A DNA stretch of 64,000 bases from a virus (taxonomy: Duplodnaviria > Caudoviricetes), in IMG/VR virus record IMGVR_UViG_3300012347_000104, positions 8,513-72,512 of that record. One strand, 5' to 3'. The notes under the pieces are model-generated. The model was not told where the DNA came from and did no database searches. It saw nothing but the letters and a program-made list of their open reading frames with translations. Each line of letters starts with the position of its first letter. Position 1 is the first letter of the stretch. Both the position numbers and the translations under genes were made by a program. Positions 1 through 64,000 of this stretch are shown here, piece after piece.

Positions 1-213
1 TACACAATCAACGGTGTATCGTTTGATGTTAGGACCTGAAACTAGTTCACCTAGCTCCCAGTTCTGAAATGCGTATAAGTCAGCTTCGTCTAATACACGC
101 TCAAAGTCGAGCAAGGTGCTCATAGAGCCGTCGCTAGTGTAGATGCCCTTGATTGTATCAATGATACTAGGGTAGTCGATGCTGTTGAAAAATTCGTCTG
201 AAGGATTGCTCAT
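1..213 (-). CDS. Hypothetical phage protein, N-terminal part (runs off window start)
   Basis: Hand-translated open frame MSNPSDEFFNSIDYPSIIDTIKGIYTSDGSMSTLLDFERVLDEADLYAFQNWELGELVSG..., ATG at 213, 7 nt after a TAAATA late-type motif (221-226). Not in ORF track. Confidence 0.75.
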   Translation of the reverse strand, partial: MSNPSDEFFNSIDYPSIIDTIKGIYTSDGSMSTLLDFERVLDEADLYAFQNWELGELVSGPNIKRYTVDCV

Positions 214-384
214 AGTCTAGTATTTATCATTCTTGCAATGATAACGAGCAATTAAGAAACTTTGGGGTTAGCTTAATATTTATGCTAAAACTTTGCGATA
301 AAAGTACGCTACTTGACGCACATCAATGTCCTTTAAATATTCATATGCTCTCATCAAGCATACCGCTCTACAAAGGAGATAATT

Positions 385-1176
385 TTGAGCAAACGCAAAA
401 CAGGTGCTTTACGCAATCAGGAACAGGATACACGCTATACGCAAAATTCTAAGAAAGACAAAAACGGACAAACATTTTATTCAAAAGAATCAAAGACAAT
501 TAACTTCGACCAAGCACGTGCGAAATTAGATAAACGACCAATCAATCTAATCCCAAAATCAGTAAACCAAGAGAAATACATTCTAGCATTAACTAACGAG
601 AACACAGACATTGTTGTTGTCGGTGGTCCTGCTGGTACAGGTAAGACTTATCTAGCTATGTTAGCTGCTATCAAAGCACTAAAAGCAGGTGAGACAGACC
701 GTATTATCTTATCTCGCCCCGCAATCGGAGTAGAAGAAGAACAACATGGCTTCTTGCCAGGTGACATCAACGCAAAGATGGAACCATGGACAAGACCGCT
801 AATGGATGTGTTGAGAGAGTATTATACAGCAGCGGAAATCGCCCACATGCTAGAAGAACAGATAGTGGAAATTGCACCCCTAGCATTCTGTCGAGGTCGA
901 AACTTTAAGAACAGCTGGATAATTTTAGATGAAGCTCAAAATGCAACACCTGGTCAACTCAAAATGATTATGACTAGAATCGGCGTTAACAGTAAGATTG
1001 TAATTACTGGTGACATTGAACAAGCCGATAGAAAAACAGCCGACAATGGGCTACTAGACTTACAAAATCGATTGGGGAAGGGGGTGATTCCAGGGTTGCA
1101 ACTATGTAACTTTGAACTGAAAGATGTTCAACGACATAGAATAATTGAGCACGTACTTCGCTTGTACGGTAATTAA
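385..1176 (+). CDS. phoH: PhoH-family ATPase
   Basis: Walker A GPAGTGKT, LSRPA, LGFLPG-like HGFLPGD, RGRNF, ILDEAQN, GDIEQAD motifs; TTG start with SD AAGGAG. Confidence 0.95.
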   Translation: MSKRKTGALRNQEQDTRYTQNSKKDKNGQTFYSKESKTINFDQARAKLDKRPINLIPKSVNQEKYILALTNENTDIVVVGGPAGTGKTYLAMLAAIKALKAGETDRIILSRPAIGVEEEQHGFLPGDINAKMEPWTRPLMDVLREYYTAAEIAHMLEEQIVEIAPLAFCRGRNFKNSWIILDEAQNATPGQLKMIMTRIGVNSKIVITGDIEQADRKTADNGLLDLQNRLGKGVIPGLQLCNFELKDVQRHRIIEHVLRLYGN

Positions 1177-1200
1177 AAAAGGGGCTTTAAGCCCCTTTTT
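1176..1200. terminator. Bidirectional intrinsic terminator
   Basis: AAAAAGGGGC-TTTAA-GCCCCTTTTT between convergent genes. Confidence 0.85.
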
Positions 1201-1460
1201 TATTCTGTAGCTGGAGCATTCTCTGCTTCTAGCTTTTCGATAATGTCTGCATAAACATTATGAAAGTAGTTTCGTAGTGAAACCCACTCTTGTGTGATAG
1301 TCTGTCCTTGAACAATACATTTCACAATCTTAGATTCTTTGAAATCCATAATGATATTTGCGGTTTGAATATCACTGTCACGAACTTTGTTTGATAGTTC
1401 AACTTGTTCGTCAATTTGACCGTTTGGTCGTCCGATATATGTAATTAATAGGTATCTCAT
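1200..1460 (-). CDS. Hypothetical protein
   Basis: 86-aa ORF, ATGA overlap with the clamp loader stop. Confidence 0.7.
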   Translation of the reverse strand: MRYLLITYIGRPNGQIDEQVELSNKVRDSDIQTANIIMDFKESKIVKCIVQGQTITQEWVSLRNYFHNVYADIIEKLEAENAPATE

Positions 1461-2383
1461 GCTGTTAGTTCAATCAATGTTGCTGCTAGGTTGATTTCAG
1501 GAATCCCCACTAGACTTAAATTTGCTAGACCATTACGAATAATGATAATACTAGCGTCTTTCTTATCTTGCGTCTTGCCCCACAAGTCTAAGTTTGTGTA
1601 CATCCAACGATATACGTCTTCAATACGACTTGGATACAAACTCAAATACTGCAAAAGTTGCTGACGACCGTCTTGCACCTTACCAGCTTTGAATAGTTGT
1701 GATGCTTCTACAAGCAATTCATCTTCACCTGTGCCTTGACTTGCAGGTGGTAACAATTTGCCTGTACTGCTATTTACTTGAAGTTGATTCAAGCACTTAC
1801 GTAAGTCGGGGTAACACACACCTACATAGCTATCAAGCACATCCAAGTCAAACTCGACACCCTCAGTTACTAGAACTGTGGCTGCACGAATAGTGTATTG
1901 TTCTTTATCTGGCTTAGCGATGTGAAACTTATGGCAACGACTCTCACGCAACGCAGGGATAACACGATGCTCGTAGTTACAAGTTAAGATAAAACGTGCA
2001 GTGCTAGAGTATGCTTCCATATCGTTACGCAATGCAGCTTGACCTGCGGGACTTAGATAGTCAGCCTCGTCAAGTAAAACAATCTTGAACTTACCGAAGG
2101 GCATAGTCTCAACAAAGCCTGCAATCTTAGAACGGACAACGTCAACACTGTTCTCACGTGATGCGTTAATTTCCATCACATCATAATCATCTACGCCAAG
2201 TTCTTTAATAAGAACTTTAGCAAGAGTAGTCTTACCGGTACCCGGGTCACCTGACAATAACAAGTGGGGAATCTCACCTTGTTTAATCCAACCCTCTACT
2301 TGTTCCTTCTGACGTTCATCAACGAACACATAGTCGGATACGTTATTAGGACGATACTTCTCTACCCACAAATTGTTTTTCAT
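1457..2383 (-). CDS. gp44: Clamp loader AAA+ subunit (T4 gp44 / RFC small subunit family)
   Basis: WVEKYRP, GDPGTGKTT, EINASRE, LLDEADYL, SRC-like ESRC motifs. Confidence 0.93.
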   Translation of the reverse strand: MKNNLWVEKYRPNNVSDYVFVDERQKEQVEGWIKQGEIPHLLLSGDPGTGKTTLAKVLIKELGVDDYDVMEINASRENSVDVVRSKIAGFVETMPFGKFKIVLLDEADYLSPAGQAALRNDMEAYSSTARFILTCNYEHRVIPALRESRCHKFHIAKPDKEQYTIRAATVLVTEGVEFDLDVLDSYVGVCYPDLRKCLNQLQVNSSTGKLLPPASQGTGEDELLVEASQLFKAGKVQDGRQQLLQYLSLYPSRIEDVYRWMYTNLDLWGKTQDKKDASIIIIRNGLANLSLVGIPEINLAATLIELTA

Positions 2384-2730
2384 CGCTTCAATGCTTCCAA
2401 TGTCATAATTTTACTAAGTGCATCACCCAAATCAGCATCACTTGGGATTAAGTGAAGTGCTTGAGTGTTACGGTCTGTTTTCTCATCGTAATAAGAGTAC
2501 TCTACAATGTGTCCACCTGTTGCTGGATACAATCTAAAGACTAGTGGAGACTGATTCAAGTTAACATGATGCCCGTCAGACGACATATCAGCTTTTGCAA
2601 GCCCAACTCTCAATTTAGGACCTCTAGGTCTAGCAACCATACCTGCTTGATTAGAGAAGGTAATTTCTTCACGATCCTTTGCCTCAACTTTTTGTAGACC
2701 GTTGTATAACCAATTAAAAAACCATTTCAT
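2380..2730 (-). CDS. Hypothetical protein
   Basis: 116-aa ORF coupled by ATGA overlaps on both sides. Confidence 0.7.
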   Translation of the reverse strand: MKWFFNWLYNGLQKVEAKDREEITFSNQAGMVARPRGPKLRVGLAKADMSSDGHHVNLNQSPLVFRLYPATGGHIVEYSYYDEKTDRNTQALHLIPSDADLGDALSKIMTLEALKR

Positions 2731-3101
2731 CCTGATACCTTATCACTAAAAGTTTCGTCATTCATTAATTCATCACTAACCATGAGTATATCATTATTAT
2801 CAACACGGCGTATAGTTTTGGTGCCCGTTTCGTCTTCGATTTCAATACCGCGTGACCAACGTCCGTGACTGACTAGAATGTATTGTCCTTCTTTCAAGTC
2901 ACCTTTGTACTCTGCACCCACTTTGTAAATCTGACACCAACGTGGACGAATGCCTTCGCTTCTACGATTATCATTTGGAATGATGATACCACCTTGAGTA
3001 ATACGTTCTTCAAAGTTCATGCTATTCACAAAGATATGGTCACGGATAGGTTTGAACTGTGACTTATTGAACTTATGCGGTTCAAATGCTAGTTTGCTCA
3101 C
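2727..3101 (-). CDS. groES: Co-chaperonin GroES (Cpn10) family
   Basis: FKPIRDHIFV, mobile loop TQGGIIIP, V-x-x-VG, LKEGQYIL, final ND-I-L-M-V strand match the Cpn10 pattern. Confidence 0.85.
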   Translation of the reverse strand: MSKLAFEPHKFNKSQFKPIRDHIFVNSMNFEERITQGGIIIPNDNRRSEGIRPRWCQIYKVGAEYKGDLKEGQYILVSHGRWSRGIEIEDETGTKTIRRVDNNDILMVSDELMNDETFSDKVSG

Positions 3102-3424
3102 TTTTTAACTTCCTCGTCATCTGCATCATCAAACAATTCTGCTTCTTCGTTAGACAATTCAATTGGTTCCGGTGTCTCATCGACTTCAATAGTAGGCTTG
3201 GGTGCTACTTGTTGAGGGGCTTGAGTCTGATGTCCGGGCGTAACTGTGTTGCGATAGACGTTTTTTACTCGGTTCGTATTATCTCTAACAACATTATTGT
3301 TGTTGTCCAATATGTCACCTCGAGCATTGACGTTCATATTTCCCACAGCTCGAACTTTTTCGTTCCTCGCTGCGAGAGTTGCCATATCAATTGTTCTACC
3401 TTGTGCGGTTCTTTGTCCTGCCAT
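3098..3424 (-). CDS. Hypothetical protein
   Basis: 108-aa ORF with SD AGGAG and acidic C-terminus. Confidence 0.75.
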   Translation of the reverse strand: MAGQRTAQGRTIDMATLAARNEKVRAVGNMNVNARGDILDNNNNVVRDNTNRVKNVYRNTVTPGHQTQAPQQVAPKPTIEVDETPEPIELSNEEAELFDDADDEEVKK

Positions 3425-3433
3425 TTTGTTCTC

Positions 3434-3940
3434 CTATTTTAAAAACTCGTCAATCGACAAGTCGTAATGCAAGCTATTTATACGGTGTACCCCTATTAGA
3501 TACAATACGTAGCTTGACACACTACTACCACGACCTACTCCCCAAACAATATTATTCTTACGCATTGTATCAACTAGATACTTGCAATAACATAGTAACG
3601 GGAATAACTCTTTTTCCTGATACAGTATTAGTTCTTGACCAACTCTCTGTAATTCAAAATCTTCTTTGCACTTCCCCAGTACCCACTGAGCGATATCTAA
3701 CGTTCGATACTCATTTGGCATATACCAATTGTCCTGAGATTCAGCGTCATACTGAGCAGTAGATATATCGGACAGTAAGTTAGCAACTATACTAGGAGCA
3801 TTTTCAAGTTCAAGCACCGATGGTAAAGTAATTGCGGAATCAACTAACGCATTTTTTATAATTACATCAGGGTTTTTTAGGTAGGCATCACACAGGTCAT
3901 TTTCTGTGAGAACTTGCCTACTAAACTTATCGGTGTGCAT
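3434..3940 (-). CDS. dnaE: DNA polymerase III alpha (DnaE)-like fragment A, N-terminal palm half
   Basis: RVGQELILY...LVDTMRKNNIVWGVGRGSSVSSYVLYLIGVHRINSLHYDLSIDEFLK aligns by eye with DnaE RLETELQVI...[35 protein letters not shown]. It stops just before the PDFDVDF motif. Confidence 0.85.
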   Translation of the reverse strand: MHTDKFSRQVLTENDLCDAYLKNPDVIIKNALVDSAITLPSVLELENAPSIVANLLSDISTAQYDAESQDNWYMPNEYRTLDIAQWVLGKCKEDFELQRVGQELILYQEKELFPLLCYCKYLVDTMRKNNIVWGVGRGSSVSSYVLYLIGVHRINSLHYDLSIDEFLK

Positions 3941-3946
3941 AGATTG

Positions 3947-3975
3947 ATTATAACAATCTTACAACAAAAAAGCAA
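3947..3975 (-). promoter_or_regulatory. Sigma70-type promoter for dnaE fragment A
   Basis: TTGCTT-N17-TATAAT, ATG 6 nt after the -10 element. Confidence 0.75.
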
Positions 3976-3978
3976 ATC

Positions 3979-4578
3979 TTATTTGTCCGTTTTCTCGAAG
4001 GTAGCAAAAACTACCTCACTTGCTGTTGTCTTTTTGGGTGTGCTTTCCCAAGCAAGGTCAAATTCTTCCCAATCTAACACTGCTTTTGATAGTTTTACCA
4101 CTTTTTTGTTTTTGGGCTTGATACTATTGATAGTGGGAGCAACGTCATGCCACCAACCTTTAAGCAAAAAGGGTCCACTATTATCTTCAATAGAGTAGAA
4201 GCAAATAACACCATCACTCATGCGGCTAGTAATTGAAATATCAGTTGCAACTAGTCTACCTTCTGCGATTGAATTCATCTTATGCAAAAGCATGATACCT
4301 ATGATTTGGTCATATGGTTGTTCAGGTAGAGTGCATACCTTCAGCCCAATTTGAGAAAACTTCTCAATGGCGTCTAGTTCATCTTCAGGTACAAATATGC
4401 TATTCTGTAAACAGTATTCCAAATAGAACTTGATTCGTTCTAGTGCAATATTTTGTTCCTCAATCGATTCAGTATCAATGTTAAAGGTAACATCAAACTC
4501 ATATTGATTGACAATGAATTCATTTTCAAAATGAACACACGCTAACAAATCGAAACCGCGTTGTACTCTTGCTGACAT
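3979..4578 (-). CDS. Hypothetical protein (possible degenerate T-fold)
   Basis: 199-aa ORF; weak resemblance to QueD secondary-structure pattern without His ligands. Confidence 0.7.
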   Translation of the reverse strand: MSARVQRGFDLLACVHFENEFIVNQYEFDVTFNIDTESIEEQNIALERIKFYLEYCLQNSIFVPEDELDAIEKFSQIGLKVCTLPEQPYDQIIGIMLLHKMNSIAEGRLVATDISITSRMSDGVICFYSIEDNSGPFLLKGWWHDVAPTINSIKPKNKKVVKLSKAVLDWEEFDLAWESTPKKTTASEVVFATFEKTDK

Positions 4579-4580
4579 AA

Positions 4581-4814
4581 TTAACCTTTTGACGAAATGT
4601 TGATTGAGTTTTGTACATTTTGCTTTTTGTACAGTGCATCTAACCGTGCGGCTATCTCAACTTGGTAGCTTTCGATAACCATTCGAATTTGGGTGATTAG
4701 TGGGGTGTTTCCGGTTCTGAATGCGAAATTCAGTTTACCGTTTAAATCGGTAACCGTTTTTTGTAAATCTTCTAAAGACTTACTATCTAGGTCTGATACG
4801 AAGGGATGTTGCAT
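4581..4814 (-). CDS. Hypothetical coiled-coil protein
   Basis: 77-aa ORF in the minus-strand gene run. Confidence 0.7.
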   Translation of the reverse strand: MQHPFVSDLDSKSLEDLQKTVTDLNGKLNFAFRTGNTPLITQIRMVIESYQVEIAARLDALYKKQNVQNSINISSKG

Positions 4815-4846
4815 GAAGATATTTAATACATCTTCATGCTATCAAA

Positions 4847-5668
4847 TTAAAATGTTGATAATGTAGTACGTTTCCAAATAGCAGTCGAGCCATCATATGT
4901 TCCGGTACAGATATAGAAATATGTACCATCTGTGCAAATGTGTCCCAATCTGTCGCCTTGCAAGCCTGTACGAGAAGGCTGACGGACTTCGATAGTACTA
5001 GCAGTTGTGCTACGATTTGTGGGCATAACGTCAATCGTTGTTCCGCAATCTACTGAGGTAACTGTTAGATTAATCTCAGATACTCCATTGGGGATAGTGA
5101 ATCCATTTGTATACTGAAAGGGCTGACTGTCTTCCGGTACGTGAGGGTATCCGTTCGAAACGTAATTCTCTAGAATGCGAATCGACTTGCTTGGACCTGC
5201 TGTGATAACTCCCTGTGAGTCTACCGAAGTAGTTGGGAAAATAACATTAGCTGTAGCTGCCGAAGCATCAATTTTTAAACGTAGCTTAACTTGTGCCTCT
5301 GTTCCTGCAGGCGCCCATTTGCTAAAATCAAACTGCACGTCACCTGTAACGGTTCCGTACTGTACATCACCTTTTGTAGTGTCGATAACAATTTGCCCAG
5401 TTAAGTTGCTTCCGATGTTGAATGTGCTCGCTCTGAACGTTTTAGTAACAGCATTACTGATAATAGTGTTTGCCATATCATTGTTTAATGCTGCGCCGGT
5501 CAATGCTGACTTTACTACAACTTTAGATTGCAAGTCGTTTAACTCAGATTTAGTGGTATCTAGCGCCAACTTAATGTTTGAAAAGTTGTCTCTGAAGCCT
5601 TGAGTACTGTTGTTGACACCAGGTGTTGGGAAAGTGGTGCTGATTGAATTTGTGTTAATATTGCTCAT
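4847..5668 (-). CDS. Putative virion structural protein (fibre/baseplate-associated)
   Basis: N-terminal FPTPGVNNSTQGFRDNF followed by a coiled coil; C-terminal DGTYFYICTG...WKRTTL fibre-type motif; TAAATA upstream. Confidence 0.65.
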   Translation of the reverse strand: MSNINTNSISTTFPTPGVNNSTQGFRDNFSNIKLALDTTKSELNDLQSKVVVKSALTGAALNNDMANTIISNAVTKTFRASTFNIGSNLTGQIVIDTTKGDVQYGTVTGDVQFDFSKWAPAGTEAQVKLRLKIDASAATANVIFPTTSVDSQGVITAGPSKSIRILENYVSNGYPHVPEDSQPFQYTNGFTIPNGVSEINLTVTSVDCGTTIDVMPTNRSTTASTIEVRQPSRTGLQGDRLGHICTDGTYFYICTGTYDGSTAIWKRTTLSTF

Positions 5669-5697
5669 GTGTTTGTTCCGATTACATATTTATATGC

Positions 5698-7848
5698 TTA
5701 TATCTTGGGTAAAATTGTTTCTCTGTTGAATAGAACAACATCATCATATTGTTCCAACGATTCTGGTGCAGGAGAAGCACTAGGTAAATTACCCCAGACT
5801 GGTCTAGTCAGTGTAGTGTTCCAGTTGAACGTAGCACTTCTGTCTACGATGAATCTGTCTATTTCAAAATCAATATCACTAAGTTCGAATGCCCAATAAT
5901 TTTCAATATTAGACCTGACTGTCTCGGACTTTCCCGGTAACGTGTAGCATAGAACCCAAGCCTCAACATATCCCAAAGTGTTACCATCATGTTGCTGACT
6001 AGTCATCCATTTTGGAAGTAAACTTTGGTCATAGTCATATTCTAAGTTTTGTTCGATTTCTTTGCGCATGTTCTCTAAACTCACTGGGTTTAGTAATTTT
6101 ACATAACCCGGTGAGAAACTAGTGTGAGCTCCAGTAGACGATGTGAACTTATCTGTTCTACTATCATACCAATCACCGTAACGTAGACCAATATCTTGCG
6201 GCCATGCAATACTCATAGGAACGCTTTGACCTTCAGCATTAGTTGCCGGATCAATAAGCGGAGCATATACTACTTCATATAAAACATTGTTGTTCTCATC
6301 TCTTGCAATAGCAGTTCTTAGTCTATCAAAGATGAATTTTTGACGATAGTGATTGTTGGGTATTGCGTTGAGGTATGATAGTGTGCTAGTTGCTACCACT
6401 CCATATTGGTGAACGATTCTAACATCAGCAGCCTTACCAAAATAAGGATCATTAGGTCTATACAAATACTCAGCAGGAATCAATGACTCGCTATTCAATA
6501 GTGATTTGATTATCTGTCTTCCTAATATGTTAGGGGCAGCTTTAAAATATAAAGTTTCTACTGGGCTTTCGAATCGTTGAAGAATATTCAACGTGAATGT
6601 TTGCACATTGCTAATCAGTGCATAACCAGACGAGTTTGCAGTTACTTCAAACGTAAAGGTAGAGACGTAATTCTTATCTCTGATAGTCTTTTCAGGTTGG
6701 AAGGGGAATCTACCAACTAACTCACCTGATTGTGTTAACGAGATATTAGGTGGGAGTTTGCCTCCAGTGACTGCATAAGAAAGAGGGGTAGGTGACACCG
6801 CTTCTAATTTGATGTCACATATAGTACCGTTATTATATGTGCCTAGATTCTTAGGGGATTTCCAAACAATTTCTTTCTCGTCATTATTTCTAATGTCAAT
6901 AAAGAATGTTTCAGCATCACTTCTAAAAGAAGGATCTGCTGTTTTGAAAACAACGACAGATATCTCAAAACGTTCTATAGTACCCTCAGTAACTTCAGGT
7001 ACGCCGGAGATCCAACCTGTAGTGGTATCTCCTAGTAAGCCCTTCGGTAAAGAAGAAAAGTTATACTCAATCTGGTCTCTATCAAAGTCATAACCCATTA
7101 CCTTGAAAGAAAAATACTTTCCAGAGTCAATGATAGGTAAAGTATTACTAACTAATGTATAGTACCCTAAGAATGGATCAGACTTGTCTAATGGCAATTG
7201 TAACGGCTTGCTGTTCAATATCGCAGGGCTTCGCTTAACTGCAATTGATGTTAGTTGTTTATTTGTAATCTTAATAGAATACGGTTTTGAATCAGAACCC
7301 AAGTCAGAAGACGCAGTGATACTAAAAGAGAATTCACGTTCAGTAGGAGAACCATCTAGTAACACAGGTGGCTTTGCCCAACCAGATATAGAACCATCAA
7401 CACTCAAAAATAATCCAGGAGGAAGTTTCCCAGCAGAAATTCTAAAAAATACTTTGTTTGTTGTAACTGGATTAATCAACGGTATCTGATAGAATACATA
7501 TTCACTATCTTGAATATCGAATAGTTTGGTATTAGGAGCTGACAACTGTACACCGACATATGCTGAAATAGTAATTGAAAAGGTTCCATCCTTGATGTTA
7601 CCATATTCATCTGTCACACGTACTGTAAATGTGTGTAGCTTTGAGATTCCGGCGTTGGTTAACGTACCTGAAATTCTACCATCGGATGATAACGAGATAT
7701 CACCCTCAGGTAAAGAACCGTTAAGTAAAGAATATGTCAGTGAATTAGCGATGCCGGTTGGTGTGGCTTCCAACTTTATGTTTAATGGAATATTAGAAGG
7801 ATGAAACCCTAGATTCCCCGGCAACGTTTTCCAAGATGGTTGAGACAT
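5698..7848 (-). CDS. Virion protein with about four putative Ig (He_PIG-like) repeats, probable baseplate component
   Basis: Repeats YSLLNGSLPEG..LSSDGRISG, FRISAGKLPPGLFLSVDGSISG, SSLPKGL...TGWISGVP, YAVTGGKLPPNISLTQSGELVG. Confidence 0.75.
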   Translation of the reverse strand: MSQPSWKTLPGNLGFHPSNIPLNIKLEATPTGIANSLTYSLLNGSLPEGDISLSSDGRISGTLTNAGISKLHTFTVRVTDEYGNIKDGTFSITISAYVGVQLSAPNTKLFDIQDSEYVFYQIPLINPVTTNKVFFRISAGKLPPGLFLSVDGSISGWAKPPVLLDGSPTEREFSFSITASSDLGSDSKPYSIKITNKQLTSIAVKRSPAILNSKPLQLPLDKSDPFLGYYTLVSNTLPIIDSGKYFSFKVMGYDFDRDQIEYNFSSLPKGLLGDTTTGWISGVPEVTEGTIERFEISVVVFKTADPSFRSDAETFFIDIRNNDEKEIVWKSPKNLGTYNNGTICDIKLEAVSPTPLSYAVTGGKLPPNISLTQSGELVGRFPFQPEKTIRDKNYVSTFTFEVTANSSGYALISNVQTFTLNILQRFESPVETLYFKAAPNILGRQIIKSLLNSESLIPAEYLYRPNDPYFGKAADVRIVHQYGVVATSTLSYLNAIPNNHYRQKFIFDRLRTAIARDENNNVLYEVVYAPLIDPATNAEGQSVPMSIAWPQDIGLRYGDWYDSRTDKFTSSTGAHTSFSPGYVKLLNPVSLENMRKEIEQNLEYDYDQSLLPKWMTSQQHDGNTLGYVEAWVLCYTLPGKSETVRSNIENYWAFELSDIDFEIDRFIVDRSATFNWNTTLTRPVWGNLPSASPAPESLEQYDDVVLFNRETILPKI

Positions 7849-7850
7849 GA

Positions 7851-8480
7851 TTACCCTTGGTGTTGTAGCAAGTCTAATACTAAGTGGTAGTGATGTTGTC
7901 TATCTTCTAACCCAATTGTTCCGCCGTTGATTCTCTTTGTCAATGTAACAAAGTCATCACTGTCGCAGTATTGATTTAAGTTGTTATTATCCCAGAACCA
8001 ACCAGCTGAACTTACTGCACCCTGAGGTGTTTCTAGATAAGCTACTGTTTCTTCGATACTGATACCTAAGTCTGCGGCAAACTTTGTGTAGTTAGCACGA
8101 CCGGTTAATTGAATAAGCCCTCTGCCACAGAAACGAAAACCATCACCTGATCCTTCGTCACCATTAGCCATACGATTAGCGTAAACACGATTAGCAATTT
8201 TTTCAGGTTTTCTTTCATACTCTTTTGCTATCCCTTCATTAGGAAAATACTTTTTAAATGTAGTCATTAAACCTTTTGCACCGTAACTCAAATTCTCTTT
8301 CACGAAATTGAAGCCACCTGACTCATGTGCAACTTGTGCTAAAAATCCTGCCACTCTGCGAGGATTGTCGTACATGTCATAGTATTCTGCTACTTCATGT
8401 AATGGTTCTGCATATAATGCTAGAACGCTCTCTTTTGTTTTTGGGCATAAAGCCTTCAATAGTTCTAATGTTACTTTCAT
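7851..8480 (-). CDS. Glycoside hydrolase family 19 lysozyme/chitinase (endolysin or tail lysin)
   Basis: FLAQVAHESGGF..ENL, GDGFRFCGRGLIQLTGRANY, SAGWFW, TKRINGG..GLEDR. Confidence 0.93.
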   Translation of the reverse strand: MKVTLELLKALCPKTKESVLALYAEPLHEVAEYYDMYDNPRRVAGFLAQVAHESGGFNFVKENLSYGAKGLMTTFKKYFPNEGIAKEYERKPEKIANRVYANRMANGDEGSGDGFRFCGRGLIQLTGRANYTKFAADLGISIEETVAYLETPQGAVSSAGWFWDNNNLNQYCDSDDFVTLTKRINGGTIGLEDRQHHYHLVLDLLQHQG

Positions 8481-8492
8481 TTTTTGTTTCCT

Positions 8493-11174
8493 TTATGCGT
8501 AAATGCTTGTTAATGAATACCACTGAGTTGTTGAGGTAGAGTATAATACTAACTTACCGTCAACTCCTATTGTGACTGATGCACCTGCTAAGTTTTTGTC
8601 AATGAGTGACCCTGTAGGAGGGAAGACTTTTATTGGACTTGTTGATGCGTTGATAATCACAATGTTTAAACCGGCTACTGTCGCAGGTAATCTAACTGAG
8701 TCTGCTGAACTTGCTGTAGCTGAGGTTACTACGTTAAATTCTTTAGTAAGTACAAACGCAGAACCTATAGAAGTACCTGTTGCAGAGATTCCAGCATCCA
8801 CACTGTGTATGAAGAATCCTGATGCTGATAGATTGCCACCAGATATTGATGTTGCACCAGAGATGCCGCCACTTAGTGTAAGTGATGTTAGTGTGCCAAG
8901 TGAAGTAATAGTTGGTTGTGAAGAAGCAGAGACAGTCCCTGCAGTTATAGCTGTGTCAGCATCAGTTGCACTAGCTACTTTACTTACGTTTGCACCATTG
9001 ATGCTTTCTAAATTCGCACCATTACCTTGAAACAATGTACCTACGACCGTTCCTAATGATGCATTACCACCACTGATATAACCGTTAGAATAAATCGTTG
9101 CTCCACCTGTCTTTAAGTTTCCACCTGTGATATTACCGGTAGCAGAAATGAGACCAGTAGTCCCAATGTTTCCTAAGTTTGCGTTAGATGTTACATTCAG
9201 TGTACCTGCCGTAGATAAGTTACCAGCAGTTGCGGTACCTGTCACTGATAGTAGGCCTGCTGCATTGATGTTAGCCATATTGCTATCACCTGCACGTAGA
9301 ATTCCAGTTATGTTTAGATTACCACCATTGACATTTCCAACTACATTTAATCCTGTTCCCGCACTAATGACCGTACCTGCGACAGACATAGATCCTATTG
9401 CAGAACTATTAAAAGTAACTTCTGTATTAGAACATGTTAGAACGGTGACACCTGATGCTGAAGTGTTGTACCCGGTTGGAGTAACTCCCTGAACAACAAT
9501 AGTTTGCCCAACTGCGAAAGGAGGGAACGTTTGTGTAGGGAACGCAATTGTTGCTATCATACCGTCACCGGATGTAGCAGTAATCGATAAGTTCGCCCCA
9601 ATTGATAATGTGTTAGCCATCTTAGCGCCAGCAGCCATATTCATGATGCCAGCAGCAGTGACGTTGCCTAATGAAGAATTACCTACAACAGTCAATATAC
9701 CTTCAGCCGTAACATTCGAGCGACCTAAAAAGTCACCAGTAATGTCAGCAAGACCAGATGAGTATAGAGATGCACCTGCTAATTGACCGTTTGTTGTGAT
9801 GAAGCTGCCATTAGTTGTGTTAATGTTTCCGGTAATGTTAGCATTACCAGTTGTAGCGATTGTCGCAGCAGATACTAAACCAGAAGTAGTTAGACTTCCT
9901 ACGTTTGCTGCTCCGTCAACTTTAAGAATTCCACTTGCTACAAGGTTCGCACCTTCTACGTTTCCTGATACTGCAACCTTTACACCATTTACGTTTGTAG
10001 TTGTGATATTACCAATACTTGCATCACCGGCTACTTCTAAGTAACCGCTAGTAGATAAGTTACCACCAGTAACTGTACTAGTTGCAGATAATATTCCTAG
10101 AGAGATAACACTATTTGCAGACACTGTTCCTGTATTTGCAAATACATTACCACCAGTAGATAAGTTACCAACTGTTGCTGTCTTCGTAACTGACATTGCA
10201 CCACTAGTGATTACGTTGCCACCTTCAACGTTGCCTTGAATTGTCAATAGGCTTGTTGTTTTGTTATATGCTAGTCCAGGAACAGCAGCAGCTTTACCAC
10301 CATCGTTGAACATAACAGCCATGTTGTTAGAAGGTCCGCCAGGAGCATCAAGTGTTGCGCCCGGTGGTAATACAATATTACCTGTAATAGTTCCAGCAGT
10401 GAACACACCGGATACATTCATAGTTGATGCATTTACTGCATATGAATCTAGGTTACCTACTAGAGAAATGTTACCACTAGACAAATTACCGTCAACTTGT
10501 AATCCTTGAAGAATACCTACGCGGGTAATATTACCTTGGTCAGGTGTTGTTAATGGACCTGCAATTTCAACACCTGTAATTTGATCCGCTTCAACAGTAC
10601 CAACACTCAAATTTCCAGTTACCAAACCAGAAGAAATTTGAAATCCTTCGTCAGATGAAGAAATTGACTGACCACCAATCCTAATTGTGTTACCTGATAA
10701 CCACAAGTCTCGCCATCTGTTAGTCGGGGAACCTAAGTCCAAAATACTGTTACCTTCAGGAACCAAAGCTGATTTCACTACACCGGTGACGTTAAGGTTA
10801 GCTATTTGTATATTTCCCGAGAAGTTACCGTTAACTGTTGAAATGGTATTCGCTAGACCAATAACGAAGGGAGTGGTATCAGAAACTACAGCTACGTTTG
10901 AGAAACTAGTACTTAATTCCGGCTTAACTACTAAACTGTTAGGAGTTGTTTTAATTGTAACGTTTGCAACGTTTGCATATACTACTAAATTTCCAGAAAT
11001 GCGCTCGTCTTCATTACGCAAACCAAAGCCTGGAACTACTTCTAACACACCCTGTTTCAGTGAGTTAGTGTACAAATCTGTGAAGTTATCTTGTATTTTT
11101 TGAAATGCTTCTCTAATCGATTCCGCTGAGGGATCGTTAGGGAAAGAACCAAAGTCAATATACTGCTGAGTCAT
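8493..11174 (-). CDS. Glycine/asparagine-rich tail fibre-like protein
   Basis: N-terminal IDFGSFPND...IREAFQKIQDNF (T4 gp9/gp10-type anchor); many GN(I/V)xGGNLxTxG repeats; C-terminal receptor-type domain. Confidence 0.75.
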   Translation of the reverse strand: MTQQYIDFGSFPNDPSAESIREAFQKIQDNFTDLYTNSLKQGVLEVVPGFGLRNEDERISGNLVVYANVANVTIKTTPNSLVVKPELSTSFSNVAVVSDTTPFVIGLANTISTVNGNFSGNIQIANLNVTGVVKSALVPEGNSILDLGSPTNRWRDLWLSGNTIRIGGQSISSSDEGFQISSGLVTGNLSVGTVEADQITGVEIAGPLTTPDQGNITRVGILQGLQVDGNLSSGNISLVGNLDSYAVNASTMNVSGVFTAGTITGNIVLPPGATLDAPGGPSNNMAVMFNDGGKAAAVPGLAYNKTTSLLTIQGNVEGGNVITSGAMSVTKTATVGNLSTGGNVFANTGTVSANSVISLGILSATSTVTGGNLSTSGYLEVAGDASIGNITTTNVNGVKVAVSGNVEGANLVASGILKVDGAANVGSLTTSGLVSAATIATTGNANITGNINTTNGSFITTNGQLAGASLYSSGLADITGDFLGRSNVTAEGILTVVGNSSLGNVTAAGIMNMAAGAKMANTLSIGANLSITATSGDGMIATIAFPTQTFPPFAVGQTIVVQGVTPTGYNTSASGVTVLTCSNTEVTFNSSAIGSMSVAGTVISAGTGLNVVGNVNGGNLNITGILRAGDSNMANINAAGLLSVTGTATAGNLSTAGTLNVTSNANLGNIGTTGLISATGNITGGNLKTGGATIYSNGYISGGNASLGTVVGTLFQGNGANLESINGANVSKVASATDADTAITAGTVSASSQPTITSLGTLTSLTLSGGISGATSISGGNLSASGFFIHSVDAGISATGTSIGSAFVLTKEFNVVTSATASSADSVRLPATVAGLNIVIINASTSPIKVFPPTGSLIDKNLAGASVTIGVDGKLVLYSTSTTQWYSLTSIYA

Positions 11175-11214
11175 GTTAAATCTACCTTATGTTGTATTTA
11201 TCATAAAGTATGAC

Positions 11215-11246
11215 CAAAAAAATAGCCCACCGAAGTGAGCTATTTA
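11215..11246 (-). terminator. Intrinsic terminator
   Basis: Minus-strand AUAGCUCAC-UUCG-GUGGGCUAU followed by a U-run. Confidence 0.85.
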
Positions 11247-11261
11247 AAATACGGTTTCTTA

Positions 11262-13325
11262 TTATAGGCCGCTTAATTTCTTGTAGTCAGCTAGAAGATT
11301 TGACGATTGTTTCATCAATTTAGTTTCCATTGTGACTTTTTGTACATTACCAGTTGCTTGACTGTTCTTGATTCTGTGCATGTCGTTACCCATACTTAAC
11401 AATGCTCTCAACTGAGCTAATTCTGTTTCGGCTGGATCATTTGCTGAGTTAGCAAAGTTTTCTTCTACTTGCTCAGTCTCGCACTCATGACCTTCTTGCA
11501 TTGCACAACCACATTCGTTGCAGTTTTCTTCTTCTTCTTTAACTGGGTACTCTTTACCACCTACGTTAATTTTTTCGCCAGGTTGAATTCCATCTTGTTT
11601 TGCTTTAGCAACTGCGCCGCTAAATGCATTACCTTCTTCAACTTCTTCATCACCTGAAAGTTCGTCTTGAATGTCGCTACCTAAACTTGCACCTGAAATT
11701 GCTGCTGATGGAGTCTTACCTAATGCTGCACCTGCTACGCCGCCTAAAGCTGCGCCGACCATGCCTTCATCAGTTTCTTCTTTTTCTTCTTCACCGTCTG
11801 CTGGCTCTAAAGTACCGACTTCTGCACCTTCTTCGTCTTCATAATCTTGTCCAGATTGTTCTTCACTTGAAGGACCGTCTTCGATACCAGCCATTTTCTT
11901 CATCATAGAAAGCATGTCATCGCCGTCACCAACTACACCTGGAGCTGGTTGAGGTTGAGTACCTGTACCGTTAAATTCTTCTTCGCCACCTTGAGTTACA
12001 CCGTAACCGAATTCTGGCTTCTCATCGCCGCCGAATACACCGATACCAGCTTGGCGTAGAACAGTTAGTAACTGGTCTGAGTCACCCTCAGTAGCAGTGA
12101 TAGTTACTGAATCCGGGGCACCCTGTTGTCCTTGACTTGAAGATACAGTGATACCTTCGGCTAAAATTGAGTTAAGTTGGTTAGCCCAACCTTCTACTTG
12201 CATATCTTTCATATTTGTACTTTCTGAGAATGGATTTGATGGCTTACGTAAGCCAGAGATAAAGTTAATTGCTCTATCAGTTGTTGCAGCAATTGGATCA
12301 GTACCGAACGGAGTAGGTTCTGCTACAGGGCGATTAGCTGTTGTAGGAGTTCCTCTTGGAGCTGCCATTGATGTTCCTGTTCTAGAAAAGTCACTAGTTG
12401 GCTTAACACCTTGAATTGCGAAGTCTTGTGCTGCGCTTTCATCAGTAATTTTCTTTTTAGCATGTCCGTGAACTTTCAAGAATGCTTCTAGTTTATCACT
12501 GCAATGACCTGTATTTACGAATGTTTCAATATCATCCTGTAACTCGGCTAACATTTCTTGTGCTGTTTCTTGACTTTCTGCATTCATTTCATTGAAACTA
12601 ATGCTCTCAGCAACTTTCTTTCTAGCTTCTTTGTCGGCAACAGCTTTCTTGAAAGATTCTTTCTTGTTTTTGTCTTTGTCAACATCTAAGAAGTCCGGCT
12701 TCTTACCTTCAGACATATTTTGTTCTGTTTGTGCTACGTGTTGTGCTAATTCTTTAGTGAACTGCTTCAACTTGTCACGGAAGTTTTGATCCCAATCATG
12801 GCTTTGTTCGCCGTGAGGAGTAGATTTACGTGCATCGTATTCACCGGTGTCAACTTCTTCAGTCATGTCACCATCTTCAATACCACCGATACTAAGTTGA
12901 CCTTGACCAATAGCTTGCTTGATTTGATTAGCAAGTTGTGGGTTCGAAACTGTACCTAATGTCTTATCACCTTGTTGGATGACTTGAGTGTTTTGTTGTG
13001 CTGGCTTGATTTGAACTTGTTCAGCTTCTTCGATATATTCTTTTAAAGAATGTTTCTTGGATACTGTGCCAACGTCTTTCTTTGGCTTTTGACCGCCGCC
13101 AAATACAGAGCCAAGAGACTTCGTATCATATGATTTAACTTCACCTGAATCATCAGCACCTTTCTTTGGACGTCCACGTCCGCGTTTTTCAGTAGATGCT
13201 GATGACTTCTTCTCATCATCACCGTCGTATGATGTACCATAGTCACCTCTATGAACACGACCTGTTTTCGTGTCTTTTGTTTCAGCTTCGCTCAATGTCG
13301 AAAGTGATTTCAATAAATCTTTCAT
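11262..13325 (-). CDS. Large acidic low-complexity protein, putative prohead core/internal protein
   Basis: 687 aa, very E/D rich, many hydrophobic-x-E motifs typical of prohead-protease substrates; ends KKLSGL. Confidence 0.6.
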   Translation of the reverse strand: MKDLLKSLSTLSEAETKDTKTGRVHRGDYGTSYDGDDEKKSSASTEKRGRGRPKKGADDSGEVKSYDTKSLGSVFGGGQKPKKDVGTVSKKHSLKEYIEEAEQVQIKPAQQNTQVIQQGDKTLGTVSNPQLANQIKQAIGQGQLSIGGIEDGDMTEEVDTGEYDARKSTPHGEQSHDWDQNFRDKLKQFTKELAQHVAQTEQNMSEGKKPDFLDVDKDKNKKESFKKAVADKEARKKVAESISFNEMNAESQETAQEMLAELQDDIETFVNTGHCSDKLEAFLKVHGHAKKKITDESAAQDFAIQGVKPTSDFSRTGTSMAAPRGTPTTANRPVAEPTPFGTDPIAATTDRAINFISGLRKPSNPFSESTNMKDMQVEGWANQLNSILAEGITVSSSQGQQGAPDSVTITATEGDSDQLLTVLRQAGIGVFGGDEKPEFGYGVTQGGEEEFNGTGTQPQPAPGVVGDGDDMLSMMKKMAGIEDGPSSEEQSGQDYEDEEGAEVGTLEPADGEEEKEETDEGMVGAALGGVAGAALGKTPSAAISGASLGSDIQDELSGDEEVEEGNAFSGAVAKAKQDGIQPGEKINVGGKEYPVKEEEENCNECGCAMQEGHECETEQVEENFANSANDPAETELAQLRALLSMGNDMHRIKNSQATGNVQKVTMETKLMKQSSNLLADYKKLSGL

Positions 13326-13334
13326 ATCGTGTCC

Positions 13335-13547
13335 TTATTTTCTCTTGTCTAGTTTATCTTCGATTCTTGTAAGTTGCTTTGCAACTTCAGCAATTTTGTC
13401 ATTCATACCTTCTTGACGTACACTATTGATAGTTAACTTATTGTCAACTTCTTTAATCTTACTGTCGATGGTTAAGTAGCCACCGCCACCTATACCACAT
13501 GCACTAATAACGATCCATGATAATTGTTTGGCGGTGAAGTCAACCAT
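13335..13547 (-). CDS. Small membrane protein with coiled coil (holin/antiholin-like candidate)
   Basis: N-terminal hydrophobic helix LSWIVISACGIGGGGYL, then coiled coil ending RIEDKLDKRK. Confidence 0.6.
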   Translation of the reverse strand: MVDFTAKQLSWIVISACGIGGGGYLTIDSKIKEVDNKLTINSVRQEGMNDKIAEVAKQLTRIEDKLDKRK

Positions 13548-13548
13548 T

Positions 13549-14157
13549 TTAGTTTCCAGCCTTTCTTGATCCAGTTGCTGGGCGCTCCGGACGATTAACT
13601 TTACTCATTGGACTAGTAGTGTTTACACCTTCTTTGCTGTTATTAGGAGCAGTTGCAGTCTTTTGACCTGCGTAAGGGATGTCAATACTTGGCTTCTTAG
13701 GAACTACTTGGTCTAAGTACTGATTAGCATATGCTTGACCAGCTTCTTTGCCACCGTCGGGCATGATTTCTTGAGTCAGTAATACAGTATCTTTACCTTG
13801 TTCATTAGCAAACTTGTCTGCTTCTGAATTGATACTATCAGTAAAGTCAGTTGTTAGAACACGAACTGTATTGATATTCTTACCTAGTAATTGAGCAACT
13901 TGTTGAATCATAGGCTCTGTCGCTGGGTACTTAAATTCTGCTTTAATGATAGTTACAGATTCATTCTCCATATCAGGGAAACCATATGGAGATTTCTGTA
14001 CTGGAGTTGTCTTTGGTTCTTCAATCTTTACTGGATCGAATTTCTGTAGATTGTGTTTAAACATCTCGATAAAGTTTTTATCGACATCGCCGGCGATTTT
14101 AATCGTGTAGCGATATGTTCTTGCACTTTCCATTAAGTAGTGTTTCAGGCTTTGCAT
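13549..14157 (-). CDS. Hypothetical protein, probable virion component
   Basis: Likely start MQSLKHYLME at 14157 after a TAAATA motif (ORF track starts upstream at 14229). Confidence 0.7.
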   Translation of the reverse strand: MQSLKHYLMESARTYRYTIKIAGDVDKNFIEMFKHNLQKFDPVKIEEPKTTPVQKSPYGFPDMENESVTIIKAEFKYPATEPMIQQVAQLLGKNINTVRVLTTDFTDSINSEADKFANEQGKDTVLLTQEIMPDGGKEAGQAYANQYLDQVVPKKPSIDIPYAGQKTATAPNNSKEGVNTTSPMSKVNRPERPATGSRKAGN

Positions 14158-14185
14158 CTTTTGTATTCCTATTATATTATTTATC

Positions 14186-14677
14186 TTAATCAGCTTTTTT
14201 GCTTCCCAAGATTTGCTTGAGTAGTTCATTGCGGTCTACTAAGCTACCCTCTCCTACTGGGGTATTTTCAATCTCTTCTGGACCTTTTGAGGTGGCAATT
14301 TTATGATCCATTTGTGCTTTTTTCATCTGCAAATCAAGCATTTTGAGTTTCTTGTTGATTTTTGCAGTCTTAGAAGTTATAGCATGTCCCAAGAATGAAC
14401 TTGCACTATTGAAGATTTCACTTGCAAATCGACTATCTACTTGCATACCCAAGTCCATTAAATCTTTGTAGCTTGACGTTGCTAACTCAGCAAGCTCATC
14501 CATTTCAGTATCACTGGCTTCTAAGCCCCTTACTTGAGGAAGTGCTTGTTCAATTTTCTCTAACGTGTTGAGGGCATCTACTGTTGCTTCTTCCACTGAT
14601 TCCTCAGGGATTTCAATGTTATCAGGTAACTGGTCGTTTTCGGGCAGTTCAAATAATTCACTGAGTTTTTTGGTCAT
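14186..14677 (-). CDS. Putative terminase small subunit (gp16-like)
   Basis: Size, acidic N-terminus, helical-hairpin core and coiled-coil tail resemble the T4 gp16 layout; no diagnostic motif. Confidence 0.45.
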   Translation of the reverse strand: MTKKLSELFELPENDQLPDNIEIPEESVEEATVDALNTLEKIEQALPQVRGLEASDTEMDELAELATSSYKDLMDLGMQVDSRFASEIFNSASSFLGHAITSKTAKINKKLKMLDLQMKKAQMDHKIATSKGPEEIENTPVGEGSLVDRNELLKQILGSKKAD

Positions 14678-14704
14678 ACTACTATCCTATAATAGTAGTA
14701 TTTA

Positions 14705-15142
14705 TTACTTGCGTTTTCCCTGATGAAAAAGGTCATCTTCAGTGATTACTCTAAACGTAAGTCTTGCTTGTTTGCACCAAGCCATTGCTGCTGCCCATTT
14801 TGCATGGTTAACTGCTACTACTGCTCTATCTCTAGCATTAGCAACTTTACTTTCAATCAGACTTTGCTTCTTGGGTTTGATTTCTACAACTTCTGCGATT
14901 TGTTGTCCATGCTTGTTTTGATAGACAATGAAGAAGTCAGGTATGTATGAGTGCATCTTACCGTCTAGTGGGCTACGATACGGGATAGCGATTGCTTCAC
15001 TAGCCCACTGAACTACGTGTGAGTTTCTGTCACAAAATTGCATGAAGGTAAATTCCCAACCACTACGATATCTAGGTTTACTATTACCTACATATTTTGC
15101 AGGGTTAGTGGGGGTAAATATTCCCTGTGCAAACTTAGCCAT
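14705..15142 (-). CDS. gp4: Head completion protein (T4 gp4, TnsA-like PD-(D/E)XK fold)
   Basis: KYVG...YRSGWE..FM..CD....V..WASE, Y.PDF, VEIKP, KWAAA..WC, F.VITE. Confidence 0.9.
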   Translation of the reverse strand: MAKFAQGIFTPTNPAKYVGNSKPRYRSGWEFTFMQFCDRNSHVVQWASEAIAIPYRSPLDGKMHSYIPDFFIVYQNKHGQQIAEVVEIKPKKQSLIESKVANARDRAVVAVNHAKWAAAMAWCKQARLTFRVITEDDLFHQGKRK

Positions 15143-15504
15143 TAGATTATCACATTTCTTTGAACAAATTCATTGGGTGTTGGGGTAGCATTAATACCGT
15201 ATAATGAGGTTTTGCTCTTGATACTGTTGAGATAGAAAGCAAGCATATAGTTTGCCTCAGTGCTACTTTTGCCTCTGAACTCGTCCAACAATGTTAGTAC
15301 ATCATTGTCAGTTAGTGCTGAAATTCTAAACAAAAGCGTAGTGAAATTTTGAGCTACTGATTTGCTCTTAGTTGATTCTAAGAATGAAGAATACACAATT
15401 TCATAACGGTTAGCTTCAACTACTACTTGAAAGTTATAAAATTGGTCTGTTAATTTAACAGTATTGTCTAGGCCTGACCTAGGAGCATCTACGATATTTG
15501 CCAT
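15142..15504 (-). CDS. Hypothetical protein
   Basis: 120-aa ORF coupled to gp4, TAAATA upstream. Confidence 0.7.
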   Translation of the reverse strand: MANIVDAPRSGLDNTVKLTDQFYNFQVVVEANRYEIVYSSFLESTKSKSVAQNFTTLLFRISALTDNDVLTLLDEFRGKSSTEANYMLAFYLNSIKSKTSLYGINATPTPNEFVQRNVII

Positions 15505-15524
15505 ATGTTACCTCGTAGAAGTAT

Positions 15525-16613
15525 TTATTTCTTATTAACAGTTGAGTTAATTGTCGGGAATTGGAATGGTAAGTTTCTATTTGCAGTTCCCTGAGCACTA
15601 GACGTAAGCATTCCGGTCGCTTCACCTTTTGCCATAGCAGTAAGATTTTGACCTTTGAATGTCTTAGCTGTTCTACCTGCAGTTTGAGCAGCACGTAACA
15701 ACGACATTGGATCACCTGAGCTTAAATCATCCCAGATACTTCCTGCGGCGTCAGCTAAACCACCTTGACCTAGTAATGTTGCTTGTCCACCTGCACGTGC
15801 TAACGGACTCTTTACTGTATCATAGTGAGCATTCTCTCCAAACAACTGGACTATTGCGTCAGGTTTTCTACCATCGACTTGACCTTCATAATACTTTACA
15901 GTTTCATACTGTAACGTCATTTGATGTTCCATAGTACCTTCTTGAGAATAGTCATATGTGTCGTGGCTAAAACTTTCAATCATCGGATTAATCAATCGAT
16001 ACAATACAAAATTGTGTTGATTGAATCCATATATATTGATAGCTCTAAAGTATGAGACTTTTGATTTGTTTGTAGTTGTTGCTGATTCACCTACATATCC
16101 CCAATCGTCATACCCTTTAATGTTATCAGTGTATTGATTTCGTGTAACGATGTTGTTAGGTGTTCCGGTCGAGTTAGGTTTATTAGTTGGATTAATGTCA
16201 CCTGATTGAACCATGTCTTTAAAGTAATATGAACTGTACGCCTGCCACAATTTTCTTGCCATTCCAGCATTGTCATCATGTAGGGTTAAGTTTACAGGAT
16301 CATATTTGAGTTTAGTTTGTACAAGTCTTTTACGATTGTACTGATTCATAGTGTGTAAATCTAACGTAAATTTTGGTAGTTGAACTGATTTAACGTTCAA
16401 TCCGAAATTTTGTTTTGCATCCCATGGAACAAAACTACTGCCATTTAACTCTGGGTTTATGTCAAAGTATACGTGAAAGAGAAACTTAAACTTCGGTGCA
16501 TTGGCATACATGTTAGCAACGAATGTCTTACTTGCGTGTTGATAATCACGCAAGTATTCATTGCCAAAAAATGCCTCTGAACCGCTTTTAACAAACCCAG
16601 ATAAAAATGACAT
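15525..16613 (-). CDS. Tail tube-family protein (gp19/gp48/gp54-like, probable tube initiator)
   Basis: KFLFHVYF, VKSVQLP, QYNRKR..QTK..YDPVNLTLHDD, F.HD.YDY, M.LQYE motifs; adjacent to the tube gene. Confidence 0.75.
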   Translation of the reverse strand: MSFLSGFVKSGSEAFFGNEYLRDYQHASKTFVANMYANAPKFKFLFHVYFDINPELNGSSFVPWDAKQNFGLNVKSVQLPKFTLDLHTMNQYNRKRLVQTKLKYDPVNLTLHDDNAGMARKLWQAYSSYYFKDMVQSGDINPTNKPNSTGTPNNIVTRNQYTDNIKGYDDWGYVGESATTTNKSKVSYFRAINIYGFNQHNFVLYRLINPMIESFSHDTYDYSQEGTMEHQMTLQYETVKYYEGQVDGRKPDAIVQLFGENAHYDTVKSPLARAGGQATLLGQGGLADAAGSIWDDLSSGDPMSLLRAAQTAGRTAKTFKGQNLTAMAKGEATGMLTSSAQGTANRNLPFQFPTINSTVNKK

Positions 16614-16619
16614 TAGTTA

Positions 16620-17246
16620 TTAACCTAGACCAGTAACTGATGCACCACCGAAAGCACGACCAACAGAAGTACCCAAGCCAGAAGCCAATGGAGACTGAAT
16701 CGCGTTGTCGAAACGAACTTGTAACTGAATAGATGCAACTTCGCTTGACTTGTAATCCATATTGTTATAGTTTACAGTCTTAATGAAGCAACCATATAGT
16801 TCCCAAGTTTCTAGAACTGTAGGAGTCAATACGCCATTACCGCCATCAAGTACTTCGTAATTGAGTTGGAATTTGTAGTCTTGACCTGTCGCAGCAGAAG
16901 CCTGCTCAACGAAGTCCATTTGCTTTTGTAGTTGTTGACCAACTAACTTAGTTACGTTGCCTTGAGCATCGTCACGTAAGTTGATAGTTGTTTCTGACCA
17001 TGAGTGCTTACCAGCCAAGTATACCTTGCTGTTGTAAACGTCAAGTACAGTTTCGTCAAATGATAGTTGAGGACGAGTAATGTCCATAACTTGTTTTGTC
17101 AATTCCTGTGTTGAACCACCTACGCCAAAGTTTAAGAACAATGCTCTAAAACGATATTGTAGTTTTGGCATCAATAGACCTTGACTATTAGATGAAGCAT
17201 CTGCTGCTACGGTCATATTGAACAGTGATTGTGAGGCTGTTGCCAT
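16620..17246 (-). CDS. gp19: Tail tube protein
   Basis: QYRFRALF, DITRPQLSF, YLAGKHSW, TINLRDD, WELYGCF, IQLQVRFDNA; follows the sheath gene. Confidence 0.88.
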   Translation of the reverse strand: MATASQSLFNMTVAADASSNSQGLLMPKLQYRFRALFLNFGVGGSTQELTKQVMDITRPQLSFDETVLDVYNSKVYLAGKHSWSETTINLRDDAQGNVTKLVGQQLQKQMDFVEQASAATGQDYKFQLNYEVLDGGNGVLTPTVLETWELYGCFIKTVNYNNMDYKSSEVASIQLQVRFDNAIQSPLASGLGTSVGRAFGGASVTGLG

Positions 17247-17282
17247 ATTATTATCTCCTATGTATATATTTATCTGTTTACA

Positions 17283-17310
17283 TAAGCCCCTTTTCAGGGG
17301 CTTATTTTTG
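17283..17310. terminator. Terminator-like hairpin between sheath and tube genes
   Basis: TAAGCCCCT-TTTC-AGGGGCTTA (GAAA loop on the minus strand); the T-run is on the plus side only. Confidence 0.6.
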
Positions 17311-17311
17311 A

Positions 17312-20300
17312 TTACTTGATACCAGCAATCTCACCTGTGTTCATAATACGAACCGGGATGTAGATGAATTCAGCAGCCTTAACTGGCTCGATAGCAACGT
17401 CAATCCATAACTCGTTTCTGTCGATACGAGCAGGTGTGTTGTTAGTTTCATCACATACAACCAAGTAGTCATATAGACCACGTTTAGCAACTAAGTCAAC
17501 GAATAGTGACTGTACAACTGCTGTCAATTGACCACGTGTTAATGCATCGTTTGGTTCGAATACGAACGGACGAGCAGCAACTTGTAGACGTTCACGAATG
17601 TACGCAACTAAACGTGCAACGTTAGTACGGTCCATAGCAGATTGTGTGTCTTGACTATTCTTGTTACCATAGTTCAATAGACCAACACCAGTGAAGAATG
17701 CCAATGGGTTGATTTGATTTGTGTACAATACATCACGAATACCCATTCTGTTCTTAACAGTTTGGAATTCACCTGTAGTGCTGTTAATATAACCAATGTT
17801 TGTAGCATTGTCGATATTACCACGGCGTGTACCGGCAGCAGCTAACCAAGGATAAGCAACTGTATCATTTCTGATGAAAGTGCGCAACATCATGTGTGAT
17901 GCTGGGACAACTGCTGCTGCACCTGTTGTATCACTTGTGATACCGCTTGGGTAGAAGATACCTAAGTATTGGTCACGTGAAACTAAACCGTCTTCACCAG
18001 TACCTGTTGCGCCTGCTGCGTTAGTAGCCCAGTTAGTCAACTGTGTTGCTTGGTCTTCTAAACGCAATGGTGTGTCACCGATAATGTACGCAGTGTTGTT
18101 GCGCTCATTGTTTAGACCAACCATATCAGGTTGCAACTCTGGGTAACCAGGAGTTACGATTAAGTTGAAGAATGAGTCTTCTTCACGGATACTCATGTTA
18201 GTACCGATAGCTGCCTTCAATGATTGAACAACCATGTTACGCTGAGCCTTACGACCCATGTAAGCAGAACCGTTAGCCTTCAAGCCACTAGCTGATACCC
18301 AAGTATATGAGTATGTTGGCATAGAACCATTTGGATACTTTGCACGAGTAAAGTAGTTACGTGTAAACTTCTTAACGTTGTAACCTGAACGGCGTGTGTT
18401 GAACAAAATCATACCTTGTGGGTACAATGTTGCGTCAGGTGCATCTAAGTCTAAGTAGTTGCTAGTAACCAAATCAGCAATAGTTGATAACGGATCATTT
18501 ACTGGATCAACTGAACCAGATGTTCCCCAACGTGCGTCAGCAAACAAGATACCCTTTGAAGTTGTTTGGTCTGTATTGTCGATTGACACCCATTGCGGTA
18601 CTGTATCTAAGATTTCCCAACGTGATAACGCTGGATAATTTTCTAAGTCAGCACTATTCAACCAGATATCACCCGGAACTAAGTCAGAGCCAGATAGCTG
18701 TGTTGTTGGTGCGACTGCGCTTACGATTACGCCGTTAGGATCAGTGTCATTGGAAACACCGAATGCAGGGAAACCAAAGTCATCATAACCTACGTTACAA
18801 TAACCTTTCCATACACCACCTTGGTTAATCATAATGTCAACTTGAGATGGAGTTGAGTAATACCATGATGTACCATTCGCTGGCAATGATGCAGGAGCAC
18901 CTTCATTTGAAGTGTAGCTTAATAGTTCCCAATTTGACAATCCTAGAATAGAAAGATTCTTAGGGATACCAGATGAGAATACTAATCCAGTAATTTCACC
19001 TGCATTTACTGACTGAACTCTCAATACTAAATTATTAGCAGACGTGCCGCCTAATTGAGTGCCCGAGAATGTTAACGTGTCACCAACTGCGAAGTTTGTA
19101 CCACCAGAAACAATACTGAACGTGTAACTAGTTCCTAAATTCACAATGCGAATATTAGCATTTGCGCCAGTATCAGTTGTGTATGTAGCGTTTTGCGCAA
19201 TGACAGGTTCCGTAAGAGCAGGAATTCCATTTATACCAGCAATGAATCCTAATTCTTCCAAAGCACCGTTGCTTTGTCCGGTTACTTCTCGGTCAGACAA
19301 GTATATTTCTCCACCTAATGTGTGAGTCAATACGATTTCACCTGAAGAAGCAACTTCAGCCGTAGTATACGGGATATTCATTGATTGCCAAGCAGTTACG
19401 AAATCTTCAGCGTTACCTGTACAATTAATTGTATATTTAGGTAATTCTGCTGGATTTGAAATATTAGTCAATGAAGCCGAAACAAGAATTGCCTTAGACG
19501 ATGAGAACGAAACGTTTGTGTTAGTGCCTCTTACAACTGTTGCACCTGTTGTTTTTCTCTTATACCAAGATAAACTTGCAATATTCAATGTTCCAGCATA
19601 ATTAGGAGTACCGTAATAAGTACCAATAATAGTTCCTGAAGGAATATTCTTACCGCCTGTGCTGTCTAAAGAGCAAATTGCCTCAAGTGCAGTTGGGAAT
19701 AAGTTTGTAGGTACGCTTGTGTAAGTAGCTAGATTTGAATCATACTTTGAAAACAATACATTCATACCTGATCCAGCAATGCTCGTCTTAATCCAAACAG
19801 ACCCAGTTGGGTGAGGATATTGTTGACTTGCTGACCACAATGGCATGTTTGCGCTAGTACCAATAGATACGTCTGGTGAGTATACTGGTGTAGCAGTTGG
19901 GATACCACCTAATTGCTCTAACGGAGTACCTGTACCATCAGTGAACTGGATATATGTGTTTTGGTGCTTTCCGCAATAGTAAATGTTCAATTTACCTGAA
20001 ATAACGTCAGCAGCAATGTCGCTGTCACCCAAACCATTAATTGAGTTTTTGATGTCATTTAATGTTGAACCAGAGTTAATTGTAACAACGTGAGTAACGC
20101 CTGTAACAGGAATTGTCATCGAGAATGTACCAGGAACTACTGTGCTGCTACTTGATTGTACTGTAGGAATTGATTTCTTCCATTCACGTGATCCGATTTC
20201 GACCCATGTATTTTCAGTATTCTTATAGAAATATGTACCTGCAGTGTAAGGACCATCAACAATGTTGTCTGGGATAATCGCATAAGAACCGATAGATCCA

Positions 20301-20839
20301 ATACTGTCTTTAGGAAAACCATCAACCATCTGTGATGCTTCTGTAACTACGATAGGTGTCTTGTTTGTGAACTTACCTGTAGTAGCATTGAATTCGTAGA
20401 TACCCCATGTTGAGTTAGTTGTGTCTAACCAATATGTACCGTCAGTTGGTTCACCTACTGGACGAGCTAATGTACCAACTAATGAACCTAAGTCAACGTC
20501 AGCACGTAACACATACGCACGATTTGTTACACCTAAAACAGAGTAAGCAGCCATTAGACCGTATTCGTTTAGTTCGTAACCGTGAATTGGTGTACCATTT
20601 GAAGTCTTGTAGAAGAATGGTGAACCGAACAATGTTGTCAAGTCACGTTGGCTTGTCAACAACTGTAATTTGTTAGCATTTGCCGCTGTTGTTGCTGCTG
20701 CAACTCCGGTGCCTGCACCGTTAATTTTATTTTGTGCAGTTGCCACTACAATTAGCGGAACTGATGAGGATGCTCCTGGCAAGTATTGACTTTCATCGAT
20801 GATACTTACTGAGACTCCTGGTGACACTAAATTTGCCAT
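17312..20839 (-). CDS. gp18: Tail sheath protein, enlarged (1175 aa)
   Basis: N-terminal LVSPGVSVSIIDES; C-terminal NQINPL, GNK, DRTNVARLV, FVFEPND, VVCDETNNTPARIDRNELWIDVAIEPVKAAEFIYIP. Confidence 0.95.
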   Translation of the reverse strand: MANLVSPGVSVSIIDESQYLPGASSSVPLIVVATAQNKINGAGTGVAAATTAANANKLQLLTSQRDLTTLFGSPFFYKTSNGTPIHGYELNEYGLMAAYSVLGVTNRAYVLRADVDLGSLVGTLARPVGEPTDGTYWLDTTNSTWGIYEFNATTGKFTNKTPIVVTEASQMVDGFPKDSIGSIGSYAIIPDNIVDGPYTAGTYFYKNTENTWVEIGSREWKKSIPTVQSSSSTVVPGTFSMTIPVTGVTHVVTINSGSTLNDIKNSINGLGDSDIAADVISGKLNIYYCGKHQNTYIQFTDGTGTPLEQLGGIPTATPVYSPDVSIGTSANMPLWSASQQYPHPTGSVWIKTSIAGSGMNVLFSKYDSNLATYTSVPTNLFPTALEAICSLDSTGGKNIPSGTIIGTYYGTPNYAGTLNIASLSWYKRKTTGATVVRGTNTNVSFSSSKAILVSASLTNISNPAELPKYTINCTGNAEDFVTAWQSMNIPYTTAEVASSGEIVLTHTLGGEIYLSDREVTGQSNGALEELGFIAGINGIPALTEPVIAQNATYTTDTGANANIRIVNLGTSYTFSIVSGGTNFAVGDTLTFSGTQLGGTSANNLVLRVQSVNAGEITGLVFSSGIPKNLSILGLSNWELLSYTSNEGAPASLPANGTSWYYSTPSQVDIMINQGGVWKGYCNVGYDDFGFPAFGVSNDTDPNGVIVSAVAPTTQLSGSDLVPGDIWLNSADLENYPALSRWEILDTVPQWVSIDNTDQTTSKGILFADARWGTSGSVDPVNDPLSTIADLVTSNYLDLDAPDATLYPQGMILFNTRRSGYNVKKFTRNYFTRAKYPNGSMPTYSYTWVSASGLKANGSAYMGRKAQRNMVVQSLKAAIGTNMSIREEDSFFNLIVTPGYPELQPDMVGLNNERNNTAYIIGDTPLRLEDQATQLTNWATNAAGATGTGEDGLVSRDQYLGIFYPSGITSDTTGAAAVVPASHMMLRTFIRNDTVAYPWLAAAGTRRGNIDNATNIGYINSTTGEFQTVKNRMGIRDVLYTNQINPLAFFTGVGLLNYGNKNSQDTQSAMDRTNVARLVAYIRERLQVAARPFVFEPNDALTRGQLTAVVQSLFVDLVAKRGLYDYLVVCDETNNTPARIDRNELWIDVAIEPVKAAEFIYIPVRIMNTGEIAGIK

Positions 20840-20961
20840 TTTGTTTTCCTTTTATGTTATGATTTTGAGGGTTAACGCCCTAGTCGTATTAATATTTAGC
20901 GAAAATATATAAAAAGAGTCAATAAGCGTGCCTTCGAAGGTTTATGTAACTAAATACATCG

Positions 20962-21303
20962 ATGAGACCGATATGCAAGACTTGTAACAAGAATCAATGT
21001 GCAGTGAACTATGTCCGTGCAGGTGTCACTCATTACCGTAGTATATGTGATGAGTGTGGGCGTAAGAAAAATAAGCTGAAACCAAGAAAACCCTCTTGGC
21101 AAAAGAGTGGATACAAGAAAAAAGCCACATGTGACCTATGTGGCTTTAAGAGTTTATTTACTAGTCAAATCACAGTCTTTCATGTAGACGGTGATTTGGG
21201 TAATACTCAATTAGCTAACCTTCGTTCCATATGTCTTAACTGCGTAGAAGTAGTTAAGAAGAAAGAGGTTAACTGGCGTCGGGGTGATTTAGAAGTTGAC
21301 TGA
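20962..21303 (+). CDS. Cys-rich zinc-binding protein with degenerate HNH motif
   Basis: Four CxxC pairs; VFHVDGD..N..LANLRSICLNC; TAAATA 5 nt upstream. Confidence 0.7.
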   Translation: MRPICKTCNKNQCAVNYVRAGVTHYRSICDECGRKKNKLKPRKPSWQKSGYKKKATCDLCGFKSLFTSQITVFHVDGDLGNTQLANLRSICLNCVEVVKKKEVNWRRGDLEVD

Positions 21304-21913
21304 CTTTTACGCTTAGGTCATCAATCGTTCCGTTGTTGTCAATGTACAAGTCGTACTTCAACCCTACACTTGAGTACTCACTAGCATGGATATTCAGTCT
21401 GTCTAATTTTGTTTTACTGACTGACCACTGACTGTTCCCGTCAGGACCTCTATTGTATGCTTCTGCTGCATCATACCATTCAGGCTGTTCTCCACGATTA
21501 ACTCTAACTGTGATACCACCTGCAGCCTTAATTGCTTTAACCTCGTTGGGGAAACGACAGTCTGTAATAACTACATCGTCTGTACTTTGACGTAGTTTGT
21601 TCTCAACACTAGCAATCCAGATATCATCGTGAAATGACTTGCGGCAAACTTCAGTGCCCCATTGTTGCAGTACGTATCTAGGGGTGATATCTAACCCTAG
21701 TCTATTACTCCACCATTCGTCTTTTTGTTCTCGCCAAATTCTACTATTTTTTGTAGTACCCTCAAGCATTTCTCTGTCCCAACCAAAGACTGCTGACACT
21801 GCATCTTTTAGACTGGCTGCAAACGAAATGCGTTTGAATTTGTGGTTCGTCACTAACAAGTCAGCAATTGTGTCTTTGCCGCTACCTATAAATCCAGTTA
21901 CACCGATAATCAT
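21269..21913 (-). CDS. Deoxynucleoside monophosphate kinase
   Basis: IIGVTGFIGSGKDT, SFAASLKD, PR.VLQ.WGTE, VVITDCRFPNE motifs (T4 gp1-like). Confidence 0.9.
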   Translation of the reverse strand: MIIGVTGFIGSGKDTIADLLVTNHKFKRISFAASLKDAVSAVFGWDREMLEGTTKNSRIWREQKDEWWSNRLGLDITPRYVLQQWGTEVCRKSFHDDIWIASVENKLRQSTDDVVITDCRFPNEVKAIKAAGGITVRVNRGEQPEWYDAAEAYNRGPDGNSQWSVSKTKLDRLNIHASEYSSVGLKYDLYIDNNGTIDDLSVKVSQLLNHPDAS

Positions 21914-21974
21914 ATTAAAAAGCCCTCGTAATACTTATTATATTACAAGGGCGTGACAATAAAAAGAGTTTAGG

Positions 21975-22730
21975 TTAGCCTTGTACCCAAGTCAATGGTT
22001 GACTGTAATCTACATAACGCTTTAAGTCTTCTAATAGTGTAGCTTGCATCTCTTTAGATTCATTCTTTAGTGATGCACCATTCAATGTAGTACCACCGTT
22101 AGGTCCTGCGATACTAGCAAACTTTTCACGTGCTTCGCCTAATGTAGACTTCAACACGCTAAGAGTCCAGTCACCAATCCAAACGCCTGCACCCGGATCT
22201 TGTAATAGCTCTGATTCAGGGCGTTGGGTGTCCGCCCAAATAAGGATCTTCTCACCGCTTGCTTTAACATCTCTAACTAATCGTAGTTGTTTTGTGACAG
22301 GGTTGAATGTGTAAACAATGTAACCACCGAACATACGTGCTGCCAATTCAATGTATCCTGCATACATATCGTATGTTGCTAAACCACCTGAATAGTTATA
22401 GTTAAGCAAATATGTGTTTAAAATTGCTGAGGAGAACGGATCAAATGAACTGCTTGATGGACCGGTCTCTAAACCAATCGTTCTACGGAAAACTTGACGG
22501 ACATTAATAAACTCTTTAGGTAGAGTATAAATTTCTTGGTGTGCCTCTAAGGGCATTAATGTATAAGATTCCACTGTGGCATTTTGAGCCCTTTGACGAT
22601 AAACTTTAATGGCATATTGATATGCTGCTTCATAATGTTCAGGGTCTAACTCAATATCAACCATTCCCTCACCTAATCTAAGACGTAAGTTCTGGAATAA
22701 TTCTTCTTTTAATTCAATAAGGGATGACAT
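21975..22730 (-). CDS. gp13: Neck protein (T4 gp13-like)
   Basis: LRLGEGMVDIEL, GEAREKF..I.GP.GG.TLNG..L. Probable start MSSLIE at 22730 with SD GGAG (track start 22748). Confidence 0.82.
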   Translation of the reverse strand: MSSLIELKEELFQNLRLRLGEGMVDIELDPEHYEAAYQYAIKVYRQRAQNATVESYTLMPLEAHQEIYTLPKEFINVRQVFRRTIGLETGPSSSSFDPFSSAILNTYLLNYNYSGGLATYDMYAGYIELAARMFGGYIVYTFNPVTKQLRLVRDVKASGEKILIWADTQRPESELLQDPGAGVWIGDWTLSVLKSTLGEAREKFASIAGPNGGTTLNGASLKNESKEMQATLLEDLKRYVDYSQPLTWVQG

Positions 22731-22748
22731 ATATTTCTCCGGATACAT

Positions 22749-23248
22749 TATTTATCAGAAAATTCAGTGGGTTATGTCTATGGGTTTTGTGTTAGGTATG
22801 TCTCAGATATTCTTAGGCAATGGTGAGTAGATATAAAATCTACAAACCAAAAACATTCTTGAGGAACTTAGGTGATGATGAATTCAAAAATTACAGTGGA
22901 GGATTGTCTATGTCTCACTAACCCATGAAGGGAATTTGCCGTATTCGCTATTAATGACAGTACATGATTCATCAAGAAGTACTGTCTAGCCCGGGCCCTC
23001 TATCACAATTACTATGACCCGGCAAACTATCAACTATTAAGATATGGGAAACGTTTCTACGCAGAGGGTAGACGTTTAAGCATCAGGTGGTAGTCCCATA
23101 AATATGCGTTGGTCACGCTTCTACCGTCACACCACAATGAGGACGGGATATCGCCGCAGTTTGAGGTCGCGGTTTACCTATAGACCAATAATCTTTTACT
23201 TAACTCGCAATGTTGTGCTAAAAATCACACTACATTGCGAGGATTGTA
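22749..23248 (-). ncRNA. Candidate structured non-coding RNA (unassigned family)
   Basis: 500-nt gap in an otherwise gap-free genome, with at least seven nested or adjacent stems; G-U pairs favour the minus strand. Confidence 0.45.
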
Positions 23249-23686
23249 TTACAAATCGCCTGCTTGACGATTCTCTGAATAATGTGCGTCAAACGAACCA
23301 CCTGGATAGCGTGATTCTAGTTTACGAACGTTTTCATCAATGACTTCGTTAGGGTCTAGTCGAAGTGCCCTGCAGGCATTAATCCAGTACCACATAACGT
23401 CACCGAGTTCACGTTTCATGTGGAAGACTTCATCATCCGACAGACGTTTACCTTGAAAAATGATTTTCTTGGGAACCTCAATGAATTCACCTGCTTCGGC
23501 TGCTAATCCCATACAAGCTGTAATCAACAATGGCACATTCACATCCGGACCGTGTCGTTGTGTCACCTCATCAAAATTACCATCTAGCTCATCTAGACGA
23601 TTCATAAATGTCGTCAAGTCATTACTTGGCTTACTTGTTACAGCCTCTACAAAATCTTTGTACTTGTTTAAATCAATCTTACTCAA
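23249..23686 (-). CDS. mazG: MazG-like nucleotide pyrophosphohydrolase
   Basis: GLAAEAGEFIEVPKK and ELGDVMWY, N..KLESRYP. Confidence 0.88.
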   Translation of the reverse strand: MSKIDLNKYKDFVEAVTSKPSNDLTTFMNRLDELDGNFDEVTQRHGPDVNVPLLITACMGLAAEAGEFIEVPKKIIFQGKRLSDDEVFHMKRELGDVMWYWINACRALRLDPNEVIDENVRKLESRYPGGSFDAHYSENRQAGDL

Positions 23687-23925
23687 ATGGGTTCCCCTTT
23701 ATAAACTTTAAATAACACATCACCGGCAGCCTTGTCAAAAGTACTGCCCCAATCGGCGATAGTTTGCATATCTTCTTTTTCGTCATATCCGTTACCTACA
23801 CCAATGTAGTATTTGTAATCGGCGTCACCTGTTTGACGATATAGTGACACTTCTTCATCTTCGATGTATTGAACGATACCAATAGTCTTTCGTCCACTAA
23901 ACCAACGTACACCTAAAATTTTCAT
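23683..23925 (-). CDS. Hypothetical protein
   Basis: 80-aa ORF, SD AGGAG, ATGA overlap with mazG. Confidence 0.75.
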   Translation of the reverse strand: MKILGVRWFSGRKTIGIVQYIEDEEVSLYRQTGDADYKYYIGVGNGYDEKEDMQTIADWGSTFDKAAGDVLFKVYKGEPI

Positions 23926-23951
23926 TCTTCAACTCCTAAATATTGTTTAGA

Positions 23952-24245
23952 TTATAGATTATAGAACGGCCATTTTACTCTAAGAAAGGCTCGGTCTGCG
24001 TCAGACAAATGACTTACTACTAAACCTGTTTCAGTTTCGGTAACAGTTAACCACCTGTGCTCATGCCCGCCGCCCGTTGCTGTTTTGTCTTCAAATGCAG
24101 TATAGTAACGAACCCATTGTCTTTGCTCGTTTTTAATTTTAAGGTCACGATTCCATTTTTGTTTGTGTAGACTAGCATACGCATGACGGAAGTCTGGCCA
24201 GAACTCGTCTATTGCCACTAGACAATCATTATTAGTGACTTTCAT
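23952..24245 (-). CDS. Hypothetical protein
   Basis: 97-aa ORF, SD AGGAG. Confidence 0.7.
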   Translation of the reverse strand: MKVTNNDCLVAIDEFWPDFRHAYASLHKQKWNRDLKIKNEQRQWVRYYTAFEDKTATGGGHEHRWLTVTETETGLVVSHLSDADRAFLRVKWPFYNL

Positions 24246-24370
24246 TTTTCAACTCCTAGCTTAATCAACGACCCGTTTGCCGCATGTGCCGGCTTAGGAA
24301 AGTCAGTTAAATTGATGTATATCGCTACAAGCATACAGGCAATAACAATACCATCAATTATTTTTCTCAT
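24242..24370 (-). CDS. Small putative membrane/exported peptide (42 aa)
   Basis: Hand-translated MRKIIDGIVIACMLVAIYINLTDFPKPAHAANGSLIKLGVEK; fills the gap exactly, overlapping neighbours at both ends. Confidence 0.65.
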   Translation of the reverse strand: MRKIIDGIVIACMLVAIYINLTDFPKPAHAANGSLIKLGVEK

Positions 24371-25563
24371 TAGAATGCCTTCAGAATAATCATGTTCTCA
24401 TTGAATCGACCGTTAGGTACTGTACCGACCGCTTTAATCTCTTTAAAGTATTTCCTCGCGGCGGGCTTAGAACCCATGACTTCCTTAATTTGTTCGCCAG
24501 GCTTTCGTAGAGTTTTGATTTCGGAATTATTTGTGTCAAAACCGAGTAAAGCATTGCCCTTGACTGTGAAAGACTTGGAGTATTCGTCAGCAATATAGTG
24601 GTGTAATTTACGCTTGGCTGTGTCATAGACCCATGCTTCGCTTGCTCCGTGCAACTTAGTTGGGTGAACTGAGATAAGCTCAATTTTATTAGCCGCATCT
24701 TTGAATTCTTTCAAGTACTTCAACTTAGAAACAATCTTTTCAACTGGAACAGCTTTCTTCTTACGAGGAGACTTGCTGGCTTTCTTAACTGAGACATAGC
24801 TATTCAGGTCACTAATAACTTGCTCAATGAACTTGATAATGTTCTTAACTTGAGTCTTGCCTAAGAAACTGTATGCCTCGACCAACAATGGGTCTTTTGC
24901 GTCTTGGACAGCTTCAAACTCTTTTAATTTCTTCTTCCACACATCAGTAAGAATTGAAATATGCTGAGGCATGACACTACGCTTTGCAACTTCGTCAATC
25001 ACTTTGACTGTGTAGCCAGCTTTCGCACCAGCTAGAATCATCTCGTCAAAAAAGCCTTCAAGTTCGCCCTGCGCATCACGGGCTTTTTCTTTCATAATTT
25101 CTTGAATGTTGGGGCGATTCGACACCTCAACTTCGACTTCTTTCTTAGCACCGGAAATCTGACTTACATGCACTTCTGGCTTGAGTACAGCCTGTAGCAA
25201 ACGTGCGATTTCGTTTTCTAAGGTCAATTCTTCGTGTTCGTTCAACTCTAGTCCACGCATATTCATACGTGCAAGCCAGCACAAAGTCATCAAAACTTCT
25301 GATTCAGGCACCTTGCGAATCTGCTTTGCTTCGTCTTTGCGGTCTTGTTGATCCAAATACAAAGCCAGCAATTCTTTAGCATCTTTTTTGCCATAGAAAC
25401 GATTATACCACGTGAAACCTCGGGTCAATGCAACTGTGCGCTCACCTGCTTCGGGTTGCAATGGGAAGAAGGGTTCTTCACCCAAGTACTTCTGATCCAC
25501 ATCACGTGGATTCAATGCTTTAACAAAGTGGTCACCTGTCATTTTGGGTTTGCGTGTCGCCAT
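24370..25563 (-). CDS. Hypothetical early protein (397 aa)
   Basis: Long ORF with SD AGGAG and a perfect sigma70 promoter; no recognisable motif. Confidence 0.85.
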   Translation of the reverse strand: MATRKPKMTGDHFVKALNPRDVDQKYLGEEPFFPLQPEAGERTVALTRGFTWYNRFYGKKDAKELLALYLDQQDRKDEAKQIRKVPESEVLMTLCWLARMNMRGLELNEHEELTLENEIARLLQAVLKPEVHVSQISGAKKEVEVEVSNRPNIQEIMKEKARDAQGELEGFFDEMILAGAKAGYTVKVIDEVAKRSVMPQHISILTDVWKKKLKEFEAVQDAKDPLLVEAYSFLGKTQVKNIIKFIEQVISDLNSYVSVKKASKSPRKKKAVPVEKIVSKLKYLKEFKDAANKIELISVHPTKLHGASEAWVYDTAKRKLHHYIADEYSKSFTVKGNALLGFDTNNSEIKTLRKPGEQIKEVMGSKPAARKYFKEIKAVGTVPNGRFNENMIILKAF

Positions 25564-25587
25564 AGATACTCCTGTTTCAATAGTGTT

Positions 25588-25616
25588 ATTATATATCAGA
25601 TTCCATTAAATGTCAA
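25588..25616 (-). promoter_or_regulatory. Sigma70 consensus early promoter
   Basis: TTGACA-N17-TATAAT. Confidence 0.9.
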
Positions 25617-25667
25617 GTATTAAAAGGTAAAACTTTTGTCATAAATACAGAATAACTGGATTAAACC

Positions 25668-27587
25668 ATGCCAAGACTCTCACTATATCGCCCCGAAAAA
25701 GCCAATGATTATAAGTTCTTTGACAGAACTATTAAGGAAATGTTCCAAGTTGGCGGGACTGATTTGTATGTACACAAGTACATAGGTACAGCCGACTCAG
25801 GTCCAAGCAAAGACTTGACCCAACCTCAATATGACAAGATGGATCCCACTAACATCCAAGACTTGCTATTCTTAGAAAACCGTGACCGTAAATTTGATAC
25901 AAACATCTATAGAGTTCGTGGGCACTATAGCGTACAAAACTTAGACTTTGATTTGTCACAGTTTGGATTGTTTCTAAACAACGATATTATCTTTATTACA
26001 ATACACTACAACACAATGATTGAGTTACTGGGACGTAAGTTGATTGTAGGTGATGTGATTGAGCTACCTCACTTGACAGACTTTCACCCACTCAATGAAG
26101 CAATACCGGTAGGGCTTCGTAGATACTATCAAATAACTGATGGTAACTTTGCGAGTGAGGGTTTCAGTAATACTTGGTACCCGCATCTATGGCGTATCAA
26201 ATGTGAACCGTTAGTTGACAGTCAAGAGTTTAGTAGCATATTGAGTTCACCGTTGTCAAAAGATAATTACCTAGGTGATTGGAACAAGACTTCAACATAC
26301 GTTCCTGGTTACACTGTTACGTACGGTGACAAGACATACGTTGTCAAAGACGGAGTAACGTCAGTGCCTGCAAATATTCCCTGTACCGATACTAACTACT
26401 GGTCTGAATCAGTAGTAGATAATTTACGTGATATATTAGGTCGCTACAATAAAAACATTGAAATTAATGATGCAGTTATCGCAGAAGCGGCTCGTATTGT
26501 ACCCAAGACTGGTTACGATAGAAGTCAGTTATATCTTGTTCCTACAGTAGGGAAGGCGCCATCAATACCGGTTAGTTTAGTAACGTCACCTGATGCACCT
26601 GTGCCAATCAGAGGACAAGTTCAACTTTTCTCTAGCTTCGAATACCCAACACCCACTCCTGTATTGAACATTGGAGCACAAGCAAGATTTGAATTATTAT
26701 CTGATTCTGATATTAGTTCTCTTGTAGCTTTCATGAAGGTTAGTTTAGAAACTGCTACTCTTGCTCCTGAAAGATTAGACACTGGCGCAGGACAAGTAGA
26801 AGGAACTACTGTGTTAGCGTTGGGACCAATCAACGGACCATATGGTACGATTGACAACACGTACTCAACTGCTGACCAATTCCCTTCAATTTACTTTACT
26901 ACTTCAGGTATTGCAAGACCTGAAGAACGTGCTATTCCAGTAACACAAGTAGTACCACCTGATGTACCGGACACATGGTACGAAAACGTTGGCATCAACG
27001 TAGGTGAGTTTGTCGAGTCAATGGGACCAAATGGACCTATTCAATTAAGAGTATTTCAACCTGATACCAAAGTTATAGGTATTGATACTGTCAACGGGTT
27101 GTTATTGATTGATAAAGATATTATCGGTTTAGTCCCAGGTGAGGCTATCGTCACTGTAGCTAGTACGTTTATCGGTAATCCGATAGAACAATATGTAATG
27201 GACTATCGTGCAGACGCTGATCCTAGATTCAAGTATGTCAAGTTCATCTCTCCGCAGAGTTTCGGATATCAAGATGGTTATATGATTGGTGATGGAAGTG
27301 CACCAAACGGACTTCCAACTGGTGCCGGCATCACATTCCCTACTAATCCTTCTTTAGGTGATTATTTCTTACGAACAGATTACTTGCCTAACTTATTGTA
27401 TCGTTGGGACGGTTCACTTTGGGTTCGTATCGGTGCTAACGTAAGAGCTACCGGAGATGTAACATCTTCATCCGATACACAGATGGGTTCATTCATCAAC
27501 AACAACAACGTCACAACGTTGACTGATGGCACAACAATTCCAGAACAGCAGTCATTGACTGATGCTCTAAGACTTATTATAGATTAA
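25668..27587 (+). CDS. gp14: Neck/head-closure protein (gp14-like) with C-terminal extensions
   Basis: N-terminal LFLENRDRKFD, LSQFGLFL, GDVIELP, HLWRIKC; followed by a CBM5/12-like segment and extra domains. Confidence 0.7.
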   Translation: MPRLSLYRPEKANDYKFFDRTIKEMFQVGGTDLYVHKYIGTADSGPSKDLTQPQYDKMDPTNIQDLLFLENRDRKFDTNIYRVRGHYSVQNLDFDLSQFGLFLNNDIIFITIHYNTMIELLGRKLIVGDVIELPHLTDFHPLNEAIPVGLRRYYQITDGNFASEGFSNTWYPHLWRIKCEPLVDSQEFSSILSSPLSKDNYLGDWNKTSTYVPGYTVTYGDKTYVVKDGVTSVPANIPCTDTNYWSESVVDNLRDILGRYNKNIEINDAVIAEAARIVPKTGYDRSQLYLVPTVGKAPSIPVSLVTSPDAPVPIRGQVQLFSSFEYPTPTPVLNIGAQARFELLSDSDISSLVAFMKVSLETATLAPERLDTGAGQVEGTTVLALGPINGPYGTIDNTYSTADQFPSIYFTTSGIARPEERAIPVTQVVPPDVPDTWYENVGINVGEFVESMGPNGPIQLRVFQPDTKVIGIDTVNGLLLIDKDIIGLVPGEAIVTVASTFIGNPIEQYVMDYRADADPRFKYVKFISPQSFGYQDGYMIGDGSAPNGLPTGAGITFPTNPSLGDYFLRTDYLPNLLYRWDGSLWVRIGANVRATGDVTSSSDTQMGSFINNNNVTTLTDGTTIPEQQSLTDALRLIID

Positions 27588-27595
27588 GGTAAACA

Positions 27596-28951
27596 ATGGC
27601 AAAGTATTTTTACGACCAGCAGATTCGCAGATTCTTAGTGCAGTTCGCACGTATTTTTAGTGATTGGAATGTCACTAAAGGTAAAGACCCTGCAGGTAAT
27701 GACATTGTTATCAGAGTCCCTATCATGTACGGTGATTCAAGTAGACAAGCCGCAGCTATCATTGAAAACAACAGTGCTAGTAACATGCCATCAGCACCTA
27801 TCATTACATATTACATCAGTGGTTTAGAATACGACCAGAAGCGCACACAGGATCCGTATTTCATTGATAAGGTAAACGTTCGTCAGCGTCAACTTGACCC
27901 AACAACTGGTCAACTACAAACTACTCAAGGACAAGCATTTACGGTTGAACGTGTGATGCCAGTACCATACACATTGCGTGTAACAGTAGACTTCTGGACC
28001 ACTAACTATCAACAGAAACTAGAATTGATTGAACAACTAGGTGTGTTGTTTAACCCATCGATGGAAATACAAAGCACTGATAACTTCATTGACTGGACTT
28101 CATTGTCTGTTGTGTATCAAGATGGATTAACGTTCAGTAGTAGAAGTATTCCAATGGGTACAGGTAATCCTATTGACGTTATGACTTGGAAGTTCTATAT
28201 GCCTATATGGATCAGTTCAAGTGCTAAGGTCAAGAAGCTGGGCGTTATTCACAAAGTTATCGCAAGTATCTTCAAGGGTGCCGCATTGACTGACATGCAA
28301 GACGACCAACTATTGCTAGGTACTCGTCAAAAGATTACCCCGTACGGATACAAGATTTTGTACATCGGAAATAGCTTGCAGATTTTGCCTGCTAACCAAC
28401 CATTCAACCCTGACAACACTGATACTAATCTACCTGATAGTCCTAACTCAGAAGTGTATTGGTCAGCTGTATTGAATGTATATGGAACCGTTAGACCTGG
28501 CATCAGTCAGATTTGGCTACAAAACCCATATATGGATACTGAGATTGTAGGTACTATTGCGTTTAATCCCAATGATGACAGACTGTTAATATTCACTCCT
28601 GACCCTGACACACTGCCACAAAACACAGTAGCTCCAGTAGATAGTGTTATTAATCCAACACTAAAGGGACCAGAGTCTGGTTTACCTGAAGCAATCGTTG
28701 GGCAGCGTTATTTAATTGTAGAGAACATCTCTGCGACCTCGACAGCTTGGGGACCAGTAGCTGCTAGTGCAAATGATATTATCGAGTACAACGGAACAAA
28801 TTGGACAGTATCATTTGTTAGTAAAGATGCTAGTGCAATCGAATACGTTACGAATCTAACTTCAGGTGTACAGTATCGCTTTGCTGAAGGTGCTTGGATG
28901 AAGAGCTACGAAGGTTGGTATGATGAGGGAGATTATTCTATCGTCATCTAA
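27596..28951 (+). CDS. gp15: Tail sheath stabiliser/terminator (gp15-like), extended
   Basis: YFYDQQIRRFLVQF, VPIMYG, P...Y, MPVPYTL, QKLELIEQ...LFNP motifs. Confidence 0.8.
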   Translation: MAKYFYDQQIRRFLVQFARIFSDWNVTKGKDPAGNDIVIRVPIMYGDSSRQAAAIIENNSASNMPSAPIITYYISGLEYDQKRTQDPYFIDKVNVRQRQLDPTTGQLQTTQGQAFTVERVMPVPYTLRVTVDFWTTNYQQKLELIEQLGVLFNPSMEIQSTDNFIDWTSLSVVYQDGLTFSSRSIPMGTGNPIDVMTWKFYMPIWISSSAKVKKLGVIHKVIASIFKGAALTDMQDDQLLLGTRQKITPYGYKILYIGNSLQILPANQPFNPDNTDTNLPDSPNSEVYWSAVLNVYGTVRPGISQIWLQNPYMDTEIVGTIAFNPNDDRLLIFTPDPDTLPQNTVAPVDSVINPTLKGPESGLPEAIVGQRYLIVENISATSTAWGPVAASANDIIEYNGTNWTVSFVSKDASAIEYVTNLTSGVQYRFAEGAWMKSYEGWYDEGDYSIVI

Positions 28952-28970
28952 CTATGAGATAAATCATAGT

Positions 28971-29393
28971 ATGACAGTTAGAAATATCTCTGCCGGCGTA
29001 TTCTTCTTTGCGGCATCTACCAATCGTTTTCTTTTCTTATTACGAGTAGATGAAAAAAACCTATACAACTGGGGAATCCCAGGTGGTAAAGTCGAAGAAG
29101 GTGAATCTATCCTAGAAGGTGTAGCCAGAGAATGTGATGAAGAAATTGGCTTCTTCCCAGCTGATGCTAAGTTAGTACCTATTCAAAAGTTTGACAATAA
29201 CAACTTCACGTACAATACATTCTTTTGCCGTGTAAGCGATGAATTCATCCCGACACTAAATCACGAACACTGCGGATATTGCTGGGTCCCGTATGACTGC
29301 TATCCTAAACCACTACATCCAGGATTGTTTAACACTATCAATTTTGATATAGTAAAAAGCAAACTAGACAAACTAATAAAAAAAGCCGCATAA
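28971..29393 (+). CDS. NUDIX hydrolase
   Basis: Nudix box GGKVEEGESILEGVARECDEEIG; probable start MTVRNISAG. Confidence 0.92.
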   Translation: MTVRNISAGVFFFAASTNRFLFLLRVDEKNLYNWGIPGGKVEEGESILEGVARECDEEIGFFPADAKLVPIQKFDNNNFTYNTFFCRVSDEFIPTLNHEHCGYCWVPYDCYPKPLHPGLFNTINFDIVKSKLDKLIKKAA

Positions 29394-29405
29394 AGCGGCT
29401 TTTTT
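29378..29405. terminator. Bidirectional intrinsic terminator
   Basis: A-run AAGCCGC-ATAAA-GCGGCTT T-run between convergent genes. Confidence 0.85.
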
Positions 29406-29422
29406 GTTGTGCTTAAAAAATA

Positions 29423-30403
29423 TTAAGCGTTTGCGATTTGAACGTATGCGCCCTGAGCAGCAGCAAATCTCCAAGGAGCAACTGCGTCAGTCTCGTATAA
29501 CCAATCAGCGTCAGCACCATCATCAACTGCACGAGTCAATGTTGCTTTGTGCGCTGTCAACTTAGTAACGTAGTATGTGTTACCGTTAGCATCAGTAGCC
29601 ATAATAGACATTTGACCGTCAGATAAAGATGCAGAAGCTGTTAAATTACAAACTCCAGTACGTGTACCGTCAGTAACTTTGAAACGCTTTGCGCCCTTTT
29701 GGCTGATAATGTCAACTGCTGCATCAGAACCACCAGCTAACTGAGCAGTAGCCAAGATAGCGTTTTCTTGGTTAGTAGAAGCGTTGTCGTTGTTGTTTGT
29801 TGCGCCTGAATCTGTAGTCAATGCAACTGTTGGTGCGCCAACTGCTGTACCACCTGTGTTAGTACCGGCTGTTGTCCAAGAGATTGTTGGAGCAGCAACG
29901 TAGCCAGAACCTTTTTCCACTGTAGTGATAGACTTAACACGATACTTAACAGTAGCTTGTTGTTCACCGTCGCCACCGACGATTTGGTATGTATCTTCTA
30001 CTGTTGGGACTGTAGTGAACTCACCACGGTTAACAGGAACGATAACTTGAACTTCACCTTGACCTGAGCCAACTGCTGTAATGTTAGCAGTAACACCGGC
30101 TAAGCCTGTTAGTGCTGTTGCGCCACCTGTAGTTACTTCATAGCCGTTTCCAACTAAACCGTTAGAAACTGTGATGCTTTCAACTTCCCAAACTACTGTA
30201 GCAGTAGCTTGAACACCTGTTGGCAATGTTGGAGCTGGAATTACTAACTGTGGTTGAGAGTAAGTAGCGTTGATAATTAGGCTACCTTTTTGACCAGGCA
30301 ATGTGAATGCTGCTAAGCCTTCACCACCGATGTTATTGTCGCCTGTACCTGTGGTACCGATGTTACGGTTACCGAATAATTTTTTGTTTAATGGACGTCC
30401 CAT
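29423..30403 (-). CDS. Ala/Gly/Thr-rich putative virion structural protein
   Basis: 326 aa, GSGY-type beta repeats, strong RBS and structured leader after a TAAATA motif. Confidence 0.65.
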   Translation of the reverse strand: MGRPLNKKLFGNRNIGTTGTGDNNIGGEGLAAFTLPGQKGSLIINATYSQPQLVIPAPTLPTGVQATATVVWEVESITVSNGLVGNGYEVTTGGATALTGLAGVTANITAVGSGQGEVQVIVPVNRGEFTTVPTVEDTYQIVGGDGEQQATVKYRVKSITTVEKGSGYVAAPTISWTTAGTNTGGTAVGAPTVALTTDSGATNNNDNASTNQENAILATAQLAGGSDAAVDIISQKGAKRFKVTDGTRTGVCNLTASASLSDGQMSIMATDANGNTYYVTKLTAHKATLTRAVDDGADADWLYETDAVAPWRFAAAQGAYVQIANA

Positions 30404-30476
30404 TTTGTTTCCTTTAGAATGACGTTCTAGGTCTACGCAGAGGGATTCTGCATAAATTAATTGAACAATGTATTTA

Positions 30477-30827
30477 TCAGACCTGAGTCATTGTGACGTT
30501 ATACACGTTACCTGAAGAAATTTCAGTAAAGAATACACCACCGCTGTTGGCGTGCATCGTGAACGTTGCGCTCACTGTAAATGTGTTTGCTGATACTACG
30601 TTTGCTGAACCTTGAATCTGAGAAAATGCAATAGAACAGTTAGGACTGTTAGTTAATATTTCAGTGTTTGTTGGGTTATTACCTTCTTGAGGAACCCAAG
30701 AAGGATCGTTGCCAATGAATACTCGTTGTTCATCCGAAGCGAATCCAATCTCACCAATATCTAATTGTGGAATCTCATCTGCTGAGCCGGTTCTGTGAAC
30801 GATTTTTGAAATTTGTACGATTGCCAT
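30477..30827 (-). CDS. Short protein with major-tropism-determinant N-terminal-like domain
   Basis: IVHRTG.....PQLDIGEIGFASDEQRVFIGND matches the Mtd_N-type fibre motif. Confidence 0.6.
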   Translation of the reverse strand: MAIVQISKIVHRTGSADEIPQLDIGEIGFASDEQRVFIGNDPSWVPQEGNNPTNTEILTNSPNCSIAFSQIQGSANVVSANTFTVSATFTMHANSGGVFFTEISSGNVYNVTMTQV

Positions 30828-30864
30828 AGTATATCTTCTCTAGTGATATACTATTTATCATCGT

Positions 30865-31551
30865 TTATGCGAACTTGGTGTAGAATTCTTCTAGCTTTTT
30901 ATACCACTCTTGTTGGTACTTATCGAATTCATTGCCCTCGATTATGAACTCTTGGTACATAGCGTTCGGATCACACATGAAAATAACTCCCTTGCGGATC
31001 TTTGTCCCATGAAGTTCATTGTGAGCTGTTGCATATGCCGCAAGTTGAACAAAGTAGTCATCAATCCACTCTCTTTTCTTGGGTTTATTAGTCTGCTTAT
31101 GATCCATGATAGATTCACTGCCATCATGCACACCGACCAAATCAGTTGTTCCAGCATAGACCGCAGGGAAGTATAGAGGGACTTCAGTGCCCCAGAATTC
31201 AGTGCAGTTACATAAACCTTGCCTGATAATTGAGTCAGCCATCTTGTGACTTTGGATACTGTATGGGTTAGAACCTGACGCACCTAATGCTCCTGTTAAT
31301 ACGTAATCTTCCAAGAACTTATGCATTCTTGTGCCACGACTTGCAGCTTCTGTTGAAATCTCTTGCGCCTTAGCGGTACCTACTCTATTACGCCATTGTT
31401 GTAGAACTAGTTTCTTTTCTTCTGATTGAGTAGCAGAAAGAATAGTAGTGACTGACGGTAGTTTGTTACCATCAGGGGTAGCATAGCGTCTACCTTCAGG
31501 GGTATCGACTCTTTTCAAAGCCTCATATTTAAATTTATTGGGAATGTACAT
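30865..31551 (-). CDS. PD-(D/E)XK exonuclease
   Basis: RYATPDG.KLPSVTTILS, RGTRMH..LE, E..L....YAGTTDLV, IMDHK, YFVQLAAY. Confidence 0.88.
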   Translation of the reverse strand: MYIPNKFKYEALKRVDTPEGRRYATPDGNKLPSVTTILSATQSEEKKLVLQQWRNRVGTAKAQEISTEAASRGTRMHKFLEDYVLTGALGASGSNPYSIQSHKMADSIIRQGLCNCTEFWGTEVPLYFPAVYAGTTDLVGVHDGSESIMDHKQTNKPKKREWIDDYFVQLAAYATAHNELHGTKIRKGVIFMCDPNAMYQEFIIEGNEFDKYQQEWYKKLEEFYTKFA

Positions 31552-31557
31552 ATGGCA

Positions 31558-31587
31558 ATTGTACTATAAATTTCTTCATAGTACAAT
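31558..31587. promoter_or_regulatory. Palindromic, potentially bidirectional sigma70-type promoter
   Basis: 10-bp inverted repeat ATTGTACTAT-N10-ATAGTACAAT reads TTGTAC-N17-TACAAT on both strands. Confidence 0.6.
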
Positions 31588-31595
31588 CTGTTTGG

Positions 31596-31916
31596 TTAAG
31601 CTAATTTGTTTGATTGCTTTTTAGCCATTTGCTGACGAATCTGTTCATTCTCGTCGGGTCTAGGTTCTTCCATCTCACCTTGTTGACCCTTAAACACTAC
31701 TTGTTTACTTTCAATATCTTGGATAATGTTTACAAGAGGTTCTTTTTTGATAATATCGTAAATATCGTCATCATCAATAGAGATTTTGTTTGAGCGGAGA
31801 ATTTCAACAAACTGGTCTAGTGGCATAGGTTCGCTACTATTAGATTTTAATTGAGTAGCGACCCCTGTTAACTTGACTCGCAGCGGATCATCGTCAGCGA
31901 ACTCGAATAATCTCAT
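31596..31916 (-). CDS. Hypothetical protein, probable virion component
   Basis: 106 aa, starts MRLFEF. Confidence 0.75.
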   Translation of the reverse strand: MRLFEFADDDPLRVKLTGVATQLKSNSSEPMPLDQFVEILRSNKISIDDDDIYDIIKKEPLVNIIQDIESKQVVFKGQQGEMEEPRPDENEQIRQQMAKKQSNKLA

Positions 31917-31917
31917 A

Positions 31918-32631
31918 TTAACGAGTTGCGCGGCCTACGCTTGATAGTTCTTCTGGCTCTTCTTCGGGCATTTCTGCATCTAAATCTGCTTCGCCGCCCA
32001 TGTCCATACCTGAATCATCGACTGATACATCAGACATTTCATCGCCCATGCCCATGTCATCACCTGCCATGCTCATATCAGCAGCGCCTTGACCAGTAAT
32101 GATACCGACAGCACCTGAGATACCTGTCTTAGCGCCAGTTAGTGCGGCTTGCAATGCTGTCAACGCTTGAGTAACTTGGTCATTGAATTGTTGACCCTCA
32201 TTTGTTCCTACTTCTGAATTGACACCGTCAACGACTGCTGGAAGTTCTTTAACTAGCATGTCAGAAACTTGCTCGACCATCTTTTGTAAACTGTCAGCCA
32301 TTTCTTGTGCAGCCAAGATAACTTGTGATTTCTCAACTTGCTCGTTTTCTACAACGATACGTTGATTGTACATTGGACGAGCCTTCAAATCACCATAGTG
32401 ATGTGTAAGTGCTTGTTCCATGAACAATGCTTTTAAGAAAGCTGGATTCTGTTCGCTACGAACAGCTTTATCTGATGACTTCATCTCAGCGATAAGACCA
32501 CGCACTTTCGTCAACATTTGACGAGTAGCTTGTAGGTCTAGCTTAGATGTATTGACATCAGTGTTGAAATGCTCTTTGAGTGCTTTTTTAGCAACTTGAG
32601 ATTTCTTTAGGTTAAATTCGTTAAGTTTCAT
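31918..32631 (-). CDS. Hypothetical protein, probable head/prohead component
   Basis: 237 aa, acidic D/M-rich tail, TAAATA upstream. Confidence 0.75.
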   Translation of the reverse strand: MKLNEFNLKKSQVAKKALKEHFNTDVNTSKLDLQATRQMLTKVRGLIAEMKSSDKAVRSEQNPAFLKALFMEQALTHHYGDLKARPMYNQRIVVENEQVEKSQVILAAQEMADSLQKMVEQVSDMLVKELPAVVDGVNSEVGTNEGQQFNDQVTQALTALQAALTGAKTGISGAVGIITGQGAADMSMAGDDMGMGDEMSDVSVDDSGMDMGGEADLDAEMPEEEPEELSSVGRATR

Positions 32632-32674
32632 GGTTGTTCCTAGAGTACTAATAATGTATTTATCATTATTAAAT

Positions 32675-33148
32675 TTATTTGACGGCTTCTTTGAATCGCT
32701 TTTCTTGCCAAGTCTTAGAATTCAGAATATAGCGATTAAGTTCCGCTGTAATCATAGTCTTTTTGAGTTTATCTTCCTGTAGTTTAGCAGAATAGATGAG
32801 TTTTTTGTCGATATCTTTAGCTTTTTTGTAGAGTTGCGTATGCACTTCGAGGTTTACTACTGTTCCCTCAAGCATTAAATCCAAGTCAAGTACACGGTTT
32901 GCATCGCCAACTCTCTCACGTTTGTACATAGTAGCCCAAGCTACTGCATTACGTAAACTGTGAAATTCTTCGGTTAAGCTAGTGTGATATTTTTCTACGA
33001 TGAACTTGTTATTTGTAGGCTTGATGAAGAACTCACCAAACAACTCATACCCGCCGTTCGTGGTAATTACTAATGCTTTCTCAAGGGCAGCAAGGTCGTT
33101 GTCAGTAATCAGACGTTTGAACTTTTCAAACATTTTCTTATCACGCAT
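32675..33148 (-). CDS. Hypothetical protein
   Basis: 157-aa ORF, coupled to the upstream gene. Confidence 0.75.
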   Translation of the reverse strand: MRDKKMFEKFKRLITDNDLAALEKALVITTNGGYELFGEFFIKPTNNKFIVEKYHTSLTEEFHSLRNAVAWATMYKRERVGDANRVLDLDLMLEGTVVNLEVHTQLYKKAKDIDKKLIYSAKLQEDKLKKTMITAELNRYILNSKTWQEKRFKEAVK

Positions 33149-33599
33149 GGCTTATTACCTCAAAGTGGATATTTCTCAATTCAGAGCTGGTATCTAAAAA
33201 ATCAGGGAGTTTGTTCCACTCTCTGGATGTTTTAGTCATGGGTACTCCGTGACAGTCTTCGAACAAGTAGCCCAGATTATCTATACCGTCATCAAATACG
33301 TTTTCTTTGGCTATGTCAAAATCAAAGACCCAGCAAGATTGATCCTCTTCGTTGTCGAATAGAAATCCAAACTTCTCTAACATAGCGAAGTTAATTTTCT
33401 TTTGTTCTGGATTTGACGAATTTTCAGGTTGACACCGTATTGAAATTATTTGCATCACTGTATCAAAATTAGTTTGAGCATTACGCTTTATTTCCCAATC
33501 TTTGTACTGCTCTGTTGTAAAATTTACAGATGGTCGTCGGCTAATTGTCTGCGTTCTTGTAACGTCAAAAAGTGTATGGCATCTGATTCTATAACTCAT
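33141..33599 (-). CDS. Hypothetical protein
   Basis: 152-aa ORF; TAAATA 4 nt before ATG. Confidence 0.75.
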   Translation of the reverse strand: MSYRIRCHTLFDVTRTQTISRRPSVNFTTEQYKDWEIKRNAQTNFDTVMQIISIRCQPENSSNPEQKKINFAMLEKFGFLFDNEEDQSCWVFDFDIAKENVFDDGIDNLGYLFEDCHGVPMTKTSREWNKLPDFLDTSSELRNIHFEVISHA

Positions 33600-33616
33600 A
33601 CTCTATTTATAGAAGT

Positions 33617-33642
33617 AAAAAAGCCCTAGAAATTCTAGGGCT
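33617..33642 (-). terminator. Intrinsic terminator
   Basis: AGCCCTAGA-AAT-TCTAGGGCT, U-run on the minus strand. Confidence 0.75.
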
Positions 33643-33647
33643 AGTCT

Positions 33648-34385
33648 TTATTCGTTCGCGCCTCTGACAATGTTTGGATTGTCGTCTTGCGGTACGTTTG
33701 GTTTAGGTCGTTGTCCTGTAGCAACCATCTTAACCATCTCAGCATACTCACCCGGAGCTACTTTATTCAATGCGTTTAATGCTGCTCTTAGAATAGCTTC
33801 CAAATCATCAATTGCACTAGGAATTGCCAACATGCTAATTTGACTAATAATTTTACTTGTTGCCGGACTTAGTTGGTCTGCTGTACCTAACGTATTCTTG
33901 CTGTTAGGATCAGCGTTCGCTGGCATTGGCTTTCCGGCTGCTTGTGGTTGAGCAGTAGCCCCACCGTTACGGTTTTGCATGCCGATTTGATACAATACGT
34001 CACCTATTTTAGACGAATCTTTTGTACGTGCTGCTGAATTTAATGCTTGCTGTTGCTGAGTAGTTAAAGGACCCCAGTTATTCTTCTGGATGTATGACTG
34101 TAGATATGAAGTGGGGTTAAATGCACCGCCACCACCTCTTGCAAGAGTATCAAATTCTGCTTTGAAATCTTTAACGTAGTTATCTTTTCTAACTGCCATT
34201 TTTGCATCTGCACCACCAAAGCCAGTAGCCTTGAACAATCCCTTTTTAAACGCACTAGGTCCGGTGTTTGTTTTAGTTGCTACTTGCTTAGGAGCTGCTT
34301 GAGTTGGCGTTTGGGCGGCACCTGCGTTAGGATTTCTTGCATTCTTCCAAACCGCAGCTTCTGTGATTACGTCTTTAATTTTCAT
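33648..34385 (-). CDS. Hypothetical low-complexity protein, probable internal head protein
   Basis: Probable start MKIKDVITE at 34385 (track start 34481); ends NPNIVRGANE. Confidence 0.7.
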   Translation of the reverse strand: MKIKDVITEAAVWKNARNPNAGAAQTPTQAAPKQVATKTNTGPSAFKKGLFKATGFGGADAKMAVRKDNYVKDFKAEFDTLARGGGGAFNPTSYLQSYIQKNNWGPLTTQQQQALNSAARTKDSSKIGDVLYQIGMQNRNGGATAQPQAAGKPMPANADPNSKNTLGTADQLSPATSKIISQISMLAIPSAIDDLEAILRAALNALNKVAPGEYAEMVKMVATGQRPKPNVPQDDNPNIVRGANE

Positions 34386-34620
34386 CGTTTTTCCTGATAC
34401 TCTTGGAAAATCTAGATTGGTCTCGTGACTTGATTGCCCCGAGTAATTTTCGCTCAAGAATAGCTGCCACCTCAGGATCATAGTTCTGATTAATCATTTC
34501 TAATAGATTAATCGCACTAGTGATAATATTGTGGGCTCGGCTTTCGATGATGTGTTTAGTATCACGTTTCTGACCGATCGACTCTAACTCCTCTAAGAGG
34601 CTGCGTGTATTCTTTTGCAT
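34375..34620 (-). CDS. Hypothetical protein
   Basis: 81-aa ORF with TAAATA upstream. Confidence 0.75.
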   Translation of the reverse strand: MQKNTRSLLEELESIGQKRDTKHIIESRAHNIITSAINLLEMINQNYDPEVAAILERKLLGAIKSRDQSRFSKSIRKNDEN

Positions 34621-34645
34621 AAAATAGATATCCTATCAGTATTTA

Positions 34646-36106
34646 TCATCTTTTCAGATTGTTGAGCATTGCTTTTAACTTACTGCCCTGGACATCTGCC
34701 ACTACTTTTTTCTCTAGAGGCTCTAGAATTTCCCCAGTATCGGGGTTAATAATATCAGTCGTGCTATTCAACGTAGACTGAGGTTTCAACTGACTCATAA
34801 TATCATTAGGACTCGGAGCCGGACGATACTTAGCTTGCTGTTCTGCATAACCATCAGGATCTTCATCAGTGATACGCATTGTGTCAATATTGTAGTCTAA
34901 GTCAATCTTTTGACCAACACCAGTAGAACTACGTGACTTCATACACTGCATTTGATACTTCCCACGCTCACGCATACTACGACTTGTGAAGATACCGAAC
35001 ACGTTATCCGCTGTGTTAATCTTTGAAATACCACCTGCGATATGACTATGGTCGAATTCAACTTCTTCAACGGCTGAACGATTCAACTGTGACGCTGTAA
35101 CTAACAATACACCTAGTTCTTTAGCTAAGTTACGCAATTCTTCTGAAACATACTTGTCTTTAATGAACTGGTCGTTAGGGTTAACTTTAACAGATACAGG
35201 CATAACCAAATCTAAGTAGTCAACCATCACAAAGTCAACTTTGATACCTGTTTGAATTTGAACTTCTTTCAAGTATGAACGAATGTCGTTAACGTTTGAT
35301 TGAGCAGGTAATGCTTTCACCCGATATTGACCTGACTTCTTGGCAAGCATCTTGACCTTCAAGTGAGCATCATCAATGCTTCTACGAATGTCTTTTGTAC
35401 CCATGCTAGTTGCCATCGCATCAGTACGCAACGATGTAAGTTCTTCTGAAAGTTCAAGCGTGATATAAACACCACTCATACCTGTACTCAACCAGTTCAA
35501 CGCTAAGTTCATCATAACAAGAGACTTACCTGAACCTGAGCCACCTGCAAAGATGTTCAATTCACCACGAGACATACCACCGTAAAGAATCTTATCCATT
35601 TGGGGCCAGCCTGTCGAGACCTGTCCACCTGCATTAAAGTACTTGTTGATACGTGCTTTAGGGTCAAAGAAGTAATCTGTACCCATGTCTTTCTGTAGAC
35701 TAATTTGCACAGCATCTTTGATTAGTTTTTCAACAGGATCAAAGTCGCCCTTCTCAAGCATATCAGCTGCCTTAAGAATAGCACGTTCAAGTTCTTGCCG
35801 CTTAGTAAAAGCCTCAAAGGCATCTAAGAACCACTCATTGTGACCTTCATTAAGTTCAGGAATAGATTCAATATCAATTCCTGTCATTGCTTTAATCTGA
35901 GTTGTATCAGGAAGTACCTTATACTTGTCAGTATGTTCTTTGAACAGTTCAGCCGCAGGTCTTAATGACTTGTCAAAATTCTCCGAATTCATAATGTTCA
36001 TCACACGAGTGTATAAACTCGCATCTGTTAACATCATGCGCAAAAATAATTTCTGTACGTCTGGTGTGTAGTCTAGTTGTTTTTTAGAATCCGTTTTGTT
36101 TGCCAA
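34646..36106 (-). CDS. gp41: Replicative DnaB-like helicase (T4 gp41 family)
   Basis: STGW...DK.L.GG..RGEL.IFAGGSGSGKS, YITLEL, VMVDYLDL, TASQLNR.A. Confidence 0.93.
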   Translation of the reverse strand: MANKTDSKKQLDYTPDVQKLFLRMMLTDASLYTRVMNIMNSENFDKSLRPAAELFKEHTDKYKVLPDTTQIKAMTGIDIESIPELNEGHNEWFLDAFEAFTKRQELERAILKAADMLEKGDFDPVEKLIKDAVQISLQKDMGTDYFFDPKARINKYFNAGGQVSTGWPQMDKILYGGMSRGELNIFAGGSGSGKSLVMMNLALNWLSTGMSGVYITLELSEELTSLRTDAMATSMGTKDIRRSIDDAHLKVKMLAKKSGQYRVKALPAQSNVNDIRSYLKEVQIQTGIKVDFVMVDYLDLVMPVSVKVNPNDQFIKDKYVSEELRNLAKELGVLLVTASQLNRSAVEEVEFDHSHIAGGISKINTADNVFGIFTSRSMRERGKYQMQCMKSRSSTGVGQKIDLDYNIDTMRITDEDPDGYAEQQAKYRPAPSPNDIMSQLKPQSTLNSTTDIINPDTGEILEPLEKKVVADVQGSKLKAMLNNLKR

Positions 36107-37070
36107 TCTTTTTCCTCTGCATTTCTAATTTTATTTTACTCATTGTAGCATTTTGTAGTATTGAAAGTACAGTAGCAAGTTTGCCGTACTTTACAACTGC
36201 ATCGTTTACGTCTTTGATGCTAGGTTCCCAGTTAGGTAAACTAACACTATACCCTAATTCTAATGCTCTATCAATCATCTTTAATCCCGTCTTATCGAAA
36301 TCGGGTACTACGATGATTCTTCTGTTTAGTTGTGCAAGCAACACCGCCTGTTCAGGGCTAATGTCATCATGCATAACTGCCACACCATCTATGCTAAGTG
36401 CGTCAAAGATTCCTTCGGTTACAATACATACCTGCCAATCTGGACTTTGTATATCAATGTTGAATACGTAGCCAGCTTGTTGGTCGTTAATATATTTTGG
36501 TATTTTTTTATCGAGGTATCTACTTGTGTTGCCGACAATCATATTGTTATAAGTGTACGGAACAATGACACGATTCTTATTTCTGCCGCCCATTGAATCA
36601 TCATGGGGTGTAACTAAGAATGGATATGACTCTATATCTATCTTGCGTCCTTGCAGATAATCTACGAATACTTTGTGTTCTGGGTTATTTTTATCTAAGA
36701 GTTCACCGTCTGGTAATTTCTTCTCAGCAAATGCAATACGCTCTCTGCGCTTTGGCTCGATGTAGTCGAGCAGGTCTTTGTGTTGTAGACTCTCAAGACT
36801 CCAACGTTGTACTTGTTCTTTGTCTACCCCACACCATTGTAGAAAGTCTCTAGTTTTGGGTGTTATTGACTTGCCTAATTGAAATCCACAACTGAATCTA
36901 CAATTGAAGCAGTGCATAATCCAATTAGTCTGTCCGTCAAACTTTATGCCGCCGCGACCTCTACGATCCGATTTGTGACCGCGATGACCGCAACAAACCG
37001 CATTGAAGCTAGTCCAACCGCTACTTGTGTTTTTCTTTTTACCGGGAATGATTGAAAGGATATCGAACAT
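36084..37070 (-). CDS. DNA primase (zinc-binding plus TOPRIM; gp61-like)
   Basis: N-terminal CC..H / HCFNC zinc motif; TEGIFDAL and PDFD..G...KDVND TOPRIM motifs; abuts the helicase. Confidence 0.85.
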   Translation of the reverse strand: MFDILSIIPGKKKNTSSGWTSFNAVCCGHRGHKSDRRGRGGIKFDGQTNWIMHCFNCRFSCGFQLGKSITPKTRDFLQWCGVDKEQVQRWSLESLQHKDLLDYIEPKRRERIAFAEKKLPDGELLDKNNPEHKVFVDYLQGRKIDIESYPFLVTPHDDSMGGRNKNRVIVPYTYNNMIVGNTSRYLDKKIPKYINDQQAGYVFNIDIQSPDWQVCIVTEGIFDALSIDGVAVMHDDISPEQAVLLAQLNRRIIVVPDFDKTGLKMIDRALELGYSVSLPNWEPSIKDVNDAVVKYGKLATVLSILQNATMSKIKLEMQRKKIGKQNGF

Positions 37071-37078
37071 GCTTTGCT

Positions 37079-37107
37079 ATTATAACAAAGTATGTATACG
37101 AAAGCAA
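37079..37107 (-). promoter_or_regulatory. Sigma70-type promoter for primase
   Basis: TTGCTT-N17-TATAAT. Confidence 0.75.
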
Positions 37108-37119
37108 TAGAGTTGGTAA

Positions 37120-37866
37120 TTATCTTACGACTAATTTATCCACAGTGCCCTGTGAACTAACGAATTCGACACGAACATATGGATGAAAACCTTCGATAGT
37201 GTAAACATCACCCTGTGTGCTTTCAATGTAAGAAGTTGAGCCACCTATGTTATACCAATCACCGTTAGGAACAGTGGAACCTTGGACCTGTGCAGTACCA
37301 CTGTAATCTGTCAAAAATGATTGGATAGTAAGAACCGGGTTGTATTCTGTATTGATAATATCGCTGTAGAACGTTACAGTATTATTATTTGGGGCAGTAT
37401 GTGATGGTACACCCATTTCCATCGATGGCACGTGAGCTGGTAGAATACTATTAGTAATTTCAATCGTACCTCTTGCGCCTGCATCTCCTGCAACAAATAC
37501 AGGTAAGTCAAATGAGTCTACTGGAATCTCTATAGAATAGACTGCTTTTTGGGCTTGCATGATATCAAGTTCAGATGATTGGACACGCAATTCCATCAAA
37601 CCGGTAAGTGGTAAAACAGGATGTAATGCTGATTGAAGCAATGTTACTGTTCCGGCGCTACTGATGATTCTACAAGTGATTTCCTTACCTGTTACGTCAA
37701 TTGGTTTTTGTTCTTGATTTAAGAACTGGAACTGTATTCTATTGTCAACTCCTTTGTGAAGTTTTAGATTCTTAGCGTACACGGTTTGGTATCTCCTTGG
37801 TGATGAGCCAGTAATCAACACAACGATTTGTCTTGGGATGTAAAAATAAACTGATGTTGAGTACAC
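37120..37866 (-). CDS. Putative virion structural protein (BppU-like N-terminal domain)
   Basis: KGVDNRIQFQFLNQEQKPIDVTG...G...L pattern; late-type motif upstream. Confidence 0.55.
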   Translation of the reverse strand: MYSTSVYFYIPRQIVVLITGSSPRRYQTVYAKNLKLHKGVDNRIQFQFLNQEQKPIDVTGKEITCRIISSAGTVTLLQSALHPVLPLTGLMELRVQSSELDIMQAQKAVYSIEIPVDSFDLPVFVAGDAGARGTIEITNSILPAHVPSMEMGVPSHTAPNNNTVTFYSDIINTEYNPVLTIQSFLTDYSGTAQVQGSTVPNGDWYNIGGSTSYIESTQGDVYTIEGFHPYVRVEFVSSQGTVDKLVVR

Positions 37867-37948
37867 TATATGGCTCCTTATACTCTATTTATGACAAATA
37901 AAATAATGGGTTTTGCCCGAAGATAAATATTCCTAGACGACAAAAATA

Positions 37949-38329
37949 ATGATTCACAACGAATTCTTCCAGAAACTAACCGAAAATCACCCGTTCATCA
38001 CGGTATGTTCTTACGCAGGACAGGACTATGTGGGGATTGTCCAAAACAGGGACGATATCGTTACCACTATATACGATTACGGCTCTATCATTGAGCATAA
38101 TATGCGTGAAAGATTTTTAGAACTAGGGGACATTTGGTGGTGGGAATCCAACAGATTAGTCCCCATTAATATGTTCTTAAAGGATGACTGGTCGATGTTC
38201 AAGCCATATCTAAGAACATTCAACAACAAGAGCCTAACAGTTATTCACGGACCTATATGTAGTATGCTTGAACTAAGCAAACGCAAGAGCAAAAGAAAAT
38301 CAATTACTCTCGTCAAGAGAATGTCCTAA
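37949..38329 (+). CDS. Hypothetical protein
   Basis: 126-aa plus-strand ORF with GATAAATA upstream; its 3' end overlaps dnaE fragment B by 30 nt. Confidence 0.8.
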   Translation: MIHNEFFQKLTENHPFITVCSYAGQDYVGIVQNRDDIVTTIYDYGSIIEHNMRERFLELGDIWWWESNRLVPINMFLKDDWSMFKPYLRTFNNKSLTVIHGPICSMLELSKRKSKRKSITLVKRMS

Positions 38330-38896
38330 TCCCTCAGCAAGTAGATTCATATGCACTACGACTAGATTTGCGTAGGCAATAGCATGACTTTTCTTAAAAC
38401 TGTATCCGTCATCATACTTCTCCCACACCGACTTAGCAACATCTTTCCAAGATAATCCAATCAAGTACTTCTTTGCAGGACGAATCGCTGCAAGAAACAT
38501 CGCAAGTCTGGGAATACTATCAATAGGTTCAGGCATCTTTTGCATACTGTTGTAGTGATTGCTCAAGTGAATCAACTTCTCAACAAAAGACCTATCGTTA
38601 AGTTTAGACCAATCAGGTTCTCTCATTAACTCAATTAAATGCTGTTCATCACGTACATGTGTGTAAACGTGAACATTCAACAAGTCTAACTTAAAATAGC
38701 CACGTGCTTCTGCGTCAGTGTAGTCGATATTAGCCATATTGTTTAGTGCATCATATGGCACATCAGTGATGTGTACACCTGTTGCATGTTTACGTATAGG
38801 CGTGACATTGCGCATCGCAGCAGGAATGTGCTTGATGTGTTCTAAGATAGCATCACGACTACCAAAGTCAATGTCAATATCTGATTGAAATTTCAT
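38300..38896 (-). CDS. dnaE: DNA polymerase III alpha (DnaE)-like fragment B, catalytic palm plus truncated fingers
   Basis: SDIDIDF (PDFDVDF), RKHATGVHI (HAAGVVI), GYFKLDLL (KFDFL), LAAIRP, YSFKKSHAIAYA (YGFNKSHSAAYA). Confidence 0.88.
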   Translation of the reverse strand: MKFQSDIDIDFGSRDAILEHIKHIPAAMRNVTPIRKHATGVHITDVPYDALNNMANIDYTDAEARGYFKLDLLNVHVYTHVRDEQHLIELMREPDWSKLNDRSFVEKLIHLSNHYNSMQKMPEPIDSIPRLAMFLAAIRPAKKYLIGLSWKDVAKSVWEKYDDGYSFKKSHAIAYANLVVVHMNLLAEGLGHSLDESN

Positions 38897-39453
38897 CGTG
38901 GCGCCATCAATCCTGCTTTAATCATTTTCATATATGCTTGTTGCACAACAATAGCTTGTCGTTCGGCATCCTCTACGGCTTTGTGACTAGTAACGTGTCC
39001 ACCGTCTTTAAGTTTAACCCCTGCAACTTCATATAAAGTTCGTGTATCTCGTACCGACCAGAAAGGCCAGGGTATAGGATTAGGTTTGTCAGATACTTGT
39101 CGCCATGCATGTTCCATAACAACACAGTCAAAACTTGCACCGTTACTCCATACTGCTCTACGATTCCAACAAAACTTGTACAATTTCTCCATACAATCTG
39201 CAAATGATTCCCTGCCCCAATCGCCCATTGCTTCTTCGATGGCTTCAGGAGATTGCTCACCCCACCAGCGTAGCGTATCATCGTTGATGGTTCTTCCATA
39301 CTTGTCTGTTTGGTCTTCAATTGTCGGGCGTAGTTCTAACCGTTCAACAACACCTGAACCCTTAGGGTCAAATCTCACTGCACCAATAGTTAGAATCACA
39401 CAATCAGGTGTTGTATTCAAACTCTCGATGTCAATCATAATATCATTTGCCAT
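38893..39453 (-). CDS. DEDDh 3'-5' exonuclease
   Basis: IMIDIESL..TPDCVILTIGAV, WSNGASFD, RDTRT, HKAVEDA. Confidence 0.88.
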   Translation of the reverse strand: MANDIMIDIESLNTTPDCVILTIGAVRFDPKGSGVVERLELRPTIEDQTDKYGRTINDDTLRWWGEQSPEAIEEAMGDWGRESFADCMEKLYKFCWNRRAVWSNGASFDCVVMEHAWRQVSDKPNPIPWPFWSVRDTRTLYEVAGVKLKDGGHVTSHKAVEDAERQAIVVQQAYMKMIKAGLMAPR

Positions 39454-39661
39454 TTTTGTTACTCGTATAAGGTTGTTCTATTCTAGGTAATCCGCAATCA
39501 GCACAGTTGCATCTAGCTACTGATGTGCCCATCCATTCATTGCGCTCAATCACTTCATAACTTGTCCATCGATGCCATCCTAAACGACACTTCCATGATT
39601 GTATAGGTTTAAGTCCTGCGACTGTTCGCCATGTGTTCTCTGCTGTGTTCATGTCTTCCAC
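39443..39661 (-). CDS. Small Cys/His zinc-ribbon protein
   Basis: WKCRLGWHRWT...CNCADCG. Confidence 0.7.
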   Translation of the reverse strand: MEDMNTAENTWRTVAGLKPIQSWKCRLGWHRWTSYEVIERNEWMGTSVARCNCADCGLPRIEQPYTSNKNGK

Positions 39662-39936
39662 ATTTCATACATAAATTTTAACTTGTCGTCCCATATCTCA
39701 ACATTGATAGTGCCAGCAGTGGTGTTCAGCATAAAGTCCCATCCTGAGCCACGGTCTCCCATGTTCGCTCGTAGCCATTTTACAATAGTTGCAGGATCTT
39801 CTTTCTTGAACCTAAAGTCATATATGTAGTATGTTCTACCACCCCAAGTAGACTTAGTATCCCTACACTCGGTGGTGTTTTTTGCCGGTAAGGGCACGTA
39901 TGTGCCTGTACTTCGTCCTAATGCTGAAATTGCCAT
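39649..39936 (-). CDS. LRW-family small protein (divergent)
   Basis: IVKWLRANMG...W; ends FMYEMWKT. Confidence 0.7.
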   Translation of the reverse strand: MAISALGRSTGTYVPLPAKNTTECRDTKSTWGGRTYYIYDFRFKKEDPATIVKWLRANMGDRGSGWDFMLNTTAGTINVEIWDDKLKFMYEMWKT

Positions 39937-39937
39937 G

Positions 39938-40156
39938 TTATAGATAAGTTAATGAAAACCATGTTGCTAACAATTCCGTATAGAATGTGAACACAGTATG
40001 TCTATTATACTCTAAATGACCATTAATGTAATCATGTTTGGGCGTAAAGTATTCAAAATCAAAGTCAACGCCCTGCACATACCCGCGATGGCGCAGCTCT
40101 TTAACTACGTCCAAAACTTCGCCGGATCTCCAATCAGGTACCGTAACTTTTTTCAT
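39938..40156 (-). CDS. LRW-family small protein (divergent)
   Basis: Ends FTFYTELLATWFSLTYL. Confidence 0.75.
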   Translation of the reverse strand: MKKVTVPDWRSGEVLDVVKELRHRGYVQGVDFDFEYFTPKHDYINGHLEYNRHTVFTFYTELLATWFSLTYL

Positions 40157-40407
40157 TGCGGGAACATCAACAAAAAGAAAGTTGCCATTCTTTCATCTTC
40201 TAGCGTTAGTTTCCAAACGCGGTGATGACTGGTGTATGACTCACCGTCACTCGTTTCTTTTATCACCTGCTCATTGTATTCTTTGGCAACCCAACCCTGA
40301 CCACCGATTGAGTTATGCAAGTAGTGCATACGTGGTCCGATATTCTTTGCGAGCCATTGTTCTTCTGAGCCGCGAAGGTGATGTTTAAGATTTATTGTTA
40401 TTCCCAT
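40153..40407 (-). CDS. LRW-family small protein
   Basis: EQWLAKNIG; ends DERMATFFLLMFPQ. Confidence 0.75.
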   Translation of the reverse strand: MGITINLKHHLRGSEEQWLAKNIGPRMHYLHNSIGGQGWVAKEYNEQVIKETSDGESYTSHHRVWKLTLEDERMATFFLLMFPQ

Positions 40408-40643
40408 CTCAATCTAAACAATGTTACGAACTCATCCTTACATAACATTATTTCTCCGAATTCAGTATTGTCTATCCAGTAGCTGTCTTCAATGTCTTCA
40501 CGATACCCACTAGGTCCGAAGTTTTTCTTGCACCATTTCTTAATCTCTTTGGCGTCAACTTCTCCTTGACCCTTCCATGAGACAGTATGGATGTTCCTTT
40601 TACTACCGTAGTAGTTTTCTTTTCTGAATGTAAACGAACTCAT
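40398..40643 (-). CDS. LRW-family small protein
   Basis: KKWCKKNFG; ends LFRLRWE. Confidence 0.8.
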   Translation of the reverse strand: MSSFTFRKENYYGSKRNIHTVSWKGQGEVDAKEIKKWCKKNFGPSGYREDIEDSYWIDNTEFGEIMLCKDEFVTLFRLRWE

Positions 40644-40873
40644 CCGAACCTCAACAAAAAGTTAATGTACTTTTCTTCGTCAATAATCTCAGCACCTAGT
40701 ACAACTACTGCATGTCCGTGTTGTCCGAATTCAACTTTTAACCCATGCTCTTGTTCACAAAACGTATCAAAGTGCTGGTCTTCTTCATCTAATGGAAGTG
40801 TTTCTCTCTTCCAGGTTCTGACTGCTTTTGTTATTGTTTGAATCAATTCCGGCGTTACTTCTACTGTACTCAT
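40640..40873 (-). CDS. LRW-family small protein
   Basis: TFCEQEHG; ends DEEKYINFLLRFG. Confidence 0.8.
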   Translation of the reverse strand: MSTVEVTPELIQTITKAVRTWKRETLPLDEEDQHFDTFCEQEHGLKVEFGQHGHAVVVLGAEIIDEEKYINFLLRFG

Positions 40874-40874
40874 A

Positions 40875-41135
40875 TTATTCCCATCTTAACACAAACCAAT
40901 TACGGTCTTTCTCTGTCCTAAACCAAAACTTTGCATTGTTTACATACCATCTGCTGTTCGGCGTCCATACACCATCTTCAGGTGTAGGACCGAATGTCTC
41001 AACACACCACTCGACCATTTTATTCCAAGTATCAACACCACCCCAATCTTGGTCTAAGTCCCATGAGGGAATAGGTTGTATAGTGTAATATCTAGCACCA
41101 TACACTCGGCCCTCTTCACATATTAAGCCTGTCAT
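40875..41135 (-). CDS. LRW-family small protein
   Basis: VEWCVETFG; ends FRTEKDRNWFVLRWE; start set at the ATGA overlap. Confidence 0.8.
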   Translation of the reverse strand: MTGLICEEGRVYGARYYTIQPIPSWDLDQDWGGVDTWNKMVEWCVETFGPTPEDGVWTPNSRWYVNNAKFWFRTEKDRNWFVLRWE

Positions 41136-41368
41136 ATCCAACGCCATATGAACCACTGATAGTCTTTCTCTCGTTGAAAGTAGTATGTGACCCCTTTACC
41201 CTCATGCACAATGTAGATTCTACTACGGATATTTTCTTGTAGATTATCCCATAGCCATTGCTCACGCTCTTGAACCTTCTCATCATCAACTTCAAAGCCG
41301 TGTTCATCTCCAACAGTCTTAAAGAAAGAACTGTAGGGCCATATCTCTTTTTTAAGTACTCTACTCAT
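41132..41368 (-). CDS. LRW-family small protein
   Basis: EQWLWDNL; ends FQREKDYQWFIWRWI. Confidence 0.8.
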   Translation of the reverse strand: MSRVLKKEIWPYSSFFKTVGDEHGFEVDDEKVQEREQWLWDNLQENIRSRIYIVHEGKGVTYYFQREKDYQWFIWRWI

Positions 41369-41670
41369 AGCCACCTCAAGCTGAACCACTCGGCGTGTTC
41401 TTTTTTCTTAAACATATATGTAGTACCAAAGTTACTCCAAATCTTCTTTTCCACGCCTATCGTGAAATTACACCATTCTTCAATCTCAACAGGATGCTTC
41501 ATGTCTTTGAATCGTTCAAGTCTCACTACGTACCAACCGTTCATTTTCATCATGTCAACCATAATTTCATTGTCAATTTCTTCTTGGATAATCTTTGCGT
41601 ATGCTGTTGCAATTGTATCTAAGTCGTTATCTCCGGCCTTCATTGTATAGTTGGCACTAAATTGTTTCAT
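41365..41670 (-). CDS. LRW-family small protein
   Basis: EEWCNFTIG; ends FKKKEHAEWFSLRWL. Confidence 0.8.
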   Translation of the reverse strand: MKQFSANYTMKAGDNDLDTIATAYAKIIQEEIDNEIMVDMMKMNGWYVVRLERFKDMKHPVEIEEWCNFTIGVEKKIWSNFGTTYMFKKKEHAEWFSLRWL

Positions 41671-42020
41671 GTCCATCTTAGTGTCATCCAAGTTAAAAAT
41701 TCTTCGTTCACCAAAAGTCTTACCATCGCATAATGACAGCCGTCTGTTTCTTCTGCATACTTCCACATGTGCGGGGGTTGAGTAAGCACCCATTGTTCAA
41801 CGATTGGGCTAACATCAATTGCTATGCAGTTATGTGAGTATAACACAGTTTCGTTTTGATTCTCAACAATTAGGTAAGGCTTGAACCCAACCATCCCGTT
41901 TTCTACTTTAAATGGGCTAAATGGGTCACCGGGCTTAGTAAACTTTTCAGTAGCTTGTTCTTGAACCTTGCCACCGAACACCTTTAGCATTCTGTTTATC
42001 TTTTCTAACATTAACTCCAC
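41667..42020 (-). CDS. LRW-family small protein
   Basis: VEQWV...W; ends EEFLTWMTLRWT. Confidence 0.75.
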   Translation of the reverse strand: MELMLEKINRMLKVFGGKVQEQATEKFTKPGDPFSPFKVENGMVGFKPYLIVENQNETVLYSHNCIAIDVSPIVEQWVLTQPPHMWKYAEETDGCHYAMVRLLVNEEFLTWMTLRWT

Positions 42021-42193
42021 CTCAACTTAAACCACATTGCATCTTTCTCGTCACTGAAAAAGTAATCTACTTTAGAATTATCAAAAGTGTTGTATCCATC
42101 CATGTGTATATCATTGCTAATATAACTCGGGCAATGTTCTTTAGCCCAATCAACTGGTGCCCATAATGGGGTGTATGGTATTGTAACTGTCAT
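42011..42193 (-). CDS. LRW-family small protein (minimal, about 60 aa)
   Basis: VDWAKEHCP; ends FSDEKDAMWFKLRWS. Confidence 0.8.
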   Translation of the reverse strand: MTVTIPYTPLWAPVDWAKEHCPSYISNDIHMDGYNTFDNSKVDYFFSDEKDAMWFKLRWS

Positions 42194-42438
42194 GACCATT
42201 TCAACACAAACCAAGAAAACTTCTTTTCATCGATGACATTGTATCCAACTATCTCGTTATGATAATCTGACAACAGTACCTCTACCCCGCATTTGGTTTC
42301 TAGAAAATGTAGGTAAGCATCTTCTTTGATTTGACCAGTGATAACTTTTGCTTCTGGTGGCAACTCAATAGGCTTTTTCAGAAATTCATTCTGCCCTTGT
42401 CTAACTACAATCTTTTTTACAAGTTCTAAATCCATCAT
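42190..42438 (-). CDS. LRW-family small protein
   Basis: FLETKCG; ends DEKKFSWFVLKWS. Confidence 0.8.
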   Translation of the reverse strand: MMDLELVKKIVVRQGQNEFLKKPIELPPEAKVITGQIKEDAYLHFLETKCGVEVLLSDYHNEIVGYNVIDEKKFSWFVLKWS

Positions 42439-42650
42439 GACCACCTCAATATGAAAAATGTTCTATCTGCTTCTGAGTTAAATGCCCAATGCTGTTCCGG
42501 GTTGTCACTAAAACTACCTTGCTTGTTCATTAACAAAGTCTTATAGTTCTGCACCATCCATGTCCAATAGGGTGTTTCAAAGTGATTGATATGGTCACGA
42601 AAGTATGTGTTTGAGTTTAACCAGTATGGTTCTTTCTCGCAGTAAACCAT
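42435..42650 (-). CDS. LRW-family small protein
   Basis: Ends FNSEADRTFFILRWS. Confidence 0.8.
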   Translation of the reverse strand: MVYCEKEPYWLNSNTYFRDHINHFETPYWTWMVQNYKTLLMNKQGSFSDNPEQHWAFNSEADRTFFILRWS

Positions 42651-42967
42651 TATCTACTCAATTCTTTTATCATGTTAAATTTACTAATAGCATCAAGTAC
42701 GGTATTCCAGGCATCAACTTCTGCTACACTCGGTAAATGGTCAGTGGAATCGTATGGATCATGAGCTGGTAGTTCTGACCAAAGACTAACCCTAAGACCA
42801 TGCGAATGGGTCGCACGTGATTCTCTCCAATCAGTATACTCGCTATCCCAATAATATACTCCGTAGCCCTCACTATCATCACCTAGTGATGGTTTCTTAT
42901 AAGCAAGGTAATAACCCTCTTTAGAAGGTCTATGGTCTTCTATATGGTACCAAATACTTGTAATCAT
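42650..42967 (-). CDS. DUF551-like protein
   Basis: WYHIEDHRPSKEGYYLAY...W...VSLWSELP resembles the W-I-x-V-x-E-R-L-P...THW-x-P-L-P pattern. Confidence 0.55.
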   Translation of the reverse strand: MITSIWYHIEDHRPSKEGYYLAYKKPSLGDDSEGYGVYYWDSEYTDWRESRATHSHGLRVSLWSELPAHDPYDSTDHLPSVAEVDAWNTVLDAISKFNMIKELSR

Positions 42968-43371
42968 GTCCACCTCAACAAAAACATCATATAGTCTTGT
43001 TCATTCATAAAAGCAAAGTAAACAAAGTCAATTCCGCCGATATCATTAAAAGTGTCTTCATATACTCTATGAATGTCCATGCGATACTTGAATCTACATT
43101 TACTTTCACACCAGTCACGCATATCTTCGTAACCAAATCTAATCCCACCGGGACCATAGTCATACACTACGCTGTAAGCATAACTAGTTTTTCTATCTGC
43201 TACATAGACATGTTTATATCCACAATAGTAGTCGCTAACTCTATTAGCTTGGTAATGAACATTAGAGTCACGGCAATGCCGGTAGACTCGCCAAGAACTA
43301 TAGCCACTCTTTTCTAGCTTGCGTTTGGCTTTCCAAACTCTATATCTAGCTTTTAATCTTAGTGCCATCAT
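42964..43371 (-). CDS. LRW-family protein with N-terminal extension
   Basis: MRDWCESKC; ends FMNEQDYMMFLLRWT. Confidence 0.8.
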   Translation of the reverse strand: MMALRLKARYRVWKAKRKLEKSGYSSWRVYRHCRDSNVHYQANRVSDYYCGYKHVYVADRKTSYAYSVVYDYGPGGIRFGYEDMRDWCESKCRFKYRMDIHRVYEDTFNDIGGIDFVYFAFMNEQDYMMFLLRWT

Positions 43372-43625
43372 AAGGACAATATATCAAATGCCGTAGCATA
43401 CTGTACTTCAGGTTCCATGTGAAAGCCCGAGCCCCATATTACCCAAACCTTACGCTTATATGCTTTTGTCCAAAACAAAGGAGCACCTGTAATGCTTCTA
43501 CGAGGCCAGATGACAAACGTTTCTTTCCATGGATAGCAATCTGCTCCATCAGTGATAATGTCTGTGCGTCCCATTTCTGCTCTATCTAAATTCCATCCTA
43601 GACTTCTAGTCCAATCAATTTTCAT
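43368..43625 (-). CDS. Hypothetical protein
   Basis: 85-aa Trp-rich ORF with ATGA overlaps; no LRW tail. Confidence 0.75.
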   Translation of the reverse strand: MKIDWTRSLGWNLDRAEMGRTDIITDGADCYPWKETFVIWPRRSITGAPLFWTKAYKRKVWVIWGSGFHMEPEVQYATAFDILSL

Positions 43626-43891
43626 ACTCTGTATGAGGCCATTGTTTTGTCTTCTAATATCTCACCTGCAAACGCATACATAAAAGCTAGATAAGCATCA
43701 CGCAATTCAAAATGAATCACATCACAGTTATCTTTGCGTCTAAATGCATGTTCGATGTGCCAGCGACTGAATGAACCTTTACCGGGATAATCTTCACACC
43801 ATGTAAACATTTCATTAGTAACCATAGCTACTTTAAACTGATAGATGAATGAGGGGTTTTGATTGCCGCCGCCGCCATAGAACTTTTCCAT
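43622..43891 (-). CDS. LRW-family small protein (divergent)
   Basis: MFTWCEDYP...W...FELRDAYLAFMYAF. Confidence 0.65.
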   Translation of the reverse strand: MEKFYGGGGNQNPSFIYQFKVAMVTNEMFTWCEDYPGKGSFSRWHIEHAFRRKDNCDVIHFELRDAYLAFMYAFAGEILEDKTMASYRV

Positions 43892-43893
43892 AG

Positions 43894-44327
43894 TTATCTC
43901 TGTAATATTGCCCACATGTCAAGTTTGTGTTTCATGTCTTCTGCTTTTCTTTCAGCGGTTTGACGGTCTTTGATTGCTTGGTCTTTAAGATACTCGGCTG
44001 TTGTGATTTCTTGTTTCAATTCAGCAAATACATCCATGATAGTTCTTGCTTGTAGGTTCTTAATTTCTTTCTGGTCTTGCGCTGACATAAAATGCAAGTG
44101 CTCAATCTCACCTTCAAGATGACTGATATACTGTCCGGGATGGTAATCACACCCGTTCACTATGCTACGAAAATTACAGAATGTATCATCCATACCTGCA
44201 TACTCTAAGTCATCGATGATTGCACCTTTAGTGCGTTGCATGATTGTAGCAAGACGAACTCGCACAGGGTCCTCATCATAACGAATGATGTGGTCGATAA
44301 GTTCATTATCTGTTAAGTGATTCAAAT
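43894..44327 (-). CDS. Hypothetical coiled-coil protein
   Basis: Probable start MNLNHLTD after SD GGAG (track start 44358). Confidence 0.7.
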
Positions 44328-44333
44328 TCATTT

Positions 44334-44660
44334 TTAGCTCCATCGTAACATAAACCATTCGTAATCTTTGCTATCTCTAAAGAAAATCTGGTCTTCATAA
44401 GTGTGTACCCAACGTGACCATGCATCGGGGAATCTAGGCTGAGGTCCGAAGTTGTCAGTACACCATTCTTGTACCTCATTGTATTTTCTATGGTCAAAAT
44501 TTGCTTTGAACCAGTTAGCACGACTGAATTGATATTTAGGTTTCATAATCTTTGGTATGTAAGGTTCATAGTAGAAACCAAGTGTACATAGTTGTTTTTG
44601 TGCAGTCATCATTATCTCTTTGCACAAGTTTTCTTGGTAGGGGTGAAGTTTGTAATTCAT
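44334..44660 (-). CDS. LRW-family small protein
   Basis: VQEWCTDNFG; ends FRDSKDYEWFMLRWS. Confidence 0.8.
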   Translation of the reverse strand: MNYKLHPYQENLCKEIMMTAQKQLCTLGFYYEPYIPKIMKPKYQFSRANWFKANFDHRKYNEVQEWCTDNFGPQPRFPDAWSRWVHTYEDQIFFRDSKDYEWFMLRWS

Positions 44661-44944
44661 GACCACTTTAATGAAACATACATGAACAATGATTCATGTA
44701 AATTGTATGATGATGTATAGTGCATTGACGACCAGGGTACTGAACCTTCAAAACACTTTTCCTCGTTTTCTTCGCATTGTTTTTGTAGCCACGCATCTAG
44801 TGAATTGCTATGCACAGCAATAGTAAACCACTTGCTACCGTCAAACTCAGTTTCTTCGGTCACGGTGAATCTAGGTGCAGTTATAGAAGCTACACTCACT
44901 GTATGAGGGTACATACTAGAGATATCATTGTTTAAAATATTCAT
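44657..44944 (-). CDS. LRW-family small protein
   Basis: LDAWLQKQC; ends YVSLKWS. Confidence 0.75.
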   Translation of the reverse strand: MNILNNDISSMYPHTVSVASITAPRFTVTEETEFDGSKWFTIAVHSNSLDAWLQKQCEENEEKCFEGSVPWSSMHYTSSYNLHESLFMYVSLKWS

Positions 44945-45174
44945 AGCCACCTCAAACTAAAATGAATCGCATCTTCTTCTTTGTAAAAGTAGAAGTCCAT
45001 ATAATATGTTGTTGGATGAGTACTATACCTTGTACCGGATAAACCAAACTGCTCGATTGCCCAAGCACATGCTTCATTCCAATCGGTAATGATTCCACCT
45101 TTCTTCCAGGGGATGCGTACTCTAGTACCCCGCCAGTGTGAGGGTGTCTCTAATTTGCTGTCTAAGATTTTCAC
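44941..45174 (-). CDS. LRW-family small protein
   Basis: AWAIEQFG; ends FYKEEDAIHFSLRWL; probable GTG start at 45174. Confidence 0.8.
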   Translation of the reverse strand: MKILDSKLETPSHWRGTRVRIPWKKGGIITDWNEACAWAIEQFGLSGTRYSTHPTTYYMDFYFYKEEDAIHFSLRWL

Positions 45175-45175
45175 A

Positions 45176-45439
45176 TCAGCTCCAGCGAAGAATGAACCAA
45201 GCCTTTTGAGCCTCTGACTTGAATTCAATATAATTGCTATTGTATAAATTAACAGCACCGTACTCTGCTAACTTGTCCTCGAAACTATGAAGATGATCCA
45301 TCATGTCAGTACTATCTTCTATACCATCGCAGAAGTTACCAAACGCGGCAGCACCCGTAGGGTCATCAATTACGTCTAGTAATTTAATATCCGGCAGCTC
45401 GGAGGGTATCTTGGATTTGTTGTTTAAGATTTGCGTCAC
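45176..45439 (-). CDS. LRW-family small protein
   Basis: Ends FKSEAQKAWFILRWS. Confidence 0.75.
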   Translation of the reverse strand: MTQILNNKSKIPSELPDIKLLDVIDDPTGAAAFGNFCDGIEDSTDMMDHLHSFEDKLAEYGAVNLYNSNYIEFKSEAQKAWFILRWS

Positions 45440-46100
45440 GGTGAAACTTCAATGCCCATTGTTCTGGATTTATGTAATCAGTAATCATTGTAACTTGGGT
45501 CTGATTTAAAGTCTCTAGAAAACGGATACCACTGTCGCTACAATACAACATCCATGGACTTATTTTACCCGAACAGATACCGTGACACACTCGATTTGGG
45601 TTTGCGTACCGAAATACGTCATTGGGTTGAATTTCGGACAACTCTGCTAGGGTAGTACAATACTCTACACCTCGATAGATTGCATCATACGCATCTTCTT
45701 TGCGTAGGAACTCACATAAAAACTTATTATAAGTAGAATCAGTGTTCCAGTTGTCTAGTTTAATTTGCTGTTCAAGTAGCCAATCTACGTATCTAGGTAT
45801 ATTAATTACTTTTGAATCTACACAGTATGATCCGAACTTTGCAAACGCAATGTAATAAGGACTAGTAATGAATTCTTGGTAAGTTCTATTCTTAGACTTA
45901 CTCATGCTGTGCTTTTCATAGAATCTAACCCAACACTGGAATCCGATTCTATTTCCGGGATGTTCTTTATTAAGCCATCTACTTTTTCTCTCACATAGAT
46001 GACTTACTAAGGTACGTTCACGTGCAAACTCTTTCTTACAGAATTCACAGGAATACTTACTCGTTACCGAGGTCTCTTTCATACGCTCTAATGTCTTCAT
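45384..46100 (-). CDS. Hypothetical protein with N-terminal zinc finger
   Basis: CEFCKKEFARERTLVSHLC. Confidence 0.8.
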   Translation of the reverse strand: MKTLERMKETSVTSKYSCEFCKKEFARERTLVSHLCERKSRWLNKEHPGNRIGFQCWVRFYEKHSMSKSKNRTYQEFITSPYYIAFAKFGSYCVDSKVINIPRYVDWLLEQQIKLDNWNTDSTYNKFLCEFLRKEDAYDAIYRGVEYCTTLAELSEIQPNDVFRYANPNRVCHGICSGKISPWMLYCSDSGIRFLETLNQTQVTMITDYINPEQWALKFHRDANLKQQIQDTLRAAGY

Positions 46101-46653
46101 CTGTTACGGTTTGTGCTAATACTTCAATATCTGAAATTTTCAAATCAGGGAATCTTTTCGCAAGATAGACTTTTTTCTTGTGTTCTTCTACAAAGGCTTC
46201 ACTAATGAGTGCAAGTGATTCACTATCTGCTTTGGGATAAATCTTAGCATAGTATTCCTTAACGTCTTTGAGTTTGGGAGTTTCTTTTAGTGTTGCGACT
46301 TTGCTTGACAAGTGAGGGATCCATTGATGGAACTTCTTACCTAATCCGGGGCTTGCAGCACACAACATCAGCCATTGTAGTTTAGGATGCTTTTGTACAT
46401 ACTCATTGAAAAGATGCTTGTTAGCTGAATACTCAGTACTCATTACATAATAGCCCTGCACACCACCGTTGTCTTTAACTGCGCTCATCCAGTGAGTCAT
46501 CATGTAGGGAACAAACTTCTTTTGTTGCTCCTCTGTCATATTGTCGAGATAGTTGTAGTCTTTGCGATCCATAGCCGCAAGTGCTTCAAACAAGTCGAAG
46601 TCTTGCTTTTCTAGTTTCTCGTCTTTGGGGACTGCTGGTTTCTTTGTTGCCAT
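46057..46653 (-). CDS. Putative clamp loader small subunit (gp62-like)
   Basis: DLFEAL.A...KD.NY......K.F.PYM...WMS, N...F....H..LQW..L, G....HQWI pattern. Confidence 0.6.
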   Translation of the reverse strand: MATKKPAVPKDEKLEKQDFDLFEALAAMDRKDYNYLDNMTEEQQKKFVPYMMTHWMSAVKDNGGVQGYYVMSTEYSANKHLFNEYVQKHPKLQWLMLCAASPGLGKKFHQWIPHLSSKVATLKETPKLKDVKEYYAKIYPKADSESLALISEAFVEEHKKKVYLAKRFPDLKISDIEVLAQTVTDEDIRAYERDLGNE

Positions 46654-46654
46654 A

Positions 46655-47155
46655 TTACCAAGATTGCTGATAGTCTACAATTTCACAGTTACGACTAATC
46701 TCTTTGACAAAGTAAACGCATCGTGGTTTATCAGTATCATCAATCGGTACACACAAGAACTGACCGTTCTTTAGTCGAGGGGCGTACCAAGTCACATCAT
46801 GGTAAATATCTACAATCTCAATGTCTTGGAAACTAGGTCTAAATGCCGAGAGAGGATTGAATTCAAATGCCTTAAAACCTCTATCATTGATACTCGTAAG
46901 CGGTAATGTTTCTAAGTCTCCTACTTCTGGTTCGCCGATTAGAATCTGCCAATCTACTGGCATCTTGATAGTCTTGTCACCAATGCGTAACACGAGCGCG
47001 GGACTGTTAAATGATTCTAAAAAGATTAGTGGAATGTAATGATAGTCTACATTAGAAGGGGTACTATTGTCTAAGATAGCAAATCGCAAGTCATCTACTT
47101 CTTCGGGTAGTGTCTCAAGATTGTAGTATTGGTTGTCGAGGGTTAATATACGCAT
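46655..47155 (-). CDS. Hypothetical all-beta protein (possible Hint-like fold)
   Basis: 166 aa; beta-strand pattern; lacks the catalytic intein residues. Confidence 0.75.
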   Translation of the reverse strand: MRILTLDNQYYNLETLPEEVDDLRFAILDNSTPSNVDYHYIPLIFLESFNSPALVLRIGDKTIKMPVDWQILIGEPEVGDLETLPLTSINDRGFKAFEFNPLSAFRPSFQDIEIVDIYHDVTWYAPRLKNGQFLCVPIDDTDKPRCVYFVKEISRNCEIVDYQQSW

Positions 47156-47167
47156 AGTCTTATTGTA

Positions 47168-48655
47168 TCACTTATAATCAATTTTCTCTACGCTAAACGG
47201 GTAGTTAGCCTCTTTGTAGAAGGCTTTGCGTTGTGTCAAATGTCGTTTTGCGAATTTACAGGAACTCGTAATATCCCAGATTTGTACAAAGTCCTTATCT
47301 TCTGCCTTTCTAATACCTCTTCCAATAGACTGGATAACTCGAACAAAGCTCTTTCCGGGTTCCACAAGAACCAGATTGAAAATCCTAGGAATATTAATAC
47401 CCACAGCGGCCACACCATAAGTCGCCACAATAACCTTGTTAGTAGCTGTAGCCACTTCATCATACTGTTCCTTTCGTTCTGTCATGTCTGTGCCACCTGA
47501 CACAAAACTCACTTCATAATCTAATCTAGCTTTAGTAAACGCTTCACTAAGTCTAGTTTGAATCTCTCTGCCGGCTGCAACTCTGTCAACTAATATAAGA
47601 GTGTTACCGGTATCTTTAATCTTATCAAGCATTGTGCAAATCTTCACTAAACGCTTGTCGTCTTCTAGCAAGAACTTTAGCTCACTTTGGTAATTGCTGA
47701 ATTCTGTTTTGTCTTGCAATTGAACAATGTTTACGTGACACTGTGCAAGCACACCCATCTCTTGTAAAGTACTTGCTGAGAGTTTGTTGATAACATTACC
47801 TAACGACACATACAATGCTTGTGCTTCAAAGATAGCTTTAGGTATAGTTCCAGTCAATCCGAATCTGATTGGTATGTTACTCATCACGCCAGTTAACAAC
47901 TCTTTCAACACATCAGCTTTAGCCATGTGAACTTCGTCAACCATGACACAAACAACACCTTCAATAAATTCACCGATTGGAATCTCTGCTTCATCTGCTT
48001 TAGTCTTCTTCATCATGTTGCCAAGACTTTGCCATGTACAAATAGTATGTGTCTTACCATAGTCTTTTCTATCACCAAAGTATACACCAACGTCAAGACC
48101 CAAGTTGATATAGTCTGCTTCTGTTTGAACAACGAGACTTTTGTTCGGTACGATAACGATACTGCGACCATACTTCTCGACACTAGCTGATAACGCCGCA
48201 GTGATAAGAGTCTTACCTGCACCCGTAGCAATCTCTTGAATGGACTGTGGATTCTTTAAGAACTCATTGATAATCTCAATTTGATAGTCACGCAATACGA
48301 CAGGTTGTCCTGCGATAGGATGCTTATCAGGCCATACTTTGTGTGCGAATGTCTTCTCGGTTACTTCATCAAAGTTAAATGTAGTTGAATACTCACGCAA
48401 GTCTTCCAACTGAATGTCATATCCTGCATTGTCCAAGAAGGGTAGAATTTCTGGAAGTAAGTTAACATACGTACTGCCACCTAGACTAAAGAAACTAATC
48501 TTACCGTTCCATCTACCTAATCGGACACTCGGCAAATATCGTGCACCAGGCTTCTCGTATTCGAACTTCTTCATCAACGCTTTGCGGTCCCCTATTTCTA
48601 GTCCCTCAATTTTTACGTTGACTTCATCTCTGATAATTAGTTTACATTCTTTCAT
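47168..48655 (-). CDS. uvsW: UvsW-like SF2 DNA helicase
   Basis: RWNGKI, LRDYQ, IATGAGKT, MVDEVH, GLTGT, AAVGINIPRI, QSIGRGIR. Confidence 0.93.
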   Translation of the reverse strand: MKECKLIIRDEVNVKIEGLEIGDRKALMKKFEYEKPGARYLPSVRLGRWNGKISFFSLGGSTYVNLLPEILPFLDNAGYDIQLEDLREYSTTFNFDEVTEKTFAHKVWPDKHPIAGQPVVLRDYQIEIINEFLKNPQSIQEIATGAGKTLITAALSASVEKYGRSIVIVPNKSLVVQTEADYINLGLDVGVYFGDRKDYGKTHTICTWQSLGNMMKKTKADEAEIPIGEFIEGVVCVMVDEVHMAKADVLKELLTGVMSNIPIRFGLTGTIPKAIFEAQALYVSLGNVINKLSASTLQEMGVLAQCHVNIVQLQDKTEFSNYQSELKFLLEDDKRLVKICTMLDKIKDTGNTLILVDRVAAGREIQTRLSEAFTKARLDYEVSFVSGGTDMTERKEQYDEVATATNKVIVATYGVAAVGINIPRIFNLVLVEPGKSFVRVIQSIGRGIRKAEDKDFVQIWDITSSCKFAKRHLTQRKAFYKEANYPFSVEKIDYK

Positions 48656-49722
48656 TTAATCTCGATTGGTTTATTGTTTCCTAGGAAGATAGTCTTACAT
48701 CCACCTAGCTTTGACACTGATTGTCCGAATCCCCATAGAGCAGTGTTAATCACGACTGGGAATTCATATTTAGTTTGATTGATACGCTCTGCAACCGTAT
48801 TTCGTTTTAGTAAGTCTACTTCGATTTTGTTCTGCTTTAGCAAAGACTGTAGTTCACTTATATGCGTGGAACTGTTATTTTTGAATGTTTCTAGAATCAA
48901 CACGTAATCGCATTTGATGCCTACTAAGTATCTCACTAGAGTGCCAATGTCTGACAGATTGATAACATTATTGTACGTTGTAGCAAAGTCTATTAACTTA
49001 AACCCTTCATCTGTATTCCAAAGCTCTTCGGCTGCGTCTACTAATATTGATTCATCAATCGTTACACCGGCAGCAGTTAGTCTGGCTAATGTTGCAGTGT
49101 CAGCATCCAGTGTGATATGTTTTAACGCTTCGTCTATTACATGATTTGTGCAAGCAATCATATAATTTCCATTGACTTTAACGTATGTAGGGTCCCAACA
49201 AGTTGCTTCTTCTAAGTCAGCAAAATCATTAATCACTGATTTTGAAATATCACAATAGTTAACTGCAGGATAATTTTTATCTAAACACTCAATCACGTGC
49301 TTTAAGGTATACTCACAGTATACAGTAGTCCACAGTCGTTGCTCTTTATTCCAAGTTACTGGAATTTTAGAATCTTTGATTTGATTGATGAACTCTTTTT
49401 TAAAAGGACTTCTTATCTCAATGACATTATCATTTACAGTACAATAGGCGTCGGTGTATTCAGGTAAACTTTCTACTGGTGTAGAATGCCAAAGTAAGTT
49501 AACCATCTCATTGGCATCAATCTCTTGCTTTCTTAATTGTTTTTCATAACGCAGGGTTATTTTGTTTAACAATGCCGATTGATTAGTAGTTACCGGGGAC
49601 TTTTTAGTAGCCTGAATTACTTGAAGACTTGTTAGGAAGCGGCGGTCGTATGTTCCTAAACTAATGTTTTGCAACAGGTAATATACTAATTGTTCTTTTG
49701 TGTTTGGCTTCACGTTTGTCAT
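48652..49722 (-). CDS. Hypothetical protein (possible HARP-like domain)
   Basis: 356 aa, ATGA-coupled to uvsW. Confidence 0.8.
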   Translation of the reverse strand: MTNVKPNTKEQLVYYLLQNISLGTYDRRFLTSLQVIQATKKSPVTTNQSALLNKITLRYEKQLRKQEIDANEMVNLLWHSTPVESLPEYTDAYCTVNDNVIEIRSPFKKEFINQIKDSKIPVTWNKEQRLWTTVYCEYTLKHVIECLDKNYPAVNYCDISKSVINDFADLEEATCWDPTYVKVNGNYMIACTNHVIDEALKHITLDADTATLARLTAAGVTIDESILVDAAEELWNTDEGFKLIDFATTYNNVINLSDIGTLVRYLVGIKCDYVLILETFKNNSSTHISELQSLLKQNKIEVDLLKRNTVAERINQTKYEFPVVINTALWGFGQSVSKLGGCKTIFLGNNKPIEIK

Positions 49723-49728
49723 TCAAAC

Positions 49729-49757
49729 ATTATACTACGTGTGTTCACAAAAAGCAA
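49729..49757 (-). promoter_or_regulatory. Sigma70-type promoter heading the uvsW operon
   Basis: TTGCTT-N17-TATAAT, ATG 6 nt after the -10 element. Confidence 0.75.
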
Positions 49758-49771
49758 CAACAAAGGACAAG

Positions 49772-49794
49772 AAAGGGGACCTAAGTCCCCTTTT
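49772..49794. terminator. Intrinsic terminator
   Basis: AAAGGGGAC-CTAA-GTCCCCTTT. Confidence 0.8.
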
Positions 49795-49795
49795 A

Positions 49796-49906
49796 TTATT
49801 TGTTGAAAATTCGTTTTACCTTGAATCCCTGTTCATATAGTTCATCAGCTTCATCCTGACTGAAACAATCAAACAAGAACAAATCACCATCATAAATTTC
49901 AAACAT
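49796..49906 (-). CDS. Small hypothetical protein (36 aa)
   Basis: Hand-translated MFEIYDGDLFLFDCFSQDEADELYEQGFKVKRIFNK with SD GGAG. Confidence 0.65.
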   Translation of the reverse strand: MFEIYDGDLFLFDCFSQDEADELYEQGFKVKRIFNK

Positions 49907-49908
49907 AG

Positions 49909-50163
49909 TTACTCCAACAAAAGAACCGTTCGGTTCACATGGTTACAATGACAGCAGTACCGTTGACGATACCGCGCTCTTTTACTGAACGTACTGTGCC
50001 ACGGAGTGTGGCTACCTAGTTCAGCATCCTGCCAGCGAGTCCAGTTATGAATGCCGATTCGACACCACCAACTGGACACTAGAAGCTCCTCGTCCTTCAA
50101 TGCACGAATTGTATTTCTATGCTCATTCATCACGCAATTTGTCAAAGATACGTTCACGCTCAA
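49909..50163 (-). CDS. Small Cys/His zinc-ribbon protein
   Basis: WWCRIGIHNWT...RYCCHCN; resembles 39443-39661. Confidence 0.7.
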   Translation of the reverse strand: MSVNVSLTNCVMNEHRNTIRALKDEELLVSSWWCRIGIHNWTRWQDAELGSHTPWHSTFSKRARYRQRYCCHCNHVNRTVLLLE

Positions 50164-50461
50164 CTAAGAAACATTCAAACGCTGCCTTGACAATGTTGTA
50201 AAAGAAGGTAAACACTGCAAGCCAGAAACCGGATGCTCCGATAAGTTGGACTGTCTCTTTACTTTCAATCAACCAAGCAGATAACAATAGTGTCACTAGC
50301 AAGGTAATCAATGAGAGAATAAGAAATCCGGCGATAGCAAAGAATGAATCAGGGGCACCCTTCTTCAATTCATATCTGAAATTTTCAGCGAGGTTGAAAC
50401 AACCTCCGAAGATTCGCATAAAGCACCATTTGAAAAATGCTAGATACATACGCCAATTCAT
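50123..50461 (-). CDS. Two-helix membrane protein
   Basis: FFAIAGFLILSLITLLVTLLLSAWLI and LIGASGFWLAVFTFFYNIV hydrophobic helices. Confidence 0.75.
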   Translation of the reverse strand: MNWRMYLAFFKWCFMRIFGGCFNLAENFRYELKKGAPDSFFAIAGFLILSLITLLVTLLLSAWLIESKETVQLIGASGFWLAVFTFFYNIVKAAFECFLVERERIFDKLRDE

Positions 50462-50464
50462 GCG

Positions 50465-50647
50465 TTACGCTCCATAGTAGTGCTGCTCGTCTGGGTGATC
50501 CTGCTCGGCAAGTTCAGGGGTATTCCAAACGTTTCGTGCTTGCCATTCTTTGACTTTTGCCAAACGCTCCTCGTCTGTCATTTCGTGACAGCGTGGATTA
50601 CGATCCGATTGGCGAAGCATTTCTACACCTCGTTTAAATATATTCAT
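50465..50647 (-). CDS. Hypothetical protein
   Basis: 60-aa ORF in the gene run. Confidence 0.65.
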   Translation of the reverse strand: MNIFKRGVEMLRQSDRNPRCHEMTDEERLAKVKEWQARNVWNTPELAEQDHPDEQHYYGA

Positions 50648-50756
50648 AGCTTTACCTGATTAGTAAACACCCGATACATGAATAGCATCATGCACATTGC
50701 TAACATCGGGACTGATAACACTAAAAGAGTGTCAATATTTTCTAACAACCAATTCA

Positions 50757-51776
50757 TCATGCACCTTTCATACAAGTTGCTTTAGCAAGTTCGCGCCAGT
50801 TAGTGCTAATCTTCACGAGGTCAGCAATCTTCAAGCACATACGCAAGGACACTTCACGTAATTTAGAATGATTAGCTTCGATAAACTGCATCACTTCGTC
50901 AGTTTGAACTTGGTCAAAGTCATAGTCAGCAAACAAGCCGCCGTCAGCATCACGATGCACTTGCTTGATACGCAACATTTTGTCACGCTCAGTATCAACA
51001 GTCAGGTCCAAGAAGTGACTACGTGATTGGAGAGCATCCAAGTGAGGTGTCATCTTGCTTGCTTTTTTGCTATCGAAAGTTTTGTTTGTAATGAAGATGA
51101 TTGAACCTTCAAAGTTGAAAGTGTTTGGCACACCCTCGTCACGCAACAAACGACTATCTTTGTTCCAAGAGATACGGCGAGTCTTACCTGAATCGAGGGC
51201 ACCTTTGAGAACGTTAACTGCATCTTGGTCATCCCAAATGTCACAGTCGTCAAACACGAGAACGTTTTTCTTGTCAGAGAATTTGTAGAGTTTTGCGAAC
51301 AAGCCGATGCCTGACATTGCACCTTTGACAATCTCAAAGCGAGGACGCTTGCCTTGAATCTTATCAAACATAGATGCTTTTTCCATCTGTGTGATAACAC
51401 CGTGTGACTTACCGATACCTGCAGGACCTGTCACAATCATAGCACGAATGTCGCCTGCAATACAGGCACGAGACATTTCATCAAGCACTGCGAATCGTGA
51501 GGCAATACGATCCATTGCTTCTTCTTCTGTTTCTTTTTGTGTCACTTTTACTTCATCATTGGCTGAATGTGTAGCGTCAGTCACATATTCAATTTGTTCA
51601 ATGTTGTCAACTAACACGCGCACATCTTCAATGTCAATATTGAATTGACCTTCATTCTTTACAGTGATATAACCACCTTTAGCACCTAGTTGATAACCTT
51701 TCACAAGTGTGAAAGTTTGATTGATAACTGGCTGTTTACGATATGAACCTGAACGAACGAGAACTGTGCTTGACAT
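50757..51776 (-). CDS. P-loop/AAA+ ATPase of unknown function
   Basis: Walker A IVTGPAGIGKS, Walker B VLVFDDCD, IIFITN, LQSRS arginine-finger-like segment. Confidence 0.85.
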   Translation of the reverse strand: MSSTVLVRSGSYRKQPVINQTFTLVKGYQLGAKGGYITVKNEGQFNIDIEDVRVLVDNIEQIEYVTDATHSANDEVKVTQKETEEEAMDRIASRFAVLDEMSRACIAGDIRAMIVTGPAGIGKSHGVITQMEKASMFDKIQGKRPRFEIVKGAMSGIGLFAKLYKFSDKKNVLVFDDCDIWDDQDAVNVLKGALDSGKTRRISWNKDSRLLRDEGVPNTFNFEGSIIFITNKTFDSKKASKMTPHLDALQSRSHFLDLTVDTERDKMLRIKQVHRDADGGLFADYDFDQVQTDEVMQFIEANHSKLREVSLRMCLKIADLVKISTNWRELAKATCMKGA

Positions 51777-51809
51777 GTGATTTCCTGTACTTTGTGACTT
51801 AAAGATGTT

Positions 51810-51838
51810 ATTATATACCCGAAACGATTAATTGTCAA
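51810..51838 (-). promoter_or_regulatory. Sigma70 consensus early promoter
   Basis: TTGACA-N17-TATAAT. Confidence 0.9.
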
Positions 51839-52059
51839 GCCGCAAATTCGGGCAGTACAACCTCGCGGGCTTGTAGGATCAAGTCGCGGACAGCTTCACG
51901 GTCTACTGAATCTTCACAGAATTCAACACCACGTGCCTCGCAACGCATTTTATGGATTGCAGTAGCAATGTTGACTTGGATTTCGTTGAAATTGAACTCG
52001 GGATAAAGTTCGCTCTCGGGACCATAGAAACTCATAACATAGCTAGTGAATTCTGACAT
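51835..52059 (-). CDS. Hypothetical protein
   Basis: Probable start MSEFTSY after SD AAGGA (track start 52101). Confidence 0.7.
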   Translation of the reverse strand: MSEFTSYVMSFYGPESELYPEFNFNEIQVNIATAIHKMRCEARGVEFCEDSVDREAVRDLILQAREVVLPEFAA

Positions 52060-52092
52060 AATGTTCCTTGTTTTGTTGCTGTCTAAGTATCT

Positions 52093-52121
52093 ATTATACA
52101 ACCAAAACCATTTATTGTCAA
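52093..52121 (-). promoter_or_regulatory. Sigma70 consensus early promoter
   Basis: TTGACA-N17-TATAAT. Confidence 0.9.
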
Positions 52122-53002
52122 GCCTGTACTAGCTTCCAGTTATTAACTTTAAAGTACTCAAAATCATCATTGGTCTGACGACTGAAATTTCCTGATATTT
52201 GTAGTACTTTTTCAGTATTAAAAATATGGTCCCAAACATGTTGTAACGGGTTGTCTTTTGTTAAGGACATCATTACGCCAGCGTTTAACTTGTCATCTAC
52301 CATCCAATATTGTATAGAGGTAGTACTGCGAGTTTTTCGAGTGATAGTTTTGATTGGTGTTAGATTGACGATAGTACCCAAGAACTTTGGAGTCCCGTTG
52401 CTATCCATACGATTGAACCCTTGATTAGGTGTTACTTGCAGACGTACCTCATCCAGACTAATATCATAGTCGTAAAAAGTAGGTAAGTAACAAATCATGC
52501 CGATATCTTTTTCCTTAAAGACTAATCCATCTGTATGCACGAATCTATTCATATCTTGTCTGAATTGCGTCATAACAAGTTTTTCACTTAACTTACCGAA
52601 CATCACTTTTTTACTGTAGTAATCGCGGATTGATGCTGCCTTCTCTTTGTCACTAGTGGTTACGTTCTCCACTACTTTCTTATCTAGGATTTGAAAACCA
52701 TATTCTTTATTATTGCGCATCCGTTGTAGGGCACAACTTAATGCTAGAACGTCAACTGGTGTTTCAAACATCTCATATTTTTTAATGCCATGATGGTAAC
52801 TGGTGCCGATGCCACTGAGATTGATTGTCGTGTCAGGAGACCAAGAGGGACTGAGCGTTACGGTTGAATTTAAATTTTTAAATGATTGTGCCAATTGTGA
52901 AGACATGGTTGTGATAGGTACTGACATGAATGGATCTCCGGATATAGTGAAAGTATCAGTGTTGTCTTGCAACACACCGTTGATATAAATTGAATTAGAC
53001 AT
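52118..53002 (-). CDS. Hypothetical protein
   Basis: 294-aa ORF under its own consensus promoter; beta-rich C-terminus. Confidence 0.8.
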   Translation of the reverse strand: MSNSIYINGVLQDNTDTFTISGDPFMSVPITTMSSQLAQSFKNLNSTVTLSPSWSPDTTINLSGIGTSYHHGIKKYEMFETPVDVLALSCALQRMRNNKEYGFQILDKKVVENVTTSDKEKAASIRDYYSKKVMFGKLSEKLVMTQFRQDMNRFVHTDGLVFKEKDIGMICYLPTFYDYDISLDEVRLQVTPNQGFNRMDSNGTPKFLGTIVNLTPIKTITRKTRSTTSIQYWMVDDKLNAGVMMSLTKDNPLQHVWDHIFNTEKVLQISGNFSRQTNDDFEYFKVNNWKLVQA

Positions 53003-53007
53003 GCTCT

Positions 53008-53036
53008 ATTATAGCAAAAACCTCGTACTGTGTCAA
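53008..53036 (-). promoter_or_regulatory. Sigma70 consensus early promoter
   Basis: TTGACA-N17-TATAAT, ATG 5 nt after the -10 element. Confidence 0.9.
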
Positions 53037-53051
53037 TACGAGGTTTGCCGT

Positions 53052-53513
53052 TTATAACGAGATATCTTCCATTCCACTTGTCCGTAATCGGACTATGTGA
53101 CCCATTTGCCATTGTTTGGCATCGAGTCCTTTCATGATACCTAACCATTTGTTTCGCATCAATGCGACTTCGTTGATTAGGGTTTCATAGTCAATTACTT
53201 CCTGCTCACCGTCAACATACTTTTCAGCGTCACGTGATGTGAGTGCCCGATTGTATGCTTCGAGATATTTCTGGAAGTGTTTCCTACGAATCTTACGTAG
53301 TTGAATGTTAAGATGATTCAATACAGCCTCAATTTCTTGAAGCTGGTAGAAACGATGTTCGGTGAGACCGGGCAATGCAGCGATGTTCTTTTCTAAGTTG
53401 CCATAGACTTTCACATCTTTTTTCGCATCTACCAGTTCATTCTCAAAATAGAAAATGAAGTCTGGTAGTTTCGAAATATCTGCACTAACCTTTGTTAGCC
53501 AATTACCTGACAT
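53052..53513 (-). CDS. uvsY: Recombination mediator UvsY-like
   Basis: Helical protein; KY.E.Y.RALT.RD.EKYVDGE..V, MKGLDAKQWQMG; downstream of uvsX. Confidence 0.8.
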   Translation of the reverse strand: MSGNWLTKVSADISKLPDFIFYFENELVDAKKDVKVYGNLEKNIAALPGLTEHRFYQLQEIEAVLNHLNIQLRKIRRKHFQKYLEAYNRALTSRDAEKYVDGEQEVIDYETLINEVALMRNKWLGIMKGLDAKQWQMGHIVRLRTSGMEDISL

Positions 53514-53762
53514 TTAGTTCCAATCATCATCTTGGTCATCATCATCGTGTTCTTCGTATTCTTCTTCTTGGAAGTGTTGTTCTGCATAGCCCTTTAAGGC
53601 TTTAGTAACATCCTTGTCTTTGAATTCACTTTTGATATCATCAACTTCATAGTTGTTGTCCATCAAATAATTAACCAATGAATCGGCTGCTTCACTGCGG
53701 TCGTTGAAATCAACGTGCTCACGTAATACTTCCCAAACTTCTGATACGATGCTTAAACTCAT
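53514..53762 (-). CDS. Hypothetical acidic protein
   Basis: 82-aa ORF coupled between uvsX and uvsY. Confidence 0.75.
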   Translation of the reverse strand: MSLSIVSEVWEVLREHVDFNDRSEAADSLVNYLMDNNYEVDDIKSEFKDKDVTKALKGYAEQHFQEEEYEEHDDDDQDDDWN

Positions 53763-54853
53763 TCTGTAGGTTCTCCTTCATCTTCTGCGGTTTCTACAGT
53801 ACTACTTATCTCTGCCTTAGCATTTCTCAACGGATAATCAGCCATCAACTTGTCCAAGCATTCATCGGTGTTTGCTTCCCATGCTTTACGGAATTTCTTG
53901 ATGATTTCACCATCCATAGTGACGTAGACTAAACTGTTGCCTTCTTTTTTCAGCAACTCTGCTTTTTCAGCCATGTCAACTAAGCCAGAGTATGGGCTCA
54001 TACCTGTCTTGTAAGGAATCTTCACTTGTACACCCTCGAAAGGTTTTGCATAACGAGTTTTCATAATCTTACAACCAGCACGAATACCATTTACTTCTGA
54101 TACTTTGTTGCCGTCTTCATCTTCTTTCAACTTCATCTTCTTCATCGCAACAACGATAGATGAAGCATACACGAAACCTTGACCGCCTGAGATTTTGTCA
54201 TCTGGGTCAAACATATCTTGTGATGCGTATGTGTGATTAGTTGCAACCAAGCCGATACCTAGTGAACCAAACATGTTAACACAGTTACGAACAAGTGCTG
54301 TTAGTGCTTTAGGCTTACGACCCATGTCACCTTTCATGTCACCTGCTTCAAACTGATTAACGTCAGTTGGTGTCAACAACATACCTAACGAATCGACAAC
54401 GAACAATACTTTTGGTCGGTCTGCTTCTGCTAGTTGTTTGTAGTCTTTGACGAACATAGAAATAGTTTTACCTACTTCGTCAATCATCGCCATGTTTAAT
54501 TTTAGTAGCTTCGATTCATCTGTATCAACACCGAGGTTATGAAGCCAATCTTCGTCCAAAGCATTCTCGGAGTCGATAAGGATAACGAATATCCCTTGTT
54601 CTTGTGCATGTTTAACAAGGTTACCTGAACAAATGTAACTCTTGCCCGCACCACTTTCTCCAGCGAACACAGTAACTTTACCAAGAGGTACACCTTTATT
54701 AAAGTCACCGCTGATAAGATAGTTAAGTGCATAATTGCCTGTGCTGATCCAATCTGTAGGGTCATTGAATCCAACGCTTAATCCTTCAATACTTTTTGTA
54801 ATGTCCTTGCGGAACTTGCTTACGTCAAATGGTTTTGCCAATTTTCTCTCCAA
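53759..54853 (-). CDS. uvsX: RecA/UvsX recombinase
   Basis: ISTGNYALN, GESGAGKS, IDSENA, VVDSLG, TNHTY, SGG.GF.YASS. Confidence 0.94.
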   Translation of the reverse strand: MERKLAKPFDVSKFRKDITKSIEGLSVGFNDPTDWISTGNYALNYLISGDFNKGVPLGKVTVFAGESGAGKSYICSGNLVKHAQEQGIFVILIDSENALDEDWLHNLGVDTDESKLLKLNMAMIDEVGKTISMFVKDYKQLAEADRPKVLFVVDSLGMLLTPTDVNQFEAGDMKGDMGRKPKALTALVRNCVNMFGSLGIGLVATNHTYASQDMFDPDDKISGGQGFVYASSIVVAMKKMKLKEDEDGNKVSEVNGIRAGCKIMKTRYAKPFEGVQVKIPYKTGMSPYSGLVDMAEKAELLKKEGNSLVYVTMDGEIIKKFRKAWEANTDECLDKLMADYPLRNAKAEISSTVETAEDEGEPTE

Positions 54854-55076
54854 TCATTCCCGTATAGTAATACGGTTTATTTTCTTTATCAAGTAAGTCA
54901 GGACATGTGTCAGCCATCTTATCAAGTTCATACTCTGATGGATAGTGACGCAATGCACCTCTTGCTCGTTCTCTTACTATGCTCGGTACTCGTGGTGTCT
55001 TACCAGGATCACATAGTTCTTCTAATAGTTTTTTACCTTGCTTTAGGGCTCGGTATCGTTCGTCAGGTAATGTCAT
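54825..55076 (-). CDS. Hypothetical protein
   Basis: 83-aa ORF starting MTLPDERYRAL with SD AAGGA. Confidence 0.75.
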   Translation of the reverse strand: MTLPDERYRALKQGKKLLEELCDPGKTPRVPSIVRERARGALRHYPSEYELDKMADTCPDLLDKENKPYYYTGMIGEKIGKTI

Positions 55077-55116
55077 TTTAATTTCCTTATTGGGGAGGTT
55101 TCCCTCCCCTAGTCAA

Positions 55117-56127
55117 TTAAGCAGACTTGTTTTGACGAGCACGAATCATCGCTAGGATGTCGTTAGCTTTATCACTACCTGATGGAATAACAACTGGAGC
55201 TGCTGCTGCTTCGGCTGCGTCTTCTTCCCACGGTGCTACTGCTGGAGCTGATTCAGCTACGGGTGCTGTTGCGGGTGCGCTAGTAGCAACGGTACTAGAC
55301 GCTTGTGGTTGAGCCGCTGTTGAACCTGCTGGTGCTTCGAGACCATATGGGCGGTAGTAACTACCCCAACGCTCCAAATCGTATGGTTGACCATCGACTG
55401 ATGCTTCAAACATTTCCTTCATAATACGAAGGTCTGCTTCTGTTGGACGCTTTGGTAAGAACTCTTTCAAGTCAAACAAACCGTGTGCTTCGATAGCTGC
55501 CAATTCTGCTTCTGTTAGAGTTGTCTCACGACGGGCCCAGTTAGAAGTAGAGTAGTCAGCATAACCACCTTTACTTGTTTTCTTGATGTTGAAGTCAAGA
55601 CCACGTGTAAAGTGTGTTGGGTTTTCAAGGATCTCTGGATCCATCAGACCTGCTTTAACGATTGGGATGATTTGTGGACTGATGATGAATCGGCGAATCG
55701 GGTTCGCAGGAGTCTTGTCATCACCTAGTGGGTTTTGACGAACAAAACCTTGGAAAATGTAAGAACGCTTCTTCCAATACTTGTTAGCTGTTTCCTTCAA
55801 CGATTCGTCTTTGTACCAAGGACGAACTTCTGCCAAGATTGGGCAACTGTTTGGTTCATACATATCATTACAAGGGACTTGAACGATAACTTGCTTGTGA
55901 GCAGAATCACCTTTAACTCCGTTGAATGGTAACTTGATAATCTGTTTCTCTACCCAAAAGAATGTGTTGTTTGGATCCGCATCTGGTAAGAAACGAACGG
56001 TAGCAGTAGTGCCTTCATCCATATTCCAATGTGCGTAAACTGAGTTATCTGATTGGGTGTTTGATTTACCCTGTGACTTGTTTTCTTGCGCTGCTAGACG
56101 AGCGCGGATTTCTGCTAATGATGCCAT
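55117..56127 (-). CDS. gp32: Single-stranded DNA-binding protein (T4 gp32 family)
   Basis: VRFLP, CND...SCPI zinc site, YWKKRSY, G.DFNIKK..GG.ADYS.S.W, low-complexity C-terminal tail. Confidence 0.9.
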   Translation of the reverse strand: MASLAEIRARLAAQENKSQGKSNTQSDNSVYAHWNMDEGTTATVRFLPDADPNNTFFWVEKQIIKLPFNGVKGDSAHKQVIVQVPCNDMYEPNSCPILAEVRPWYKDESLKETANKYWKKRSYIFQGFVRQNPLGDDKTPANPIRRFIISPQIIPIVKAGLMDPEILENPTHFTRGLDFNIKKTSKGGYADYSTSNWARRETTLTEAELAAIEAHGLFDLKEFLPKRPTEADLRIMKEMFEASVDGQPYDLERWGSYYRPYGLEAPAGSTAAQPQASSTVATSAPATAPVAESAPAVAPWEEDAAEAAAAPVVIPSGSDKANDILAMIRARQNKSA

Positions 56128-56269
56128 AATAAATTTTCCTTATATAAATTGAGATGGTCTCTTTTTTAAATTCGATGCTTCCCTATGAAACATCTAACAC
56201 AAGTGATAGTATAGCAGACTATCAGCTAATGTCAATAGTATTTATGCCTTGTTAGGGCAAATATACTTT

Positions 56270-56563
56270 TTATTGTGCCGTTTTAATCAATTGCATTAGG
56301 CGTGCAATTTCGGCTTTGATTTTTTCTTCATCATCTTCAACTTGGTCAACTTCCTTGTCGATAGTGTTGATTTGATTAGTTTGTTGTTGGTCAACCTTTT
56401 TAGCTTGTTCTAACTCGTTAGCCATATAAACAGCTAGTGCTTGCTCTGGGCTCAAGTCTGGATGGGCACGACTTGCTTTGTATTGAATATCATGCTCAAT
56501 GGGAAGAGGTCTTTCTTCGACAACTGACTGTGCCCAAGATTCGAAAAGTTTAATTTCCTTCAT
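56270..56563 (-). CDS. Hypothetical protein, probable head component
   Basis: 97 aa, starts MKEIKLFESWA. Confidence 0.7.
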   Translation of the reverse strand: MKEIKLFESWAQSVVEERPLPIEHDIQYKASRAHPDLSPEQALAVYMANELEQAKKVDQQQTNQINTIDKEVDQVEDDEEKIKAEIARLMQLIKTAQ

Positions 56564-57864
56564 TATAGACCTGACAACAAACGCATACGAGCTAAATCTG
56601 TATCAGTGCTTTCACATGCCCCGACTAAATCACCCTTCTTAGCAGGACCACCGTCTGGGCCCAATTGCCCTGCTGCTTTTTGGTCAGCATCTAGTCCTTC
56701 AGAAGTTTCTTCGCGGTTAAGTTTCTTTGCTAACTTAGCCATGTCAACTTTGCCCATCTTTTGTTCGATACGCTTAACAGCTTCACCTGCATTCTTTACA
56801 GAATGTTGATATTCATCACCGTAGTCTGCTTCTTCTGGGTCTTGGTAATCCTCGATATCACCACTAGACTCTGTAGTTTCATCTGCCCAATTCTGCAATG
56901 CAATAACTTCTGCCATTGGCTTTGATTCGCCTAAATTCTTACTTAGTTTACCTAAGATTGGCATTACTGATTCGATACGAGGATCAAGTGAACTAGACAT
57001 AAACATTTCTGATAAGTCAGTCTGTTCTTCGTCTTCCATTAAAGGTGGTGTCCATGATTCGAAATAGTTATTGTAACCTTTCTTACCACGCATCTTACCT
57101 AACGACTCACGCAACTTAGCGTAGTGATTGATACCTTCAGCAACTAATCTTTCTGTAGATTCGTTAAATTGTTTGCCACGAGTAGCACGAACGAATCCTG
57201 CCATCTTGTTGTATTCTTCGCACAAGTCATTGATGTGATTCCAACGGTCGTCACGAGGTTGACCGCCTTCAGCAATGTGTCTTGCATAGATTTGTGCAAT
57301 GCCAGGACGGTTCGTTGGTGCTAAAATTCTCTCACCCAATGAAGTCTCGATAAAGATTCGGTCAACGTTACGGAAGCGTTGTTCACCTTCTTCCATAGTT
57401 TTGTTGTGCTTGATGATAATCTTTGTCTCAGGGATTACATCGTTATAACTTTGTTTCTTGCCCATAGAGTGATAGCTCTCTGCAAGACCTTCTTTTTTAT
57501 TGTGTGCTCTCACGGCCATATCACTTTCTAACTCATCCACGTCTTTACGCTCAAATCCTAATTGATAATTGATAGCAAACTTACGCATGTGCTTCATCAA
57601 TTGATCCCAAGACTGTGAATCTGCTGTTCCTGCTTTAGGACTTTGTGCAATCTTGTCATTGTAATAAACAATAAGTCTATGTGACCCGTCAACAGTTACA
57701 GTGGCTTTTCCGAAGTCTTCTCCGTCTTTGCTGAATGTAAATTGCATTAATTCAGCTTCCTCAGGTACTGCAACTTTCTTACCTGAACTGTCGTACATGT
57801 CAGGTTTGTAGCCTCTACTGTCTAGTAAGCCGTATAATTTGTCGTTTAGTTGTGATTTAGCCAT
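56563..57864 (-). CDS. Hypothetical protein, probable head/internal protein
   Basis: 433 aa, repeated hydrophobic-x-E sites, ends RMRLLSGL; next to terminase. Confidence 0.75.
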   Translation of the reverse strand: MAKSQLNDKLYGLLDSRGYKPDMYDSSGKKVAVPEEAELMQFTFSKDGEDFGKATVTVDGSHRLIVYYNDKIAQSPKAGTADSQSWDQLMKHMRKFAINYQLGFERKDVDELESDMAVRAHNKKEGLAESYHSMGKKQSYNDVIPETKIIIKHNKTMEEGEQRFRNVDRIFIETSLGERILAPTNRPGIAQIYARHIAEGGQPRDDRWNHINDLCEEYNKMAGFVRATRGKQFNESTERLVAEGINHYAKLRESLGKMRGKKGYNNYFESWTPPLMEDEEQTDLSEMFMSSSLDPRIESVMPILGKLSKNLGESKPMAEVIALQNWADETTESSGDIEDYQDPEEADYGDEYQHSVKNAGEAVKRIEQKMGKVDMAKLAKKLNREETSEGLDADQKAAGQLGPDGGPAKKGDLVGACESTDTDLARMRLLSGL

Positions 57865-57892
57865 GGTTTTGTGTCTCGATAGTGTATTTATC

Positions 57893-59437
57893 TTAAAGTA
57901 TAGCGTAGAACGGAAGAGGTAATATCATCTCATTGTGGTCCCTAATCTGTTCTTCTAGGTTCCCGTGATAATCGCTCAATTCTTGAAACATTCTAGTTGA
58001 TAGTAATGTCGCAGACACCAAATCGTCAGTCTCACCTACTTTTGCAGCAAAACTTCCGGCAGATGCGACATAACTTTTCAACTCGGTAATTAAACTACTA
58101 CTGTGAATTCTCATCTTTTTAGATTCCAATAGCGACTTAAACTTAGCACAAGCGGCTAGTTTTGTTTTATTATTGGTGTTGAAACCTTTGCGCTTCTTTC
58201 CGGGCTCTGATAAGAAAGAACCAGGAATGTTTGATTCTCCGTATTCAGCTAAAGACACAATCGCTGCTTCACCTAACGTATTATTTTCTAAGCTATAGTA
58301 TAAATTATTAGGCTCATTCGTAACTTCGTTAATGTGTTTACAGATTTGTGCAAGAAGTTTGATTTGAGTAGGAATGTCAGTTTTATTATGCTTCCACTCT
58401 CCTATTTGTGTCGTAGTGTTTGCTTCAAAAATTTGAATAGCTGCTGGGTCGCCACCGGTTCCTAGACTAGGATCTAAAGCTACAGTGTAGACCATTCCCT
58501 TTTCTGGTTTTTTATACCAACGTACTTGTCCCATACGTTCGATTGGCTCAGTGCCGGCTAAATCAATAAGTGTGTTTGGATTAATTAGTGTCTCGTCAGC
58601 AATAATGAACTCACAACCGATTTCTCGGCGGAATCTATCTTCACCAAGTTGTGCTTTAATCTTTGCAGCCCATTCTTCGTCACGTTCTGGATGTTCTTGC
58701 CAGTAAGCACGATATGCTTTAAACCCGTTAACACCTACTTCAGTTGGGTTACCGTATTCATCTTCACACTTATTAGCACCCTTCCAAATCAACGCAAACG
58801 TATCTTCGTCCGAGTTAGGAGTACTCGTGATAATCGCTTTACCACCAGTCGCTAGAGTAGGCGTAATAGCAGTCCAGAACTCTGTCGCAATTGAAGGACG
58901 AACGAACGCAAATTCGTCAAGGTATAGAAGTGTGATAGACATACCACGACCAGTGTTTTCAGTAGTTGTAGCTGAAACAATACGTGAGCCGTTCTCAAAG
59001 TCTAATGAGCCTTTGTTGTATGTTGTTACACCTGCTTTGATATGGTCGGGGCAGTTCTCGTATGCGTAGCGCACACGCTGCATAATTTCTTGAGCACCTG
59101 TGTACTTGTGTGCTGCAATTAGAATAGTTGAATCCGGTACGAACATAGCATACCATAGAAGATAACCCGCAGCACTCGTTGACTTACCTGTTTGACGAGG
59201 CATTAGTGAGATAGAGTAACGATTGTTGTGATAATTTTCAATCAACCGCTTTTGATAATCATAGGGGTGATAGTTCATCGATCCTTTTGTAGGATGTTGA
59301 ATCATAAAGAAGTTATCCATGAAGTACATTGGACCCGTGTTTGGATCACAACACTTGATAAAGTCGTTTAGTTCTTGTTCATTTGCAAACTTCGTTTTCT
59401 CATACGGGGTTTTAACTAAGGTAGGTGTATTTGCCAT
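57893..59437 (-). CDS. gp17: Terminase large subunit (T4 gp17 family)
   Basis: LMPRQTGKST, RG.SI.LLYLDEFAFV, IITSTPN, VALDPS.G.GGD, DDLVSA. Confidence 0.95.
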   Translation of the reverse strand: MANTPTLVKTPYEKTKFANEQELNDFIKCCDPNTGPMYFMDNFFMIQHPTKGSMNYHPYDYQKRLIENYHNNRYSISLMPRQTGKSTSAAGYLLWYAMFVPDSTILIAAHKYTGAQEIMQRVRYAYENCPDHIKAGVTTYNKGSLDFENGSRIVSATTTENTGRGMSITLLYLDEFAFVRPSIATEFWTAITPTLATGGKAIITSTPNSDEDTFALIWKGANKCEDEYGNPTEVGVNGFKAYRAYWQEHPERDEEWAAKIKAQLGEDRFRREIGCEFIIADETLINPNTLIDLAGTEPIERMGQVRWYKKPEKGMVYTVALDPSLGTGGDPAAIQIFEANTTTQIGEWKHNKTDIPTQIKLLAQICKHINEVTNEPNNLYYSLENNTLGEAAIVSLAEYGESNIPGSFLSEPGKKRKGFNTNNKTKLAACAKFKSLLESKKMRIHSSSLITELKSYVASAGSFAAKVGETDDLVSATLLSTRMFQELSDYHGNLEEQIRDHNEMILPLPFYAIL

Positions 59438-59467
59438 ATTGTATTTACTTGCAAATGTTTTGGTTGA

Positions 59468-59665
59468 TTACTTTGTCCAGGGATGTCCTGGAGTAGGAGA
59501 TGTAGTGCCGGGGCTCGTATATGTGTTCAACTCACGTTGACCATTGCCGGTTCCTTGACGCTTTGCTTGTGCAAGTGCTAACTTGTCATCTCTACGTTTT
59601 AATTTAGTAGCAGTAGAGTCTGACCCGTCACCTGATACTTCTGTTGATATGCCGTTTGCTGCCAT
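59468..59665 (-). CDS. Hypothetical protein
   Basis: 65-aa ORF with SD AGGA and TAAATA upstream; ends PGHPWTK. Confidence 0.7.
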   Translation of the reverse strand: MAANGISTEVSGDGSDSTATKLKRRDDKLALAQAKRQGTGNGQRELNTYTSPGTTSPTPGHPWTK

Positions 59666-59681
59666 GTTGTTATCCTATCTC

Positions 59682-59957
59682 TTATTTATCGTAAGGAGTC
59701 TCACCAGTGAGTATAGGCTTACTGAACCACAATCTAAACCATTCGTCAGTACCAGGTCTGATGTTTCTCTCACGTTGAATTTGTCCTAGATTTGTAGCAT
59801 ACTCACTAGTATTCTCACCGTAACTAGGTTTAGGATCGATTCCTGCTAATTTCTTTAAGTCGGTTAAGCTATCAACATTTTGTGCAGGTATGGAAACGGA
59901 CTTGAGTGCATCAAATCCGTTCATTAGTTGTGCTTGTTTGAATGGGTCGAACGTCAT
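59682..59957 (-). CDS. Hypothetical protein
   Basis: About 91 aa; contains DLKKLAGI and RPGTDEWFRLWF. Confidence 0.75.
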   Translation of the reverse strand: MTFDPFKQAQLMNGFDALKSVSIPAQNVDSLTDLKKLAGIDPKPSYGENTSEYATNLGQIQRERNIRPGTDEWFRLWFSKPILTGETPYDK

Positions 59958-59964
59958 CAACTAT

Positions 59965-60654
59965 TTATTTAATATCTAGAGGCCTTTGCTTAGTTACTAG
60001 AATTGCAAAATACTTCTCTTTAATAGATTTTGGTTCGCCTTCTGGTTGAGTAACAGTTACATCAAAATCTAAGTTGTTGAACTTCTCGACATTGAATCCT
60101 GTACGCTCCAATAATGCTATCCATTGAACCATTCCCAAAACACTGTAGTTGCTACTAACAAACTCATGTCTGCGGTCACATTCTGGGGCAGGAACTTCGA
60201 TGTACATTTTACCAAATTGACGCAAGATACGATTGTACTCAGTCAAACTAATGATAGGATAAGGACTTTGATTTAGTGTATGACGCAAAAAGATAAAATC
60301 GACACTTTCATCATGGAATCCATCTGTTTGAGGTAAGAAGCTAGGATCATGGATCTTAACAGTATGACCTCGTTCGGTACATAACTTAGCATCATTTTCG
60401 CTTAGTGTTGTTCCGATGACATTAGTAAAGCCTCGCTCTTTCATTTCATCTAAGAAATAACCAGCGCCGCAGCCAATGTCAACAATGAATGCATCTTTGC
60501 GTAACTCTAACGGGTCAATGTATGTGGGTACTACTTGCTTTGTTAGAGATTGGTGAAGTTGAGACTCGCCTTCGTCTACTAAGTGACTAGTGTATAGCCA
60601 CTCGTTATAAAATTTGAGTTTAAGTAAGTCTAGGGTGTTGTTAATATCAATCAT
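59965..60654 (-). CDS. Class I SAM-dependent methyltransferase
   Basis: IVDIGCGAGYF motif I, SVDFIFLRHTL, NRILRQFG.MYIEVP. Confidence 0.85.
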   Translation of the reverse strand: MIDINNTLDLLKLKFYNEWLYTSHLVDEGESQLHQSLTKQVVPTYIDPLELRKDAFIVDIGCGAGYFLDEMKERGFTNVIGTTLSENDAKLCTERGHTVKIHDPSFLPQTDGFHDESVDFIFLRHTLNQSPYPIISLTEYNRILRQFGKMYIEVPAPECDRRHEFVSSNYSVLGMVQWIALLERTGFNVEKFNNLDFDVTVTQPEGEPKSIKEKYFAILVTKQRPLDIK

Positions 60655-60691
60655 ACTTCTATTTACATATAGAAGTATAGGTTGAATTATT

Positions 60692-61060
60692 TTATTTGAA
60701 GCCTTTGAAGCCAGTAACTGGGCTTACTTTGTGAGTATCGTCTAGTTCTTTACTAGTCATATCACCGTGGTTCATGTCAGTGTATTCTGCACCAACTGCT
60801 TTGTATGCTTGTTTAAGCATGTCTTGTTCTTCTTTGGTGTATGGGTGAGTAGATTTTTGTTTACCAATCCAGCTTTTTGCCTTCATGTCAAGCGGGTCTT
60901 TGCCGTTTGCCCCGGCTACTGCCATACCTAAACGATATGAAGTGTAATCACCACTTACGTGTTCGCTATCACCGTACGTATTCAATCCCTTAGTAGACTG
61001 TTGCTGTCTCTTAGAAATCTTCTTCTCGCTTGACTCTGAAATGAATTCGGTTGCTCTCAT
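60692..61060 (-). CDS. Hypothetical protein, probable internal head protein
   Basis: Starts MRATEFISE, resembling the T4 capsid-targeting sequence. Confidence 0.75.
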   Translation of the reverse strand: MRATEFISESSEKKISKRQQQSTKGLNTYGDSEHVSGDYTSYRLGMAVAGANGKDPLDMKAKSWIGKQKSTHPYTKEEQDMLKQAYKAVGAEYTDMNHGDMTSKELDDTHKVSPVTGFKGFK

Positions 61061-61061
61061 A

Positions 61062-61853
61062 TTATGTATTTATCGTGTAATTAACGATGTGGTGCATTTC
61101 AGTGTTAATCATAGGACTAACCATAATTCTTACGTTACCATACGCAACATCGGCATTGTAACGAGTTAACGGTCCACCTGAAAAAATTGTACCGTGTGCA
61201 GTGTATCGCAAACTAACGTTACTCGTTGCTTTTAAAACGTCTAACGTTACTACTTGACTAGTAGTATCATTGGGGTCGCGGGTAGTAATCTGAAACGAAG
61301 CAGTATCGATTGTTTGAACCGGTGCTTGGTAAACAATCTGATTTTCTTCATCTGTAAATGTATCTACTTCAACTACTCCGGATATTTTGTTACCTACTGT
61401 CAGACTACCTTGAATCTCTGCATTACCGGATACCGAAATATTGTTAGAACTAATACTTGCTGGTTCAATGTTAGGTATACCAGGATAAGTGAATGAAACA
61501 GTATTTCCTGATTCACTTAATGTAACGTTACCAATGACTGCTCCCGAGTTGCTTAGATATAATTGAGAAAATCTATTGCTTCTCGCACCTAAGTCAACTG
61601 ATGAGTCTGCTAAAGGAACTAAGTTTAAACCAATGTCTAAGTTTCCAGCTGCCTCATTGTATACTAAGTTGGCTTCTCCACCCGAGACCCCGTTCCTAAT
61701 AAACTGCACAGCACCTTCAGGGCCGTTTGGTGCTAAATTAGCTAGGTAGTCAAAGTTATCATTAATCTTTGCAAAGGCAACTCTAAGCGGGTCACCTGTG
61801 CCATCGTTGGGCACATCGCCGAGGTCTACTGGAAATACGTCTAAGTTACTCAT
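61062..61853 (-). CDS. Baseplate/fibre protein with gp9/gp10-type N-terminal anchor
   Basis: VDLGDVPNDGTGDPLRVAFAKINDNF; DLGARSNRFSQLYL fibre repeat. Confidence 0.75.
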   Translation of the reverse strand: MSNLDVFPVDLGDVPNDGTGDPLRVAFAKINDNFDYLANLAPNGPEGAVQFIRNGVSGGEANLVYNEAAGNLDIGLNLVPLADSSVDLGARSNRFSQLYLSNSGAVIGNVTLSESGNTVSFTYPGIPNIEPASISSNNISVSGNAEIQGSLTVGNKISGVVEVDTFTDEENQIVYQAPVQTIDTASFQITTRDPNDTTSQVVTLDVLKATSNVSLRYTAHGTIFSGGPLTRYNADVAYGNVRIMVSPMINTEMHHIVNYTINT

Positions 61854-61904
61854 TCTTTTGGTCCGTTATACTATATTTATCTTTGATTTCAATATTGTTT
61901 TGTG

Positions 61905-61912
61905 TATAAATA
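61905..61912 (+). promoter_or_regulatory. T4-type late promoter
   Basis: Exact TATAAATA ahead of the nuclease gene; TAAATA recurs before more than 20 genes in the window. Confidence 0.75.
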
Positions 61913-61934
61913 TACACATATTTAAGGAGCATTT

Positions 61935-62765
61935 ATGCGTAAATTTCTATTAGGAATGTTGTTAGTTGTATCAGCATCCGCTCAAGCATGGGACCAAAGA
62001 GCCCCGCTACCCGTTCAACAATGTCAAGTCCATAGCCCCTATGGATTTGCAAATACTCAGCGCACAGCATCAGCTATTTGCCGTGAAGGTTATCTAGTTG
62101 CATATGACGCACCAGTTAAAATTCCGGCTTATGTAGCGTATACATTGAAGCCTGAAAACGCATTAGGTTGCTTCCCAAGAACAAACGCCTTCGTAGCTGA
62201 CCAATCATTAGGTGGTACAGGTGCAAGACCTGACGATTATGTTGGTACAGGATACGACAAGGGACACGCGGCGCCGGATGGTGACCTATCTTACACCCAG
62301 CAAGTGGAATACGAGAGTTTTTTAATGACAAACATGTATCCACAGCATGGAAGTCTAAACCGTGGAATCTGGAAGTTACTGGAAACTTCAGTACGTGGCT
62401 GGGCAGTTCAACACAACCAAAGTTTTACGATTTACGTTGGAGCTATGTATGGCGCTGGTGACGAGTTCATCGGTAAGAACAAAGACATTATCGTACCTCA
62501 TGGATACTATAAGATTGTAATCAATAATCAAACAGGTGCTGTTGCTGGTTGGAGATTCCCTCACACTAAGCCATACGTTAACTTAGGCAATGACTTGACT
62601 AAGTTCCGTGTGCCAGTTGCTGACATTATGAAAGAAGCTGGAGTTCAGTATGCTTTCCCGGCGAACGCTAAAGAAGTTCAGCCAGGACAAGAATGGACTG
62701 TGAACTTCGGTGATTTGACAAAGGCAAAACGAGCTAAGTGTGGTTCGGCTGCATCAGCAGACTAA
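61935..62765 (+). CDS. Sugar-nonspecific DNA/RNA endonuclease (NucA/EndA family) with signal peptide
   Basis: YDKGHAAP, ESFLMTNMYPQ..LN.G.W..LE, VPHGYYKIV; N-terminal MRKFLLGMLLVVSASAQA. Confidence 0.9.
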   Translation: MRKFLLGMLLVVSASAQAWDQRAPLPVQQCQVHSPYGFANTQRTASAICREGYLVAYDAPVKIPAYVAYTLKPENALGCFPRTNAFVADQSLGGTGARPDDYVGTGYDKGHAAPDGDLSYTQQVEYESFLMTNMYPQHGSLNRGIWKLLETSVRGWAVQHNQSFTIYVGAMYGAGDEFIGKNKDIIVPHGYYKIVINNQTGAVAGWRFPHTKPYVNLGNDLTKFRVPVADIMKEAGVQYAFPANAKEVQPGQEWTVNFGDLTKAKRAKCGSAASAD

Positions 62766-62780
62766 TTTTCATTAGCCACA

Positions 62781-62809
62781 AAAAAAGCCCCTTAATCGGG
62801 GCTTTTTTT
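62781..62809. terminator. Bidirectional intrinsic terminator
   Basis: AAAAAAGCCCC-TTAATC-GGGGCTTTTTT. Confidence 0.88.
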
Positions 62810-62952
62810 ATTTCCAGAAAAAGAAAATAACTTTAAGTTTATCAATGTACTTTTGTAAGTGCTTTGATTGAAAGTCTTTTGCGAACTGTGGTTGAGGGAA
62901 ATTCCAACCAATGAACGCGCCAATTGCTAACCAGAATAGTGTGTCTAACATA
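62808..62952 (-). CDS. Small membrane protein
   Basis: Probable start MLDTLFWLAIGAFIGWNFPQP after SD GAGGAG (track start 63017; start coordinate approximate). Confidence 0.65.
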
Positions 62953-62967
62953 ATGTTCTCCTCACTA

Positions 62968-63279
62968 CTATTTAGTAGCGTTTTCAAATATACGCTTCTG
63001 TGTGTTGTACCAATCAATCCATGTGTCGTGCTTCACTGAGCATTCATAGTAAGTACCATAATTATCAGCAACAGTTTCTGCTATGTTGCTTAATACTGTA
63101 GATTCATTTAGCTTCTTCAAGTCAGGACAACTTTGCATTGCACTCTCACTTGGTGCATTAGGGAACTTCGCAGTAACTGGTACCGCAGTAGTACATCCGG
63201 TGCAACATGCAAGTACAATGACTGCAAGACCAACTAATATAGTAAGTCTGAATAACGTTGATTCATTTTCGTTTTTCAT
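62968..63279 (-). CDS. Outer-membrane spanin (Rz1-like lipoprotein)
   Basis: Hydrophobic signal with lipobox-like CTGC, then Pro-rich VPVTAKFPNAP...CPDL. Confidence 0.75.
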   Translation of the reverse strand: MKNENESTLFRLTILVGLAVIVLACCTGCTTAVPVTAKFPNAPSESAMQSCPDLKKLNESTVLSNIAETVADNYGTYYECSVKHDTWIDWYNTQKRIFENATK

Positions 63280-63704
63280 TTTGCTTTCTCCGCTGCATCA
63301 TTAACTGCTTTGACAAACTCTTTCGGAATCACACAAGTATTATCATACTTTGTAACTTCACGGGTGATGTACTGCTTGACAACGATTGTCTTTTCTTTTT
63401 GCTTCTCAACCTTCTTGGCTGAGACTTTTGCTAACTGTGTATTAGCTTTCGCACTTTGTTCTTCTGCTTTAGCTAACTTGGCTTCAACTTCTTTAACTCG
63501 CTCTTGCCAGACTTTGTTATCAATGAGTGCGCCCTCTAGAAAGATAGCAAGTACTAAGCCAATGATACCGCTAAGTTTTAATAACATGGCGTATTGTTTG
63601 ATAAATTTAGCTTTACTAAAAGCAAAGCCAAGAATAGTAGCAACTAAACTAAGATAGAATAGTGCATGAAAGACCCAGTCGGGTGTGATTGAAAGTATCC
63701 ACAT
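63276..63704 (-). CDS. Inner-membrane spanin (Rz-like)
   Basis: N-terminal TM helices, coiled coil, C-terminal CVIPKEFVKAVN; ATGA overlap with the o-spanin. Confidence 0.75.
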   Translation of the reverse strand: MWILSITPDWVFHALFYLSLVATILGFAFSKAKFIKQYAMLLKLSGIIGLVLAIFLEGALIDNKVWQERVKEVEAKLAKAEEQSAKANTQLAKVSAKKVEKQKEKTIVVKQYITREVTKYDNTCVIPKEFVKAVNDAAEKAK

Positions 63705-63707
63705 AAG

Positions 63708-64000
63708 TTACCTATTAAAATATTCAGAGTCTTTCAACCAATCGTAATAGCGTTGAAAGCCTTCTTCAACATCAACTTTAGGATCGAACCCAAAGTCTTG
63801 TCGTGCTGCATCTATATTTAATGCGCCTCTACTAGGGAAGTCTAAATCCCTGTCACCTACTATAATCTCACCCTTACCAACTACCTTCACTGCTAGTTTA
63901 GCAGCATCAAGTAAGGTATGAGAGTGCGACTTGGTGATGTTGTATGTTCTATTGTCGGTGTTGTCTGAAAGTGCTGCGGCAACGATTCCGTCTGCGGCGT
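63708..64000 (-). CDS. NAD-dependent epimerase/dehydratase, C-terminal part (runs off window end)
   Basis: Open frame ...AAGIVAAALSDNTDNRTYNITKSHSHTLLDAAKLAV...RGALNIDAARQDFGFDPKVDVEEGFQRYYDW matches the extended-SDR C-terminus. Confidence 0.75.
   Translation of the reverse strand, partial: AADGIVAAALSDNTDNRTYNITKSHSHTLLDAAKLAVKVVGKGEIIVGDRDLDFPSRGALNIDAARQDFGFDPKVDVEEGFQRYYDWLKDSEYFNR

Follow-up and report, generated by a model that had tools for sequence, protein, structure and literature searches.

Two genes on one strand of an uncultured phage genome, separated by 34.4 kb, encode, as judged from profile searches and structure models, the two parts of one miniature C-family DNA polymerase core that is cut at a single junction in the palm. 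The DNA analysed was a stretch of 64,000 nucleotides (the window). The pair is a further member of the split minimal DNA polymerase III (Pol III) alpha system of the group 2.2 jumbo phages (RaK2, PA5oct and Atu_ph07-like), not a discovery, since the phenomenon was described in 2021 on the basis of sequence (Iyer et al., Viruses 13:63, PMC7824862, section 3.4.1 and Fig. 3b). That paper reports that the two halves come from genes lying far apart in genomes that also encode a family B polymerase, and proposes the split mini enzyme as a model for the ancestral Pol III or C-family enzyme. This contradicts the sequence-only reading of the window, which knew of no characterisation and implied novelty. 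The annotation 'truncated Pol III alpha' had also been given before to the N-terminal half (fragment A), in the genome paper of phage CBB (2017) and for Atu_ph07 (2018). A published biochemical characterisation or activity assay of the split mini Pol III alpha was not found.

Match of the two fragments to the C-family core

Fragment A is encoded by an intact reading frame of 168 codons (positions 3434..3940, minus strand) and the C-terminal half, fragment B, by an intact frame of 198 codons (38300..38896, minus strand). The coordinates and terminal sequences given for both in the sequence-only reading were correct. Fragment A was matched by the Pfam profile DNA_pol3_alpha (PF07733) with 37.7 bits against a cut-off of 23.9, over profile positions 24-94, and by the PHROG family phrog_11127 at 8e-39. 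A Pfam search with B alone gave no match, and phrog_11778 matched it at 7e-55. Homology to PDB entries rests on profiles because single-sequence queries were too weak: phmmer searches of the PDB gave a weak match for A (E 0.34) and none for B. In profile searches, the strong PDB matches of both fragments were C-family polymerases only. The profile of 80 diverse B homologues found DnaE chains only (E. coli 5fku, E 1.4e-5) and paired KLDLL with KFDFL (D555), IRP with FRP, and FKKSHAIAYA with FNKSHSAAYA. The proposed comparison with DnaE/PolC profiles was thus positive for both fragments, for A through PF07733 and for B through a profile that matches DnaE alone.

The three catalytic aspartates are located in B, with D6 and D8 in the DxD motif and D71 in a KxD motif; further motifs are H37xxG40, R139-P140 and K168/H171. 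Among 80 B sequences of 30-80% identity, residues D6, D8, K69, D71, R139 and P140 are invariant, in agreement with the earlier claim that B keeps the catalytic residues. The finger motifs RP and F-K-K-S-H-A-x-A-Y are invariant or nearly so. The triphosphate-binding GxGRGSS loop is found in A, where G134, G136, R137, G138, S139 and S140 are invariant across relatives.

For structural comparison, A and B were modelled with AlphaFold as separate chains. In the alignments, residues 61-168 of A correspond to the N-terminal half of the Pol-beta-like palm, preceded by a lineage-variable module (residues 1-60) for which no PDB match was obtained among the chains aligned. Fragment B corresponds to the C-terminal half of the palm and reduced fingers, with almost 400 positions of E. 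coli DnaE compressed into 198 residues. The model of A (pLDDT 86.6 overall) matched solved C-family polymerases with Z scores of 7.5-11.7, with unrelated chains all below 2, and the model of B (pLDDT 94.6) did so with Z scores of 8.0-9.8, the next unrelated match having a Z of 3.0. The structures matched include the E. coli, Taq, M. tuberculosis and Geobacillus enzymes (Z 8-12). Confidence in the model of A was lowest for the block 131-140 (pLDDT 68), and the GRGSS loop and the residues preceding it were without regular secondary structure.

The ranges that the two models cover in the solved structures abut: 274-393 for A and 397-790 for B in E. coli DnaE, 293-455 and 458-847 in the Taq enzyme, 304-413 and 416-817 in that of M. 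tuberculosis, and 821-965 and 968-1305 in Geobacillus PolC. This bears out the suggestion that the fragments are contiguous and do not overlap. When a naturally fused protein (see below) was aligned jointly with A and B in MAFFT, the A rows were misplaced, whether or not full-length DnaE sequences served as bridges. The split point is identical in every lineage examined: all A homologues end with EF[LI][KRE], and B homologues begin 1-10 residues ahead of DxDxD. In the window, 3-4 residues follow the last palm motif of A, and DIDID is preceded by 5 residues in B.

Bacterial DnaE and PolC share with A and B the Pol-beta-like palm, the GS loop, the three aspartates, the RP and KSH motifs, the order of these elements and the fold, but they are single chains of roughly 930-1220 amino acids that also contain PHP, thumb, HhH and OB regions, a finger insert of about 85 residues and a clamp-binding motif. 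The two phage chains total 366 amino acids, of which about 310 form the homologous C-family core. No PHP domain was detected in any of five records, that is, the window contig and four complete relatives. The spacing from DxD to HxxG is 31 residues compared with 92-111 in full-length DnaE, that from RP to KSH is 29 compared with 111-119, and B ends 27 residues past KSH. From these spacings, the thumb and the large finger insert are absent. The insert, which lies between RP and KSH, carries QEQ and RRAMGKK in the full-length phage and bacterial DnaEs compared. The clamp-binding, HhH and OB regions are absent as well. The arginine of the FERF motif is replaced by Glu165 in A, and glutamate is kept at this position in at least 90% of A homologues. 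The losses listed in the sequence-only reading (PHP, most of the thumb, clamp-binding region, OB domain and FERF arginine) were thus all borne out, and the search for missing DnaE domains elsewhere in the genome, carried out in relatives, turned up none.

Distribution, natural fusion and genomic context

Among cultured phage records B was found in 96 and A in 93, and the counts per genus agree. In IMG/VR, 13 of the 20 long contigs carrying A also carry B, including all five that are at least 90% complete. The two genes are never adjacent, their distance being 33-182 kb in cultured relatives and 37-128 kb on IMG/VR contigs. Clustering at 90% identity gives at least about 8000 clusters of constant size for each half, and the window's own copies are at most 52% (A) and 47% (B) identical to cultured members. 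The dN/dS ratios were 0.177 for A and 0.044 for B, compared with 0.041 for the primase. The proposed checks of co-occurrence, split point and selection therefore gave conserved, non-independent occurrence without relaxed selection, and together with the invariant catalytic residues the dN/dS values agree with the view that the frames are intact and not decaying.

The window is a fragment representing 21% of a complete genome, so the remainder of the genome was examined in relatives. A family B polymerase, the presence of which had been put forward as a check, is encoded by all four complete relatives and is absent from the fragment; by analogy this phage's own genome would encode one too.

A natural fusion of the two halves was found in a metagenomic protein of 375 amino acids (P0286), in which an A homologue (residues 1-180) is followed by a 10-residue linker and a B homologue (190-370). 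The PF07733 match on this protein spans the A-B junction (59.6 bits). Its gene adjoins the same convergent reading frame as B does, which is partial at that locus. The fused form is known from this one sequence, on one 2.4-kb contig. No further fusions occurred among the best 150 of 360 matches, and a search for longer A homologues gave only fusions to other genes. Scanning IMG/VR with a degenerate DNA pattern across the junction returned only full-length phage DnaEs and one chance match. With P0286 as query, viral contigs gave no match, and all matches in metagenomes were full-length DnaEs.

Both genes are embedded in replication modules. The module with B includes genes for a DnaG-type primase (36084-37070, minus strand) and a DnaB-type helicase (34646-36106, minus strand), and the order B, convergent frame, virion protein, primase, helicase is kept in Atu_ph07, Paride and RaK2. 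The convergent frame encodes 126 amino acids (37949..38329, plus strand; phrog_11637) and shares 30 nt with the 3' end of B. Of all neighbours of B it is the most constant, present at 13 of 13 IMG/VR loci and in Atu_ph07, Paride and RaK2, and has a dN/dS of 0.053. Directly downstream of A lies a gene for a 108-residue protein with an acidic tail (3098..3424, minus strand; phrog_14844), found at 82 of 84 A loci. It is followed by a Cpn10/GroES-like gene (2727-3101), a 116-codon frame within 1457..3101, and a gp44-like AAA+ clamp loader gene (1457-2383), all on the minus strand; the order A, small frame, GroES-like gene, clamp loader is conserved. With clamp loader, primase and DnaB helicase present in the window, the proposed T4-type replisome with a separate primase stands. 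A 199-codon frame upstream of A was rejected as a universal partner because it occurs at 46 of 84 loci.

On the other side of B, an Rv2179c-like DEDDh 3'-5' exonuclease gene (38893..39453, minus strand; PF16473, 8e-34) overlaps the B start with its stop codon (ATGA). Only the closest relatives (L091, L092 and L109) have this gene next to B; the two are separated by 1.3 kb in G001 and by 47 kb in G002, and a homologue was not detectable in Atu_ph07, Paride or RaK2. The exonuclease was consequently rejected as a universal partner of B, and is a candidate proofreading partner in this sub-clade only.

Upstream of A, a putative promoter (3941..3978, minus strand) has the layout TTGCTT-17 nt-TATAAT-6 nt-ATG. 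The block TTGnnn-17-TATnnT is kept at 12 of 18 loci (the window, L110 and 16 related loci), with a variable spacer. The earlier claim that A has a sigma70 promoter of its own gains from this conservation, but a consensus promoter scan upstream of A reported no promoter. The block is probably a sigma70-type promoter, which would give a leaderless or near-leaderless mRNA.

Possible activity of the pair

We consider it likely that A and B are two subunits of a split minimal Pol III alpha that acts as an accessory, short-patch DNA polymerase of low processivity. The Pol-beta-like nucleotidyltransferase palm would obtain its first strand and helix from fragment A, together with the GRGSS loop, which would hold the dNTP triphosphate. 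Fragment B would add the next strands with the metal-binding DxD, the third aspartate in KxD, and pared-down fingers with RP and KSH. Since the cut lies inside the catalytic fold, a single active site would need non-covalent assembly of both chains. Because B folds confidently by itself, A is perhaps not strictly needed. The enzyme would most likely serve beside the family B replicase, and candidate jobs are primer extension, gap filling and repair. The functions put forward in the sequence-only reading, namely gap filling, template-independent or protein-primed synthesis and DNA modification, are speculative.

A more elaborate version is that the 126-residue and 108-residue proteins and, in the sub-clade, the exonuclease replace the missing thumb, clamp-binding and proofreading functions within a distinct multi-subunit accessory polymerase that has a task of its own, for instance to extend primase products before these pass to the family B replicase. 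We regard this as possible but improbable. Under this version, the fused form would either represent the ancestral state or have arisen by secondary re-fusion.

Loss of the thumb, the finger residues, the clamp-binding, HhH and OB regions and the FERF arginine means that templated DNA synthesis by the pair is not assured. The assembled pair could instead be another nucleotidyltransferase that has kept the Pol-beta-type active site but not the parts gripping DNA, and would use it for tailing without a template, for RNA-primer or protein-primed initiation, or for making a nucleotide signal. Enzymes with a Pol-beta fold are functionally diverse. Together with the absent thumb, RRAMGKK-type basic finger insert, HhH, clamp-binding and OB regions, the glutamate in place of the FERF arginine, and a replication already covered by the family B replicase, this diversity is consistent with such a role. 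However, the near-invariant RP and F-K-K-S-H-A-x-A-Y motifs are DnaE finger motifs beyond the minimal nucleotidyltransferase core and their retention would be difficult to account for if the substrate geometry were not DnaE-like. Both genes are, moreover, located in replication modules with primase, helicase and clamp loader. A different nucleotidyltransferase is therefore an unlikely explanation, though one to keep in mind.

The polymerase reading also has to account for two genes that are never adjacent in cultured phages or on IMG/VR contigs, that have separate local partners, and of which A has a promoter-like element of its own. Combined with a B fragment that folds confidently alone and holds all three aspartates, this might suggest that A and B function independently, B as a minimal enzyme that is sufficient by itself, or as a DNA-binding factor, and A in a role such as NTP binding or regulation. 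Such independence is quite unlikely given the near-total co-occurrence of the two halves and their natural fusion in P0286. Invariance of the GRGSS loop in A also speaks against it, since this loop completes the same active site in C-family polymerases; in the model its region lacks regular secondary structure and has the lowest confidence, as expected for a piece that requires a partner.

The reading of A and B as decaying remnants of a full-length DnaE, or as halves rejoined by a split intein, was rejected as barely credible: the label 'truncated' given to A in phage CBB and the existence of split-intein DnaE in cyanobacteria would favor it, but dN/dS values of 0.04-0.18, thousands of size-constant clusters and catalytic residues that are invariant in the diverse subsets aligned argue against decay, and no homologue has extra sequence at the junction, where the A end and B start are so tight against the palm motifs that there is no room for intein halves.

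Related systems and significance

As far as the accessible text of Iyer et al. describes it, the published system differs from the window in nothing essential. Two separate proteins from distant genes likewise make up its enzyme, the N-terminal half binding NTP and the C-terminal half binding Mg and the template; it lacks the other DnaE domains and stands beside a T4-like family B replisome. Both PHROG families (11127 and 11778) are matched, and the window shows synteny with RaK2, PA5oct-like phages and Atu_ph07. The window comes from an uncultured phage and has, in its sub-clade, the DEDDh exonuclease gene translationally coupled to B. Relative to the same text, the present analysis adds the fused P0286, the neighbours that stay constant and the conservation of the promoter block.

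A precedent for a jumbo-phage polymerase made from two genes is that of the chimallivirus PhiKZ, for which a stable 1:1 complex of DNAP-N and DNAP-C, forming one enzyme, was shown experimentally (bioRxiv 2026, PMC13648687). It differs from the pair described here in having an unrelated fold (family B), in being the main replicase, and in being biochemically and structurally characterised.

A bacterial split DnaE differs in how its halves are joined. In cyanobacteria two distant genes encode DnaE-n and DnaE-c, each with part of an intein, and protein splicing joins them into a full-length DnaE. In the window there is no intein at the junction, the split site is another one, and the product is a minimal core.

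With about 310 homologous residues, the split core is among the smallest known C-family polymerases, and both halves are very abundant in environmental giant phages. Leads provided by the present analysis are the single fusion, the exact and universal split point, the structure mapping, the neighbours that recur at each gene, and the conserved promoter, whose position would suit a leaderless mRNA. If the multi-subunit version were true, the status of the fusion would bear on the suggestion of Iyer et al. that the split enzyme resembles an ancestral one. If active, the pair would establish what C-family catalysis requires at a minimum, and would show what role a second polymerase has in a T4-like replisome.

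Two fragments of a C-family polymerase core

The sequence-only reading had described two distant ORFs as the N-terminal and C-terminal pieces of a split miniature C-family polymerase (DnaE). Fragment A (3434-3940, minus strand, 168 aa) and fragment B (38300-38896, minus strand, 198 aa, 34.4 kb upstream of A) were both recovered intact at the same coordinates and with the sequences that had been quoted for the end of A and the start of B. Fragment A contains the Pfam domain DNA_pol3_alpha (PF07733), scoring 37.7 bits where the cut-off is 23.9 and covering positions 24-94 of the 260 in the profile, and matches phrog_11127 in PHROG (8e-39). Fragment B had no match in Pfam; in PHROG it matched phrog_11778 (7e-55), and there was a weak match to phrog_405, in the fingers region of the full-length DnaE of phages. 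A profile built from 80 diverse homologues of B, at 30-80% identity, retrieved nine distinct sequences from the PDB, all nine of them Pol III alpha (best E 1.4e-5), and aligned KLDLL of B with E. coli KFDFL (D555), IRP with FRP (about residues 639-640) and FKKSHAIAYA with FNKSHSAAYA (756-765). An A profile placed A residues 98-167 on Taq 385-454 and E. coli 323-392.

AlphaFold2 models of B (pLDDT 94.6, pTM 0.88) and A (pLDDT 86.6) gave only C-family polymerases in the top ranks of Foldseek. Using VIA-align, A and B mapped to residues 274-393 (A 61-168, Z 10.1) and 397-790 (Z 8.0) of E. coli DnaE, to 304-413 (A 67-168, Z 11.7) and 416-817 (Z 9.3) of M. tuberculosis DnaE1, to 293-455 (A 67-168, Z 10.0) and 458-847 (Z 9.5) of Taq DnaE, and to 821-965 (A 62-168, Z 7.8) and 968-1305 (Z 9.8) of Geobacillus PolC, with B aligned over residues 1-198 in each case; the best unrelated chain for B reached Z 3.0. 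In all four independent structures the A and B ranges are separated by 2-3 residues with zero overlap, which bears out the proposed contiguity of the fragments. E. coli DnaE residue 274, equivalent to A residue 61, is what we take to be the start of the palm after the PHP domain, and A residues 1-60 were unmatched among the chains aligned. The split point is conserved throughout: all A homologues terminate at EF[LI][KRE] and all B homologues start a few residues ahead of DxDxD, so the split is a single event, old and stable.

Retained residues and lost domains

The three catalytic Asp ascribed to B (D6, D8 and D71) are invariant in 80 homologues, as are K69, R139 and P140, and H37, G40, K168 and H171 are present in at least 90% of them. 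The triphosphate-binding GS loop of A (G134, G136, R137, G138, S139, S140) is invariant in 47 sequences. The FERF Arg is missing, as had been noticed, and 90% or more of A homologues keep the Glu that replaces it. When motif spacings were compared with those of three full-length DnaEs, the distance from GRGS to ExF was unchanged (29 in both), the shortening from DxD to HxxG (31 versus 92-111) showed that the thumb is gone, and that from RP to KSH (29 versus 111-119) corresponded to loss of an 80-90-residue finger insert, which in full-length sequences carries the QEQ and RRAMGKK motifs. Since B stops 27 residues past KSH, there is no HhH, clamp-binding or OB part. The check for further DnaE domains elsewhere found no PHP domain, either in this contig or in any of four complete relatives, and a control search detected PHP in 14/14 reference genomes. 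The domain losses listed in the sequence-only reading (PHP, thumb, clamp-binding, OB) agree with the spacings, the B terminus and the PHP search.

In the models, B alone forms a four-stranded sheet, and stand-alone A is without regular secondary structure around and before the GRGSS loop, its lowest confidence being in block 131-140 (pLDDT 68). Within the Pol-beta-like nucleotidyltransferase fold, the split point comes after the GS-loop helix and ahead of the DxD strand. In the simplest reading, a strand of A would complete the B sheet, and the GRGSS loop would thereby be positioned above the three Asp of B. We infer that A and B form a heterodimer. The split family B polymerase of PhiKZ, which belongs to a different lineage of jumbo phages, was shown by experiment to be a stable 1:1 complex (PMC13648687) and provides a functional precedent.

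Fragments A and B together probably constitute a two-chain minimal C-family polymerase that is accessory to a family B replicase. The search for a family B polymerase in the rest of the genome found one of about 890-930 aa in 4/4 complete relatives and none on the window fragment, which derives from a 72.5-kb IMG/VR record with a CheckV completeness of 21%. Given the loss of the thumb, the basic finger insert and every processivity module, the pair might have a non-canonical nucleotidyltransferase activity instead, to which we assign a low probability.

Natural fusion, co-occurrence and selection

A 2.4-kb ENA metagenome contig (L008) encodes a 375-aa protein, P0286, in which an A homologue (residues 1-180, 38% identity, its A part ending at ...KEFIK) is joined by a 10-residue linker to a B homologue (190-370, E 1.8e-30). 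PF07733 bridges the junction (59.6 bits), and GVGRGSS, DFDID, KIDLL, IRPG and YKKTH are retained. The convergent ORF after the P0286 gene is homologous to the ORF adjoining B in split phages (E 2e-4), which locates the fusion at the B locus. This Rosetta-stone protein is a single case, further searches having given no second A-B fusion; of the evidence for A and B making one enzyme, it is the strongest in this analysis. Together with the abutting DnaE ranges and the conserved catalytic residues it upholds the structural reading of A and B as a split C-family polymerase. Other proteins with an A-like part were P0241 (360 aa, one metagenome contig), in which the 199-aa ORF upstream of A is fused to A in frame, and P0242 (666 aa, ENA contig), which runs from the N-terminal A-like part (PF07733, 101-180) straight into a ribonucleotide reductase barrel (PF02867, 168-617). 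P0242 may have arisen by gene fusion, through loss of a stop codon or as an artefact of assembly.

In the metagenome collection A and B each comprise roughly at least 8000 clusters at 90% identity, with tight sizes (168 aa for A, about 193-198 aa for B). B occurs in 96 cultured-phage records and A in 93 with the RaK2 copy as query, with matching genus counts; window A as query retrieved only 18 due to its divergent N-terminal part. B was present on 13/20 long IMG/VR contigs bearing A and on all five that were at least 90% complete. The genes are never adjacent, lying 33 kb apart in RaK2, 43 kb in Paride and 182 kb in Atu_ph07. On 12/13 IMG/VR contigs they share a strand at 37-119 kb, and B lies on the 5' side of A in all but one of these 12. 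The sole opposite-strand case, in the IMG/VR record G013 (L021/L091; 128 kb apart, B at the contig start), may reflect a rearrangement or a problem with the assembly. The fragments co-occur, and it is unlikely that A and B have independent roles. The dN/dS values against the closest relatives were 0.044 for B (0.041 for primase in the same comparison) and 0.177 for A. As the sequence-only reading had it, this argues against decay; both decay and intein splicing are practically excluded.

Gene context and place in the family

Fragment A had also been credited with its own sigma70 promoter. A promoter-like block (3941-3978, minus strand; TTGCTT-17 nt-TATAAT-6 nt-ATG of A) lies upstream, where a consensus scanner reported nothing exceeding shuffle expectation and no Shine-Dalgarno is visible. 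Of the 18 loci checked, 12 retain a TTGnnn-17-TATnnT block that stops 5-6 nt short of the ATG, although the spacer sequence is variable; this supports a real promoter. The conserved block suggests a sigma70-type promoter that would give a leaderless or near-leaderless mRNA. More distant relatives share instead a ATTGATAT-like motif placed 4-7 nt upstream of the ATG of A.

The conserved B module consists of B, a convergent 126-aa ORF, a virion protein (phrog_1084), a DnaG-type primase and a DnaB-type helicase. The 126-aa ORF (37949-38329, plus strand; phrog_11637, no Pfam match) has a basic C-terminal tail, overlaps the B 3' end by 30 nt and adjoins B in every relative examined. Its dN/dS is 0.053, and among close relatives it is better conserved than B. 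The A module comprises two small ORFs, an optional 199-aa ORF (3979-4578, minus strand; 46/84 A loci, without family match), A, a 108-aa ORF, a Cpn10/GroES-like protein (81/84) and a gp44-like clamp loader. The 108-aa ORF (3098-3424, minus strand; phrog_14844), directly downstream of A in 82/84 loci, has an acidic tail and, at its N-terminus, a conserved segment of the type VDMxxLxxxNExxxAVGNMNVNARGD. Two large ORFs of 716 and 893 aa (5698-7848 and 8493-11174, both minus strand), essentially without PHROG match, flank an endolysin-like gene (7851-8480).

The stop of an Rv2179c-like DEDDh 3'-5' exonuclease gene (38893-39453, minus strand) overlaps the B start (ATGA), and the two are translationally coupled. 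Coupling as a family-wide trait was rejected: adjacency is a sub-clade trait of the nearest relatives only, the distance is 1.3 kb in one complete relative and 47 kb in another, and this exonuclease was undetectable in Atu_ph07, Paride and RaK2, cultured phages reported with a separate DnaQ-type epsilon homologue elsewhere in the genome.

The novelty implied at first is not supported. Iyer et al. (2021, Viruses 13:63; PMC7824862) describe the split minimal Pol III alpha of group 2.2 jumbo phages, encoded by distant genes beside a family B polymerase, and suggest a role in one-strand synthesis or repair. Earlier still, fragment A had been annotated in CBB (2017) and Atu_ph07 (2018) as Pol III alpha in truncated form. 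A literature search, with most subscription journals outside its coverage, found no biochemical follow-up of the split Pol III alpha. This analysis adds a mapping of residues based on structures, evidence that the split point is universal, numbers for co-occurrence and selection, a single natural fusion, the ORFs that constantly neighbour A and B, and the conserved promoter block. With the A/B pair of the window, a family that is published but biochemically uncharacterised gains a new, uncultured member.

Follow-up and report, generated by a model that had tools for sequence, protein, structure and literature searches.

GOLLD (RF01998) and ROOL (RF03087), large, intricate and pseudoknotted non-coding RNAs of phages and prophages, form RNA-only multimeric cages by cryo-EM (bioRxiv 10.1101/2024.12.08.627333). 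The RNA described here, which lies between a mazG-like gene and the neck gene of a giant phage, resembles them in its size class, intricacy and pseudoknots, in being accessory and in having been found comparatively in environmental (lake) sequence. However, it is shorter (~385 nt versus ~600-800 nt) and belongs to freshwater giant myoviruses, where its position, flanked by mazG and the neck gene, is constant. GOLLD and ROOL often adjoin tRNA genes, whereas the window (the whole stretch of DNA analyzed, 64 kb) contains no tRNA or tmRNA gene by ARAGORN. Neither of the two marks of membership in these families, homology to the model and adjacency to tRNA genes, was found.

Group I introns (RF00028) of T4-like phages are also comparable, being 250-500 nt long, optional among relatives, and built of a pseudoknotted core with GNRA-capped peripheral hairpins. 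In contrast, the present RNA is intergenic, has neither exons nor a homing endonuclease ORF, finds no match to the covariance model, and has a helix order that could not be mapped by eye onto P1-P9. Removal of a group I intron joins exons, whereas this element lies between a stop codon and the promoter of an intergenic region that is complete in non-carriers. Some words in the RNA resemble group I core elements, a likeness that no model search supported. The phi29 pRNA (RF00044) is likewise a structured RNA encoded by a phage, and the RNA studied here has its gene near head-tail connector, neck or terminase genes, a position suggestive of a possible part in assembly; it is, however, more than twice as large as pRNA and does not match its model. 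Moreover, pRNA is essential for packaging, whereas the present RNA is optional in close relatives and seemingly belongs to an early or middle transcription unit.

To place the RNA among known families, we compared the window with Rfam 15 (4227 models, among them those for group I and II introns, RNase P, tmRNA, 6S, GOLLD, ROOL, OLE, pRNA and riboswitches). No match was found over the whole window at gathering thresholds. With E values up to 10, positions 22600-23400 gave two weak and unrelated matches (a microRNA and an enterobacterial sRNA), far below threshold, and no match recurred among ten diverse homologs, with limits of E up to 10 or 5 in these relaxed scans. The original prediction had seen no hallmarks of tRNA, tmRNA, RNase P or group I/II introns. 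A full-text literature search found no description of a mazG-neck RNA. A catalog spanning IMG/VR lists 10,006 candidate structured RNAs (PMC10690425); its data source and type of evidence are those used here, and parts of this RNA may be among its unnamed candidates, but its text names no jumbo-phage, mazG or neck-associated motif. The RNA thus matches no family cataloged in Rfam 15 and is a new large pseudoknotted RNA of giant phages. The comparative signal is unusually clean, and a defined genomic address together with natural presence and absence variants makes the RNA directly testable. Large, intricate RNAs of unknown function are uncommon, and all those characterized so far have proved to do something unexpected.

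The gap between mazG and the neck gene

The window comes from a 72.5-kb IMG/VR fragment of an uncultured giant myovirus, estimated to be 21% complete. Its neck protein shares 36-42% identity with those of Rak2/121Q-like jumbo phages and Xanthomonas phage XaC1. All genes around the gap are on the minus strand, in the order five-ORF operon (from ~25563, the last ORF being MazG-like), gap, neck gene, dNMP kinase and tail sheath. The sheath gene (17312-20839, minus strand) is unusually long, with 1175 aa, and sheath families match its C-terminal part only. The features of the junction are as follows.

23249..23686, minus strand: MazG-like nucleotide pyrophosphohydrolase (Pfam PF03819, E 5e-9; phrog_229, E 3.5e-45)
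23204..23241, minus strand: 14-bp hairpin just after the mazG stop codon (inverted repeat, 93% complementary)
22807..23191, minus strand: conserved core of the structured RNA, ~385 nt (extent of BLAST homology, >60 contigs; alignments A2 and A3; pair counts)
21975..22730, minus strand: neck / head-tail adaptor Ad2 gene (phrog_211, E 3e-27)

For the neck gene, the ATG at 22730 is a likelier start than the first ATG (22748), because a GGAG lies 7 nt upstream of the former, the latter abuts a promoter-like octamer, and related proteins align from residue 7-10. The gap therefore spans 22731-23248, slightly more than the 22749-23248 first given. It is indeed non-coding, with stop codons in all six frames, and is the largest true non-coding stretch in the window. 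Such a stretch beside a structural module could be a DNA-level element, namely a replication origin or a packaging site, or else a decayed protein gene. Against the former, no direct repeats or iterons were found in the gap region, and its GC content equals the window average (0.40 in both). Against the latter, the homologous RNA loci have no ORF in common: their longest ORFs vary in place and strand, one locus (L013) lacks any that reach 40 aa, all frames are interrupted in every homolog, and the indels are not multiples of three. Neither the open nor the shared frame of a protein gene or pseudogene was thus seen.

The hairpin behind mazG had been counted as part of the structured region. Its stem (23204-13 / 23232-41) exists, but it is not a member of the conserved element, for it is kept, with compensatory changes, in the closest relatives only, whereas other relatives show either no hairpin there or a GC-rich one that is unrelated. 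The stem probably serves mazG as a 3' hairpin or weak terminator, or else as a processing site.

Homologs, fold and strand of the RNA

A search with the neck protein yielded 80 IMG/VR loci, and only five of these (L003-L006 and L013) show DNA similarity in the gap, at 72-92% identity. We then used an invariant 19-mer from the first alignment as a search pattern; viral contigs yielded 66 matching stretches and metagenome contigs 41, and a second pattern that excludes the 19-mer gave 27 further viral loci. Homologs, which the original prediction had expected, are thus abundant; because most of them were gathered by exact-match patterns, the conservation of those patterns is overstated. No match was found among isolated phages in GenBank (50,697 genomes). 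A scan of 185,579 prokaryote genomes with the 19-mer gave three matches, as many as chance would produce; beyond the 19-mer they have nothing in common with the RNA, and they were rejected as cellular or prophage copies. The RNA is present in one copy per genome in all five further records examined, including a complete genome of 364 kb. A weak BLAST match at ~8334-8368 of the window, considered as a second copy, is a chance likeness inside a coding ORF.

The structure was built by hand, its pairs were counted over alignment A3 (62 distinct cores from viral and metagenome contigs, aligned with MAFFT), and it was then revised after a scan for covarying column pairs. Core position n is 23195 minus the window coordinate. 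The final model has 86 pairs in 18 helices, including four pseudoknots, and its elements are listed below from the 5' end; each helix is given by its two strands, and "both-side changes" are pairs in which both partners are changed.

23183-23188 / 23109-23114, minus strand: helix H1, both-side changes in 5 of 6 pairs
23116-23118 / 23106-23108, minus strand: helix Hb, both-side changes in 3 of 3 pairs, 73.6% paired (MAFFT misalignment)
23109..23188, minus strand: 5' domain, with the pseudoknot of H1 and Hb, the loop of Hb being the 3' strand of H1
23176-23179 / 23164-23167, minus strand: helix S1, both-side changes in 3 of 4 pairs
23169-23172 / 23154-23157, minus strand: helix S2, both-side changes in 4 of 4 pairs
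S1 with S2, minus strand: pseudoknot near the 5' end, enclosed in the 5' domain
23142-23146 / 23124-23128, minus strand: hairpin H3 in the 5' domain, 99.4% paired, both-side changes in 2 of 5 pairs
23094-23100 / 23043-23049, minus strand: helix H4, 99.8% paired, both-side changes in 5 of 7 pairs, up to 29 cells per pair
23073-23076 / 23050-23053, minus strand: helix H5, 99.2% paired
23068-23071 / 23057-23060, minus strand: helix H5a, inside H4
23016-23022 / 22991-22997, minus strand: helix H8, 99.8% paired, both-side changes in 6 of 7 pairs, the best supported helix
22987-22990 / 22947-22950, minus strand: helix H9o, 100% paired
22979-22986 / 22956-22963, minus strand: helix H9, both-side changes in 8 of 8 pairs
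22935-22938 / 22885-22888, minus strand: helix H7n, both-side changes in 3 of 4 pairs, 23 cells at one pair
22930-22932 / 22922-22924, minus strand: hairpin H10, inside H7n
22916-22920 / 22894-22898, minus strand: helix H11, inside H7n, both-side changes in 4 of 5 pairs
22968-22974 (loop of H9) / 22876-22882, minus strand: pseudoknot PK3, 7 pairs, 99.8% paired, 5 of them with both-side changes (24 and 10 cells)
23003-23007 (loop of H8) / 22821-22826, minus strand: pseudoknot PK4, 5 pairs, 99.7% paired, two of them with 20 and 10 both-side cells
22838-22843 / 22827-22832, minus strand: hairpin H12, just 5' of 22821-22826

Positions 23043..23100 (minus strand) form a three-way junction in which H4 encloses a small variable hairpin, H5 and H5a. 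The 18-nt loop of H8 is conserved. The 17-nt loop of H11 (22899-22915) is near-invariant, and its variants, which came from the loop-free search pattern, fit a 3-bp mini-hairpin. H12 is only 66.9% paired in the alignment, its 5' strand being out of register (MAFFT), and it forms in 61 of the 62 sequences when these are folded alone. In some relatives, extra hairpins with GUAA or UUCG loops occur at two positions; hairpins with GNRA or UUCG caps are typical of peripheral elements in large folded RNAs. The segment 22821-22826 can pair with either of two stretches, each of which covaries with it and excludes the other: the loop of H8 (23003-23007) and 22846-22848 (an extension of H12). This dual pairing may reflect a conformational switch or a folding intermediate.

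Among the 5250 cells of the model (86 pairs in 62 sequences), 93.0% are canonical, as against 36-43% when the partners are slid by 1-3 columns; because the structure was partly derived from the same MAFFT-aligned sequences, the proportion of paired cells is inflated, whereas the count of both-side changes is not. Both sides have changed in 60 of the 86 pairs (660 cells), and none of the 500 shuffles equals the observed alignment in any of five measures. By contrast, single-sequence folding is no better than in shuffled sequences (z = -1.4 on the minus and -1.9 on the plus strand for the 500-nt gap; -0.9 for the core), so that this check, unlike that of covariation, went against the original prediction. 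Structure beyond chance is thus evident from the comparison of sequences and not from folding a single one. The null result is outweighed because single-sequence folding is a weak test for a pseudoknotted RNA and 60 pairs have changed on both sides. On this comparative evidence, 22807-23191 (minus strand) is a conserved RNA gene of ~385 nt, predicted to fold on itself into at least 18 helices, arranged in four domains that four pseudoknots hold together, and the substitution patterns indicate that its structure is under strong purifying selection. The proposal of a large structured phage non-coding RNA is thus upheld by homologs, covariation and the silence of Rfam, with a fold more complex than had been described.

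Most of the stems proposed at the outset recur in the model with support from covariation. TTGGTC/GACCAA (23109-14 / 23183-88) is H1, CCGTC/GACGG (23124-28 / 23142-46) is H3, TATGGGA/TCCCATA (23043-49 / 23094-100) is H4 with the inner stems H5 and H5a, and the stem 22956-63 / 22979-86 is H9. The CCGC/GCGG hairpin corresponds to S2 and is actually one half of a pseudoknot; the CCGGG/CCCGG stem, offered as an alternative pairing, turned out to be H8. The exception is TTTGCCG/CGGCAAA (22935-41 / 23020-26; core 170-173 / 256-259), which we discarded since it shows no both-side change and 87% pairing; in the model, 22885-22888 is the partner of its 3' half, and H8 takes up part of its 5' half. Two first-draft stems of our own were also dropped once the pairs had been counted: one at core 312-315 / 337-340, and a possible long-range closing stem at core 153-157 / 380-384, with only 4 both-side cells and 89% pairing.

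The supported helices also tell the strand. They contain 209 G-U cells versus 49 A-C cells (45 to 1 in H8 and 13 to 0 in H3), and the GNRA (GUAA) and UUCG loops appear on the gene strand only. Because G-U outnumbers A-C, the RNA is read from the minus strand, that of the flanking genes, in line with the earlier remark that the G-U pairs work on this strand only. The same counts bear on a replication origin or packaging site, which the original prediction had named as an alternative: only on one strand do the compensatory changes preserve Watson-Crick and G-U pairing, so that selection is strand-specific, tolerating G-U but not its mirror A-C. Moreover, most close relatives do without the element, although they too have to replicate and package their DNA. 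Although the position of the gap would suit such a site, we regard a DNA-level element, like a decayed protein gene, as very improbable.

Distribution of the RNA and variability of its site

Among 76 relatives from the neck-protein search whose flank reaches mazG, the length of the mazG-neck spacer is bimodal: most spacers are short (6-66 nt, mostly 25-66 nt), and the others measure 200-1018 nt. Of the 69 scorable members of this unbiased set, 5 carry the RNA. On a tree of neck proteins (FastTree; 110 distinct sequences with 57 carriers, a sample enriched for carriers), presence and absence require at least 17 changes, compared with ~36 when the labels are shuffled. Presence is therefore clustered by descent, yet the RNA has been gained or lost many times. 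The RNA is inserted behind the stop codon of mazG and ahead of a conserved promoter block.

The long spacers elsewhere hold unrelated inserts (L007, L015, L018, L024, L025, L029, L030, L032, L035, L055 and L069), many with ORFs of 117-257 aa, several of which match no family; the insert at L018:3362-3934 encodes a 191-aa 2OG-Fe(II) oxygenase. The mazG-neck junction is a hot spot for accessory genes. Some carriers of the RNA have one or two extra small ORFs (~75-108 aa) between mazG and the RNA, for example L096:2651-3155, and the final ORF stops precisely at the beginning of the RNA. In ~11 relatives the RNA starts directly after the stop codon of an upstream small ORF, leaving no room for a hairpin or a promoter. 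From this distribution we infer that the RNA is an optional, single-copy accessory cassette at a variable spot of the genome. Uncultured freshwater giant phages would thus carry ornate RNAs of their own as optional cargo, beside protein 'morons'.

Presence and absence at one precise site among close relatives is also what a mobile or selfish catalytic RNA would produce, whether a group I-like intron without an ORF or a large ribozyme of another kind, and a ribozyme that processes the polycistronic transcript can be envisaged as well. The size of the RNA, its pseudoknotted core and its GNRA-capped peripheral hairpins are typical of large ribozymes, and there is the word-level likeness to group I core elements, which no model search supported. 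However, unrelated protein-coding inserts occupy the same site, so that the polymorphism belongs to the site; the insertion is outside genes and hence leaves no exons to join; the helix order, compared by eye, could not be mapped onto P1-P9; and neither the window nor the ten homologs match any group I, group II or ribozyme model of Rfam 15 at E values up to 10. A catalytic origin of this kind therefore seems improbable to us.

A diverged copy of the RNA occurs in a second phage lineage (L095, L101, L189, L198, L201, L212 and L216). It lies ~3.5 kb upstream of the large terminase gene, on the same strand, and these copies have two further conserved 3' hairpins, ~100 nt downstream of the core. 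In several of these loci the upstream ORF ends at the 5' end of the RNA. In L212 the RNA follows a strand switch, and in L216 there is a good -10 box.

Late promoter, expression and possible role

Between the RNA and the neck gene lies an octamer, GATAAATA, which differs by one base from the T4 late promoter, TATAAATA. It occurs 14 times in the window, compared with 3.4 expected. The gene strand carries 13 of these copies, most of them 16-30 nt ahead of the start codons of structural genes.

22749-22756, minus strand: late-promoter-like octamer GATAAATA, inside the inverted repeat 22735..22762
221, 11195, 14178, 17267, 30471, 30852, 32657, 34640, 57885, 59683, 61067 and 61874: further sites of the octamer
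37922, plus strand: further site of the octamer

No copy is found on the minus strand between 22757 and 30470. From motif enrichment and position, the octamer is very probably the late promoter of this phage group. A scan for sigma-70 type promoters gave as many sites as in shuffled sequences, and we therefore assign no such promoter to the RNA.

The 3' arm of the inverted repeat 22735-22762 covers the GGAG of the neck gene (22737-22740). In relatives without the RNA, the spacer consists of a short stretch and the same arrangement, with the octamer in the loop of an inverted repeat and GGAG in its 3' arm, and the arms show compensatory changes among relatives (loci in the range L008-L081). In T4 gene e, the ribosome-binding site is hidden in a hairpin of early read-through transcripts, whereas late transcripts start inside the hairpin. 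The neck junction recalls this arrangement and, by analogy, may silence early read-through of the neck gene. A covarying hairpin at the ribosome-binding site makes sense only if transcripts of the mazG operon read across the junction, so that such read-through would be expected.

We infer the ends, timing and expression of the RNA from this layout. The RNA would form the tail of an early or middle transcript from the minus-strand operon whose final gene is mazG, since the transcripts of the operon appear to cross the junction, and would be reached by read-through of the hairpin behind mazG or, in some relatives, start directly behind the stop codon of another small ORF. Late neck mRNA would lack the RNA because its probable promoter, of the T4 late type, is located downstream of the RNA and ahead of the neck gene. 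The ~11 relatives in which the RNA abuts an ORF stop codon agree with expression as an operon tail. In L212 and L216, by contrast, the RNA needs a promoter of its own, and expression as the tail of an operon is therefore not universal.

On balance we lean towards a trans-acting accessory RNA cassette that is transcribed as the tail of the mazG operon. Such an RNA would work free-standing; it might bind a protein of the phage or the host, as a scaffold or a decoy, or assemble from RNA alone in the manner of GOLLD and ROOL. A role in trans is judged the likeliest because the neighbors of the RNA vary, the neck gene is self-controlled in phages without the RNA, and the size and knotting of the RNA exceed those of leaders. 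Two observations count against it: in both lineages, morphogenesis genes follow closely downstream of the RNA on its own strand, and the exclusive pairings of 22821-22826 fit a regulatory switch.

Both observations would instead favor an element acting in cis on its transcript, either a leader or switch that sets read-through into the neck gene and other late genes, or a 3' structure shielding the operon mRNA from 3' exonucleases; that the RNA abuts the stop codons of upstream ORFs speaks for it too. However, the neck gene's own late promoter and ribosome-binding-site hairpin suffice in many relatives that lack the RNA, and the upstream gene varies (mazG, small ORFs, or an unrelated ORF in the second lineage). 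The octamer separates the RNA from the neck start, although read-through transcripts would still hold both. No terminator-like stem with a run of U is seen at the 3' end of the RNA, and 385 nt with four pseudoknots far exceed the needs of known leaders and 3' stabilizers. Because the neck gene controls itself and the neighbors vary, we consider action in cis a serious rival but an unlikely one, and favor a role in trans.

A more speculative version, which we hold to be rather doubtful, is that the RNA represents a new class of large functional RNA in giant phages, equipped with a switch at 22821-22826 and acting as a ribozyme or as a quaternary assembly of RNA alone. Phages would trade it as an accessory cassette, for example to counter a defence of the host or to commandeer one of its RNA-binding machines.

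As a by-product, the analysis yields a candidate late promoter motif for this phage group and an apparent T4-like hiding of a ribosome-binding site in early read-through transcripts. Similar inverted repeats also flank the octamers at 11195, 17267 and 32657.
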